A stretch of DNA of 64,000 nucleotides. It comes from Octopus vulgaris. Lineage: Eukaryota. The notes beneath the pieces are model-generated. The model made no database searches. It saw only the letters and a program-made list of their open reading frames with translations, and was not told the origin of the DNA. The translations under genes and the position numbers were made by a program. The DNA lies in NCBI GenBank assembly GCA_951406725.2, contig OX597835.1:11408001-11472000 (forward strand), written 5' to 3'. Positions 1-64,000 of the stretch are shown piece by piece; the first letter of the stretch is position 1, and every line of letters starts with the position of its first letter.

Positions 1-647
1 AATCGACTCACTCCGTTTGTCTGTCCTTGTTTGTCTTTTCTGTGTTTAGCCCCTTGTGGGTAGTAAAGAAATAGAAATAGGTATTTCGTCTGCTGCTACG
101 TTCTGAGTTTAAATTCCACCATGGTCGACTTTGCCTTTCATCCTTTTGGGGTTGATTAAATAAGTACCAGTTACGCACTGGAGTCGATATAATCGACTTA
201 CTCCGTTTGTCTGTCCTTGTTTGTCCTTTCTGTGTTTAGCCACTTGTGGGTAGTAGAGAAATAGAAATAGGTATTTCGTCTGCCACTACGTTCTGAGTTC
301 AAATTCCGCCAAGGTCGATTTTGCCTTTCATCCTTTGGGGGGTCAATTAAATAAGTACCAGTTACGCACTGGGGTCGATATAATCGACTCACTCCGTTTG
401 TCTGTCCTTGTTTGTCCTTTCTGTGTTTAGCCCCTTTTGGGTAGTAAAGAAATAGAAATAGGTATTTCGTCTGCCACTACGTTCTGAGTTCAAATTCCGC
501 CGAGGTCGACTTTGCCTTTCATCTTTTGAGGGGGGTCGATTAAATAAGTACCAGTTACGCACTGGTGTCGATATAATCGACTCACTCCGTTTGTCTGTCC
601 TTGTTTGTCTTTTCTGTGTTTAGCCCCTTGTGGGTAGTAAAGAAATT
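1..647 (+). repeat. Tandem array of about 190-bp units of SINE family C (3 full units plus a partial; continues upstream of the window)
   Basis: The unit ggtatttcgtctgcc...gttctgagttcaaattccgcc...gtagtaaagaaata is repeated head-to-tail, and the same sequence occurs dispersed elsewhere in the window. Confidence 0.9.
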
Positions 648-953
648 GGTCTAGTGGTCAGGGTGTTGTACTCACAATGGCTAGATTGTGGTGTTTGGTT
701 CCCAGACTGAGTGACACATTGTGTTCTTGAGCAAAACACTTCCTTCTACATTGCTCCTCTCCACTCAGCTTTAAATGGACAACTCTTTGGCAGACTAACC
801 TTCCAATCGGGTGGGGGGGATGGTGACGGCGGATGTCAGCCTGTTTGCCAGTAGGTGGCATCATTCAGAAGATAAAACGATGCAGAGCACATTGTGACCA
901 GTGATGTAGCAACAGCCAAGAATGTTGGTAGTGTTTTTGATCACTTGATTGCA

Positions 954-2040
<1,087 letters not shown>

Positions 2041-2044
2041 TATA

Positions 2045-2428
2045 TCTCTCTCTATATAAACGGCAGTTTGTCTGTGCGTGTTTCTGTGTGTCTGTTTGCT
2101 TGTACCCTCACCCTGACCACGGCTTTCAACCGATTCTGATGAAACTTGACACACACATAGCCCAATGTCATAATTCAAAACTAACGCAGCGAAAATTTTG
2201 AAAAGTTCCCCCAGTTCTGAAAAAAATCGAAAATTCGACATGGGGTCGAGAATCAGAAACACGAACCACAAACTGTCTAGGGGACGCAGCTCCACCTTTT
2301 TTAAATCTCCAAAAAAAATTTACCATCATTTTTTTCCATTTTTTTGCTATTTTTTGGCTATAACTCTCTAAAAATGCTTTATAGTTATTTCCCTTACAAA
2401 CCTGAGCAACGCCGGGCGATACTGCTTG
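2045..2428 (+). mobile_element. Non-autonomous Helitron
   Basis: A|TC 5' end, subterminal hairpin cctgagcaacgccggg, and 3' CTTG|T (CTAG in sister copies). Confidence 0.75.
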
Positions 2429-2655
2429 TATATATATATATATATAATGTGGTCGATGCTGGTCCATCTGACTGGCTCCTAAGCTGGTGGAAAAATACAC
2501 TCTCAGAGTGGTTGGCATTAGGAAGGGCATCAAGCTGTAGAAACATTGCCATATCACTTTGGAGCCTGGTGCAACCTCCTGGCTTGCCAGTCCTCAGTCA
2601 AACCACCCGACCCATTCCTGCATGGAAAGCAGACATTAAACAATGATGATAATAC

Positions 2656-2700
<45 letters not shown>

Positions 2701-2974
2701 GACATACACCTACTTTTTACACGTGACGGATAAACACACTAACACCAGTTGGAGTGACAAACACCAACCCAAAGACATGCACACACACATATATATATGT
2801 TGAGCTTCTTTCAGTTTCTGTCTACCGAACCCACTCACAAAGATTTGGTTGACCCAAGGCTATAGTGGAAGACAGTGGGACTGAACCCAAAACCATATGG
2901 TTGGGAAAGAAGCTTCTTACCATACAGCCATGCCTGCACCTTGCATATTACAAATCGTTGTGCTACTCCACCAG

Positions 2975-3325
2975 TTGCTATGACGAGTGTTCCAGTTGAT
3001 CCAATCAACGGAACAGCTTGTTCGTGATATTAACGTGCAAGTGGCTGAGCACTCCACAGACACGTGTACCCATAATGTAGTTCTCGAGGAGATTCAGCAT
3101 GACACAGAGTGTGACAATGCCGGCCCATTGAAATACGGGTACAAGAGAAACAGGAAGAAAGAGCGAGAGAAAGTTGTGGTGAAAGAGTACAGCAGGGATC
3201 ACCACCATCCCCTGCTGGAGCCTCGTTGAACTTTTGGTGTTTTTGCTCAATAAACAACACCTGGTCTGGAAATCGAAACTGCGATCCTATGACCACTGCC
3301 CTAACCACTGGGCTATTGCACTTCC
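2975..3325 (-). mobile_element. SINE family A (tail type 2), decayed
   Basis: Reverse complement of 6510-6883. Confidence 0.8.
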
Positions 3326-3682
3326 ATGCTACAAATAAAGTGATGTGCACTTATTATAATACACATTGTTGAAATTTTATATGAGAGAAATTGTAGAACT
3401 TGAGTAATATGAAATATCCAGAAGAGTTCATATGTCTTTTCATATATAATTAACACAGTAAAATGAACCCTACGTGCACATAAATGTATATATTTACAGA
3501 AATATATGCACATACAATATTACACGAATGGGAAAATTAATTATGCGCACATTATTTGTATTGATTTTGCTTTAGTCATTACACAATGATTTGACCATCA
3601 AATATCAGTTACGTTATCATTATGTCCAGTATGATCACTCTGCTCTCTTTTTTAATGGCTTTACAGAAGAGTAGTATCTATC

Positions 3683-4070
3683 TATTGTGGCACTCTGTCG
3701 GTTACGACGACGAAGGTTCCAGTTGGTCCTATAAATGGAACAGCCTGCTCATGAAAAATTAATGTGTATGTGGCTGAGCACTCCACAGACACGTGTGCCC
3801 TTAACGTAGTTCTCCTGGAGAATCAGCGTGACACAGAGTGTGACAAGGTTGGCCCCTTTGAAATACAGGTACAACAGAAACAGGAAGAAAGATTGAGAGA
3901 AAGTTGTGGTGAAAGAGTACACAGGGTTCGCCACCAATCCCTGCCGGAGCCTTGTGGAGCTTTGGGTGTTTTCGCTCAATAAACACTCACAATGCCTGGT
4001 CTGGGAATCGAAACCGTGATCCTATGACCACGAGTCTGCTGCCCTAACCACTGGGCCATTGCGCCTCCAC
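3683..4070 (-). mobile_element. SINE family A (tail type 2)
   Basis: Reverse complement of 6510-6883, with the tRNA-like head at about 3995-4070. Confidence 0.85.
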
Positions 4071-4099
4071 AAAGAAAGGTAGTATTTATTATTTATTGA

Positions 4100-5075
4100 T
4101 ATGTTTTCTGTGCCTGGAGGTGTTTCACGGTGTGGAATCCATCAGAAGCTTTCAGCAGTAAATAGAAACATTGTTTTGTTGCTGGGAATTGTCTACAAAT
4201 AGACTGAAAGACTGAAATATTCGAAAGTGGTTGCAGAAGTGTCTCACTTCAAGAAGGAATCGGACAAGAAGTCATGTACTGCGTTAATAACAGCAGCAGA
4301 TGAGTTTGTGACATGATCCTGTGACTATTGATGAACTGGCAAAATGATATACAAATTAGATGCGATTCTCTCTATGAAATCAATAACAACAGACTCAATA
4401 GATCTTAAGCAACTCATAGACATATGGAAAATTGTTCCGAAATCTGCCAACCACTTATGGACTGCTATGGTAACAATGATGACTCCCTGGAAAAAAATTA
4501 TTATTGATGACGAAGCGGTTACACCTCTGCAATCTGGATTACAGAAAAGTCATGTCCACAATCTCAATGGAAGAAAAAAAAAAGCATCAGAAGAGAATGA
4601 ACAGAAATGAAAATGATAATGTTCCAGCATTGGCAAAAAAGGAAAGAAACGTATTTCAGGAGATAACATTATCAGGAGATAATGAGCAACAAACACTGCT
4701 CATTATAGTCAGACAGTGCATGACAAGCTAAGGCCTTTAAGTTGAAACAAAAGTTTAAGACTTCTTTCCAAAAGCATTCTGTTGTTACAGACAATGCCCA
4801 CAAATTGTTGATGTTCAGAGTGTTAGAATCTTCCAGAAACTGAAATTCCAAATTCTGGAGTGTCTGCCTTTATAGTCCTGACCATGTTTGTTCAAACTAT
4901 CGCCAGTTTTCTCCATTGAAAGATACCTCAAGAGGTTGAAGATTTATTTCAAGAAATGAAAGATGTAGTACATATATGGCTTACATTTCAACCCAATTTT
5001 TTTTTGAGAGTGTAAAGAGGCTTATACAGACATGGGACTGTGTTGAAAAGCGAAAGGTCTGTGCTGAAAATGATG
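4100..5075 (+). pseudogene. Highly decayed mariner transposase
   Basis: Frameshifted remnants in the expected order: N-terminal HTH-like GIHQKLSAV, IIIDDE (IVTGDE-like), DNA, YSPD, PLKD..RG.RF, VHIWL, CVEK. Confidence 0.7.
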
Positions 5076-5325
5076 CATCCTATGGTTGTAAATGAATTTT
5101 TAAATATAAATGATAAAGGGTTTGGAATGTTGCTTTTCATTCAAGCAAATTTTTTTTTTCTGACCATATATCAAAATTTTCTGGATATGTTTTTATGAAG
5201 AAATTCCTTCATAAACTTATGAATTTGAATGAGTGTAAGAATAGAGGAAATAATGAAAATTTTTTTTAAATTCTGAATTAACAGTTTAGCCAGGGTTACA
5301 GTTATTCGTATTTACTGGGTGATGG

Positions 5326-5405
<80 letters not shown>

Positions 5406-5406
<1 letters not shown>

Positions 5407-5703
5407 GAGGTGCAATGGCCCAGTGGTTAGGGTAGCGAACTTGCTGTTGTAGGATTGCAGTTTCGATTCCCAGACCGGGCGTTGTGAGAGCTTATTGAGC
5501 AAAAACACTTACAAGCTCCACGAAACTCCAGTAGGGGGTGGTGATCCCTGCTGTACTCTTTCACCACAACTTTCTCCCACTCTTTCTTCTGTTGGCCTGC
5601 TCGCTTAGCCAGCGGGGTGGCTTCATTTGAAGGCTAAAACAATGCAAAGAGCATTGTGTCCAGCGATGTGTAACAACATCTGATGGTCTGGTCGGTCACA
5701 TGA
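5406..5703 (+). mobile_element. SINE family A (tail type 1)
   Basis: Paralogue of 1736-2040; also directly follows a (TA)n tract. Confidence 0.85.
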
Positions 5704-6509
5704 TATATATATATATATATACAGACACACAAGTGTACTTATATACAAGTGTTCATATATTCAAAAAGTAAAGGTTATAACTATACAGATTTTCATAAAT
5801 CCACAGCAAAAAACACCAAAGATACCAAAGTGAGACAATACTAGTGTAGTAAGTACCAAATTACAATATCTCAGATACAAAATGCAATAAATGAAAACCA
5901 ACACACAAGAAGTAATATACAAATGGAAGTTCAAAAATGCTAAATAATCAAAATTTAATGATTTTCAAAATAGTACAGTGTTATAATTTCATAGTCACAT
6001 AATTTTATGTTACAAATTTGATAATCATATAATTTTGTTAATTTTAAAATGCTGCAAATTTGTAAAAAATTTTTTAATTTCATAATGTTACAACTTTGTT
6101 ATTGTAGTCTGTATGTCTCAACATAATTTTCATTTGGTATTCTATACTTTTGCAATTTTCATGATGAGAATGATAAACAGGAGATAGAATGTGCAATTTA
6201 AAGAAGGAAAAAAAACTCAACGATGTATAATCGAAGTAGAGTATATATAGCATATATGTACACTCTTTCCTGTTATGTCTCATGAAAATGTAAGATTTAT
6301 ATTAAAATATAATTTATTATATGCATTCATTTCTGTATCTTATGCGCATTGCGTATCTTACATTCATCCAAGTAACCTCGTGGCTGTTATAAATGCACAC
6401 ACACACACACACACACTCAGACAGACAGATATTGTATCTACTTAAAGGAAACACACAAATACTTATATTTATATGGACACGGTGTATTGTCTACACAGAT
6501 ATAAAATGT

Positions 6510-6883
6510 GGAGGCGCAATGGCCCAGTGGTTAGGGCAGCGGACTCACGGTCGTAGGATCGCGGTTTCGATTCCCAGACCGAGCGTTGTGAGTGTTTATT
6601 GAGCGAAAACACCTAAAGCTCCACGAGGCTCCGGCAGGGGATGGTGGTGATCCCTGCTGTACTCTTTCACCACAACTTTCTTACTTCCTGTTTCTGTTGT
6701 ACCTGTATTTCAAAGGACCAGCCTTGTCACTCTCTGTGTCACGCTGAATATCCCCGAGAACTACGTTAAGGGAACACGTGTCTGTGGAGTACTCAGCCAC
6801 TTACACGTTAATTTCACAAACAGGCTGTTCCGTTAATCGGATCAACCGGAACCCTCGTCGTCGTAACCGACGGAGTGCTTCCA
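6510..6883 (+). mobile_element. SINE family A (tail type 2) with TSD
   Basis: tRNA-like head; flanking direct repeat ataaaatg at 6501-6508 and 6887-6894. Confidence 0.88.
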
Positions 6884-7111
6884 AAAATAAAATGCCCGAT
6901 GAGGACATCTGTACATAGAAGAGTGTTATTCTCTTTTATTGACAAAGCATAAGATTAAAATATGTACAGTATAAAAGAAACCCTGATCATCATTAGATAT
7001 TCAAATAAACTAATTAATTAAGAGGTCAGGATCCAAAGCAAAACAGTCACAAATACTTTGTAACAATGTCATCAGAAACTACAACTATTAAACATACATA
7101 AACTATATGTA

Positions 7112-7611
7112 GGCGTAGGGGTGGCTGTGTGGTAAGTAGCTTGCTAACCAACCACATGGTTCCGGGTTCAGTCCCACTGCGTGGCATCTTGGGCAAGTGT
7201 CTTCTGCTATAGCCCTGGGCCGACCAATGCCTTGTGAGTGGATTTGGTAGATAGAAACTGAAAGAAGCCTGTCATATATATGTACATATATATAAGTATG
7301 TGTGTATTTGTTTGTGTGTCTGTGTTTGTCCCCCTAGCATTGCTTGACAACCGATGCTGGTGTGTTTATGTCCCCGTAACTATGCGGTTCAGCAAAAGAG
7401 ACCGATAGAATAAGTACTGGGCTTACAAAGAATAAGTCCCGGGGTCGATTTGCTCGACTAAAGGTGGTGCTCCAGCATGGCCGCAGTCAAATGACTGAAA
7501 CAAGTAAGAGAGAGTAAAAGAGTATATGTAGGCGTAGGAGTGGCTGTGTGGCAAGTAGCTTGCTTCCCAGCCACATGGTTCCGGGTTCAGTCCCACTGCG
7601 TGGCACCTTGG
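7112..7611 (+). mobile_element. SINE family B, full copy plus a second 5' head
   Basis: ggcgtaggagtggctgtgtggtaag...ggttcagtccc head, internal TA/TG microsatellite, aagtaaaagag tail. Confidence 0.88.
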
Positions 7612-7766
7612 GACTACAGCACAAAAAACACTCCTACCTCGCCTATGATGCTGCACAATGAGATTGAACTTGCAATCAAGTTTAACCGTTTAACAACACA
7701 ACCCCCCCCCCACCGATATTTTTCCTGTTTTTTTCTGATTTGTTTTGTTTCAATCTATTTTTGCAG

Positions 7767-7922
7767 GGTTGGAACCATTGCTGTTTAAATCGAAGCACGT
7801 ATGTATGCGAATACATTACAATGGTCTCACTGAAGAAGGTTTCTTTCACACATTTCGTGTACCAAGCACCCGGCTCTTCAATAATGTTGTGGTTTCAGTG
7901 AAGAATGAAGACGACGCCAAAG
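7767..7922 (+). CDS. INPP5F: Internal coding exon of phosphatidylinositide phosphatase SAC2 (hSac2 domain)
   Basis: Polypyrimidine tract plus ttgcag| acceptor and aaag|gtaaat donor; phase 1 to phase 1, 156 nt. It encodes (G)LEPLLFKSKHVCMRIHYNGLTEEGFFHTFR...NEDDAK, which matches the vertebrate hSac2 segment GPEPTLFGKPKFSCMRLHY...GYFHTLR...EEDGK as I recall it. Confidence 0.93.
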
Positions 7923-8036
7923 GTAAATGAACAGGAAAGTGTGTGCGCATGTGTGTGTGTGTGAATGTACACACCTCTCTTTCTCTCTCTCTCTCTCCAT
8001 ATCCACTGATTTTTGTTTTCACTTTCACACAAACAT

Positions 8037-8324
8037 GGATTTGGCAGACGGAAACTGCAAGAAGCCTGTCGTATATATGTACATATATATATGTGTGTGT
8101 GTGTTTCTGTGTGTCTGTTTGTCCCCACCCCTCCATCGCTTGACAACCGATGCTGGTGTGTTTATGTCCCCCGTAACTTAGCGGTTCGGCATAAGAGACC
8201 AATAGAATAAGTACTAGGCTTACAAAGGATAAGTCCTGGGGTCGATTTGCTCGGTCTAAAGGTGGTGCTCCAGCATGGCCGCAGTCAAATGAATGAAACA
8301 AGTAAAAGAGAGAAAAAGAGAGTA
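8037..8324 (+). mobile_element. SINE family B, 5'-truncated
   Basis: Matches the 3' two-thirds of family B. Confidence 0.85.
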
Positions 8325-8618
8325 AACACACACACATGCATGCATGCAGACAAGCATACACACACACACACATTTCCAAAATTTTATGGAAGTTTCATAT
8401 ACCAACTCTACACTGCTACTGGTTCTTTGTTAAAAACCAAATTCCTCCTCAAAAAAAAAAAAAAAAAATCACCAAAAATTAAAAAAGAAAGCAAAAGCAA
8501 AAGGAGATGTAACTAGACCTAGAAGCACTTGGGGACACACAGACACACACACACGTTTAAAAATACAAAAGACTTTCTCATTGATTTTGACAAATCGTTG
8601 TACTTTTGCAGTTCATGT

Positions 8619-8655
<37 letters not shown>

Positions 8656-9108
8656 CATACACACACACAGATTATATATAACACACAAACACTCATGTAT
8701 GTACAGCAGTGTTCCAGTTGCTTGGTCAATGGAACTGGTGGCTAATTGAATTACTATGATGGAAGAGTCCACATATACTTGTGCTCTTAACATAATTCTG
8801 AAGCGGAATCAAAGCAACAAGGCATGCAACAAGTCCAGCTCCTTGAGTTACTGTTATAGTCTATTTGACAGGCTTTCAAGTAGTTGCTGTTAATCTAATT
8901 GTACTGACACATGTCTAACGAGTCCTAGAATTAGGGGAAAGATTCCCGGACCAGAAGCAGCATGATGGGATATAAGAAACAGGTGACTGCAAAGTAAAAA
9001 CTCTTAACTTTAAAAACTTGCTATTGTCTTAATTATACACTCCTACAGTCTGGGAACCAAACACCACAATCTAGCCATTGTGAGTACAACACCCTGACCA
9101 CTAGACCA

Positions 9109-9338
9109 ATTTCTTTACTACCCACAAGGGGCTAAACACAGAGGGGACAAACAAGGACAGACATAGGTATTAAGTCGATTACATCGACCCCAGTGCGTAA
9201 CTGGTACTTAATTTATCAACCCTGAAAGGATGAAAGGCAAAGTCGACCTCGGCGGAATTTGAACTCAGAACGTAACGCAAACGAAATACCGCTAAGCATT
9301 TCGCCCGGCGTGCTAACGTTTCTGCCAGCTCGCCGCCT
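9109..9338 (-). mobile_element. SINE family C, full length
   Basis: Reverse complement of ggcggcgagctggcagaaacgttagc...gtagtaaagaaat. Confidence 0.88.
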
Positions 9339-9669
9339 TAACAAGCTAATCAACAAGCAACCACCTGCACACTGACTCGCATACAGGTACCCAGAGACAT
9401 TGAAAGGCAAATGCCATCTTATCAATAAAGACATACACACCAAAATTCCTCAAGAGGCCAACATCTTCACCAACACACATACATGCATCTGGGCACATCA
9501 ATAAGCAAACCCCTACACACCCACCCACAGGAAACACCCACACACCCAAAGACGGCTGATAACAAAACTATCAATATTTCTACCCAGTCATGCTTTAAAG
9601 TTATAATAAAACTTCTCCATTGTTCATTCATTAAAACCTTTTATACTAATCTCGAAGCATTGCTTCAGT

Positions 9670-9900
9670 AATGACATCTAACGAGAGGAAACAGATCTGT
9701 AATTGGCTCGTTTAGTAAATTGTTATACTGTGATTGGAATCAAAGAGAATTTACTCAGAAAGCTAAAATTGATATGTATCAAGCTGTAGCCTTATCTACA
9801 TTTATGGATCTGAAATCGCTTCTTAATATGCCCCATGGGGAACAATACTTTCCATAGATGTTGCTTGCATTAACATCTGTGGATATATGTGGACGGACAA
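9670..9900 (+). mobile_element. RTE-clade LINE remnant (post-RT region)
   Basis: WNQREFTQKAKIDMYQAVALST, then YGSE after a frameshift; resembles the RTE motif TK..Y.A.VL..LLYG.E.W. Confidence 0.6.
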
Positions 9901-10701
9901 AGCTGTCTTGTAGATGGTCAGCAATTTTGAAGGGAGGGAGACAAGTTAATTACATCAGCACCAGTACTTGGCAAGTGCTTTCTTCACCAACGCTAAAAAG
10001 GTGAAAGGCAAAGTTGACCTCTGCATACTTTGAACTATACGCACAAGGCCCTGAAGTTTTGTGGGAGAAGACTAGTTGATTTCATTGGCCCCAGTATTTA
10101 ACTGGTACTTTTTTCATCAACCCTGAAAGGATGAAAGGTAAAATTGACCTCAGTGGGATTTGATCTCCTCCGTGATGGTGTTCCTCACACTAGGGGCTGA
10201 GTGCAGTGTCTGAGAGGGTTCTTTGTCAGGTAGTCCCCACACTTCACTGCAGGGAAATGCCTGTCAATGTTTCACTGCCTTTCTGACATGAGACCAAAAT
10301 ACTGAAAGTAAATCTGATCACCATGCTTCTAACTGATTACTTCTAGAACATTCAGTAATTACTTTCCATGAGAGAGAGAGAGAGAGTGTGTGTGTGTGTT
10401 GCTGTAATGGGAAAAATGTTACACATTGGGTCAAGTGGAATAACAATGTATGAAGTTGAACAGAGTTTCTGGACCCCAACCTTCAGACAGCTTTGAAGTC
10501 AATGAAGCCTGTTAATAAATGTATTCGTCAGATCAGGTGATCCTGAAAATAATATTAGCAACAGAATAGTGAAAATGCGTGAAAAAGGGGGAAAAAAAAA
10601 TGGTCGAGAGGTAAGAGGTGGGGGTAGATTAAAAGAAGGAAACAATAGACAGAAGAAAGCAAAAAAGAACAGAAAAGAAAAGGCTAAGGAAAAGCAAGAA
10701 A

Positions 10702-10736
<35 letters not shown>

Positions 10737-11173
10737 TAAAAAGAAAGGAATGATTCTCAAAGAATTCAACCAGCTTTGATTAAGTGACATTTATGGGTAG
10801 AAAAAGAATTTTATGTGGATGGCTACATACAACCTACTTATCTTGAGGATTGGCACTTAATTTGGTTTATTGGAGAAATGTAGAATATGTCCTAGAAATA
10901 TGGGGAGGGGTCGGATTCGGTGTTTTTCTTCTTTGAGTGGTGCCAAATATAACATATTTCAACCTGTCATTCGTTTTGATTAACAGATTCCTAATATAGT
11001 TTTGTGAAATGAGGGATGGTTCAGGGTTTTATCAATTTGAAGTTGATTGTTTTATTTCTTGAAGTTAATAGTGCATACATGTACATGTAGGGGGGGGGAA
11101 CAAAGTGTTTATGTTACACCCACTGCATGTTAAACGATGATGATGATGATATATATATATATATATATATATA

Positions 11174-11570
11174 TCTTTATATATAAAAGTCAAGTTGTGT
11201 GTCTGTCTCCTACGATTTAGATTCCTAACTACTCCCACATTTTGCGGTGCAATTTAACCAAAACTGGGTAGCTTATAGTCGTGATTCATATCGAGCCCTT
11301 CTGGGTGTTAGCGCGCGTCTACGATGAGTCTACGATTTAAAAAAAAATTTACCATCATTTTTTACCATTTTAATGCATTTTTTCGCTATTATATAAGGGA
11401 AGTAACTCTCTAAAAATGTCTACGATGAGTCAACGATTTAAAAAAAAATTTACCATAATTTTTTTTCCATTTTTAATGCATTTTTTTCCTATTTTTTGGC
11501 TATAACTCTCTAAAAATGCTTTATAGTTATTTCCCTTACAAACCCGAGCAACGCCGGGCAATACCGCTAG
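11174..11570 (+). mobile_element. Non-autonomous Helitron
   Basis: A|TC start inside (TA)n, hairpin cccgagcaacgccggg, CTAG end; internal duplication of gtctacgatgagtc..cgatttaaaaaaaatttacc. Confidence 0.82.
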
Positions 11571-11670
11571 CATATATATATATATATATATATTATATAA
11601 ACGCACACACTTAGGTACCATAACTTTTCACATAATTTTTCATAGAATAATTTTGTGAATATATTGTTTG

Positions 11671-11703
<33 letters not shown>

Positions 11704-11871
11704 CTAACAGATTTGCACAAACATATTTACATGCAGCTCACATATCCACATATACAGGGTGCATAAGATGTTTGAGGACAGATTTATGTTTATTAAAAAA
11801 AAGATATGTATTAACAGAATAACTTTATCAAAAAATGCCATGAGGATAAAGATAAACCTTCTTTTCTCTCT

Positions 11872-12263
11872 CTCTCTTTTACTCTTTTACTTGTTTCAGT
11901 CATTTGACTGCAGCCATGCTGGAGCACCGCCTTTAGTCGAGCAAATCAACCCTGGGACTTATTCTTTGTAAGCCCAGTACTTATTCTATCGGTCTCTTTT
12001 GCCGAACCGCATGGTTACGGGGAAGTAAACACACCAGCATCGGTTGTCAAGCAATGCTAGGGGGACAAACACAGACACACACACATATATATATATACGT
12101 ATATACGACAGGTTTCTTTCAGTTTCTGTCTACCAAATCCACTCACAAGGCATTGGTCGGCCTGGGGCTATAGCAGAAGACACTTGTCCAAGATGCCACG
12201 CAGTGGGACTGAACCCGGAACCATGTGGTTGGTTAGCAAGCTACTTACCACACAGCCACTCCT
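11872..12263 (-). mobile_element. SINE family B
   Basis: Reverse complement of the family B consensus. Confidence 0.88.
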
Positions 12264-12298
12264 ATATATATATATATAAATTATGTGAAAAGTTATGG

Positions 12299-12336
<38 letters not shown>

Positions 12337-13015
12337 ACACACACTTAGGTACCATAACTTTTCACATAATTTTTCATAGAATAGTTTTGTGAATATATTG
12401 TTTTGTAGAATTTCTTTTTGTCAGCAGTCATGTGATTAATGATTTATGGTTAATATAATTTACTGGACACTCAAGCTGGAAATCAACCAATCAGACAATA
12501 CAGTACAAAATTTAGTTGGCGTTCCTTTGTCTGTAGAATATTGATTATTGTTGAGTTTGTGTTGTACTAAAAAGAAGAAAATTTAAAGTAATGGTGTTTT
12601 GGGTTTGTTTGTTTGTTTTTTTTCTTTTTTGTTTTTTTTTTATATATATATATATGTTTGTGATAAGAATGTCAACAGTGTCAAGTATTGGAGATGTGAC
12701 AAGAAGTTGAAATGTAAAAGCAGAAATGTTGACTAACGGAAATGAATTACAAATTCAACCGACTGACCACAGTCGTACACCAGGTTCGTTCAGCATATAT
12801 TGAAGCGGTGGGGGGAAAGAAGCATCTGGAATGTGAGCAGAGAAAGAGCTGCTAACTTGAAAGAATAAACACCAAATCTCTCTCACCGAAGTTCTGATGC
12901 TTTAGATATCGGTAGTTTCTATGAAAGAAAAACTGAGGCTTTGTTGTGGATTGTCCAATGAAGAAGAAATCATTTAATGCCCACTGTTCCATGCTTGTCT
13001 CAGACAATATATATC

Positions 13016-13139
13016 CAGGGTGTCCGCAAAGTCTGGGTACATGGGGATTAAGACATACTTCAAGAAATTATTTCTTAAATTTAATTGTTTATGTTATAAT
13101 TTTATTTACTCCATGTACCCAGACTTTGTAGACACCCTG
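13016..13139. mobile_element. Tc1/mariner-type MITE
   Basis: About 29-bp TIRs cagggtgtccgcaaagtctgggtacatgg / ccatgtacccagactttgtagacaccctg, followed by TA. Confidence 0.82.
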
Positions 13140-13149
13140 TATGCATATA

Positions 13150-13636
13150 TATATATATTTATATAATAATATAATAATGAAATTATTGTATACAGTGCTC
13201 AGGTGCACCACAACTTGTCAGAAAGTGCATATAAAGTACATGCAGTAGTGTAGAAATGTGTGGAAAGTGAACATGCTTGTGTGTGTATCAAGTGTAGTGT
13301 TGGCGAATCTCAGGAAGCATGGAAGTTTTGAAGGATGCAGTGCTCCGACAACTAACAACCAATGCCGGCAGTTTGTTCCACGCTTCAGCAACTCACAGCA
13401 TGAAAAAATGTTTCCTGAAGTCATGGGAGCTGTGCTGTTTTCTTACTTTGTAAATATGTCCACGGGTGTTAGATGGGTGGAGTTTGAAGAGGTGCTCAGA
13501 GTTATTGTTTGTGCGATGGTTGATAATTTTATGGGTGTCTGCCAAGTCAGCTGCCAGACGTCGGAGTTTCAATGTGTCCATGCCCAGGGAAGTAAGGCAT
13601 TCAGGATATGGTAAATGCCTGATGGAGGGTATTCTT
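13150..13636 (-). mobile_element. CR1-clade LINE 3' end (ORF2 C-terminus plus 3' UTR and tail)
   Basis: LGMDTLKLRRLAADL..THKI...TRGH...RKHFF.LRVAEAWNKLP, the typical CR1/L2 ORF2 C-terminal signature. Confidence 0.85.
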
Positions 13637-13812
13637 ATATATATAACCTCCTATATATATAGGAGGTTATGAGAGATGTAATGGTGTCATTGAGACCCAA
13701 AGGTGTCAGGTAATGCTGAATGAGTTCTATAGATGGACCGCAGTTAAGTTCCAGATTCAGTGATTATGCGAATAAGGGGTTCAATGTTGGTCATATATCA
13801 GTGTGTGTATAT

Positions 13813-14479
13813 AAAAATTTTATTTCGTAATGAGATAAAAAACCAAGGCTGTGTAGATTTTAGAATATTTATGGATAGAAGGTCTTACAGCTGTTTTCAA
13901 GATATTTATTATATACCTTCATTGGAGATGGTGTGAGAGGATGTTTAAGAAATAGGTAATTTAGATAAGATATAAAATAGAGAGTGAGGTGGAAGAAATA
14001 AAAGAAAATAGATGTGAGATATGTAGGGATATTGCATTTGTAGATCCATTTTTTTAGACAGAATGGTATACATATAAGATTCAAATACCTTATGTGTAAA
14101 ATCCAATTGAATTTAAAATTGGTCATTTCAAGTATGTATGAACTGTGTATAAACTCTATACTTGGAATGACCAATTTTAAATTCTATTGGATTTTACTCA
14201 TAAGGTATTTGAATATTATGTGTATACCATTCTGCCTAAAAAAAATGGATCTACAAATGCAATATCCCTACATATCTCACATCTATCTTCTTTTATTTCC
14301 CCCCACCTCTCTCTCTATTTCATATCTTATCTAAATTAACTATTTCTTAACCATCCTCTCAAACCATGTCTGATGAAGGGATATAATAAATATCCTGGAA
14401 ACAGCTGTAATACCTTCTATCTATAAATGTTCTAAAATCTACACAGCCTTTGTTTTTTATCTCATAAATAAAATTTATA
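13813..14479. mobile_element. Fold-back element, about 320-bp arms, with hammerhead motif (Penelope-like)
   Basis: Arms about 13813-14135 and 14159-14479 are reverse complements; CTGATGA at 14370-14376 and GAAA-cagctg-TA at 14398-14409. Confidence 0.8.
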
Positions 14480-14569
14480 GACCCCGGTCGAAACCGTCCA
14501 ACCCGTGCTAGCGCGGAAAACGGACGTTAAACGATGATGATGATGATGATGATGATATATATATATATA

Positions 14570-14740
14570 TTGCAAAATACCTTAGGAATGAGAACCCTGG
14601 TTCGAAATTTCCAAGACAGCTGATGAAGGCTGGATGGTATATCAGCCGAAACGTTGTGTTAACAACAAACAAGATAAGGACAAATATCCGTCAAATGTAA
14701 ATAATGTAAATAATTCGTCATCTCTTAAATATAGAACTGT
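14570..14740 (+). mobile_element. Short hammerhead-bearing element between TA tracts (Penelope-like 3' end)
   Basis: gacag-CTGATGA-a-ggctg..cagcc-GAAA-cg-TT-gtgtt at 14615-14660. Confidence 0.7.
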
Positions 14741-15244
14741 AATATCTATCTATCTATCTATCTATATATATATATATATATATATCTTTAGGAATTTAGA
14801 AATGAACTGTAGACATACAGTATATATATTTTCCTTCTCTCAGATTTGTTTTAAATCCTCCCCCACCTTTTCCTTTGTTTTTCTTTTCTTTTACTTTTTC
14901 CTTCATAAATGCTTTCCTTCACCCTGTCACCTCCCTCACCTTCCCTCTCCCCCACCCCACTAAAAGATATAACCTACCCTCTTCTTGTGTTTGTATTAAT
15001 AAAACCTCAGATATAGAAAAAATTCTTCTAGAAAAAAGATATCCATATTGATTCATGAAATTAATTTTGGGGTTAATTAATCTCGGCATATACTCACAAA
15101 AAAAGAAAAAAAAACTATTTTACTTGAACATGTAAATAGAAAAGATATATTTTTCTACCAACTGATACAAGATAGAATGTTTACTCAATATTTTCCATTA
15201 CAAGTGTTGAATATCAAGTCTTATTTCAAAAGAAGTTTTGTAGA

Positions 15245-15638
15245 TTAGAAAATTACTATTTTTAAATCTCACGAGAGATTCAGCAACAGTACTTTGGAGT
15301 AACAATTATTTGCTAACATAACATGGCAATCCTGGTTTAGGATGAACTTTGCTGTAATTTAGCCCCAGGAGACATCGTCTCCAGCTGGCTATATGACATG
15401 ATCTGTGTCCTTATATTTTTGAACAAGGGAATCTAGCACCCCCACCTAGCTCAAAACAATATCTGTGTATCGCGTTCTGGGTTATTTCCCTTCATCAGCA
15501 CAGAATAATTGTTTGAAAATATAAGGACACAGATCATCTCATATAGCCAGCTGGAGATGATGTCTCCTAGGGATAAATTACAGTAACATTCATCCTAAAC
15601 CAGTACTACCGTGTTATGTTGGCAAAAATCTTTACTGC
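15245..15638 (-). mobile_element. Asymmetric fold-back retroelement with 12-bp TSD and hammerhead-like loop
   Basis: TSD aagttttgtaga at 15233-15244 and 15639-15650; arms about 15300-15426 and 15508-15636; minus-strand hammerhead-like motif at 15463-15503. Confidence 0.82.
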
Positions 15639-15881
15639 AAGTTTTGTAGAGTCTTAATGAATAAAACTAAAGATTTCAGACCAGAGAATAAAATGGATTT
15701 TTAGAAATAAAACTACACAAGGTTTTGTCAAATTGATTATAACTTCACCTGAGGCACTGTCACAATGAATAAAGTTTAATTCAAGTGATTCAAAACTATG
15801 TTATGGCTTCTCCTCATATTCAGGGTGCAGACAGTATTTGTTCATATGATGACCATCTTAGGACAAAAAATATAACTCCAT

Positions 15882-16263
15882 AGGCACAGGAGTGACTGTG
15901 TGCTAAGTATCTTGCTTACCTAACACATGGTTCCGGGTTCAGTCCCACTGCATGGCACCTTGGGCAAGTGTCTTCTACTATAGCCTCAGGCCAAACCAAA
16001 GCCTTGTGAGTGCATTTGGTAGACGGAAACTGAAAGAAGCCCGTTGTATATATATGTGTGTGTGTGTCTGTGTTTGTCCCCCCCACCATCGCTTGACAAC
16101 CGATGCTGGTGTGTTTGTGTCCCCATAACTTAGCAGTTCAGCAAAAGAGACCGATAGAATAAGTACTAGGCTTACAAAGAATAAGTCCTGGGGTCGATTT
16201 GCTTGACTAAGGGCGGTGCTCCAGCATGGCCGCAGTCAAATGACTGAAACAAGTAAAAGAGAG
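15882..16263 (+). mobile_element. SINE family B
   Basis: Full-length match to family B. Confidence 0.87.
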
Positions 16264-16450
16264 TTTTTATGTTTTGAGATATTTTCATCAAATTTGGGGC
16301 AGTTTGTCTTTATGACGTTCTGTTGGTCTTACTTGATAAATTCACCTTTGGCATCAATAACAACCTCCAAGCAACATCAGAACTGGCCACAGGCCTTCGT
16401 TATTATCTTCCATTTTAGACTACTATGCCATATGTCCGTGGGGATATGTA

Positions 16451-16500
<50 letters not shown>

Positions 16501-16514
16501 CATAGGCATATGTG

Positions 16515-16550
<36 letters not shown>

Positions 16551-16565
16551 TATGTATGTATGTAT

Positions 16566-16970
16566 ACTCTTTTACTCGTTTCAGTCATTTGACTGCGGCC
16601 ATGCTGGAGCACCGCCTTTAATCGAGAAAATCGACCCCGGGACTTATTCTTTTGTAAGCCCAGTACTTATTCTATCGGTCTCTTTTGCCGCACCGCTAAG
16701 TAACGGGGACATAAACACACCAGCATCGGTTGTCAAGCAATGCTTGGGGGACAAACACAGACACACAAACACATACACACACATATATATATATATATAC
16801 ATATATACGACAGGCTTCTTTCAGTTTCCGTCTACCAAATCCACTCACAAGGCTTTGGTCGGCCCGAGGCTATAGTAGAAGACACTTGCCCAAGGTGCCA
16901 CGCAGTGGGACTGAACCTGGAACCATGTGGTTGGTAAACAAGCTACTTACCACACAGCCACTCCTGCGCC
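16566..16970 (-). mobile_element. SINE family B
   Basis: Full-length reverse complement; inverted relative to 15882-16263. Confidence 0.88.
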
Positions 16971-17496
16971 TATGTATGTATATATTTGTGTGCATGTGTA
17001 TATATTTATGTATGTATGTGTGTAAAATCTCTCTTGATTCTGTTGAAATGTGTGTAGGCCCAGAAAAGGATGTTGTAAACAACTTAAAATTATGGGCATG
17101 AAAAGTTTCCATTCTCCTTATCAATATTATTAATATTACTTACTCTATGGAAATGTAAGTGTGTGTGTGTGTGTGTATTCATGTGACCAATGATCAGCCA
17201 GACTATTGGAGGTTGTTACACATGTGCATTGCATCATTTTTAGCTTTCAAATGATGCTACCTCATTGGCCAGGCAAGGAGGTCAACATCCCCACCCATGC
17301 CTAATTAGAAGGCCGTTCCATCACAGGGTTATCCGTTTACAGCTGAATGGACTGGGGCAACATAAAATGAAGTGTTTTGCTCAAGAACACAATGTGTTGC
17401 TCGGTCTGATGATTGAACCCACGATCACTAGATCATGAGTGCAATGCCCTAACCATTAGGCCAAGTGATTTCACATATATATGTGTGTGTTCGTTT

Positions 17497-18283
17497 ATAC
17501 TTGTTTCAGTCATTTGACTGCAGCCATGCTGGAGCACCTCATTTTGTCTATATGTGCATTTATGCATGCACACACACATTCTTTATAAGCCTAGTACTTA
17601 TTCTATTGGTCCTTTTGGCAAACTGCTAAGTTACAGGGATGTAAACACACCAACATCGGTTGTCAAGTGACAGACACAGAGACACAAGCACACACGCACA
17701 CACACATACAATGGGCTCCTTTCAGTTTCTGTCTACCAAATCCACCCACAAGGCTTTGGTCATTCCGAGGCTATAGTAGAAGACACTTGCCCAAGGTGCT
17801 ACTCAGTGGAACTGAACCCAGAACCATGTGGTTGGTAAGCAAGCTACTTACCACACAATCACTCCTGCACTTATATGTATGTATGCAAATATATTATACT
17901 CTTTACTCTTTTACTCTTTTACTTGTTTCAGTCATTTAACTGTGGCCATGCTGGAGCACCGCCTTTAATCGAGCAGATCGACCCCAGGACTTATTCTTTT
18001 GTAAGCCCAGTACTTATTCTATCGGTCTCTTTTGCCGAACCGCTAAGTAACGGGGACATAAACACACCAGCATCGGTTGTCAAGCAATGCTAGGGACACA
18101 CACACAAATACACACACGCATATATATATATATATATACATATATACGACGGGCTTCTTTCAGTTTCCGTCTACCAAATCCACTCACAAGGCTTTGGTCG
18201 GCCCGGGGCTATAGCAGAAGACACTTGCCCAAGGTGCCATGCAGTGGGACTGAACCCAGAACCATGTGGTTGGTAAACAAGCT
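17497..18283 (-). mobile_element. Two consecutive SINE family B copies
   Basis: 17497-17870 (decayed) and 17897-18283. Confidence 0.85.
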
Positions 18284-19185
18284 ATGCATATATAATGTCT
18301 ATATGACAGATAAAATATTTTGTATTTCTATGTGTGTCTGTGTGTGCATATATGCATGCATACTCTCACACACACGCACATATATCTAAGTTTATCTGTG
18401 TGTGTGTGTGTGTATCTACATCTATGAAGATCAATGTATGTGTGTGTGTTTGCGATGAAATATCTTTAGTTTCCAATTAAGTGTCTCTACTTTGATTGAA
18501 GTTTTCTCTTTGAAGCAGGCTGTAAATTCAAAACTGTATTTAACAAATTAATTTATTAAATATAATGAAACAAATACTTGATAAATTATATATATATATA
18601 TATATATAAAAAAAAAAAAGCTATTGGTTTCTTCTATTGACTTTTCATGGTCCCCAATTTTTCCTTATTTTTCTAGTTTTATTATTGGAAATATTGTGCT
18701 GATTTTAAAGACACTTATTTTATTATTTAAACTACATTATTACAATTTTTATTTACAATATTACTCCCAAATTTAATAAGCCATGTTCGCAAACCTTGGG
18801 AAATCATCATTTGTGTTTTTGAAGCTGAAAGTAATTTAGAAAATGGAATCTCTATTTAACTTGTAAATCATTGTAAAGATTAGATTATTTTCATGTCACA
18901 TTTTCATGGTGCCTTTGTACACTGACTTTTATTCAGCCCAGCAGGATTTTTGCACTATCAGTGAATGTATTATTCAGTGTTTGCTGTCTGTGTCACTGGG
19001 GATAAATTTATCTCAGCATGTTGTGAATGAGTTATTGCCATTGACAAGGCACAAAGTACCAAACGTATTTGATGCTCTTGTGAATCATTACTGAGTTTAT
19101 CTTCACCTCATTCCAATATACATTGTGTTTTTAACATACGATACAAAGAAACAATCCTGCAGATAAAAGCCACAGCATGAGGCTT

Positions 19186-19417
19186 AGTAACTTTTAAGCA
19201 TTCAGTTTACTCTATCAAATGTAATGCTTATTTATTCACCTTGTTCTGAATTAATCATGCATTATTATTACTTGGTTGCTTCAAAATTCAGATGATGTGA
19301 TTGTTTATTTTTAGAATAACATTGTAAAGTAGACGTAGGAGGCCAAATCTGACTGATTTGAACATAAAACATTGAATATTTGAATTAGATATGATTCGTT
19401 TAAATGCCAAAGGGTTA
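19186..19417 (+). mobile_element. piggyBac-like MITE, decayed
   Basis: Ends in aatgccaaagggtta; the interior is shared (inverted) with 19610-20246 and 27795-28427. Confidence 0.6.
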
Positions 19418-19609
19418 CTGATGTACATATTTTAAGTATGGTACATAGATGACTTTGTTAAAAGGTCAGTTCTTGGTCTCGAGCAATTTAGATAAATGTA
19501 TTAGTCCAACCCATGCCAGCATGGTAACTGAACACTGAATGATGATGTATTTATGTAGTGAGAGTTATGAGAACGAACTAATGTATCTGACAACCTTTTA
19601 GACCACAAT

Positions 19610-20246
19610 TTTTAACATTTAGACTGACCACACCTGGCCGAAATATTCTGTTTTATGCTAAAACTGGCCACACCTACCTTACAATGTCATTCTAAAAATA
19701 TATTTCTTTACTACCCACAATGGGCTAAACACAGAGAGGACAAACAAGGACAGACAAACATATTAAGTCGATTATATCGACCCCAGTGTGTAACTGGTAC
19801 TTAATTTATCGACCCTGAAAGGATGAAAGGCAAAGTCTACTTCGGCGGAATTTGAACTCAGAACATAGCGGCAGACGAAATACCTATTTCTTTACTACCC
19901 ACAAGGGGCTAAACACAGAGAGGACAAACAAGGACAGACAAACAGATTAAGTCGATTATATCGACCCTAGTGTGTAACTGGTACTTAATTTATCGACCCC
20001 GAAAGGATGAAAGGCAAAGTCGACCTTGGCAGAATTTGAACTCAGAACGTAACGGCAGACGAAATACCGCAAAGCATTTTGCCCAGAGTGCTAATGTTTC
20101 TGCCAGCTCACCGCCTTTTGTCATTCTAAAAATAAGCGATCACATCATTGAAATCTCAAAGCAACGACATAATGCATGATTAATACAAAACGCTAAATGA
20201 ATAAGAATTGCATTTGACAGAAAAAATCTGAATACTGAAGGGTTAA
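19610..20246 (-). mobile_element. piggyBac-like MITE interrupted by a SINE C dimer (19701-20118)
   Basis: agggttaa end at 20246; the SINE dimer is flanked by the 16-bp TSD tgtcattctaaaaata (19685-19700 and 20119-20134). Confidence 0.75.
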
Positions 20247-22458
20247 TAGAGGTTCCCTGGTCAATACTTGTAACAAAATCTTTTGAAATTACCAGAAAAT
20301 AACAATGCTATAACATTTTAACATTTTCAATAATATAAATCAATGATTTGCGTATGAGAGTTTATTTCAGTGTTACTCAATATATTGTTTTCCTATTTAT
20401 TATCATGTTTAAAGGATTTCTTTAAATTTTCAAGCTTCTCTAGATATTGTAAGTTTTGTCAAATTAAGACAACTTCTGTGGACAGTGATTCTGGCATTTA
20501 AATACTTAAATGTAAAAATTTAACTTGTGTAATATTTGGAACTTGATGGCTTGCAAGAGATCTAGATATGGGAATAGATGTAAAATAAAAAGTGACAGAG
20601 CAAGCTTACTGTTGGACGAAAAGTAATTGATGGAAGCAGATGTGGAGAGAGAGAGAGAGAGAGAAAAACAGAGATAAAAGAAAGAAAATGAGAGACAAAG
20701 AAAAAGGATAATGGAAAATAGAGAAAATAATAAAGAAATATAAAAACAAGAGAATGACAAAAATAAAAACAGATAATGAGCAAACAGTAAAAATAAGATG
20801 TGGAAGATGGAACAAGATGCAAGAGTTAGGTTGTGTAGTAGTGAGTCTTCTCAAATTAAGATGCTGTAATTTCATTACTATCTACAGATTATTCTTTGGC
20901 TGAGTTCACTAGTAACTTTGTGAATATCCCAACATTAAGTAGAACGGACATCATTGTTATTTTAGTAACATTCTAGCTGTCTTATTAATTCTGTTGCATT
21001 AAATCATCAATGATGATGATGTTTACGAGACGGCTACAACTAACTTTTATGTTAGGTTTGTTGAAACACTTGTAGTTGTCTAACTCTGGTCAAGCAAACA
21101 TATAATCAGACATTTTTTCTATGACCATCCAACACATCCTTTGTTTGTTTGTTTGTTTGTTTTTCTTTTTTTTATGAGCATGATTCAAGGAAGGTTTTGG
21201 CTGTTATTTTTAGCAGAAAATTATAAGAATGACTAGAATGAACTGAGAACAGATTTTATTGAAACAAATGACACAATGCCATCATTTTGGAAAAATGACT
21301 GTAGAGTTTTTTTGTGTGTGTGTATAATATAAATCTCAAAATACATGGAGTGCTTTATTTTTCTGAATCTATCAGCAGTACCACACACCATATATATACA
21401 TTGTTCAAATTTACAGAAAACAAAAGATGAAGACAGGTGTAGGAACACCAAACAGGTGTATTAGTTTAATTTGTGGAGATTATATATGATGTAACAGCCA
21501 CTTTTTCATGCTTGCTTAGGTTAGAGGGAATTTGTTAAGACAAATTTTCAACAGCCAGAAGCTGTTGCTATTCCATATAAGGAAATATTTCCTTATATGG
21601 ATATATAAGTGGTCAAATAGGTTTTTATAGAAACAAATGACATCACTTGTCTGATGGTACTGCACATGTACAAACATCACACTGTCAGGACAAGGGTACA
21701 CATACCCCCCACTCCACGCATATACAAAAGGCTTCTTTCAGTTTCCATATGCCAAATCCCATTCATAAGGTTTTGATCAGTCCAGGACTGCAGTAGAAGA
21801 CATATGCCCAAGGTGCTGTACAGGGAACTGAACCTGAGACCTCACTTCTCTACACCTATATCATATATGTATCATCATCAGTTAACATCCACCTTCCATG
21901 CTGGCATGGGTATATATATAGTGTACACACACACATGCAATATATATGACATTCCATCCTGCTTGTTAATTACCATGTACAAATAAATTATGTATATGTA
22001 GCAATGGCCAAATGGCTAGGGGCTGCATTTTGCAACCATGAGATCCTAGGTTCAATCCCACTGCATGGCACCTTAGGTAGATGTCATTTTCTTTAGCCTC
22101 AGCTCAACCCATAACTTGCATGTGATATTGGATAGAAGGAAACTGTAGAGAACCCTGGCAGGTGTTAAATTTACCTGTAATTCGAAAGGTACAACCTGAG
22201 AATTATGTTAAAGATTTCATGTACCTGTGGTATACACAGCCAGTTACATGTTATTTCAGGAGCAGCACAGATGATTGCATAACTGAATCCCCATTGTTGA
22301 ATGATAGAGATCACCCACCATGACCATCACCACTGTGATATACACAACATGAGAGAGAAAAGAAAGGGATAAATAAATATGCATGGCACCCACATACTCA
22401 AATATACAGACTTTGATCGAAATTGACGAATTATGAGAGGAAACAAAAAATTAAATGT

Positions 22459-22803
22459 TCTGGGTTCAGTCCCACTGCGTGGCATCTTGGGCAAGTGTCT
22501 TCTGCTATATCCTCAGGCCGACCAATGCCTTGTGAGTGGATTTGGTAGACGGAAACTGAAAGAAGCCTGTCGTATATATGTATATATATATATGTATGTG
22601 TCTGTGTTTGTCCCCCTAGCATTGCTTGACAACCGATGCTGGTGTGTTTATGTCCCCGTTACTTAGCGGTTCGGCAAAAAAGACTGATAGAATAAGTACT
22701 GGGCTTACAAAGAATAAGTCCCGGGGTTGATTTGCTCGACTAAAGGCGGTGCTCCAGCATGGCCGCAGTCAAATGACTGAAACAAGTAAAAGAGTAAAAG
22801 AGT
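22459..22803 (+). mobile_element. SINE family B, 5'-truncated
   Basis: Family B body and gtaaaagag tail. Confidence 0.87.
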
Positions 22804-23125
22804 ATTAAAATGGTTGAAACTGAAGAAAAATATGTAGAGTTAAAAAGTTTGGAGTTTTTTGTAAAATAAATCAATAAGAATAAGGAAGGGAAAAAATTTG
22901 GATTTCGGAAAGTTATTTTGATTGGTTCCGATTAGACACGTCTATGAGACTTTGTCATTTTCCACGAGTTGCCGGAATTAAGTTATAGCAGCATGGTTTA
23001 TAACAGCACCAGTAGAATGACACAAAAACACCAATGATTGATACAATTATAGAAATGATACTAAAAATAGGAGCCAGTGAGAAGGCTTTTAGATGGTTAT
23101 TCTGCTTCCTAGAAATAACAGCTAA

Positions 23126-23520
23126 TCATCATCATCATCATTATCCTCGTTTCATGTCTGTTTTTCCATGCTAGCATGGGTTGGATGGTTCAACTGGGGT
23201 CTGGGAAGCCAGGAGGATGCACCAGGATCCAGTCTGATCTGGCAGTGTTTCTACAGCTGGATGCCCTTCCTAACGCCAACCACTCCATGAGTGTAGTAGT
23301 TGCTTTTACGTGCCACCGGCACAGGTGCCAGACGAGGCTGGCAAACGGCCACGATGGGATGGTGCTTTTTACATGCCACCGGCACAGGGGCCAGAGGAGG
23401 CTGGCAAACTGCCACAATCAGTTGGTGCTTTTACGTGTCACCAACACAGACGCCAGTCAGGTGGCGCAGGCATCAGCCACATTCAGACAGTGCTTTTTTA
23501 CGTGTCACCTGGAGCACACA
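23126..23520 (-). mobile_element. Retroposon family D (RTE-like 3' end, (GAT)n tail)
   Basis: Reverse complement of ...ggaagggcatccagctg...ccaacccatgctagcatggaaaa..(gat)n, with internal subrepeats. Confidence 0.75.
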
Positions 23521-23907
23521 CTGCAAGGTATCCAGTCTATGATGTTCTTCCTGCTCCACCGATTTACCACATTGTGGAGGCACATGGCCTAGTGGTTAGG
23601 GTGTTGGATTCATGATTGTAGGATTATGGTTTCAATTCCTGGACTGGGCGACACGTTGTGCTTTTGAGCAAAACACTTCACTTAACATTGCTCCAGTCCG
23701 CTCAACTGGCAAAAGTGAGTAATTCTGTGAGGGACCGGCATTCTGTCCAGGTGGGGAGTATATACACCATGGAAAAAACCAGGAAACTGGTCCTTATCAA
23801 TCCTTACAACTCAAGAAGGAAGCTTTACCTTCACTACTTCACCACACTGGATTATTAATTATCTTTTTAAATTGCTGAAAGGATGGAAGGTAAAGATGAC
23901 CTTAGAG

Positions 23908-24284
23908 CAGTGCTGGATTAACCATTAAGCAAATAAGCATATGCTTAGGACATGAAGGGAGGTAGGGCACCACAAAAATGGTAAATGGTCTACGGCACAA
24001 AAGAAATCACTGTAAACTTGTTGAAATAATATTCAAAGTGGCTGATATGATCGGAAATATAATTTCAAAGTGTCATAGAGAGGATCTGATTAAAGACTTT
24101 GCAATTAAAAAAAAAAAAAGTAGAAAACGTGGCTGTGTGGTAAGTAGCTTGCTTACCAACCACATGGTTCCGGGTTCAGTCCCACTGCGTGGCACCTTGG
24201 GTAAGTGTCTTCTACTATAGCCTCCGGCCGACCAAAGCCTTGTGAGTGGATTTGGTAGACAGAAACTGAAAGAAGCCTGTCGTA

Positions 24285-24329
<45 letters not shown>

Positions 24330-25136
24330 ATGTGTTTGTGTGTCTGTGTTTGTCCCCCTAGCATTGCTTGACAACCGATGCTGGTGTGTTTATGTCCCCG
24401 TTACTTAGCGGTTCGGCAAAAGAGACCGATAAAATAAGCACTGGGCTTACAAAAGAATAAGTCCCGGGGTCGAATTGCTCGATTAAAGGCGGTGCTTCAG
24501 CATGGCCGCAGTAAAATGACTGAAACAAGTAAAAGAGAGAGAGTAAGAGTATAAATAAAGTGAAAATATACAGAAATAAATATTATTTTCCATCTTACTG
24601 TTAGTTTTGTTCCATTTTGAAAAATTAAAATTTATTTTCTGGTTTATCATTGTTTATATTTTGAATGACGTGTATACGCACACACACACACACACACACA
24701 TATATTTTTTTTTCTCTCTTTGTTTCTCTCCTTGTTTTTTTTCTGTGTATCTTTCTGTCAAAGAGCGTAGGCTCGAAACGTAAAAGACTTGTTCTATTTC
24801 TATTCCTGAGCGCCATACTAATACAATTGTTTGTTTGTACTCCACCTGCCTTCATCTTTTGTTTATTTTGTAAACCTTCCTGTTCATCATCATCATCATC
24901 GTCGTTTAACGTCCGTTCTCCATGCTAGCATGGGTTGGACGGTTCGACCGGGGTTCTGGGAAGCCAGAAGGCTGCACCAGGCTCCAGTCTAATCTGGCAA
25001 TGTTTCTACAGCTGGATGCCCTTCCTAACGCCAACCACTCCGTGAGTGTAGTATTTTTCTGTTATATATATATATATATAGGGGCACCGAAATTTTTTAA
25101 GTGCTTGGGGCCTCTGTGAGTTTTAACCTCACTCTG
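23908..25136. mobile_element. Decayed hAT-like MITE carrying nested insertions
   Basis: cagtgctggattaa...ttaacctcactctg; imperfect 8-bp TSD ccttagag/cctcagaa; it splits a SINE C remnant. Confidence 0.5.
24129..24549 (+). mobile_element. SINE family B
   Basis: Near full-length family B. Confidence 0.88.
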
Positions 25137-25565
25137 CCTCAGAAGGATTTGAACTTGGAGCACACAGTGTTAAAACAAATATAAAACATTCTGCGGTGAC
25201 AGTCCAACAGCCCTACCAATTCCTCACCTAAACCGAACGCTCCATTGTTGATAACAATCAAGATCCATTTACAGACACTTCTGCAGACTCCGTATCGATA
25301 TTTACACTCAGAGATGCCAGTAACATTGCACTTTATGTACTCTTGTTTATTTCTTTAGTTTTGAAATCATAGACTAATTCTGCAATTCTAAGCAATGACC
25401 TGATGTCAACAGATTCATATATGTTTCCGATTCCTGCCTTATTTTACCTGTTATTAAATCATGACTAAAATTGACACCTGTCACTGATAATGGCCTTGAA
25501 ACTTCATACCTTTGGAAATTAATCTGAAATAAACAGAAATCAATTTTGTTTTCAATTCATTTCAG

Positions 25566-25656
25566 AATCACTAAAAGCAGTCTGCCATTGTTTTTTGGCA
25601 TCTCAGAATATTGTTCGTCATAATTTCGAGGTGGTTGAGAAGCAGAAACTCGAGCG
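25566..25656 (+). CDS. INPP5F: Penultimate coding exon of SAC2
   Basis: tttcag| acceptor and gagcg|gtaagc donor; 91 nt, phase 1 to phase 2. It joins both neighbours in frame: (E)SLKAVCHCFLASQNIVRHNFEVVEKQKLE(R), compared with vertebrate DTLQCIAEML...IIEKKLER. Confidence 0.9.
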
Positions 25657-26002
25657 GTAAGCCAACACTTCTCTATAAACACTTTTGTTTTTTTCTTGTC
25701 AAGTGTGAAAATCTGATATTACTTCCTGTTCACCTTTCCACCTTTTTTTTTTTTCTGGTTTTGCCTCTATTTTTTTTTCCCTCCAGGTTTATTTATCATT
25801 GAGATTTTTTTCCTTCCTACATGTCATTTTTCAACTGAAAGTTTAGTATTACAGTACTGTATGCCAGTGAAACAATCAATTCCATTGTGAAACACACCTC
25901 AGTTAGCATTACCTGTCTCTGAGCAATTTCTAACTTAAAAGTAAGCCAGGTGTTGCATAAACGTTTTGTGTCCTGGTGGATGTTTTGGTCCACTTCCTAA
26001 AA

Positions 26003-26397
26003 TCTTTACATATAAAAGTAAGGTTGTGTGCTGTCTGTCTCCTACGATTTAGATTCCTAACTACTCCCACATTTTGCAGTGCAGTTTAACCAAAACCGGG
26101 TATCTTATAGTCGTGATTCATATCGAGCCCTTCTGGGTATTAGCGCACGTCTACGATGAGTCTACGATTAAAAAAAAAATTTACCATCAATTTTTCCCAT
26201 TTTTAATGCATTTTTGGCATATATAAGGGAATAACTCTCTAAAAATTTATTATTAAATCTCAGAACGTAAAAAGCTACAGTAACACCCCCCCTTTGTGGT
26301 TAGCCATATTGAGATGGTTATTATACTTTACATCTCTAAAAATGCTTATATAGTTATTTCCCTTACAAACCCGAGCAACGCTGGGCGATACTGCTAG
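26003..26397 (+). mobile_element. Non-autonomous Helitron
   Basis: Exact A|TC...CTAG|T boundaries, subterminal hairpin, no TSD. Confidence 0.87.
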
Positions 26398-26445
26398 TTT
26401 CTGATTAAACCCAATGAAACAAGAGTATTTTAAAATGGTTACAGA

Positions 26446-26616
26446 GGCGCAGGAGTGGCTGTGTGGTAAGTAGCTTGCTAACCAACCACATAGTTCCGGG
26501 TTCAGTCCCACTGCGTGGCACCTTGGGCAAGTGTCTTCTACTATAGCCTCGGGCCGACCAATGGTTTGTGAGTGGATTTGGTAGACGGAAACTGAAAGAA
26601 GCCTGTCGTATATATG

Positions 26617-26647
<31 letters not shown>

Positions 26648-26863
26648 ATGTTTGTGTGTCTGTGTTTGTCCCTCTAGCATTGCTTGACAACTGATGCTGG
26701 TGTGTTTATGTCCCCGTCACTTAGCGGTTCGGCAAAAGAGACCGATAGAATAAGTACTGGGCTTACAAAAGAATAAGTCCCGGGGTCGATTTGCTCGACT
26801 AAAGGTGGAGCTCCAGCATGGCCGCAGTCAAATGACTGAAACAAGTAAAAGAGTAAAAGAGTA
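26446..26863 (+). mobile_element. SINE family B
   Basis: Full-length family B. Confidence 0.88.
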
Positions 26864-27794
26864 AATGAATTCTTGTATATATTTGGGGTTAATTTGCTTT
26901 AAGAGCTGTGTTTGTCTTCTCACCACGTCAACCATGATGCGAGACATTAACGATGCTGGCAGAATGAAGTAATTAGTGGAATGTGATGATTAATTTATTA
27001 CACTGCTTCGGTATTGTGTTATTTTCATCTTTGTTCTCACCAGGCGTGATTGGGTTGTAAGAGGTTTACTTCCCAACCTCATGATCCTGGGTTCAGTCCC
27101 ATGGTGTGACACTTCTGGTCGACCAAAGCTTTGGTGAGTGGATTTGAAAAATGGAAACTGAAAGAAGCCTGTCGTTATAATAATACATATATACGTGGGA
27201 TGTGTATGTGTGTGTGTGTGTGTTTGTTTCTGTGTTTGTTCCCCACCACCACTTGATGACTGTTGTTGGTTTGTTTACATCCTGTAACTTAGCAATTCAG
27301 CAAGATAGAGAGAGAGAGAGAGAATATAAGTACCAGGCATGAAAAATAATAATTGCTGGGATTGATCAACTAATATTCTTCAAAGCAGTGCACCAGCATG
27401 GCCACAGTCTAACTGAAACAAGTAAAAGATATCATCACTATTGTCAACATCATCATCATCACCATCTTAGTTATCGGCATCACTGGTCACCATAGTTATC
27501 AAATGTTGCTATCATAGTTACCATAGTTACCAACTTTGTCATCAGTTGTCATTGCTACCATCACAATTGTCATCATCATCTCACTAAGATAAAAAAAAAC
27601 AAAAAAACGCCTCACTAACTGAATCAAGCTAGGGTTTGAGGTCAGTGTTTGCACTAAGCTTACTAAATCTAGCCTCAGGCTGACCAAAGCCATTTGAATG
27701 AATTTGGTCGGCAGAAGTTCCCTCATGTGGGTACGTGTGAAAGTGCTTGAACCTCCTTTGATAGACAAGGAAAAAAAATCCATTTGTTTACACT

Positions 27795-28427
27795 TTAACC
27801 CTTTAGCATTTAGTCTAGGTATAACCAGCCAAAATATTCCTCCTGTTTTATGCTAAAATTGCACAGGCGCAGGAGCGGCTGTGTGGTAAGTAGCTTGTTT
27901 ACCAATCACATGGTTCCGGGTTCAGTCCCATTGTGTGGCACCTTGGGCAAGTGTCTTCTACTATAGCCTCGGGCCGACCAAAGCCTTGTGAGTGAATTTG
28001 GTAGACGGAAACTGAAAGAAGCCCGTCGTATATATGTATATATATATATATGTGCATGTATGTGTTTGTCCCCCTAGCATTGTTTGACAACCGATGCTGG
28101 TGTGTTTATGTCCCCGTTACTTAGCGGTTCGGTAAAAGAGACCGATAGAATAAGTACTGGGCTTACAAAGAATAAGTCCCGGGGTCGAGTTGCTCGATTA
28201 AAGGTGGTGCTCCAGCATGACCGCAGTCAAATGACTGAAACAAGTAAAAGAGAAAAGAGAAAGAGAGATCCAATCTCTCCCACTTACCCTACAATGTCAT
28301 TGTAAAAGTAAACAAACACACCATTAAAATTTTGAAGCTTCAAAATAATCTGTGATTAATTAATTCAAGGCAATGTGAAGAAATAAGCAATACATTTGAC
28401 AGAGGAATCTGAAGGCTAACGGATTAA
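27795..28427 (-). mobile_element. piggyBac-like MITE interrupted by SINE B (27865-28265)
   Basis: ttaaccctttagcatt at 27795 and a decayed ...ggattaa end at 28427. Confidence 0.7.
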
Positions 28428-30084
28428 TCTGTAGGCCAGAGTTTTGCACCTAAGTAGGTTGAATTTGGCATAGAAGCACATCTTTCTGCACGCAGGGTAA
28501 CTAACATGCACGAGTGTTGTGATGGTACTTGCACGCTTCTTTTGTTAAAGGGGTGTTTGCCATGCTAATTCAATAATCCTGACATGCATTGCAGAATGAG
28601 CCATTCTAAGCATCATTATCATCATAGGTCTACAATGATGATGATGATGATGATAATGACTTAATCCAAGCAGCCCAAAGTTGTCTGAGGCAATATTAAG
28701 AAATCTCAATTGTAGAATGCAGCGCTGCGTCGTCTCTAAGTGGCAGAATGTCCATAAATTATATGAAGTGTATGATGTAACCATTATTTGACAACCACAT
28801 TAAGGATTGTTTGTACATAAGGTTTCTCGATAGATATTAAGAAGTGTGAAGTATCGTCCAATGAGAGAAAGTGCAATGTTTGGTTAAGTCCAGTAAATTG
28901 GAAAGCAAAGACAAGATTCTTCAAACTGGGGTGAGGATGTCATTCAATGGAGTGGCCACTTGTTATCTAATCTAAGTAGTTTGAAGAAGAACAAAGTGGA
29001 AACATTTGAAAAGACATTCAAATGTCCAAGAATGTTGAAATCTTTGTTTGATATGTGTTGCAAGTGGAATACTGAAATAAACATGGGTCTCACAAGTGGG
29101 GAAACAAATGCAGAATGGCAGAAAAAAAGGGACAGATAATTATTGCAGTGTGTGTGTGTAAATGTGGCAAGGTGTTTGAACCCCAAACCATGTGTTTGAG
29201 AAGCAATGTCATTATATGACAACTTGAGCAAGTGTTGCCTACTATAACCCCAGACTTTGCCTTTCATCCTTTCAGGGTCGATAAATTAAGTACCAGTTAC
29301 ATACTGGGGGCTCAATCTAATCGATGCCCCTCCCCCACCAAAAAAAAAAAATTTCAGGCCTTGTGCCTCGAGTAGAAAAGAATATATTTTTAACTCTTTG
29401 TCTTTACATTGTGTTGTAAATGTATGTTGTTTTCGTTATTTTCCAAAAGCATGTCCAGCTTTGCTTAGAAAGAGGTGAGAGTTGGCAACAGGGGGGAGGG
29501 CACTCACCCTTGAAGAGAACGAAAAATAAAAACCTGCTTCTATAAACACCATGCAAGCATAGAAAAATGGATATTAAAGCGACGATTGCAATGACCATTT
29601 TTTTCTTTCTATTTTTGACTGTTTTTGTCCTCAGTCTGCTGAAGATTTCATGCTTTCTTAAAATATTGATTATCTACAGAAAATTAGTGATACATTTCCT
29701 ACGTAAGAAGACACCGGCTGTCTCCGGTATAAAGGTGTTGATTTATATCTGTTGCACCATTTCACTATCTACTTTTCACTTGAGAGACAACTTTTAAAGA
29801 ATCGGTTCCATTGAAAACACACATACATACATACATACACAGAAACACAAACACACACACAGTTGTGAAGACACACACAAACACCCACACGTCTGTTGGT
29901 CGATGTACGCTTGTGTGTGATGCAGAATGGCAGAATTTGCATGGATTTCTTATCATCGAAAGATTTATGTGAAATATTTGATAAATTAAAATTGCTAAAT
30001 GAATTGTCATGATTGAAATTCACTAAGTATTGATTTGTTTGGTTTTATTACTGCTCACAGTTTAGTATAGCGTACACCCATTAT

Positions 30085-30344
30085 ACATACATACACACAC
30101 ACACATGTGCAGTCATCTTCATATATATATATATATATATACTCATACACACATATTTATATGTATATACATACATCTATATATATATATATATACATAC
30201 ACATCTATATACATATATATATATACATACACATCTATATACATATATATATATACATACACATCTATATACATATATATATACATACACATCTATATAC
30301 ATATATATATATACACACACACACATCTATATACATATATATGC

Positions 30345-30427
<83 letters not shown>

Positions 30428-30458
30428 ATATATATATATATATATTCATACATCTATC

Positions 30459-30494
<36 letters not shown>

Positions 30495-30920
30495 TACATC
30501 TATCCATACATATATATCTATATACATATATATTCACAATCATCTATTTACTTTATGTATATGCATATATATGTATACGCACATACACACACACATATAC
30601 ATATGATGCACGTATATATATATATATATATGTTTATAACTTCATACACACATCACAGGAATTGTAACCAAACACTGAATAATTTTCAATTCACATTATG
30701 CACACACAGTGTGTGTATATGTGTACATGAATATATATATATATATGTGTATATATATATATATGTATATGTATATATATATATTTATATATATATGTGT
30801 GTGTAAAATGTGTACATGTATATAAATATACATATACATATATAAATATATACATATAAATGTATGTGGATATATATGTGTGTGTATCTATATATACACA
30901 CACTTACACATACATATATA
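30085..30920. repeat. Compound TA/CA/CT microsatellite
   Basis: Low-complexity dinucleotide mosaics. Confidence 0.95.
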
Positions 30921-32789
30921 CATTGTTTATATCTATGCATATATAGACACGCTGCGTTTTGATGTTGTTCATTATTACTTTGTTAAATGTCGTTATATTG
31001 TGAATTATAATCACCTCTCCGCTGGTTAGTGGTTGCTGGTAAGTTTTCAACCATGAAAAATTTAGATGTTTAGGTAAAATACTCTTAGGAATATATGCAT
31101 CTATTAATTAAAAATATAAAATAAAATAAAATGAAGAAAAATCTGACGCAAAGGATATAAATATTTAAAACTTTTTAGAGAAGTTGTTATGGTATCAACA
31201 CAAGGTGTAATTAATACCAAAACTTGAGGACTCCACGGAAAAAAAATACATTGTAATTAGATATCATCATCATCATCATCACTACTGTCACCAATGACTA
31301 TCTTCTGCATCCTAGTCTTCTTCCTCTTCCTCCACATCTTTGTCAGAATCATTTGAGCATCAAACAAACTGCCTTGTGATGTATTTTTTGGTTTATTTTT
31401 CTAGTTCTTTATATTCAAGGTTCAAATCCTGCTGAAGTCATCTTTGCTTTACTTCACTCTCAAGTTGATAAAATTTAATTAAATCTTAATCATGTACTGT
31501 CAACATGACTCGCCATTCTTTTGTCATCATCCTCATCATCATCATCATCATTTAATATCTGTCTTACATGCTGGCATGGGTTGGATGGTTTGGTAGGAGC
31601 TGGTAAGGCCAGGAGCTGCACCAGGTCCCATAGTCTGTTTTGATATGGTTTCTATAGCTGAGTGCCCTTCCTAATGCCAACCACTTCATAGAACATACTA
31701 AGTGCTTTTTATGTGGAACCAGCACCTGTACTTTTTATTGGCTCCAGCAATTAATAAAAGTTTAAATCAAGTATTAATCATGAACTGGTGTGGATATAAT
31801 CAACCAACTCTCTCCTAAAATTCCAAACCTTGGACTTACATTAGAAAATTATTTTGTCTTTATTGTTATTCCACATTTTTATCGTTGCACACAGATTGGT
31901 AACATTCTGTATTTTGTTTTGGTAGTAGTTCTTTTTTTGTATTAAATCTATTCAACACAATATGTGCATATACAGGGCTTAGCAGGACTATTTTATATAC
32001 AACAATACTTTGATTAATCACCTGTTTAATTATACATCAATTTTATGTGTTAGAAATTTTACAAAAATAAAAACTTAATTGCACAAAAATAATTGCTTTA
32101 AAAGTTTAACTACCCACAATGCACCTTGATAATGTGCACGTGAGTGTCTGTTCATTCATTTCATTTCAGGTAGTTTGCATGTTGACATTTTGTGCATTTA
32201 CCGATTTTTCCCATTCTCTCTGCCACTCTTTCATCTTAAAACTTTTGAATTTATTCATCATGAATTTATTCAAACTCTATAAAAAAAAAGCTGAAGAATA
32301 ATCTGACAATGGAAACTGCTGCTGATTTCTTTCCTCTGTAAGGAATTGAAGACTTTCTCCGCATTCAAAGAGCAATTGAAATTTTCTAGTTTCAAGAATC
32401 AAACTTCTAACAAAGAAGGAAAGTTGCTGCCAATCTAAATATATCTCCCATCTGTTGTCAAGAATTCTGCAAACAAAAGACTTTCATAGAAACAGTGGCC
32501 TCCTTCACAACCTGGGATGATGTCTGGTTGAGCGTTAGATTCTTTGACTCAGTGAATTTGGTTCAAGCCTGTATCACTTGTTTTGCTTTTATGCCAAAAT
32601 GTTAAAGAATAAATAAATATAATTATTATTATCAGAGCATTGGCCTGGCAGAAGTATTAGAGCGCAAGAAAAAAAAACTGCCTTGCTGTATTTGGTTTCG
32701 CTTTTTATGTTCCAAGTTCAAATCCTGCTGATATCAAATATGCATTTTGTTCCCCCTGCCACCCCTGTGTAATGCTGAAAATATTTAAA

Positions 32790-33112
32790 GAGGTACACAT
32801 TTTGTGGGATGCCCAGGCTGGGTGGGGTCTTGTGCTTGCATTTCCCAGATGGCAAGGTTGAAATCTGGGCACTTCAGTGAGTCTTTGAGAGTGCCCTTTA
32901 AGTGCTTTTTCTGCCCACCTTGTGTGCGTTTGCCTTCCGACAGTTCACTGTAGAACAATCTCTTGGGGAGTTGGGGGTCAGGCGTTCAAATAAAGCCTAC
33001 CTGACTTGTGATCTCCTCAGCAGTTTGTAAAACACTTGGGAGATCAGCTCAAGAGAGAATCTCCATGTCTGGGACCTTGTCTTGCCAGGTGACTTTCCAT
33101 AGCTTTTTCAGG
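32790..33112 (-). mobile_element. RTE-clade LINE remnant
   Basis: Minus strand reads LKKLWKVTWQDKVPDMEILS*ADLPS and LPKRLFYSELSEGKRTQGGQKKH, characteristic of the RTE ORF C-terminus. Confidence 0.85.
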
Positions 33113-33234
33113 TTAGAATTAAGATTATTATTATTATATGATGATGAAGAAGAATCATTATTTAAATGTCTAAGTCAACATGTTTCACTAATATTTCTCT
33201 TTTTTGTTACTTTTTTTTTTAACTGTTTTTGCAG

Positions 33235-34417
33235 CATGAAGGTGAAACCACACCCTGGAGTGATTGACATTGGGAAACAGTTACAAGAAACATCGTTGGC
33301 TGCCATTAATCTTCCTAGAAATGTATCAGAATCAAGTCTCAATGAAACAGAGGAAGAAACTGAAAAACAACTTCCTAACCAACACCAGGGTCATGGTTTC
33401 TTCCGATCTCCCAAGTTTTCCTTAAACACTGAAAGCAACATTCACAAGGGAGATCTCTCCAACAAGCTTGGCCTCCCTCTCAAAGGAACATCCCTTCAAC
33501 TACCAAAGCTGAACCTACATAACCTAAATCCCATCAAAAATGTGAACCTTAAATCTTTGCGACTTCCAACTGTATTCTACAGTAATAAAGAAACTAAATC
33601 GAGTATGGAACGTCTGACCATTAATACGGAACGTTCTGGTGAGGAGGTTTCTGATTCAAGTAATTCATTGAAACACTTGCCTCCTGAAGGAGCTGGGAAT
33701 CTGCCTCGGTCATCAGACACGGATGTCGTGAGCAACAAGAACCTTCTGGATATGACTCAAGATGAAAATACGGACGTAATGTTCCGAAGCTGTGGCATTT
33801 TAGCAACTAACCCTAAACAGCTCTTTGTGACATCTTTGAGTCTTTCTTCTGATGTTGATCCCGAAGAATTACCTCAAGAGATTTCAGCTGCCATCGATGA
33901 AGCAAGAAAACCTGATGCAACAGATCAACTCAATAATTTGCTCAGCTTAGATTTAGTTTCCTCTGAGTCTGAAATAGAAAACTCCAGAATGGCCCTTAAT
34001 AATAAAACAGAACAGGAGAGCTTTATGAGCAACATTCCTGACACTTATGCCAATTCTTATCCAGCTTCCATCCGTGATGATTACGATGACAATAATTATG
34101 ATCACTTTAATTGTGGTGACGCCTCGACTGAATTTGCAGAACATTCTAGAGACACGTCGAACCAACGAAGGAGACCCTTACCTTTGAAACCTTCCTTCAG
34201 TGATGGTGCAATTAGTTCTCATCCCGATATGAATACTTATCCTGATCTGCAAAAACCACTGCTGTTATTGGAAAACAATCCTTTCACAAAAATTGGCCAG
34301 AAAATCCAATCAAGCATGTCCCGAAGCTCTTCGAAAGCAACTGTCGATCTATTGAAAGAACAGGTTTTAGAGAAATTGAAGGATAGGGAATGTGAAACTC
34401 AAATTATATTTATATAA
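33235..34417 (+). CDS. INPP5F: Terminal coding exon of SAC2 (about 393-aa, largely low-complexity C-terminal tail)
   Basis: Long poly-T tract plus tgcag| acceptor, phase 2 (cg+c = Arg). It begins MKVKPHPGVIDI (cf. KSSKPHEDIIGI) and ends NPFTKIGQKIQSSM...CETQIIFI* (cf. SPFARIRSSM...CQTRIIQI*). Confidence 0.92.
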
Positions 34418-34688
34418 TTACCCACCACCACAACCACCACCACCACCACCACTTCCTCCTCCTCCACAACCATTTCTAAACTTCCTTTCGTTTTTTTTTT
34501 TGTTTTTTTTATCATTTTAATGCTTTCTCCTTTCCATGATTTACATAACTTTTACAATTTATTTTTAATGGAATTTATGAATTTATGAACATTAGCATTT
34601 AACAATGGACTTTGGTTGGTTTCAAAGCATGACTAATGCGAAGAAACTGCAGAGTTCTTTACCAAAAACTTTAACAAACATTAATAAC

Positions 34689-34725
<37 letters not shown>

Positions 34726-36722
34726 TAAATTTCTTCAAATCTTAATATTTCCATTTGTTCTCAGAGTGTCTTATGAGTTATATTTTCATTACTTTTCGAC
34801 TCGCATCTATTTTTGCTCACACACACACACAAAAAGGAGAAAATGAACAAAAAATTTTTTTTAATGCAACTGGCCTTCTACTCTAATTAACTTAACGCTA
34901 ATTAACAAATAATTATGAACATTGATATTTAAAATAGAAAATTCATGTTAAGTTTTGTAATATATATATATGTATGTATGTATGTATATAATATGTTGTA
35001 CACAGAAGCATAAGAGGAGGGAGGATCAGGGGGCTGTCATCCCTGAGTATATGTATGAAGGGGGTAAGCAATTGCCTCTGGCCTGTTATGACTTAATTAA
35101 GCTGGGAGCACCAAAATTGTCTTTGTCGTTAGGCACCGAGAATCATTGCTCTGCTATTGATTCAATGTCTAACCCATGCTAGCATGAGGAAAAATGGACG
35201 TAAAACAAATGAAGATATTTGATTTGATTTGGCTTAATTTTTCACTTCATTACGTTATTGTTTAAAATATGTGGAAACATGAGATTTTGGAAAGTAGTTT
35301 TTTTTTTAATCTTTTAAGCCCTCAACGTGACTACCACCACTAAGGAACACCACCACCACCCTAAAATCACTTGACGACCACAAAAAAAAATATAAAAGAA
35401 AGGCCTCCAACAAATTTGCTTTTAGTTTCAATCTCATTTGCTATCATTCACACATATTTTGGAGCTAAATTGGAAACTTGTGATGTTTCTGATTTCACTC
35501 AACATGCTTAGTTTCATTTTGCAGGACTGTGTTGTCACAATTTACTCTTTTTAAAAGACAAGACTTGTACAAGACTAATTTCTAATTTTCCTCCTGTCTA
35601 CAGTTTGTATATTAATAACCAAACACATGACAAACACCCTCCGATAAGAAGTGGCTCTAATGCAAATGATTTACTCATAATATATGTCTGCAGGTCTTTT
35701 CTATCACAGCTGGATTAAGAGATTAAGAGAGCTGGATTATTTGCCTGCAGTGATAGTGCTATCCCCTCATGGTATACAAGTCACTTTAATTCTGTATCTC
35801 TTTGATTGTCTTGTTTCTTTGACAACACTCTCATTTCTGCATATTTCATGAGATGAAGAGCTATTGTAATACAAAATGTTACTAATTGTGTTAATTAGCT
35901 CTTCTTCTGTTAATCGTTATCTCTCAATAGATATTCTCTGGAAGCCCCCAGCTCAGCCTATATATAAAGAGAAAAAGAAAGATAATCTTGCTTTTATTAT
36001 GGCTTTATTGGGAAAGGGTATGGCCTAGTGGTTAGTGTTGCACCCATGATCAGAAGACCAGTGTTTCAATCCCTGAGCTGGACGGTGCATTGTGTTTTTG
36101 AGCAAAATATTTTATTTCCTACTGCTCCAGTCCATTCAGCTGTAAAGGAGTTCCAGCAATAGTTGGGAAGTTAACTCTGCAATGGACTGGTGTCTCATCC
36201 AGGTGGAAGTGTCCTCATTTCAGTTACTTGTATTCCATAGAAACTGGGCTCAGCACTGTTCTTCTGAATCCTTGGGCTCATGATAGACATAAGTCTGTTT
36301 GTGACTTCATTTGCAAAGAAACAGCAACCCCCAACAACCCACCCGCCCACCCACGCACCCACTTCCGCTAACCAAAGTCTTTAAGAGATTGATGAGAAGA
36401 GGAAGAAACCATGACTCATAGATAATTGTCAAACCAGAGACCTTACCTCAATGCTTGTGGTCTCTATGGAAGACACCAAAGGACCTACGGTAGTATCCCC
36501 TCCTCACCCAGGTGGTGGTGTTACCAGGGTGACCTATGCCTATCACCAGTTGTGACTAATTCAAAATGTTATTGCAATTCAAGAGATAGTGATGACTTGG
36601 TGGTGGTTGTTATGTAATATTATTATTATCATTATTATTATTATTATTATTATTATTGTAAGGTGGTGAGCTGGCAGAATCATGAGCACATCAGGTAAAA
36701 TGCTAAACGGCATTTCATCTGT

Positions 36723-36922
36723 AGTAAAGATTATTTGCCAACATAACATGGCAGTCCTGGTTTAGGACGAATATTGCTGTAATTTAGCCCCAGGAGGCCT
36801 CATCTGCAGCTGGCTATATGACACGATCTGTGTACTTATATATGTTAGCAAATAATCTTTACTCCAAAGTACTGTTGCTGAATATCTCTTGTCGTGAGAT
36901 TTACAAATAGTAATTTTCTAAA
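36723..36922 (+). mobile_element. Centre-deleted copy of the 15245-15638 fold-back family, inserted into SINE C
   Basis: 13-bp TSD gcatttc(a/g)tctgt at 36710-36722 and 36923-36935; same arm sequences and ends as the 15-kb copy. Confidence 0.8.
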
Positions 36923-37620
36923 GCATTTCGTCTGTCTCAATGTTCTGAGTTCAAATCCCACCAAGGTCACCTCTACCTTTCATTCTTTCAAGGTTGATAA
37001 AATATGTACCAGCTAAACACTGTGGGGGTCAATGTAAATCGACTTACCCGCTCCCCTAAACATGTTGGCCCTATGTCAAAACTTGAAATCAATATTTGTA
37101 TTAGATCTATGGCACAGAAGTGATCTATTAAGTTAAATATGATTTATTTCTTTTGAATGTGGCAAAAATTACTTTATCAAATTTTCATGATAGCATGGGA
37201 ATGAAGTAAGGCTCTTCGGTCGCTATATTTTAACTGGTCAAGAAACCATGATAAAGCTCCCTTGCTAAATTGTGTGGCCTTGTTAATTATTGGTATATTG
37301 CAGGTACGAAAGTTGAGTGTACAATACCTGATTATAAAGTAAATGCAAAAATTGTTGTTTTTTTTTTATAAAATAATTGTAAATATGTTTCAACTGATCT
37401 TAATTATTAAGTTCAGTTCATAGAGCAGAAAATGTGAAATATGTTATAAATAGTATAGAAATGTGTTACAAAAGCTTCCCTAATATGACCTCTTTATCAA
37501 CATGCATATACATGTATTTGCATACCTATGCAACCATATATTCATCCACACGCCCAAATATATACACACACATCTATATATATATATATACACATACACA
37601 CACATCTATATATACACACA

Positions 37621-37662
<42 letters not shown>

Positions 37663-37675
37663 AAAATTATAAGTA

Positions 37676-37843
37676 TATGAAAGAATGGAGTTGAACAACT
37701 AGTTAACAAATATCCTTTATTCTCGACATGTTTCGAAGGCTGCATATTCCTAATTCCGAAGTTCTTTCTAATGTGAATTTGCTACCCAGATATCGGTTAT
37801 CTTTCGAATTATCCTTAATAAGATAATTCATTCAATTACTCAA
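37676..37843 (+). mobile_element. Centre-deleted copy of the 48451-48905 fold-back family
   Basis: Retains the inverted 5' arm (with GAAA-catg-TC on the minus strand) joined to the 3' tail gtgaatttgctacccag...; flanked by (TA)n. Confidence 0.75.
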
Positions 37844-37899
37844 ATATATATATATATATATACATACACATCTATATATACACACATATATGTATACAT

Positions 37900-37976
<77 letters not shown>

Positions 37977-38059
37977 TATATATATACACACACACACACA
38001 CATATATATATATACACACACACACACATATATATACACACACACACACATATATATAT

Positions 38060-38094
<35 letters not shown>

Positions 38095-38097
38095 CAT

Positions 38098-38150
<53 letters not shown>

Positions 38151-38275
38151 CATATATACACACACACACACACACATATATACACACACACACACACACA
38201 CATACACACACACACACACACACATATATATACACACACACACACACACATATATATACACACACACACACACAC

Positions 38276-38306
<31 letters not shown>

Positions 38307-38311
38307 TATAT

Positions 38312-38350
<39 letters not shown>

Positions 38351-38369
38351 CACACACATATATATATAT

Positions 38370-38400
<31 letters not shown>
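37844..38400. repeat. (TA)n(CA)n compound microsatellite
   Basis: Alternating TA and CA blocks. Confidence 0.96.
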
Positions 38401-39469
38401 CTTTATGTAAAAGCAGCAGAAATATAACAAAAGCTGTTACTCAGAGTTTCATGTTCCCGTTCATTGGACAGTTTTGTTAAAATGGGACAGAACTAACGCT
38501 ATAATCAAAACTAGTTAAAGAATACACCTTCAAAAATGGATGTGCTTTCATGATCACAAGCTTGTATTAATAAATGATCAGTCCTGTTGGCTTTACCCCA
38601 GAAAATCTTCAGCCTGTTCCCAGCTGCTAAGTGGAGCCAGGCAATAAAGAATAAGCAGAGACCAAGGAACCCCACAAAACCCTAAGTTGTGGCTTTGAGA
38701 CATTTCGGCACAGCCGTTTCGGCACCACTTATTTGGCACTATTGCATCGATGCTGACTTACTTGACATCAGACATTTTAATGTTTTCTTTCATTCTGTTT
38801 GTTTATGCCTGTCCACATATATCTCTCTTTGTGTTTGAGAAGAGGAAAACTTTATTCCAATCATGTTCAATTTATAAATTATAATGCAATTCTCTCTCTC
38901 TCTGTATATTCTTCATACACATGCATGTATTTGTGTATGTGTTTGCTTCCAGTGCCAAAAAAGTACTATTGCCAAAAACAGGCTTATTATCCAGTAAGCC
39001 ATGCCAAATTGACAGCAGCCAAACAGCTGTGCCCATTTGTCTCATTTCATTAGTTACTAACCACTCAAGTGACTCCCCATCATAATAGAACATTATTCCA
39101 GGTTTATGAAAATGTATTACAAATGTAGATATATTAAAAGTCTTTGGAATACATATTGAATAAAAGAATATGGTACGTTTTAGATGTTACAATAAAAAAA
39201 AAAAAGAAAATGGTTTGTATTTTCTTCAATCCCAGTTATTTTAGCATTTTGAGGAATTCTTTGATATCAACAATAATATTACCAGTTTTACCTTTGCTTT
39301 CTTTCGGTATCTCATGCTAGGATCTGAAGTGAGTACCAAACTGTTTGATCTAATATAATATATTAAGAGAACAGTCAGCAATGCCAACCTTTCACCCCTA
39401 CATTGTACATGTCCTTCATGGACAGGGTGGGATTCTCCAAAATAATATTGCTTCTGAGAGCGGCTGACT

Positions 39470-39930
39470 GGCTTCCGTGCCAGTGGCACTTAAAAGGCAC
39501 CATTCGAGCGTGATCGTTCCCAGCATCGCACTACTGTCACTTGAGCCCTGTGCTAGTAGGGTATTAAGAGCACCATCCGAGCGTGATCGTTGCCAGAGCG
39601 GCTTTTTGGCCTCCATGCTGGTGGCACGTAAAAAACACCATTCGAGCATGATCGTTACCAGCATCGCCTTACTGGCACCCGCTCCGGTGGCATGTGTAAA
39701 ACATTCGAGTGAGGTCATTGCCAGTGCTGCCTCACTGGCCCCGTGCCGGTGGCACATAAAAGCACCCACTACACTCCCGGAGTGGTTGGCGTTAGGAAGG
39801 GCATCCAGCTGTAGAAACTCTTCCAGATCAAGATTGGAGCCTGGTGCAGCCATCTGGTTCGCCAGCCCTCAGTCACACATCCAACCCACGCTAGCATGGA
39901 AAGCAGACGTTAAACGATGATGATGATGAT
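39470..39930 (+). mobile_element. Retroposon family D with internal subrepeats of about 60 bp
   Basis: Repeated tggcac.taaaa.gcaccattcgagcgtgatcgtt.ccag units; 3' end gacgttaaacgatgatgat. Confidence 0.8.
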
Positions 39931-40265
39931 ATTCAACTAAAAGCCAGCCCTACCTAGAAAAGTAATTAAGGATTCAATTAAAAGGCATTGATTGTATATT
40001 GCCAGTGCTTTCAGTATAACAAATGTTAACAGCAGGGTTAAATGGAGTCATTCAAACAATATTAAGGTTTATCAATTAATATCAAAGAAACTCATGGTAC
40101 TCAGTATTCAAAAGTATTTTGGGTAAAACAAAATTTGAAATATGTGTAATGTTTAGAATTTCTGTTAATTAGTTTATATAATTATGTCTTTTATTTCTCA
40201 ACATGATGGGTTTCAGTTTTGTTACAGCAATTGCTTCATAGCTGGATGCCGTTTCTATCAATAGT

Positions 40266-40303
40266 GATTCCACTTTGATCTTAGCCAAAAGTCCGACAAA
40301 CAG
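40266..40303 (-). pseudogene. 3'-truncated U2 snRNA retropseudogene
   Basis: Minus strand tcggacttttggctaagatcaaagtg matches the U2 5' end TCGGCCTTTTGGCTAAGATCAA(A)GTG; 12-bp TSD tctatcaatagt at 40254-40265 and 40304-40315. Confidence 0.8.
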
Positions 40304-41095
40304 TCTATCAATAGTAACTCAATCATTGAGTAGGAATGGAATCTCCAATTTGTGTTGTTGTTGTTGTTGTTGTTGTTGTTGTCAGTCGGGTGAACTGAAA
40401 GGAAGCTGAGATAAATGTTTGATGCTTAGACTTAATGTTTGAATATATGAACAAGTGGTCAATAATCGAGAAACTTAATCTGATGTAAGGCCCTTCAATG
40501 TCTAGCCAAATACTTTATCTAAAACATTAGAATAGAATTTTCTTCTCTTGGCATTATAGTTGCAAGTTTATTTCTGTAAAGGGTTAAAAATATCCCTCCA
40601 GACAAACTGTAGCATTAAAAGAATTCCAGTTACGATGCCCTCTATTTTTTTTTTGTATTTACGCTACAAAAGGTCGAAACCTTTGATTAATGATTCCACA
40701 AGCAAGGGTTATTTTAGCAGCATTACAGACCCCTGGGTAAAGCGATGCACTGGGGCCTTTAAGTATTTGTCAGAAAGCTGCAACATATAGATTAGCTAAG
40801 GCCCCTAGACACATGACCCCCACCTCTGGTAAACAGCCCAGTGTATCCATGCCTTAAGATGATACAACCCACAAAAGAATGTGCTACAGAATATATTTTC
40901 CCCTTCTCTTTAGAAAAGGGACTGATTCTGAGAATTGATTTGAAGGGAAGTTGTGATGTTTATTATGTGATCAAGTGAAACAGCAAGAAGTGAGAAAATG
41001 TTGCACTGAGAATATACAGTTTCATCATGCAACCTCCCCCTCCTCATCATCATTTAATGTCTATGCTCCATGCTGCCATGGATTGGATGGTTTCG

Positions 41096-41308
41096 TGGCA
41101 GAAACGTTAGCACGCCGGGCGAAATGTATTTCGTCTGCTGTTACGTTCTGAGTTCAAATTCCGCCAAGGTCGACTTTGCCTTTCATCCTTTCGGGGTCGA
41201 TTAAATTAGTACCAGTTAGGCACTGGGGTCGATATAATCGACTTAATCCGTTTGTCTGTCCTTGTTTGTCCCCTCTATGTTTAGCCCCTTGTGGGCAATA
41301 AAGAAATA
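41096..41308 (+). mobile_element. SINE family C
   Basis: Matches the family C consensus; inserted in a family D remnant. Confidence 0.85.
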
Positions 41309-42087
41309 AGATTCTGATGGACCCAAGGACCACATACTCCAGTGTCTGCTTTAGCATGACTTCTACAGCTGAATGCCCTTCCTTCCATGCCAATCACTTT
41401 ACAGTTTGCTGAGTGCTTTTTCCGTGCCACCAGCATTAGTGAGATTGCCGTGCAGCATGCAAGATTTACAAAGCCCAAAGGAGCAGCTTTACTTGAGGAG
41501 ATGTGGGGATAAGAGTATGAGAGATGGGACCATAGTAAAACAGGTTCCCCTGAGTAAACAAGATATATGGTTAACAGTGAAACTTCTGCTCAAATCTGAG
41601 GTTGACCTTGCTTTTCACTCCTCCAAATTTGCTAAAATGGAAACCTTACAGTTATCAGCTTCATTTCACCAAATTTTGTAAGGAAGGAATATTTGGCCGT
41701 AAGCAAAATAAATAATGAAGGAGTTGATGATAATATCAATATTGATCATTTCTAATTTTAAGCATAAAAATATATAGAGACATAATCATTTTACCATTCT
41801 CTAGAATGAAAGTTAAAATGGGGTCTAGTAGTAAGTAACCAATGAAATTAAATGTAATTTATCATTTAGTCTCCTCCAAATATTCTCCAGCTTACTATAC
41901 CATGCTGACCATTTGCCTGATCATCCAGCTCACACTCACTCACATTCCAGCAAATTTACCGATGGTCAGCACTTCTCTGCTTGATCTCGCCTCCCTCATC
42001 TTTCTCTCAAAGTCAAACTTAAAAATGGTCGATGAGGATGAGGCTAAAAAGGAAGGAGCCTTCAGTTTCCCTGAACTTGTCTACATT

Positions 42088-42497
42088 ACTCTTTACTCTT
42101 TTACTTGTTTCAGTCATTTGACTGTGGCCATGCTGGAGCACCGCCTTTAATCGAGCAACTCGACCCCGGGACTTATTCTTTTGTAAGCCCAGTACTTATT
42201 CAATCGGTCTCTTTTGCCGAACCGCTAAGTAACGGGGACATAAACACACCAGCATCGGTTGTCAAGCAATGCTAGGGGGACAAACACAGACACACAAACA
42301 CACACACGCACATATATATATATATATACATATATACAACGGGCTTCTTTCAGTTTCCGTCTACCAAATCCACTCACAAGGCTTTGGTCGGCCCGAGGCT
42401 ATAGTAGAAGACACTTGCCCAAGGTGCCACACAGTGGGACTGAACCCGGAACCATGTGGTTGGTAAACAAGCTACTTACCACACAGCCACTCCTACG

Positions 42498-42545
<48 letters not shown>

Positions 42546-42710
42546 TACAACGGGCTTCTTTCAGTTTCCGTCTACCAAATCCACTCACAAGGCTTTGGTC
42601 GGCCCGAGGCTATAGTAGAAGACACTTGCCCAAGGTGCCACACAGTGGGACTGAACCCGGAACCATGTGGTTGGTAAACAAGCTACTTACCACACAGCCA
42701 CTCCTGCGCC
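42088..42710 (-). mobile_element. SINE family B with a tandemly duplicated 5' half
   Basis: 42338-42500 and 42548-42710 are near-identical and joined by (TA)n. Confidence 0.87.
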
Positions 42711-43029
42711 TAGCTTTTTAGCCATAGTAATTGCTAGCTTTTTAGCCATAACCACCTGACACAGTACACCTGGTTGGCTGTTAGATCCATCCAACATGTG
42801 ATCACAACTGTTTGTCACGATTCCACAATCAGCAATGCTTGGTTGTAAAAGAGCAATTTCAGAACGGTTTCATGACCACTGAGTATGAATCTCAGACAGG
42901 CCTGGGGAAAGTTGTTTTCATGCCTGTAAGATTTATCTCCAAAAATGGTAATTCCCATCTCTTTGGAGGAGGTGAGGGAATTGACAGTTAGGGATAAACT
43001 TTACAAGCCAGGAATTTTAGGAAGTTTAC

Positions 43030-43340
43030 AATGGCTCAGTGGTTAGAGCGTCGAGCTTTCGATCGTGAGGTTGTGAGCTCGAATCCCGGACCGGGCTGCG
43101 TGTTGTGTTCTTGAGCAAAGCACTTTATTTCACATTGCTCCAGTTCACTCAGCTGTAGAAATGAGTTGCGACGTCACAGGTGCCAAGCTGTATCGACCTT
43201 TGTCTTTCCCTTGGATAACACTGGTGGCGTGGAGAGGGGAGGCTGGTATGCATGGGCGACTGCTGGTCTTTCATAAACAACCTTGCCCGGACTTGTGTCT
43301 AGGAGGGTAACTTTCTAGGTGCAATCCCATGGTCTGTGTC
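43030..43340 (+). mobile_element. tRNA-headed SINE (another subfamily)
   Basis: A-box tggctcagtgg, B-box gagctcgaatcc, body gtgttcttgagcaaagcactt. Confidence 0.75.
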
Positions 43341-44115
43341 ATGACCGAAGGAGGTCTCTGAACAATCCCAAAGCTGAATATCCTCTGAAATATCCTGTTC
43401 TGTTGATGGGTTTCTGATGCCGAGAGGTCAACCTAAGAACTCTGTTGCTCTTTCAAAGTTCTAATCTTCCATCGAAAGCAAGAACTGATGTATCATTGAT
43501 TACATTGACCAAATGGTAAAGAACTAAAGAACTACAAATAATTTATATTTAGACACAAAGAACAGTTGTAAGAAATGACATAAGAGAAGTTAGCCGTTTC
43601 CTTTTATAGTTAAAAGAGAAGCAAAGTATTTTATTCCAGCCATTATGTTTGGTCAAGACTTGTTTCCTCGTTAGCCAGGAATACTTGTCTCTGACATCCT
43701 GTGAAAAACAGATTGCCGTTTTACTGACAGGATATGAACTATAAACACTTTAGCCGGGAATCAGACACTTATCAATCATTCAGCTGCAACTTGAGATTAA
43801 TTTAAAAACGATGAAAAAAAAGTTGCATGTAAAGAATCCAAGAGTTCTTTGTTAAGAATTCTTGAAACAGTCCTGGTATTTATCCATGATTTTATGCCAT
43901 TGACTAGATAAGAAATAACTTGCTCCACTGGAGGTCTGTCATGAGTTATGTTTGCAGTTGAAAGAATTAAGCTTAGCTTTACTAGTTAATGAGCAACTGG
44001 TCACTGATGCAAGGTCTGTCTTCTGAGTGAAACGAAGTTATTTGATGCAAGCTGTCATTTCTCATCTGAGCAGTTTGATGGCTGAGTGCATCAGCCATGG
44101 TAATAGTAACAGCAT

Positions 44116-44810
44116 TACTCTTTTACTCGTTTCAGTCATTTGACTGTGGCCATGCTGGAGCACCACCTTTAGTCAAACAAATCGACCCCAGGACTTATTT
44201 TATCGGTCTCTTTTGCTGAACTAAGTTACGGGGACGTAAACACACCAGCATCAGTTGTCAAGTGATGTTGGGGGGACAAACACAGACACATACACACATC
44301 TAAATATATATATATATACTAGCAGTATCGCCTGGCGTTGCTCGGGTTTGTAAGGGAAATAACTATATAAGCATTTTTAGAGAGTTACTTCCCTTATATA
44401 ATAGCAAAAAAAATGCATTAAAAATGGGAAAAAATTATGGTAAATTTTTTTTTAAATCGTAGACTCATCGTCAACACGCACTAATACCCAGAAGGGCTCA
44501 ATATGAATCACGACTATAAGATACCCGGTTTTGGTTAAACTGCACCGCAAAATGTGGGAGTAGTTAGGAATCTAAATCGTAGGAGACAGACACACAACTT
44601 CACTTTTATATATAAAGATATGTATACACACACACACATATACATATATATACAACAGGCTTCTTTCAGTTTCTGTCTACCAAATCCACTCACAGGCTTT
44701 GGTCGGTCTGAGGCGATAGTAGAAGACACTTGCCCAAGGTGCCATGCAGTGGGACCCGGAACCATGTGGTTGGTAAGCAAACTACTTACCACACAGCCAC
44801 TCCTGCGCCT
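44116..44810 (-). mobile_element. SINE family B interrupted by a Helitron
   Basis: Family B halves at 44116-44300 and 44630-44810. Confidence 0.83.
44319..44618 (-). mobile_element. Non-autonomous Helitron
   Basis: Reverse complement of the 11174/26003 family; A|TC...CTAG|T inside the SINE's TA tract. Confidence 0.87.
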
Positions 44811-45080
44811 ACACATTGGCAACACATTACTAATTTCAATGTCTCGACTGGCTGGAACTTTTTCTCATTCCTCTATACTCTTATGCACGCACAGAGTCCA
44901 TGCTGTAAAGCAGTAGGTGTTAGGAAGGGCATCCAAGTGTAAAAACCCCGTCAAAACAGATAATGGAGCTTGATGCAGCCCTTGAACATATCAGATCATG
45001 TCAAACCATCCCATCCATGCCAGTATGGAACACAGATGTTAAATAATGATAATCATTATATGTATGTGTGTATGTGTGTA

Positions 45081-45297
45081 TACTCTTTTACTCTTTTACT
45101 TGTTTCAGTCATTTGACTGCAGCCATGCTGGAGCACCGCCTTTAGTCGACCAAATCGACCCCGGGACTTATTCTTTGTAAGCCCAGTACTTATTCTATCA
45201 GTCTCTTTTGCCGAACTGCTAAGTGACAGGGACGTAAACACACCAGCATCGGTTGTCAAGCAATGCTAGGGGGACAAACACACAAACACATACACAC

Positions 45298-45348
<51 letters not shown>

Positions 45349-45513
45349 TACGACAGGCTTCTTTCAGTTTCCGTCTACCAAATCCACTCACAAGGCATTG
45401 GTCGGCCCGAGGCTATAGCAGAAGACACTTGCCCAAGATGCCACGCAGTGGGACTGAACCTGGAACCATGTGGTTGGTTAGCAAGCTACTTAGCACACAG
45501 ACTCTCCTGTGCC
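45081..45513 (-). mobile_element. SINE family B
   Basis: Full-length reverse complement. Confidence 0.88.
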
Positions 45514-45809
45514 TATGTATGTATGTGTGTATGTATGAAACCTGGTTGTGTGATAAAGCAGTTTGTTTTCCAAGTTCATTCCTTGATCCCATTGGTTGAG
45601 TAGAATTTGGTAAAACAGAAAAAGAGCAGAAAATTTTGTGTGTGTGTGTGACAAACCATGTTTGGTTTAGTCAGGAAAAATCCCATTGAATAAGGAATGG
45701 TGCTAATGTTACTGACTAAAATCCTTGAAGTTAGTGCCCCAGCAGGGGCACATTCCAACAAATGAAACCAGTAAAAGTATAAAATACTCACACACACAAT
45801 ATGCATGAT

Positions 45810-46490
45810 TGTGTGTGTATATGTTTTATATATACATATATATATATTTATATATGAATATATATGTGTGTATGTGTGTGTGTATATATATATATATACA
45901 TATATAAATATATATGTGTGTATGTGTGTGTGTATATATATATATATAAATATATATGTGTGTATGTGTGTGTGTATATATATATATACATATATAAATA
46001 TATATGTGTGTATGTGTGTGTGTATATATATATATACATATATAAATATATATGTGTGTATGTGTGTGTGTATATATATATATACATATATAAATATATA
46101 TGTGTGTATGTGTGTGTGTATATATATATATATACATATATAAATATATATGTGTGTATGTGTGTGTGTATATATATATATATACATATATAAATATATA
46201 TGTGTGTATGTATATATATGAATATATATGTGTGTGTATATATATATATATGAATATATATGTGTGTGTATATATACATATATAAATATATATGTGTGTG
46301 TATATATATATATATATAAATATATACGTGTGTGTATATATATATATATATGAATATATATGTGTGTGTATATATATATATATATGAATATATATGTGTG
46401 TGTGTATATATATATATGAATATATATGTGTGTGTGTATATATATATATGAATATATATATGTGTGTGTATATATATATATGAATATATA

Positions 46491-46535
<45 letters not shown>
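45810..46535. repeat. TA/TG-based minisatellite-like tract
   Basis: Higher-order units of about 45-50 bp, tatacatatataaatatatatgtgtgtatgtgtgtgtg. Confidence 0.93.
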
Positions 46536-46536
<1 letters not shown>

Positions 46537-47072
46537 TAATTGTATATTATATATTATACATGCACAGACACACCTTATATGTATGTATGTGTGTATAAAC
46601 ACACACACATGCACATACAGACACTGAAATAGACAAGAGGCATTATCAAATAAAAAGCAACCTCAACTACTGTGGAAACGGAACTAGGTTAATAAATATG
46701 AAAGCAGTTCCTTTTACTGTCTTCTGCGACCTGCTTAGTGCACTTTGTCACCTAACTTCATTTGCCAACATCATCAGAGCAGTCATCACGCGCTCATCAC
46801 TTTTATACTCATCATCTAGTAATATAGCTGAGGCTTGTTTGTTTGTTTTTTTCCTATTTATTCCTTGTGTCATTCTCGTAAGATGAAGCTGCACATCCAT
46901 CAAATCTTATCTCTGCTTGCTTCAAATAGATTTCAAGTTTAGATGAAGAGATACAAACCGTTCAAATTCAACAGGTTAGGGTTATCTTTCACAAAACAAA
47001 AACGAAAAATGAAAAGAGGTGTGAAAGTGGGAGTTTTCTAATAAATAATAACTGCACGTTCTATGGATCATA

Positions 47073-47115
<43 letters not shown>

Positions 47116-47380
47116 CTAACATTTTTATTTTTTAATGTGAGTTCATAAACCAAAGTCCTACTTCCCTCTAGCACCGCTTTTTTTTTCCACATTCCTCATA
47201 AAGAAGTTTGAATTTTTCTTCTCCATAAAGCAGTCAACTTTTTTTAATTTATGAGTAAAAGTTCTCTTGTTAGAAGGAAACACTTGGTGCAAAAGTGCAT
47301 TTTACAAAGGTGCACAGTGATGCAGACTGCAACATTAGGAAAAAATATGCACACAAATATGTGTGTGTGTGTGTGTGCAT

Positions 47381-47776
47381 TTACTCTTTTACTTGTTTCA
47401 GTCATTTGACTGTGGCCATGCTGGAGCACCGCCTTTTAGTCGATTCAAATCGACCCCGGAACTTATTCTTTGTAAGCCCAGTACTTATTCTATCAGTCTC
47501 TTTTGCCGAACCGCTAAGTGACGGGGACGTAAACACACCAGCATCGGTTGTCAAGCAATGCTAGGGGGACAAACACAGACACACAAACACACATACACAC
47601 ACATACATATATATACATATATACGACAGGCTTCTTTCATTTTCCGTCTACCAAATCCACTCACAAGGCATTGGTCGGCCCGGGGCTATAGTAGAAGACA
47701 CTTGCCCAAGATGCAACGCAGTGGGACTGAACCCGGAACCATGTGGTTTGTTAGCAAGCTACTTACCACACAGCCA
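47381..47776 (-). mobile_element. SINE family B
   Basis: Full-length reverse complement. Confidence 0.88.
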
Positions 47777-48411
47777 TAAAATTGTGCATTTGTGTATGTA
47801 TATATTTATATATAATTAGCTTTGAGATTTATATCTCTCAGCAGCCCTTTTCTAGTCGTCTAAGTAGGAAGCTTAATGTATGAATATCTGTAAGAGCTCA
47901 TGTCTAGCTACATAGCTAATTAGCTAGAATGATAGATTGATAGTTTAGTTACTCGTTAGATAACTCCATTTACCAACGTACATATGCAGTTATTATATTT
48001 GATGCTTGATATTATATCTAGAACATTATATCTTATAATAAACAATTACCAATAGAAAGCAACATTATGATTTGTAGCTGAATCTAGTTGAGAGCTGCAG
48101 ATCCACAGGAGAAGCTGGAAATCATTCACTACAGTGTGTGCTGTGTCTTTGGTGAAGAAAATTTTTAGCTCAGTCCACTAAGATGTAAAGAGGATATCAA
48201 AGATGTCAATCAGTTCTCTGTTACACGTAACTGTAAAATTGACAAGTGGTTAACTGAATTTCAAGTCTGGGTCCAAATTCTTGGGTTGAATACCCAGAGG
48301 CCAAAGTTAGATTTTGAAACCATGGCAAATGCTGCAAGATATTTTGAAACTTTGGGGATTCCACGTATTACTCCCCAATAATAGCCATCACAAATACATA
48401 TACACATATAC

Positions 48412-48450
<39 letters not shown>

Positions 48451-48454
<4 letters not shown>

Positions 48455-48901
48455 GAATAAATGAAAAGAATGGAGTTGAACGAAGATTTTATCAAAATTC
48501 CTTTACTTTCGACATATGTTTCGAAGACTGCATATTCTTAATTCTGAAGGAATGAAGGTTGCATTATGACGTCTTCTCATCAGGAAATACAAGGAACCTC
48601 TATCAGCCTCAAGACGTCTTGAGGCTAATAGAGGTTCCTTGTATTTCCTGATGAGAAGATGGCATAATGCAACCTTCATTCCTTCGGAATTAAGAATATG
48701 TCGAAAGTAAAGGAATTTTGATAAAATCTTCGTTCAACTCTATTCTTTTCATTTATTCGTATAAAAAAACACACAAATTTCCACACACGAACACGGGGTT
48801 CAGCCCTTGGCATGTAACTTCAACCATGTTTTACTGAAGTGAATTTGCTACCCAGGTATCGATTAACAGAATTATCCATACTAGGATAATTCATTCATCT
48901 A

Positions 48902-48905
<4 letters not shown>
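48451..48905 (+). mobile_element. Asymmetric fold-back element between (TA)n tracts (Penelope-like)
   Basis: Loop-less palindrome centred at 48615/48616 (aagac|gtctt), arms to 48451 and 48763, unpaired 3' extension to 48905. Confidence 0.85.
48504..48590 (-). ncRNA. Type-I hammerhead ribozyme, intact core
   Basis: tttc-CTGATGA-gaagac[42 nt]gtcttc-GAAA-catatg-TC-gaaa: all core nucleotides, stems I and II, palindromic stem III and a GUC cleavage triplet are present. Confidence 0.82.
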
Positions 48906-48963
<58 letters not shown>

Positions 48964-49269
48964 TTTAGAGATAGGATGCCCCTTCATCCCACCATATAAA
49001 AGAATTTTAATTTAAATACTTACCGAGATATAAGTAGTAAGTATTTAAATTAAAATTCTTTTTTATGGTGGGATGAAGGATCCTACTATCTCTAAATGAA
49101 AATATATATTTCTTCATTGAGAATAATTTGAACCCCTTTTATGCCGGAATTTGTATTCCCTAACAAATAAAATTTAAATATATATATATATGTATTTATA
49201 TATCTTTATAATTAAGGATAAAATCTATATCATATTTTATCAAGTAGCCACTATGTAATAAACCACCAT

Positions 49270-49565
49270 CATCATCATCGTTTAACGTCTGTTTTCCATG
49301 CTAGCATGGGTTGGACGGTTCGACCGGCGTCTGGGAAGCCAGGGGGCTGCACCAGGCTCCAGTCTGATCTGGCAGTGTTTCAACAGCTGGATGCCCTTCC
49401 TAATGCCAACCACTCTGTGAGTGTAGTGGGTGCTTTTTATGGGCCATCTACTCAGGGGCCAGAGGAGGCTGGGAACAGCCATGATCAGTTGGTGCTTTCT
49501 ACAGAAGCCAGTCAAGGTGGCACTGGCATCGGCCACGTTTGGATGGCGCTTTTTACGTGCCACCT
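49270..49565 (-). mobile_element. Retroposon family D
   Basis: (cat)n-cgtttaacgtc...ggatgcccttcctaa; same as 23126 and 24886. Confidence 0.78.
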
Positions 49566-50367
49566 GCACAGGTTTCATAACTACAATTTCCATTTGATTT
49601 TTATTTTGATGTACTTGACTCAATAGGTCTCCTCAAGCACAGCAGGTCGCCCTATGATCCAAGGTAAGCACAGCAGGTCGCCCTACAATCCAAGGTACTT
49701 TAAATGGGGTGGGGTTGGTTATGTGAAGCTGATGTAGGATACGTGGTGGACTCACTTTATTTGTCGGGTCTTCGCAGTCACAGCATATCTCCAGAGGGTT
49801 CTCAGGAGGAAGTGGCAGAAGGAATGGGGACTCCTCCTCCTCCAGTCAAACCATATAGGTAGCAATACAATATATGATTTTTTTAAATATAATTATAGTA
49901 AGGTCACTAATGAGTAGCACTTAATGCTAGAAATAGACACTAAACTACATTATTTACCAATGTGGTAAATAATGTAGTTGTTAGAGTCATTTGGCATCTA
50001 TTTCTAGCATGTGGTACTATTCATTGGTGCCCTTACTATAATTATATTTATGTAATTATATTTTTTGTGTGTGTATGTGTATATATTTATGTATGTATGT
50101 ATATATAGTTATAAATAAATGTAGAAGTATGTGTATATATAGTTATAAATATAGATGTATGTATATAGCTATAAATATGTGTGTGTGTATACATATATAT
50201 ATATATGTAGTTATATTATCTGGTAATTGATATTTGATTTAGATGTATTTCTCCATTTTCTTATTTTGTATACATAGTTATAAATAAATATATATAGTTA
50301 AATAAATATATATATATGTAGTTATATAAATATATATACATAGTTATAAATAAATATATATAGTTAA

Positions 50368-50407
<40 letters not shown>

Positions 50408-50837
50408 ATAAATATATATACACACATGGGATAAAATTAAAACCTGTCAATAAGTAAAGCGCTAAGTAAATCTTGGGCTTGGATAAAATGTAATCCCAGT
50501 TGAGTCATGAATAAAAACCAAAACTAAGCCAAAACTTGCCCAAGTCAGCACCTGTATTGAGTACTTTTATGTTTTGGACCAACTGACACATTGGTAGGGG
50601 ACTACTGAATCACAGACCTCTTGTTCAATGTAAATTAAATATTCCACTCTACTTTGGTATTGAGTACTTCTGTTAGTAATGGATGGATAGATTTGTGTGT
50701 ATGTATGTATGTGTGTGTGTGTGTGTATATATATATACACACACATCGTATTTGATGGCCTATGTACCCAAAGATCGGTCCCAGTAGTTGGTTGCACACT
50801 TCACTTCAATATCCATGTCCTATAATGCATCCCGTCT

Positions 50838-51273
50838 TGTTTGAACCAAGCTTTGAAGAAAAAAAGACCTGCATTGGTGAATTGAAAAGGAGTGATGTTT
50901 CATCAGGACAATGTGCGACCCCACACCGCAAAGATCACATCACAGAAGGTCAAAGAACTTGGTTGGGAAAAAATTCCTCATCCACCTTTTTCCCCTGACC
51001 TTGCTCCTTCAGACTACCATTTGTTTCATAGTTTACAAAATCATTTGGGGACATAACTTTCGCAAGCCAGGAGGAGGTCGAAACTGACATTTCAGAGTTT
51101 TTTGCTTTGAAACCAAAAGAGTTTTACAATGATGGGATTAAAAAGCTTGTAAATAGATGGAAGTAAGTCATAGATATTCAGGGAAAGTACATTGATGATT
51201 AAATTTCAATTAAATATAACATTTAATCACTTGTTTTCCTTATTCAAAATTCAGACAGAACTTATGGGATGAC

Positions 51274-51278
<5 letters not shown>
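50838..51278 (+). mobile_element. Mariner transposon 3' half (D,D34D catalytic region plus right TIR), pseudogenised
   Basis: KKRPALVN*KGVMFHQDNVRPHTA...LGWEKIPHPPFSPDLAPSDYHLF; ends cttatgggatgacctga followed by TA. Confidence 0.92.
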
Positions 51279-51315
<37 letters not shown>

Positions 51316-51317
<2 letters not shown>

Positions 51318-51579
51318 CCGGAGTAAACACATAAATGTGAAACAAGGTGGAAAAAAGAGTACTCAAATACCAGTGGTAGAGTAATATGCTTTATTTAAAG
51401 CAGCAGAAAATTCAACAAAATCTGTTGCTCTGAGTTTCTCGTTGCCGTTCATCAGATAGTTTTGTTAGAATGGAACCGATATATCAATTTATATATCGGT
51501 TCCATTCTACTGTCTGATGAACGGCAATGAGAAACTCAGAGTAACAGATTTTGTTGAATTTTCTGTGCTTTAAATAAAG

Positions 51580-51582
<3 letters not shown>
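51316..51582 (-). mobile_element. Asymmetric fold-back element with a hammerhead motif on each arm
   Basis: Arms about 51384-51484 and 51491-51582; + strand ctgt-CTGATGA-acggcaatga-GAAA-ctcagag-TA-acag at 51510-51547; flanked by (TA)n. Confidence 0.82.
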
Positions 51583-51614
<32 letters not shown>

Positions 51615-52318
51615 TTACACACACACACACACATACACACACACACACACATAGACACATAGGTATGTTGGTTAGATTGTATGTAAATGTGTAAGATTAT
51701 TTAGGTGAATTATGTGCCAGATATAAGTGATGTGTGTTCATACTGACACATGCATACAAAGAATCTACTTTTTGCTATGGCACAATGCCAGAATAATTTG
51801 TTTACCAAAATTTCAAACCTTATCTTGCAGAGATCGAAGATTCAATGTTGGTTGTACATAAGAATTCGGTAATTAATGATTGAATGTCAACTATTCTACA
51901 CATTCACATACATACACACACAAAAGTAAATATATATACATATAGATACATATACAGATGCATATACACATACATCTATTTATATACATATACCTATACA
52001 AATATATATGAAGAGGTTCTTCTCCAAAGATGGCCATTACAAACACATCATATACATTATTCAATGAACAACCCCATAGAAACTGGTTTCCAATTGGAAA
52101 TATTGTTGTTGCTGTTTATGTTGTTGTTGTTTTTTTTTTTTTCTAAATATATTTTATATATTGTCGAATGAGCAATAAGCTATCCAACAGATCTTTCCTC
52201 GGTATATTCACATAAACCCATACATTCACCTAAACACACCAATATTTTCAAATGCATGTGCATACATGCATCCAAATACATATATAGAACAGTCATATTC
52301 AATCACACAAAACCATAC

Positions 52319-52354
<36 letters not shown>

Positions 52355-53086
52355 CAAAATATACGTATATACACATATCCAAATATATATGTACACACAT
52401 CCAAATTCACGTATGTATCCAAATACAAAGAACTTATACATCCCAATACACATAAACACACATACATGTATATCAAATTACACATATATAGACACACTTA
52501 TTTACATCAAAATACACAGTTAAACGAACACACATATCTAATTATACATACATATATACATAAAATCACTCATATACATATATGTCAAAATAAGAAAAAT
52601 GCCCGTACATATATAGACAATTCCACATTCATAAAAATGCCCATATACATTTGTACCCAAATACATATGTATAAAAAAAAACATACTCATATATGGATAT
52701 ATATTTGCACACCTACCCCATATATACACAGTTTCTACAACACTTAAAACAGATTTCATAAGAGTGTTACTCCAAGTTAGCATTTGTCTTTAGTAAGATT
52801 AATGGTTTTGTTTTAAATTATAACTTTATAAACCCATTATATTTTGGGTCAAAGCAAAGCTTTTAAATACTAAAATTTATGATTTAAATGCTCCTAATGT
52901 AATTTAATTTCTAAAATATGGTTTCACGATTTGCTCCAAGTATACTTCCATGTATAACCTCCTATCTTTTCTTTTTATTCTACTAATTTCATTCCTATTC
53001 ATTTTGTATACAAATGTATATATCTTTACTATCAAACTTTTACTAAAAAATTATTGACAATAACTACAATATAGATAAAATTTTCT

Positions 53087-53608
53087 TATATATATCTATA
53101 TAGGACATTATGTATAATGTTATATATACCTATATAATTTACATATATATATCTATATACAACATTACGTATAATGTTATATATACATATATAATTTACA
53201 TATATATATCGATATACAACATTATGTATAATGTTATATATACATATATAATTTACATATATATCTATATATAACATTATGTATAATGTTATATATATAT
53301 ATATATATGTCATGGAAAGCGGATGTTAAACGATGATAATGATATGTATATATATATGATATTGTGTATAATGTTATATATATATATATGACATTATGTA
53401 TAATGTTTTATATATATATATAATTTTCATAGATATATAATATATATAGGACATTGTGTATAATGTTATGTATATATACAGGACAGTATATAATGTTATA
53501 TATATAGGAAAGTGTATAATGTAATATATATATTTATATATATGTAGGAAAGTGCATAATGTTATATATATATATATATATATATATATAGGAAAGTGTA
53601 TAATGTTA

Positions 53609-53669
<61 letters not shown>

Positions 53670-53763
53670 GTATATATAAGTGTATAATGTTATGCATATA
53701 TATATATAGGAAAGTGTATAATGTTATGCATATATATATATAGGAAAGTGTATAGTGTTATGC

Positions 53764-53803
<40 letters not shown>

Positions 53804-53880
53804 GTATATATAGGAAAGTATATAATGTTATACATACATATATATATATATATATGAAAGTGTATAATGTTATATATATG
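53087..53880. repeat. AT-rich minisatellite (units of about 60 bp, then about 30-40 bp)
   Basis: Recurrent aacattatgtataatgttat, then aggaaagtgtataatgttat cores separated by (TA)n. Confidence 0.88.
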
Positions 53881-54258
53881 TATAAATAATTGAGATTCAG
53901 TTGAATTAGGCACTTAAGTTGAAGCACCAAGTCAGTCCGGTATTATCCGCACGCACACAACAAAGTAGGGTGAATAAAATTCAAAATAAGTAACAGCGTA
54001 TCAAGTAGTAATGCAGTGCAGCCATTTCAAGTGGCTCCATTTAATTGAACAATGCAATCATTACATCAATTTAAATGCAGTGCCATCTTCAGCTGCACAA
54101 ATAAATAAATGGAATTTTAGCAAGTAGGACAAAATATAATTTTTCTTAAATATTTTAACTCAGCAAGAAAGATGAAATAATTCTTTTCGGGATTGTTGTA
54201 TCTTCAAGTAGATAAGGTATAATTAATAGTATGTAAATATTGGACTATAAAAACCTAT

Positions 54259-54498
54259 AATCATTTGGGGGACATAACTTTCGCAAGCCAGGAGCCAGTT
54301 GAAACTGACATTTCAGACTTCTTCGCTTTGAAACCGAAAGTGTTTTACATTGATGGGATTAAAAAGCTTGTAAATAGATGGAAGTAAGTCATAGATAATC
54401 AGGGAAAGTACATTGAGGATTAAATTTCAATTAACATAACATTTGATCACTTGTTTTCTTTATTCAAAATTCGGACAGAACTTATGGGATGACCTGAT
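54259..54498 (+). mobile_element. Second fragment of the same mariner (3' end plus TIR)
   Basis: Near-identical to 51039-51278. Confidence 0.88.
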
Positions 54499-54754
54499 TG
54501 TTGACACACTATGCATTTCTGATTAATAATTTTGATTTTAATTTGGAAGTGTCACGAGTATGCAGCACTGATAAACTGCAACAATGGTGAAATAGGGTAT
54601 CTGCTGCTCGCATGTTCACTTCAGGGGCAATTTCGTTTCACAAATATCTGAAGTATATTGTCTTTTTCTTTTTTTTAACACTATGCATTTTTGAAGAGAC
54701 TTTTCCTGGGTGGAAAACCACAGCTTGTCATTTAAGCAACACATATATGTATTA

Positions 54755-54976
54755 AGGCGGCGAGCTGGCAAAAACGTTAGCATGCCAGGCGAAATGCGTA
54801 GCCGTATCTCGTCTGCCGTTACGTTCTGAGTTCAAATTCCGCCAAGGTCGACTTTGCCTTTCATCCTTTTGGGGGTCGATTAAATAAGTACCAGTTACTT
54901 ATTACTGGGGTCGATATAATCTACTTTATCCGTTTGTCCTCTCTGTGTTTAGCCCCTTGTGGGTAGTAAAGAAATA
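54755..54976 (+). mobile_element. SINE family C
   Basis: Full-length, with head ggcggcgagctggc. Confidence 0.87.
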
Positions 54977-55368
54977 CATATATGTGTTAAGTATGTAGTA
55001 TTGGTAGTGTCTACCTTATGAAACTGCTTCTGTTGTGTTACCTCATAACTTGAATGTATATGTGTGTGTGTGTATGTATATATACACACATACATAGACA
55101 CATATGCAATGCACACACAATTACAGCATGAACGACACACATTAACCATTCAAAAACACACAATGATTTAACTTCATTTCCGTATTTGTTTAGTGTCAAA
55201 TTTTTCCTCACACCAACTGCAGCCTGGTCACTGACACAGTTTAAGTGAAGAGAAATCCTTTTTGTGTTTTTGAATGGATCGTATGGTCTTCCACTTTTTA
55301 ATCATTTTAGTTTCAACTCACACACACTCAAGATCATATCTCTTGCTTGCCAAATACATACCTGCAAA

Positions 55369-55371
<3 letters not shown>

Positions 55372-55438
<67 letters not shown>

Positions 55439-55518
55439 TACATACATACATACATACATACATACATACATACATACATACATACATACATACATACATA
55501 CATACATACATACATACA

Positions 55519-55547
<29 letters not shown>
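55372..55547. repeat. (CA)n(CATA)n microsatellite
   Basis: Pure tracts. Confidence 0.97.
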
Positions 55548-55550
<3 letters not shown>

Positions 55551-56980
55551 AGAATAAAATGCTTTTGATAGTATGCAGAATAATATATTTGTAATAATAA
55601 TGATGATATTAGTCTCAAGAAGTGGAGGAATTATTGTTCTTTATTCATATCTAGGTAGAGAAGTTTTCAAATTTTTTAAGCTAATGAAAGGAAAAGAAAT
55701 TTAATGGAATGAAATGAAGTCAAATATAATGGAATAAAATTACATCATTACATTTAAGAACTTATCTGGTATTTGCAAATACTTAGTAGACAACAATTTC
55801 TTAAAATGTAATGACATAAATCTTATTTTATTTTTCTTTATACCATTACATTTCAATTCCTTAGGAAATTTGAAGAATTTCTCTAACTCTATACAAATAA
55901 GTTAAGAAATAATTCCTTCAGTTTCTTTTCTGTTTTTTTTTTTTTAAACTAACCGTATTATTACTATTATTATTACTAGTGTACTGAATACATTTTTACA
56001 TACACATGCACACGCACACATTTTTATAATAATGTACATATAATATAAAATACATTATATTCTCATACTCACACATTTTTGTGTGTGTGTGTGTATTATA
56101 TATATTTGTGTGTGTGTGTATATATATAATATATAGAGGGCACTATTACACATAGATGCCTCACGCTATGAGGGACTCTTAAAGTCAAAACTACTTGATA
56201 AATTCTTATGAAGATTTTATCCTATCTTTAAATTGTAAATTTTAAATTATATATATATATATATATAGCCAATAAGAAAGTGGAGGGGATACAAAATAGC
56301 ATATGTCATTTTGTAACCTCTCCATTCTCTTATTTGCCGTATAAATTAAGGGTAAACCACTTTTTACCCCTGTCCATATATTACACTCAATTGTGAGATT
56401 GCCACACAATAACCAGCACTTGGGTATGAATAACTTGGGTACACTACCAGCAGTATATTGGATAGGTACTATCCCTTTGTTGGTTTCCCAACCTCTAACT
56501 CACACAGAAATATATCAGAAAGGAACTCTATCTCTCTTAAAAAAATATCTTTTGATAAGCATAACAAATGCGCAACCGGTAAAAAGAACTTTCACCTAAT
56601 TAAATTACTTAAATTATTTTGTCAGCATTTTCTTCATTTCCTTTTTTTATATATCACAACTCGTGTTCCACATCTCCTTTTTTAAATATATATATATATA
56701 TATATTTTATCATTAATTAAAATCTTAGGGTAGCAAGAATATTTATCAAAAAAAAATTCTTAGTTACCAGTGGTCTAGGGGGAAGGGGAAAAAAATCTGC
56801 AGAAACCTTGCAAGGTCTAGGATTAAGGTAAAAGTTTTTTTTATTTTTCTATCACTTTCGGAATTACAACAATTAGTGGCTTGGAGTTTAACTGCTCTTT
56901 CTAGTGAGTCAGATACCCTATTTTTCGGGGTATCTCTTTTGTGTTTGAATGTACACTGCATTCTTCTCTCTCTATCTCTT

Positions 56981-57021
<41 letters not shown>

Positions 57022-57042
57022 TACATACATACATACATACAT

Positions 57043-57079
<37 letters not shown>

Positions 57080-57649
57080 TACATACATACATATATATAT
57101 ACATACACACAAGTATGTGTATATATTCGCATCCTAGTGACATTTGGAAAGCTGTTGGATGACAGATGAGACTAAAATTGTTTTCGTCACCAAAGAGCCT
57201 TGTTTTACTGCAACCTTTAAACTTAAAAATATTTCATATGAACTTCAATCAATAGACTGCATTGCACCCTTTATTCTATGGCCCATGGTGTATTTTGTGG
57301 AGAAAAAAATCCCCCAAAACATAAAACAATGGCATAATAATATATTAAAAGTAACTGTGATGGGAACTGTCATCACTTAATTGTTGTTGTTGTTGTTGTT
57401 GTTGTTTATTGAAAGGAAATTGTGTTTCATTTATTTCATTTATGTACCCTCCCCACCACCACGACCACCACCACCCCCACCAAACTATACTTTGTTATAT
57501 TTCCTACTCCTTCCTCCTTTCTTTTTTTTTTTTTTTTTTTTTGTAACATTGGTAATGACATGATTTAAATAAATGTTGGAATTCTTGTTCTGACTTGTTG
57601 ACTGAATCCAAATGCATTTATATTGTTCTTCTCTCTGCATGCTGCTCAC

Positions 57650-57664
57650 ACACACACATTATAC

Positions 57665-57697
<33 letters not shown>

Positions 57698-58240
57698 TAG
57701 ATATATACATATACACATATATATATATACACATACATATACACACATATATACATATACACATATATATATATACACATACATATACACACATATATAT
57801 ATATACATATACACATATATATATATATACATATACACACATATATATATATATACATATACACATATATATATATGCATATACACATATATATATATGC
57901 ATATACACATATATATATATGCATATACACATATATATGCATATACACATATATATATATGCAAATACACATATATATATGCATATACACATATACATAT
58001 ATGCATATACATATATACATGTACACATATACATACACATATGCATATACACATACACATATACACGTATGCATATGCAGACACACACACACTCACATAC
58101 ACACACACACATATATATATACATATACATATATACACATACACGCATACACATACACACACATATATACACATACACACACATGCACGTACACACACAC
58201 ACACACACATAAATATATACATATATATACACACACACAG
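57650..58240. repeat. TA/CA compound microsatellite
   Basis: Low-complexity tract that generates spurious HI/YT ORFs. Confidence 0.95.
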
Positions 58241-58327
58241 GAATGAGCAAACAAACACGCATACAGGATCTTGTTCATATTAACATGGGAAAATATAGAT
58301 TTGAAATCACAAAACAGTTTAAGGACA

Positions 58328-59087
58328 AGGTTATCAGCCCGAATATGCTTGATGCCCGTTTGAACTGGGGAACAAGCTATTCACTGCGTTTTGTCACACA
58401 GAATATATCCTGCTTCTTGACAAATGGTGTGTATACACCTAGATCAGCTAACAGCGCTATCTACCTAGACTGTGAGATGTTAACATTTCAGAGTAGTTAC
58501 CTCCTCATCAGTCACAGACTCTAAGCAGATGGCACTGCGAGCTGAATTATGAGATTGCCTCTCTGACACTTTTCCAGACACTGTACGGTGGCTCACCATA
58601 AGTAAATTACTGTACAGTGACTGGAAAAGCATAAGAAAGGTAATCTCTTAATTCAGCTCGCAGTGCCATCTGCTTAGTGTGTCTGTGATCAATGAGGAGA
58701 TAACTACTCCGAAATGTTAACATCTCATAGTCTAGGTCAGTGCTTTTCAAACTTTTTGCTGGAGCAGAACCCCAAGGAAACATTCCACTGGCTCGAGGAA
58801 CCCCTGTGCAATAATTTAATAGTCTTATGCACACATATCTGCACAGGAGAATTAAAAATTATTGCCGATTTTAGCAGTTTTGTAACTTCTTGCGGAACCC
58901 CTGGAACCCTAAGGTTCCGCGGAACCCTGGTTGAAAACCACTGGTCTAGGTAGATGGTGCTGTGAGCTGATCTAGATGTATACACACCATTTGTCGACAA
59001 ACAGGATATATTCTCCATGACAAAACACACTGAGTAGCTTGTTCTCCTGTTTGAACATACGTTGAGCATGTTCAGGCTGGTAATAAC
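58328..59087. mobile_element. Fold-back element (arms of about 260 bp) with hammerhead-like motif, right arm interrupted by a hAT MITE
   Basis: Arms about 58328-58586 and 58609-59087 (excluding the insert); minus strand CTGATGA-ggag..ctct-GAAA at 58511-58486. Confidence 0.8.
58738..58943. mobile_element. hAT (Charlie/Buster-type) MITE
   Basis: TIRs cagtgcttttcaa / ttgaaaaccactg; perfect 8-bp TSD gtctaggt (58730-58737 and 58944-58951) with central TA. Confidence 0.9.
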
Positions 59088-59144
59088 ATTGCAGTTTCAC
59101 TTATCACTGCTTAGTGCTCCTCCTCTGTAATAGTTTAATAAATA

Positions 59145-59525
59145 CTAGCACTATGACCGGGCAACGCCGGGTCATAGTGCTAGTGCATGCATATACAGCT
59201 GCATGTGTGCGTGAGCACATACATGCGAGTACTGTCCAAATCTCCGACCAATCACATACAGCTAGCTGGCATTCAATTGGCATATTAAGTTTCCAGCAAT
59301 TTGATTGGGTTTTGGATAGAAAATTCACAAAAAAAGTCACTTCTATTGATTTTTTAATGGCTTTGCTGGGTGACTGGGGAAATGTAAAGATGTGCACGAC
59401 CACCCTTGGACAGTTTTGAATGACCATAGAAAGTGCAAGCCCTCTAACTGAAAAATTGTGGATTTGTATAAAGAACACGAACACACACATACACACAGTC
59501 GTTTTGCCGTTTATATATATAGAGA
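59145..59525 (-). mobile_element. Non-autonomous Helitron
   Basis: Minus strand A|TCTCTATA...aaacggca start (shared with 2045), terminal hairpin and CTAG|T end. Confidence 0.78.
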
Positions 59526-60800
59526 TAATTGAAGTTTATCTAGAAACCAAATAATGAACTTAAATTTTAAATGCATAAAATTAAGAAGAAAAAAATATCA
59601 AGATTTGATTTGAATTTGCATTTCAAAGATAGATGTGCGTGAAGTTTATCTTTTATTTTCTTTCTAGATTCAGTTTATGAAAATATCCAAAGTTTTATTA
59701 TTCAAGTAGTGAAATAATCAAAAAAATATCTGATTCACTGAAAGAATATTTAAGAGGAAGTGATAGGTTGGTCACCTACTAAACGAGACACCTCAAGAGA
59801 TGTAAAAAACAGTAAAAAAAAAAAATGTAAAAACAGTAAAAAGAAAGAATAGATACTGTGTTAGTTTATGGTTTCTACAGTCAAGCAGCTGAGGTCATGA
59901 AAAATCATTGATTCAACAAGGAAGTCAAATAAGAGCAGAAGCTCAATGAAGAGTGGAATTAACTGCAGACTTGACAAAAGCACTCAAACAAAAGCTGAAT
60001 GAACCAAAAGCTGTGTGCATTTCCTTTTGATAATCGCATTCTTTATCTCAAATGTACTCACAGACTTTTTCTATGTTTGGGAGTTATATTAACTTAATTC
60101 TTTAATTCTTTTACATCACCTCGTTACTTCATTGGGTCAGACTTCATTTTGGTCTATGTTGCATTAATTTGAGACAAATCTTCACTCAGATTACAAGACA
60201 AATCTCTCTTGCCAGAGGTTCCCCCTTTTCCAAAAATCTCCATTATGTCTTTTACAAAAAGCTAGATAAATAAAAACATTTTAATGCTCCCTTTTCCAAA
60301 CTTGCATGGGTCAGAGGAAATTTGTTGAGGCAGATTTTCTTCAGCCAGATTTTCTTCTTATCTGTTTCTTTATTACCCACAAGGGGCTATGATGGCCAGA
60401 TGCCCTTCTTATCACCAACTATCAACTGTTTCCTATTTCTTTACTGCCCACTGGGGGCTAAACAATAGCCTTGAGCTGACCAAAGCCTTGCGAGTAGATT
60501 TGACAGATGGAAACTATAAGAAACGCATTGTGTGTGTGTGTGTGTGTGTTTGTGTGAGATTAAGTCGTTTACATTGACCCCAGTGTAAAACTGGTACTTA
60601 TTTAATCGACCCTAAAAAGATGAAAGACAAAGTCAACCGTGGCAGAATTTGAACTCAGAACATATAGACAGATGAAATACTGCTAAGCATTTCGCCTGGC
60701 GTGCTAACGATTCTGCCAGCTCACCACCTATCGACTGTTTCCATTTCCCACCGACCCAGTTCTTCAAATACCAACATGTCAATGGACAATGGCTGGACAT

Positions 60801-60833
<33 letters not shown>

Positions 60834-62271
60834 ATAACTGAATGAAATAAGCTTTCAGCCCTTCAAATTACAGAAACCAATTTGGGAGATTTTTTTTACT
60901 TTTGTGAGATAATATATCTAGAGTCAACATTATACAAATGACACCCAACTGGATTTACAGTTATTCTACACTTACTCCTCCTCCTACCTTGAGAATACTT
61001 CCCCTCCACCTACAATTAATCTCGTCCTCTTATAGCCTCAAACTCTCACCATACTCTCCACCCCAAATTCACTAAATATCAGAACAGTTTTTTTATCCAC
61101 TCACAATTATTGTTTCTTATTCAAACGAAAACTGATTTATTTCTGTCATAATCGATTTTTTATTGGATATAAACATATATACACACATACATGTATGTTT
61201 ATATATGATGTAGGTACACACACACCAAATGCATGTAAAGCATGGAGGAAAGGTTTAAGGTTTCTCTAAATTGCATATACACACAGACACACTTCTATGC
61301 ATAGGTATATAATATTTATGCATATTTAGAAAAAGATGAAAAAATGCTTCCTAATCTTTCCTTAAGACGTTTTTATTCTGTATATGTTTTGGTTTTTCTT
61401 TATCTTGCTGAAGATAATTATTTATTCATGGAATGAAAAGCAATGGGAATTTAATGCATGGAGAAGGGGAAACAACACGAACATTGTGGTACCACAAAAT
61501 TATCTCACCACTCACCTGAAGTATCATACACATTTTAAAGAAACTTCTTGACATCCTGGCAAAGGACGATATAAGCAGATTTTCTGTACGTGTCTATAGT
61601 CAAGATTTAGCCTTTCTGTTTATGTTGGTCATTAAGCTAATTTCTTATTAGGTATGTGACCTTCTTGATGAATATATTCTCAGTAATTTAGATTAACTAA
61701 ACTGTTCCTCATGAAATACATATACGATTATCACATGCACATGCATGGACATGCAAATATATGCAATGAAAGTAATATATGCACATATACGTGTATACAT
61801 GTGTACAGTAATATGCATTCACATACATGTATACACATGTGCGCATAAAAGTATGAGTGTATATACGCTCATACTATATATATTCATTTGTTTTTACACC
61901 CACTTTTGCATGCTACCATAATTTAGACAAGTATAATGCCAAAGCCCTGTTTCACAACTAGATAACCTCCCTATCTCTAAAAGGATAAAACAATGCAAAA
62001 CACATTGTGATCAGCGATGTGTAATGTCAAGGCCCTGTTTCACAACTAGATAACCTCCCTATCTCTAAAAGGATAGGACTTGAACTGTAAAATAAACCAT
62101 TTTTAATTCTAGCCGCCCTTTGAAAATTTTAGAAAGTGATTACACAGCAAGTTAATACAGAGGTGGCAAGATTGAAAATGTCCTCTAGAATTCCTGTTGT
62201 GTAGCAAAAAAGGTATGAAGAAAAGGAGTCTTATCAGGGATAGGACAACTTCTCTAGTACCAGTGATAGAA

Positions 62272-62750
62272 CAAACAGGGGCAATACAGGATTGAGGGGG
62301 ACACTATAGTGTTGCTGGTTACAGGGTATCCTCTTCAGTGCTGGTGCCACACAAACAGGGGCAATACAGGATTGAGGGGGACACTATAGTGTTGCTGGTT
62401 ACAGGGTAACCTCTTCAGTGCTGGTGCCACACAAACAGGGCAATACAGGATTGAGGGGGACACTATAGTGTTGCTGGTTATAGGGTAACCTCTTCAGTGC
62501 TGGTGCCACACAAACAGGGGCAATACAGGATTGAGGGGGACACTATAGTGTTGCTGGTTACAGGGTATCCTCTTCAGTGCTGGTGCCACACAAACAGGGG
62601 CAATACAGGATTGAGGGGGACACTATAGTGTTGCTGGTTACAGGGTATCCTCTTCAGTGCTGGTGCCACACAAACAGGGGCAATACAGGATTGAGGGGGA
62701 CACTATAGTATTGCTGGTTACAGGGTAACCTCTTCAGTGCTGGTGGCACA
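62272..62750. repeat. 80-bp minisatellite, 6 copies
   Basis: caaacaggggcaatacaggattgagggggacactatagtgttgctggttacagggta(t/a)cctcttcagtgctggtgccaca; units are nearly identical. Confidence 0.97.
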
Positions 62751-63285
62751 GTTAAATATACATAGTAGACTTTGTAAGGAAAATGGTGATGGGAAGGGCC
62801 TCAAACTGTGGAATTCATGTCAGAAAAAGGAAAGTACAAGTAAGACATGGTCTCTGATTTGTATAAGGGGGAAGTAACTCCACATAAGAACTGAACAGAG
62901 AACTGCGATGTCAACCCAGCCCATGCGAGATCAGAATGAAATTCTCCTTTTCCTTGTTATGTATAAATATATTTGAAGAAAGGCAGATAAATACGAGTAG
63001 GCTTATTGCATATGTCTACATATTCTGTGGTCTGTATTTTGTATTCCATTTGAATATATATATGCATTAAGCCTATTCATATTCATTGGTTTTTCAACTC
63101 CCATACCAATTTCACGAGGATCATTTTTATAGCTAACTTCGAACACAGGAAGAATCAGACCTGGATGAAGGAATTGGAGTTCTTTTGTGTCTGTAAATAT
63201 CTATACCATGCTTATTTACATTTCCTACACACCATATATATGTGTGCACTCACACATGCATATATTCATATAAGAATATATATAT

Positions 63286-63327
<42 letters not shown>

Positions 63328-64000
63328 AAAGAATAGGGATTTGGATTCTGGGTAGATACTTTATTAGCACTTTGATACAATCCAGATCTGGCAAACCACA
63401 TTGAATGATAGGGAATGTACAGAATTGGGAAAAACAAATGTTATTTCATTTGATAAGTAAATCCTGAGCTCTCTTCATCGGATTTTATTCAGCATACAGA
63501 ATATACAATCAAGACATCATAAAGAAGAATGGAGAACTACACCCCTTCAAAATTTATTTGTTAAATCGTTATTCTCATCAAATTCCAATCTGACTCAGGT
63601 TTCTGCTGGCTAAGTGCCCTCATGTCCTCTCATGCAGAAGTTCTGTGCATTCACTCGATTTAAAATTAAATCCTTTGCCATCCATATCCAACCGACACAG
63701 TCATTACAATGCAGCATTGTCCACAGTTTTATCCCACGTGGTTAAATATACTTATGTATTCACCTCTCATGCCCCCTAATTATATATATATAAATATATA
63801 TAATTAAAAAGATGGCCAAAGAGAGAGGGGGTAAAAGAGTCTGACTTCTGGCACACAGACAAGAAAATTTATGATTGTAGTCAGCCAAAAATGTTAATTC
63901 CAAATTATCGTTTCCTCATCTTCATTTCTACTCATGCAGAACACAAGCGTACATGCATATACGTACATGTATATACCTGCACATGATTTCGTGTGTATGT

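Follow-up and report, generated by a model that had tools for sequence, protein, structure and literature searches.

The inverted hairpins in the analysed window, a 64,000-nt stretch of Octopus vulgaris DNA, are most probably (we put it at roughly 83%) one-off insertion products of several families of Penelope-like elements (PLEs), each made of two shortened 3'-end copies placed head to head and predicted to be inert. They are likely ordinary dead-end footprints of PLEs and no new class of self-spreading elements. This reading follows from the arms, the outward hammerheads, the one-sided tails, the flanking target-site duplications (TSDs) or TA tracts, and the fixed outer ends with variable junctions; it also follows from other copies of one family (family C), which continue upstream of the centre. 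The original prediction had described a class of non-autonomous, retrozyme-like fold-backs linked to Penelope. The sequence features of the fold-backs are mostly real, and the Penelope link is backed by the motif design, outward orientation, tail and TA or TSD flanks, and by helices that element E shares with a Hydra-clade PLE. The proposed class is not supported: in family C, to which the direct test was applied, each copy has its own junction and other copies run past the centre. Nor is the retrozyme-like character supported, retrozymes being head-to-tail tandems, which the elements here are not.

Fold-back arms, tails and target sites

End-to-end inverted arms (81-97% identity) were found in six of the seven predicted fold-backs (A, B, C, D, E and G); the seventh, F (56268), has an end hairpin only. 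Elements are listed below in window coordinates, with arm identities as percentages.

13812-14479, no strand assigned: fold-back A; arms of ~320 nt, 92.1%, head-to-head, 22-nt unpaired centre
14570..14745, plus strand: single-arm fragment between TA tracts, minimal hammerhead at 14620
15245-15638, minus strand: fold-back B; arms 88.7%; short arm 15512-15638, 82-nt centre, long arm, tail 15245-15297
24700..24885, plus strand: single-arm fragment, minimal hammerhead at 24755; relative at 21410-21465
36723..36922, plus strand: relative of B; outer ends as in B, junction different, hammerhead lost
37676..37843, no strand assigned: relative of C; 82 nt of inverted arm joined straight to the distal tail, TA-flanked
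38396..38491, minus strand: relative of E; single arm without tail, decayed hammerhead at -38467
48452..48903, no strand assigned: fold-back C (inverted pair 48450-48763); arms 48452-48615 and 48616-48763, 96.6%, spacer zero
48965..49180, no strand assigned: extra hairpin outside the original prediction; 87.7%, TA-flanked, right-hand extension
49884-50050, no strand assigned: fold-back D; arms 88.7%, short palindrome, outlier
51316..51585, no strand assigned: fold-back E; tail 51316-51385, arms 51386-51582, ~95 nt, 95.7%, spacer zero
56259..56690, plus strand: element F; TA flanks, left-end hairpin of 88 nt (56259-56346, 79%), no end-to-end fold-back
58331-59083, no strand assigned: fold-back G; arms of ~260 nt, 81-89%, 25-nt centre
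58738..58943, no strand assigned: later insert of 206 nt within the right arm of G; short terminal inverted repeats, 8-nt TSD

Centre lengths across the elements are 0, 0, 0, 3, 13, 22, 25 and 82 nt, and 75-91% of bases are paired in predicted folds of whole elements. The families had been called unrelated in sequence, in agreement with a comparison of 10 arms in which none of the 45 pairs exceeded 3 SD; the architecture that they were said largely to share is not that of D and F. The centre-deleted or single-arm relatives at 36723, 37676 and 38401 proved akin to B (87-89% identity), C (80-82%) and E (81%), respectively. Fold-back A adjoins another repeat fragment at 14479, the 36723..36922 element sits inside a dispersed repeat, and the right arm of C carries an 18-nt deletion. 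We take the insert in G to be a hAT-like MITE.

The longer arm was predicted to end in a 3' tail. One-sided tails are clear in three of the seven elements, B (52 nt), E (70 nt) and C (~140 nt, at 48764-48903), and are also present on the relatives at 36723 and 37676; none was seen in A, D or G. The B tail (15245-15297) folds as a stem-loop (z -5.0), while the whole E tail (z -0.5) and a tail-like stretch at 50620-50680 fold no better than shuffles. The predicted flanks were likewise found in part. Fold-back B has a 12-nt TSD (15233-15244 and 15639-15650), and the element at 36723 a 13-nt TSD with one mismatch (36710-36722 and 36923-36935); in each case the TSD lies outside the pair of arms, and the two elements agree in the family position at which the short arm begins. 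TA tracts flank C and E (each on both sides), F and the 14570 fragment. No TSD was found for A, D, G, 37676 or 24710, and no TA tract was found at A or G either.

Several elements were expected inside a host intron. This holds for A, the 14570 fragment, B and the 24710 fragment, which lie in the intron between ~7900 and 25565 of the following gene:

7757..34417, plus strand: host gene SAC2/INPP5F; coding exons at ~7757-7900, 25565-25657 and 33239-34417

A SAC2 exon of the window is 92% identical to that of O. bimaculoides. The eight remaining listed elements lie downstream of SAC2's final coding exon, where no host gene for them was found in the window; a 70-aa frame at 48169 has no homologues, so a second host gene is not established. 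The hairpins put long double-stranded stretches into introns such as that of SAC2, and double-stranded intronic hairpins of this kind would be candidates for A-to-I editing. The pieces together measure 4,212 nt, or 6.6% of the window. The predicted density of about 10 elements per 64 kb is real, yet it is what would be expected of a genome with a PLE share of 6.83%, the published figure for O. vulgaris.

Hammerhead motifs

The window was searched with a strict hammerhead descriptor and compared with 200 block shuffles. Two motifs were found, at -58511 in G and -48583 in C, against a shuffle mean of 0.04; at least two were present in one of the 200 shuffles. A looser score, devised for this analysis, was applied to preselected regions only, with 100 shuffles each. 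It exceeded all 100 shuffles at +14370 (A), -48583 (C), +51514 (E) and -58511 (G), and also at +14620, +24755 and a previously unlisted site, +54568. The scores of B (-15498), D (+49907), 38401 and F (+56552) were weaker, being matched by 3, 4, 8 and 23 of 100 shuffles, respectively. The intact or decayed hammerheads predicted for the fold-backs are thus borne out in A, C, E and G, but weak in B, D and F, and the 14570 and 24710 fragments are, as proposed, single-arm pieces with hammerheads. The hammerhead core of the relatives at 36723 and 37676 is deleted, and no convincing hammerhead was found in the 48965..49180 hairpin. Three motifs deserve separate entries.

14367..14412, plus strand: type I hammerhead motif of A; core intact, helix II 7 bp, helix III palindromic, helix I 3 bp
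48507..48587, minus strand: type I hammerhead of C; intact, palindromic helix III, 4 bp in helix I, 6 bp in helix II, which has a long loop
54560..54610, plus strand: type I hammerhead-like motif; one core mismatch, helix I 6 bp, outside any fold-back

The motifs point outward in A, C, E and G and inward in D. Helix II of the A motif has an A.G at its base, and the left-arm partner of the motif (-13925) has a decayed core; G pairs an intact hammerhead (-58511) with a decayed partner near +58690, and E has hammerheads at -51455 and +51514. The single motif of B (-15498) is decayed and lies inside the unpaired centre. The D motifs are decayed hammerhead-like cores without helix I, and F carries a weak, hammerhead-like motif at 56552 with a core of the U3-A8 type, a changed A13 and a helix I of 2 bp. 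At 14620 the core is intact and the helix I closing pair broken; at 24755 the core has two mismatches. Among the variants listed for family C contigs, none falls at a hammerhead core position; a common change in helix II, at 48527, has no partner change among them.

The proposed Rfam check returned no hammerhead match, either in two short regions or in the best 150 of 278 window rows; because Rfam models miss such minimal forms, we give this null result little weight. Judged by sequence, putative minimal type I hammerheads with a palindromic helix III lie near the 3' end, as in PLEs. A Pfam search for coding parents gave no family in 30 long and 13 short read-through frames of the window, and no relevant one in a set of 16 short frames, hence no RT or GIY-YIG remnant beside any element; an indirect link to such a parent runs through the likeness of E to Hydra-2_Amil described below. 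Of the two scans, the long-frame scan is insensitive, since it missed a mariner remnant lying in a short frame (E 0.009). The 104-aa open frame of A had no match among 1.84 billion proteins. Two resemblances were dropped: one, noted by eye, between Naiad proteins and the inward frame of A, and one of four residues between the end of a PLE ORF and the upstream continuation of C.

Junctions and the origin of the hairpins

Outside data covered family C only. This family is of high copy number (three runs matched 1,370, 1,923 and 1,267 contigs). Among the rows listed for run X1, 11 of the 1,370 contigs depart at 48616 into a shared non-palindromic continuation. Seven of eight listed joints span the centre, each at its own position in a single contig (85% likeness, sides of 21-49 nt); these unique joints could instead be later hairpin deletions. 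Summed depth is highest on the distal tail in runs X1 and X2, and on the left arm in X4. It dips at the centre and also at 48736-48751; given this second dip, and since contigs break at palindromes, the centre dip alone is not diagnostic. Within the window, B and 36723 have both outer ends in common but not the junction, and the same is true of C and 37676. Family C, and B compared with 36723, thus combine fixed 3' ends with a 5' truncation that varies, and no palindrome centre recurring across dispersed copies was seen among the listed family C joints or in the three window relatives.

Published PLE biochemistry suggests how such insertions would arise: the RT-endonuclease would nick an AT-rich or (TA)n target on both strands, with nicks 12-13 nt apart in the case of B and 36723. 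Both 3' ends would prime reverse transcription, a distal start producing the arm with a tail and a proximal start the arm without one, and both cDNAs would halt 10-220 nt upstream of the hammerhead. Within this scheme, joining of the two cDNAs by microhomology or filler seems somewhat the better candidate for the last step, and snap-back self-priming of one strand a less probable one. The hammerhead would be a passenger of the pseudo-LTR: we propose that one transcript, holding a single sense copy, would offer it no partner for a dimer and that it would be covered by the pairing of the arms. Fold-back D (49885), which faces inward, stands outside this explanation.

It is improbable that any of the families consists of genuine non-autonomous fold-back elements, whose constant hairpin unit would be transcribed and then moved in trans by the proteins of a PLE. 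The shortness and symmetry of the units that have no spacer (C, E), the high copy number that families attain, the known non-autonomous PLE derivatives (MRC1; animal retrozymes) and the lack of any local ORF, with outside data covering family C only, would suit such elements. However, family C runs on past the centre with no recurring junction among listed joints, three of three window relatives differ from their partners at the junction, and the known non-autonomous PLE forms are head-to-tail. A fixed fold-back family that spreads by itself would, if true, add a new form of non-autonomous PLE; family C argues against it. We regard as doubtful a narrower version, in which D above all (tail-to-tail), and perhaps A or G, moves in trans as a fixed hairpin unit; its parental core would be CCGAUGA (U4C), converted by CpG decay to the canonical CUGAUGA in one arm and in the other to CCAAUGA, which is dead.

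A source in MITEs of DNA transposons, or in inverted duplications that arose by chance and whose hammerhead-like words are fortuitous, is very unlikely; it is plausible chiefly for the 48965 hairpin and D. TA flanks fit mariner-type MITEs too, D has matching ends and inward motifs (4/100 shuffles) with neither tail nor helix I, and the Rfam search of two short regions was negative. Against this stand the two strict motifs where 0.04 were expected, the one-sided tails (B, C, E) and 12-13-nt TSDs, which do not suit MITEs, the match of E to a PLE (Hydra-2_Amil), and the different look of the sole MITE-like insert here, that inside G with its 8-nt TSD. Least probable of all is a two-step origin, in which single PLE 3' ends were inserted and the inverted arm was gained afterwards through template switching or repair at the DNA level. 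Hairpins are unstable, and the right arm of C, and possibly 36723 and 37676, show subsequent deletions. Against this, the TSDs of B and 36723 enclose both arms, with a short-arm start identical in family position, and in the listed loose ends of family C the end of the short arm abuts TA-rich flanks at a single position.

Comparison with Penelope-like and related systems

Insertions of EN+ PLEs are described as carrying an inverted 5'-truncated copy, a one-sided tail of 30-40 nt and a microsatellite bias (PMC8557442; PMC3846280), with head-to-head palindromic junctions and TSDs of 8-10 bp (PMC8557442; Arkhipova et al. 2013, PMC3846280). The elements analysed here resemble them in the head-to-head inverted copy (an inverted 5'-truncated copy is present in A, B, C, E and G, but not in F or the inward-facing D), the palindromic junction, the tail at one end, the TSD or (TA)n target and the 3'-end hammerhead. 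They differ in being too short to keep an ORF and in their longer tails (52-140 nt) and TSDs (12-13). The literature treats the way in which PLEs produce inverted insertions as an open question; published biochemistry indicates that both strands are cleaved and extended, with two RT start sites. Junction statistics from the thousands of short, young fold-backs of family C could separate two-cDNA joining from snap-back priming.

Animal non-LTR retrozymes share with these elements a non-coding nature, a type I hammerhead and an origin from the PLE pLTR; they are defined as tandem repeats in head-to-tail order whose consecutive units each bear a hammerhead (bioRxiv 10.64898/2026.07.22.740005), whereas the elements here are inverted pairs or singles. 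A self-comparison of the window revealed no direct head-to-tail tandem of any element, and on this count a retrozyme identity is not supported.

Dual minimal hammerheads on opposite strands, 100-700 bp apart, have been ascribed to truncated PLEs (Cervera and de la Pena 2014, PMC4209133), and Penelope-13_HM is entered with hammerheads on both strands (supplement of PMC8557442). The motifs of the window and the metazoan PLE minimal hammerheads (PMC4209133) have in common a short helix I, an extra base between positions 9 and 10.1, a palindromic helix III, opposite-strand pairs at that spacing and, in F, the U3-A8 core variant; the 40-nt loop II of C and the decay of most copies set them apart. 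Ten window motifs had no exact match in the supplement of Craig et al. (PMC8557442), where line breaks can hide matches.

Like the Hydra-clade PLEs Hydra-2_Amil, Penelope-13_HM and Hydra-1_Obim (PMC8557442), the elements show a (TA)n preference and a 4-bp palindromic helix III. E has helices I and III in common with the autonomous Hydra-2_Amil; 13 of 13 and 17 of 18 letters match around the two core halves, the hammerhead is 140 nt from the 3' end (129 nt in Hydra-2_Amil), and the tail hairpin is, by eye, similarly shaped. E's helix III pair is present in 5 of 26 Hydra rows (supplement of PMC8557442). This likeness concerns the hammerhead of one element, compared by eye, while the clade is defined by RT phylogeny and an endonuclease without the internal CCHH. 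Literature searches for a named fold-back PLE class yielded, apart from unrelated papers, Arkhipova et al. 2013 (PMC3846280), and none of the listed matches on octopus Penelope hammerheads describes these families, which the published O. vulgaris repeat library, with its 190 PLE consensus sequences, may already contain. As it stands, the elements add octopus examples to the known PLE pattern.

Arms, tails, and flanks of the fold-backs

Self-alignment revealed inverted arms in six of the seven fold-back candidates, with an arm identity of 81-97%.

13812-14479: inverted arms of A
15245-15638: inverted arms of B
48450-48763: inverted arms of C
49884-50050: inverted arms of D
51386-51582: inverted arms of E
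58331-59083: inverted arms of G

In the seventh candidate, F (56268), the sole inverted feature was an 88-nt hairpin at the left end. Three fold-backs have a clear one-sided tail, which measures 52 nt in B, 70 nt in E, and about 140 nt in C; A, D, and G have none. Target-site duplications (TSDs) were 12 nt long in B and 13 nt long in the related fragment at 36723, while TA tracts flank C, E, F, and a fragment at 14570. No significant similarity was detected among ten compared arms. The original prediction thus holds for most of the elements it named, with D and F as exceptions that lack the common architecture. The placement of several elements inside a host intron was borne out: A, 14570, B, and a fragment at 24710 all lie in a single intron of SAC2, represented by a long open frame (33242-34414) with 92% identity to Octopus bimaculoides SAC2 and by more exons at about 7757-7900 and 25565-25657 (tblastn). 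The window has a G+C content of 35.6% and contains no N. Several smaller features were also recorded.

15245-15300 (-): tail of B, a stable stem-loop (z -5.0, 0/200 shuffles), retained with changes in 36723
50540-50680: two short stretches resembling the E tail; predicted folding of one of them is no better than shuffles
48965-49180: TA-flanked hairpin (87.7%) beside C, with an extension on the right; no convincing hammerhead
58738-58943: MITE-like insert interrupting the right arm of G; its ends are short terminal inverted repeats, and its 8-nt TSD has no mismatch
31114-31168: short decayed relative of the F 3' part
21410-21465: short decayed relative of the 3' part of the 24710 fragment

Hammerhead motifs and decay of their cores

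A strict type I hammerhead descriptor returned two motifs on the minus strand, at 58511 (G) and 48583 (C), both within the seven elements, which occupy 4.9% of the window; the mean over 200 block shuffles was 0.04, and one of the 200 reached two. A looser score of our own design, applied to preselected regions with 100 shuffles each, placed the motifs of A, C, E, and G and those at 14620, 24755, and 54568 above every shuffle, and was weak for B (matched by 3/100 shuffles), D (4/100), 38401 (8/100), and F (23/100). The motifs of A, C, E, and G are directed outward, that of B is located in the unpaired centre, and those of D read inward and have no helix I. Two further observations concern hammerhead-like sequences.

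54560-54610 (+): type I hammerhead-like motif (incl. 54568), absent from the original prediction; 6-bp helix I, one core mismatch, 0/100 shuffles; immediately following a mariner remnant and outside any fold-back
62271-62750: tandem array of 80-nt units, six in number and with about 97% identity to one another; a CTGAAGA word lies on the minus strand of every unit; rejected as a retrozyme, as the descriptor fails, with no GAAA within 70 nt downstream of CTGAAGA

The arm pairs of A and G differ as TG versus CA at core positions 4-5, and 38401 and D carry the same decayed core word. Such double differences affect 6 of the 152 TG/CA sites over all arm pairs, two of the six being at core positions 4-5. 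The pattern was noticed post hoc; CpG decay of a parental core that read CCGAUGA, with C at position 4, would produce it; family C contigs contained no core variant of the TG/CA type. The TG-to-CA difference between decayed and intact cores concerns the sites 13925/14370, 58511/58690, 38467, and 49907/50027.

Variable junctions and the proposed insertion mechanism

A mobile hairpin unit should retain its centre. The relative at 36723 has both outer ends of B and a different junction; in 37676, the distal tail directly adjoins 82 nt of the C inverted arm, and at 38401 a single E arm stands by itself. Outside comparison covered family C only, using contigs from four public sequencing runs matched at ≥85% (1,370, 1,923, 1,267, and 147). 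In run X1, 11 contigs track the C arm to 48616, one base beyond the axis, and then enter a common non-palindromic sequence; single pieces among those listed for runs X2 and X10 also continue beyond 48616. None of the 32 pieces listed bridged the C centre (there are 4,697 further pieces and 224 further loose-end rows); contigs break at palindromes, C depth also drops at 48736-48751, and summed depth does not equal copy number. Seven of the eight joints listed span the centre, each at its own position and in one contig apiece, though these joints have short sides and may include later deletions. Among the variants listed at ≥5%, none fell at catalytic positions and seven fell in loop II. The continuation of family C past the centre, its unique joints, and the differing relatives in the window argue against the predicted class of fixed fold-back elements. 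Nor is the term retrozyme-like supported, since retrozymes are tandem repeats in the definition excerpted from bioRxiv 10.64898/2026.07.22.740005, and the window elements are not.

The fold-backs are real features of a known kind, and we consider them to be one-off insertion products of Penelope-like elements (PLEs) with a probability of about 0.83. Arms, orientation, tails, flanks, variable junctions, and the upstream continuation of family C were observed; the steps that follow are inferred. The PLE reverse transcriptase (RT)-endonuclease would nick both strands at an AT-rich target, both nicked strands would prime reverse transcription from two start sites bounding the tail, and both cDNAs would end shortly upstream of the hammerhead before being joined head to head. 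Purified anole Poseidon protein nicks both strands and primes from both, at two such start sites, in vitro (PMC11167929). Fold-back centres of 0 to 82 nt are compatible with microhomology or filler joining; an alternative that PMC3846280 proposes for rotifer elements, self-priming by snap-back, suits zero-spacer centres equally well. The insertion products carry no ORF. Because each read-through RNA has a single sense hammerhead, no dimer partner, and 75-91% of its bases paired in predicted folding, self-cleavage from such RNA is unlikely. D has inward motifs and neither a helix I nor a tail or TSD; its origin may be as a MITE or by tail-to-tail joining. It is improbable that at least one family other than C (D above all, perhaps A or G) moves in trans as a fixed hairpin, D being a rare tail-to-tail form, and parents having had a CCGAUGA core lost by CpG decay.

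Possible relation to autonomous Penelope-like elements

The search for RT/GIY-YIG remnants returned no Pfam family in 30 long read-through frames of the window, no relevant family in 16 short frames, and no database match for the open frame of A. The RT/GIY-YIG negative is soft, since the long-frame scan also missed a mariner remnant weakly found in a short frame. Other coding remnants were as follows.

50740-51276 and 54259-54496: two remnants of a mariner-like transposase that share 92% identity across 239 nt; weak DDE_3 match
13396-13740 (-): frame beside A, by eye similar to a LINE ORF end; no Pfam match

By eye, E may be linked to an autonomous Hydra-clade PLE. Around the two core halves, 13/13 and 17/18 letters agree with the Hydra-clade consensus Hydra-2_Amil, the distance to the 3' end is 140 nt in E and 129 nt in Hydra-2_Amil, and the tail hairpins appear similarly built. 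Of the 26 Hydra rows in the PMC8557442 supplement table, 5 contain the helix III pair of E, and none of ten window motifs occurs verbatim in the accessible part of that supplement.

Craig et al. 2021 (PMC8557442) describe PLE insertions, biased toward (TA)n, in which an inverted 5'-truncated copy occurs and a tail of 30-40 bp is found on one side; their table lists hammerheads on both strands of Penelope-13_HM; the tails found here (52 nt to about 140 nt) are longer. Paired minimal hammerheads on opposite strands, 100-700 bp apart, were attributed to truncated PLEs by Cervera and de la Pena 2014 (PMC4209133), where an extra base after A9 and a U3-A8 core variant, which the F core resembles, are also described. 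The open-access literature covered contained no paper in which a class of fold-back PLEs, or any of these octopus families, is named. The available text of Bonar et al. 2026 (PMC13282606) does not mention hammerheads; for O. vulgaris it reports 190 PLE consensus sequences and a PLE share of 6.83%. The window pieces total 4,212 nt, or 6.6% of the window, by our own boundaries and with doubtful items counted.
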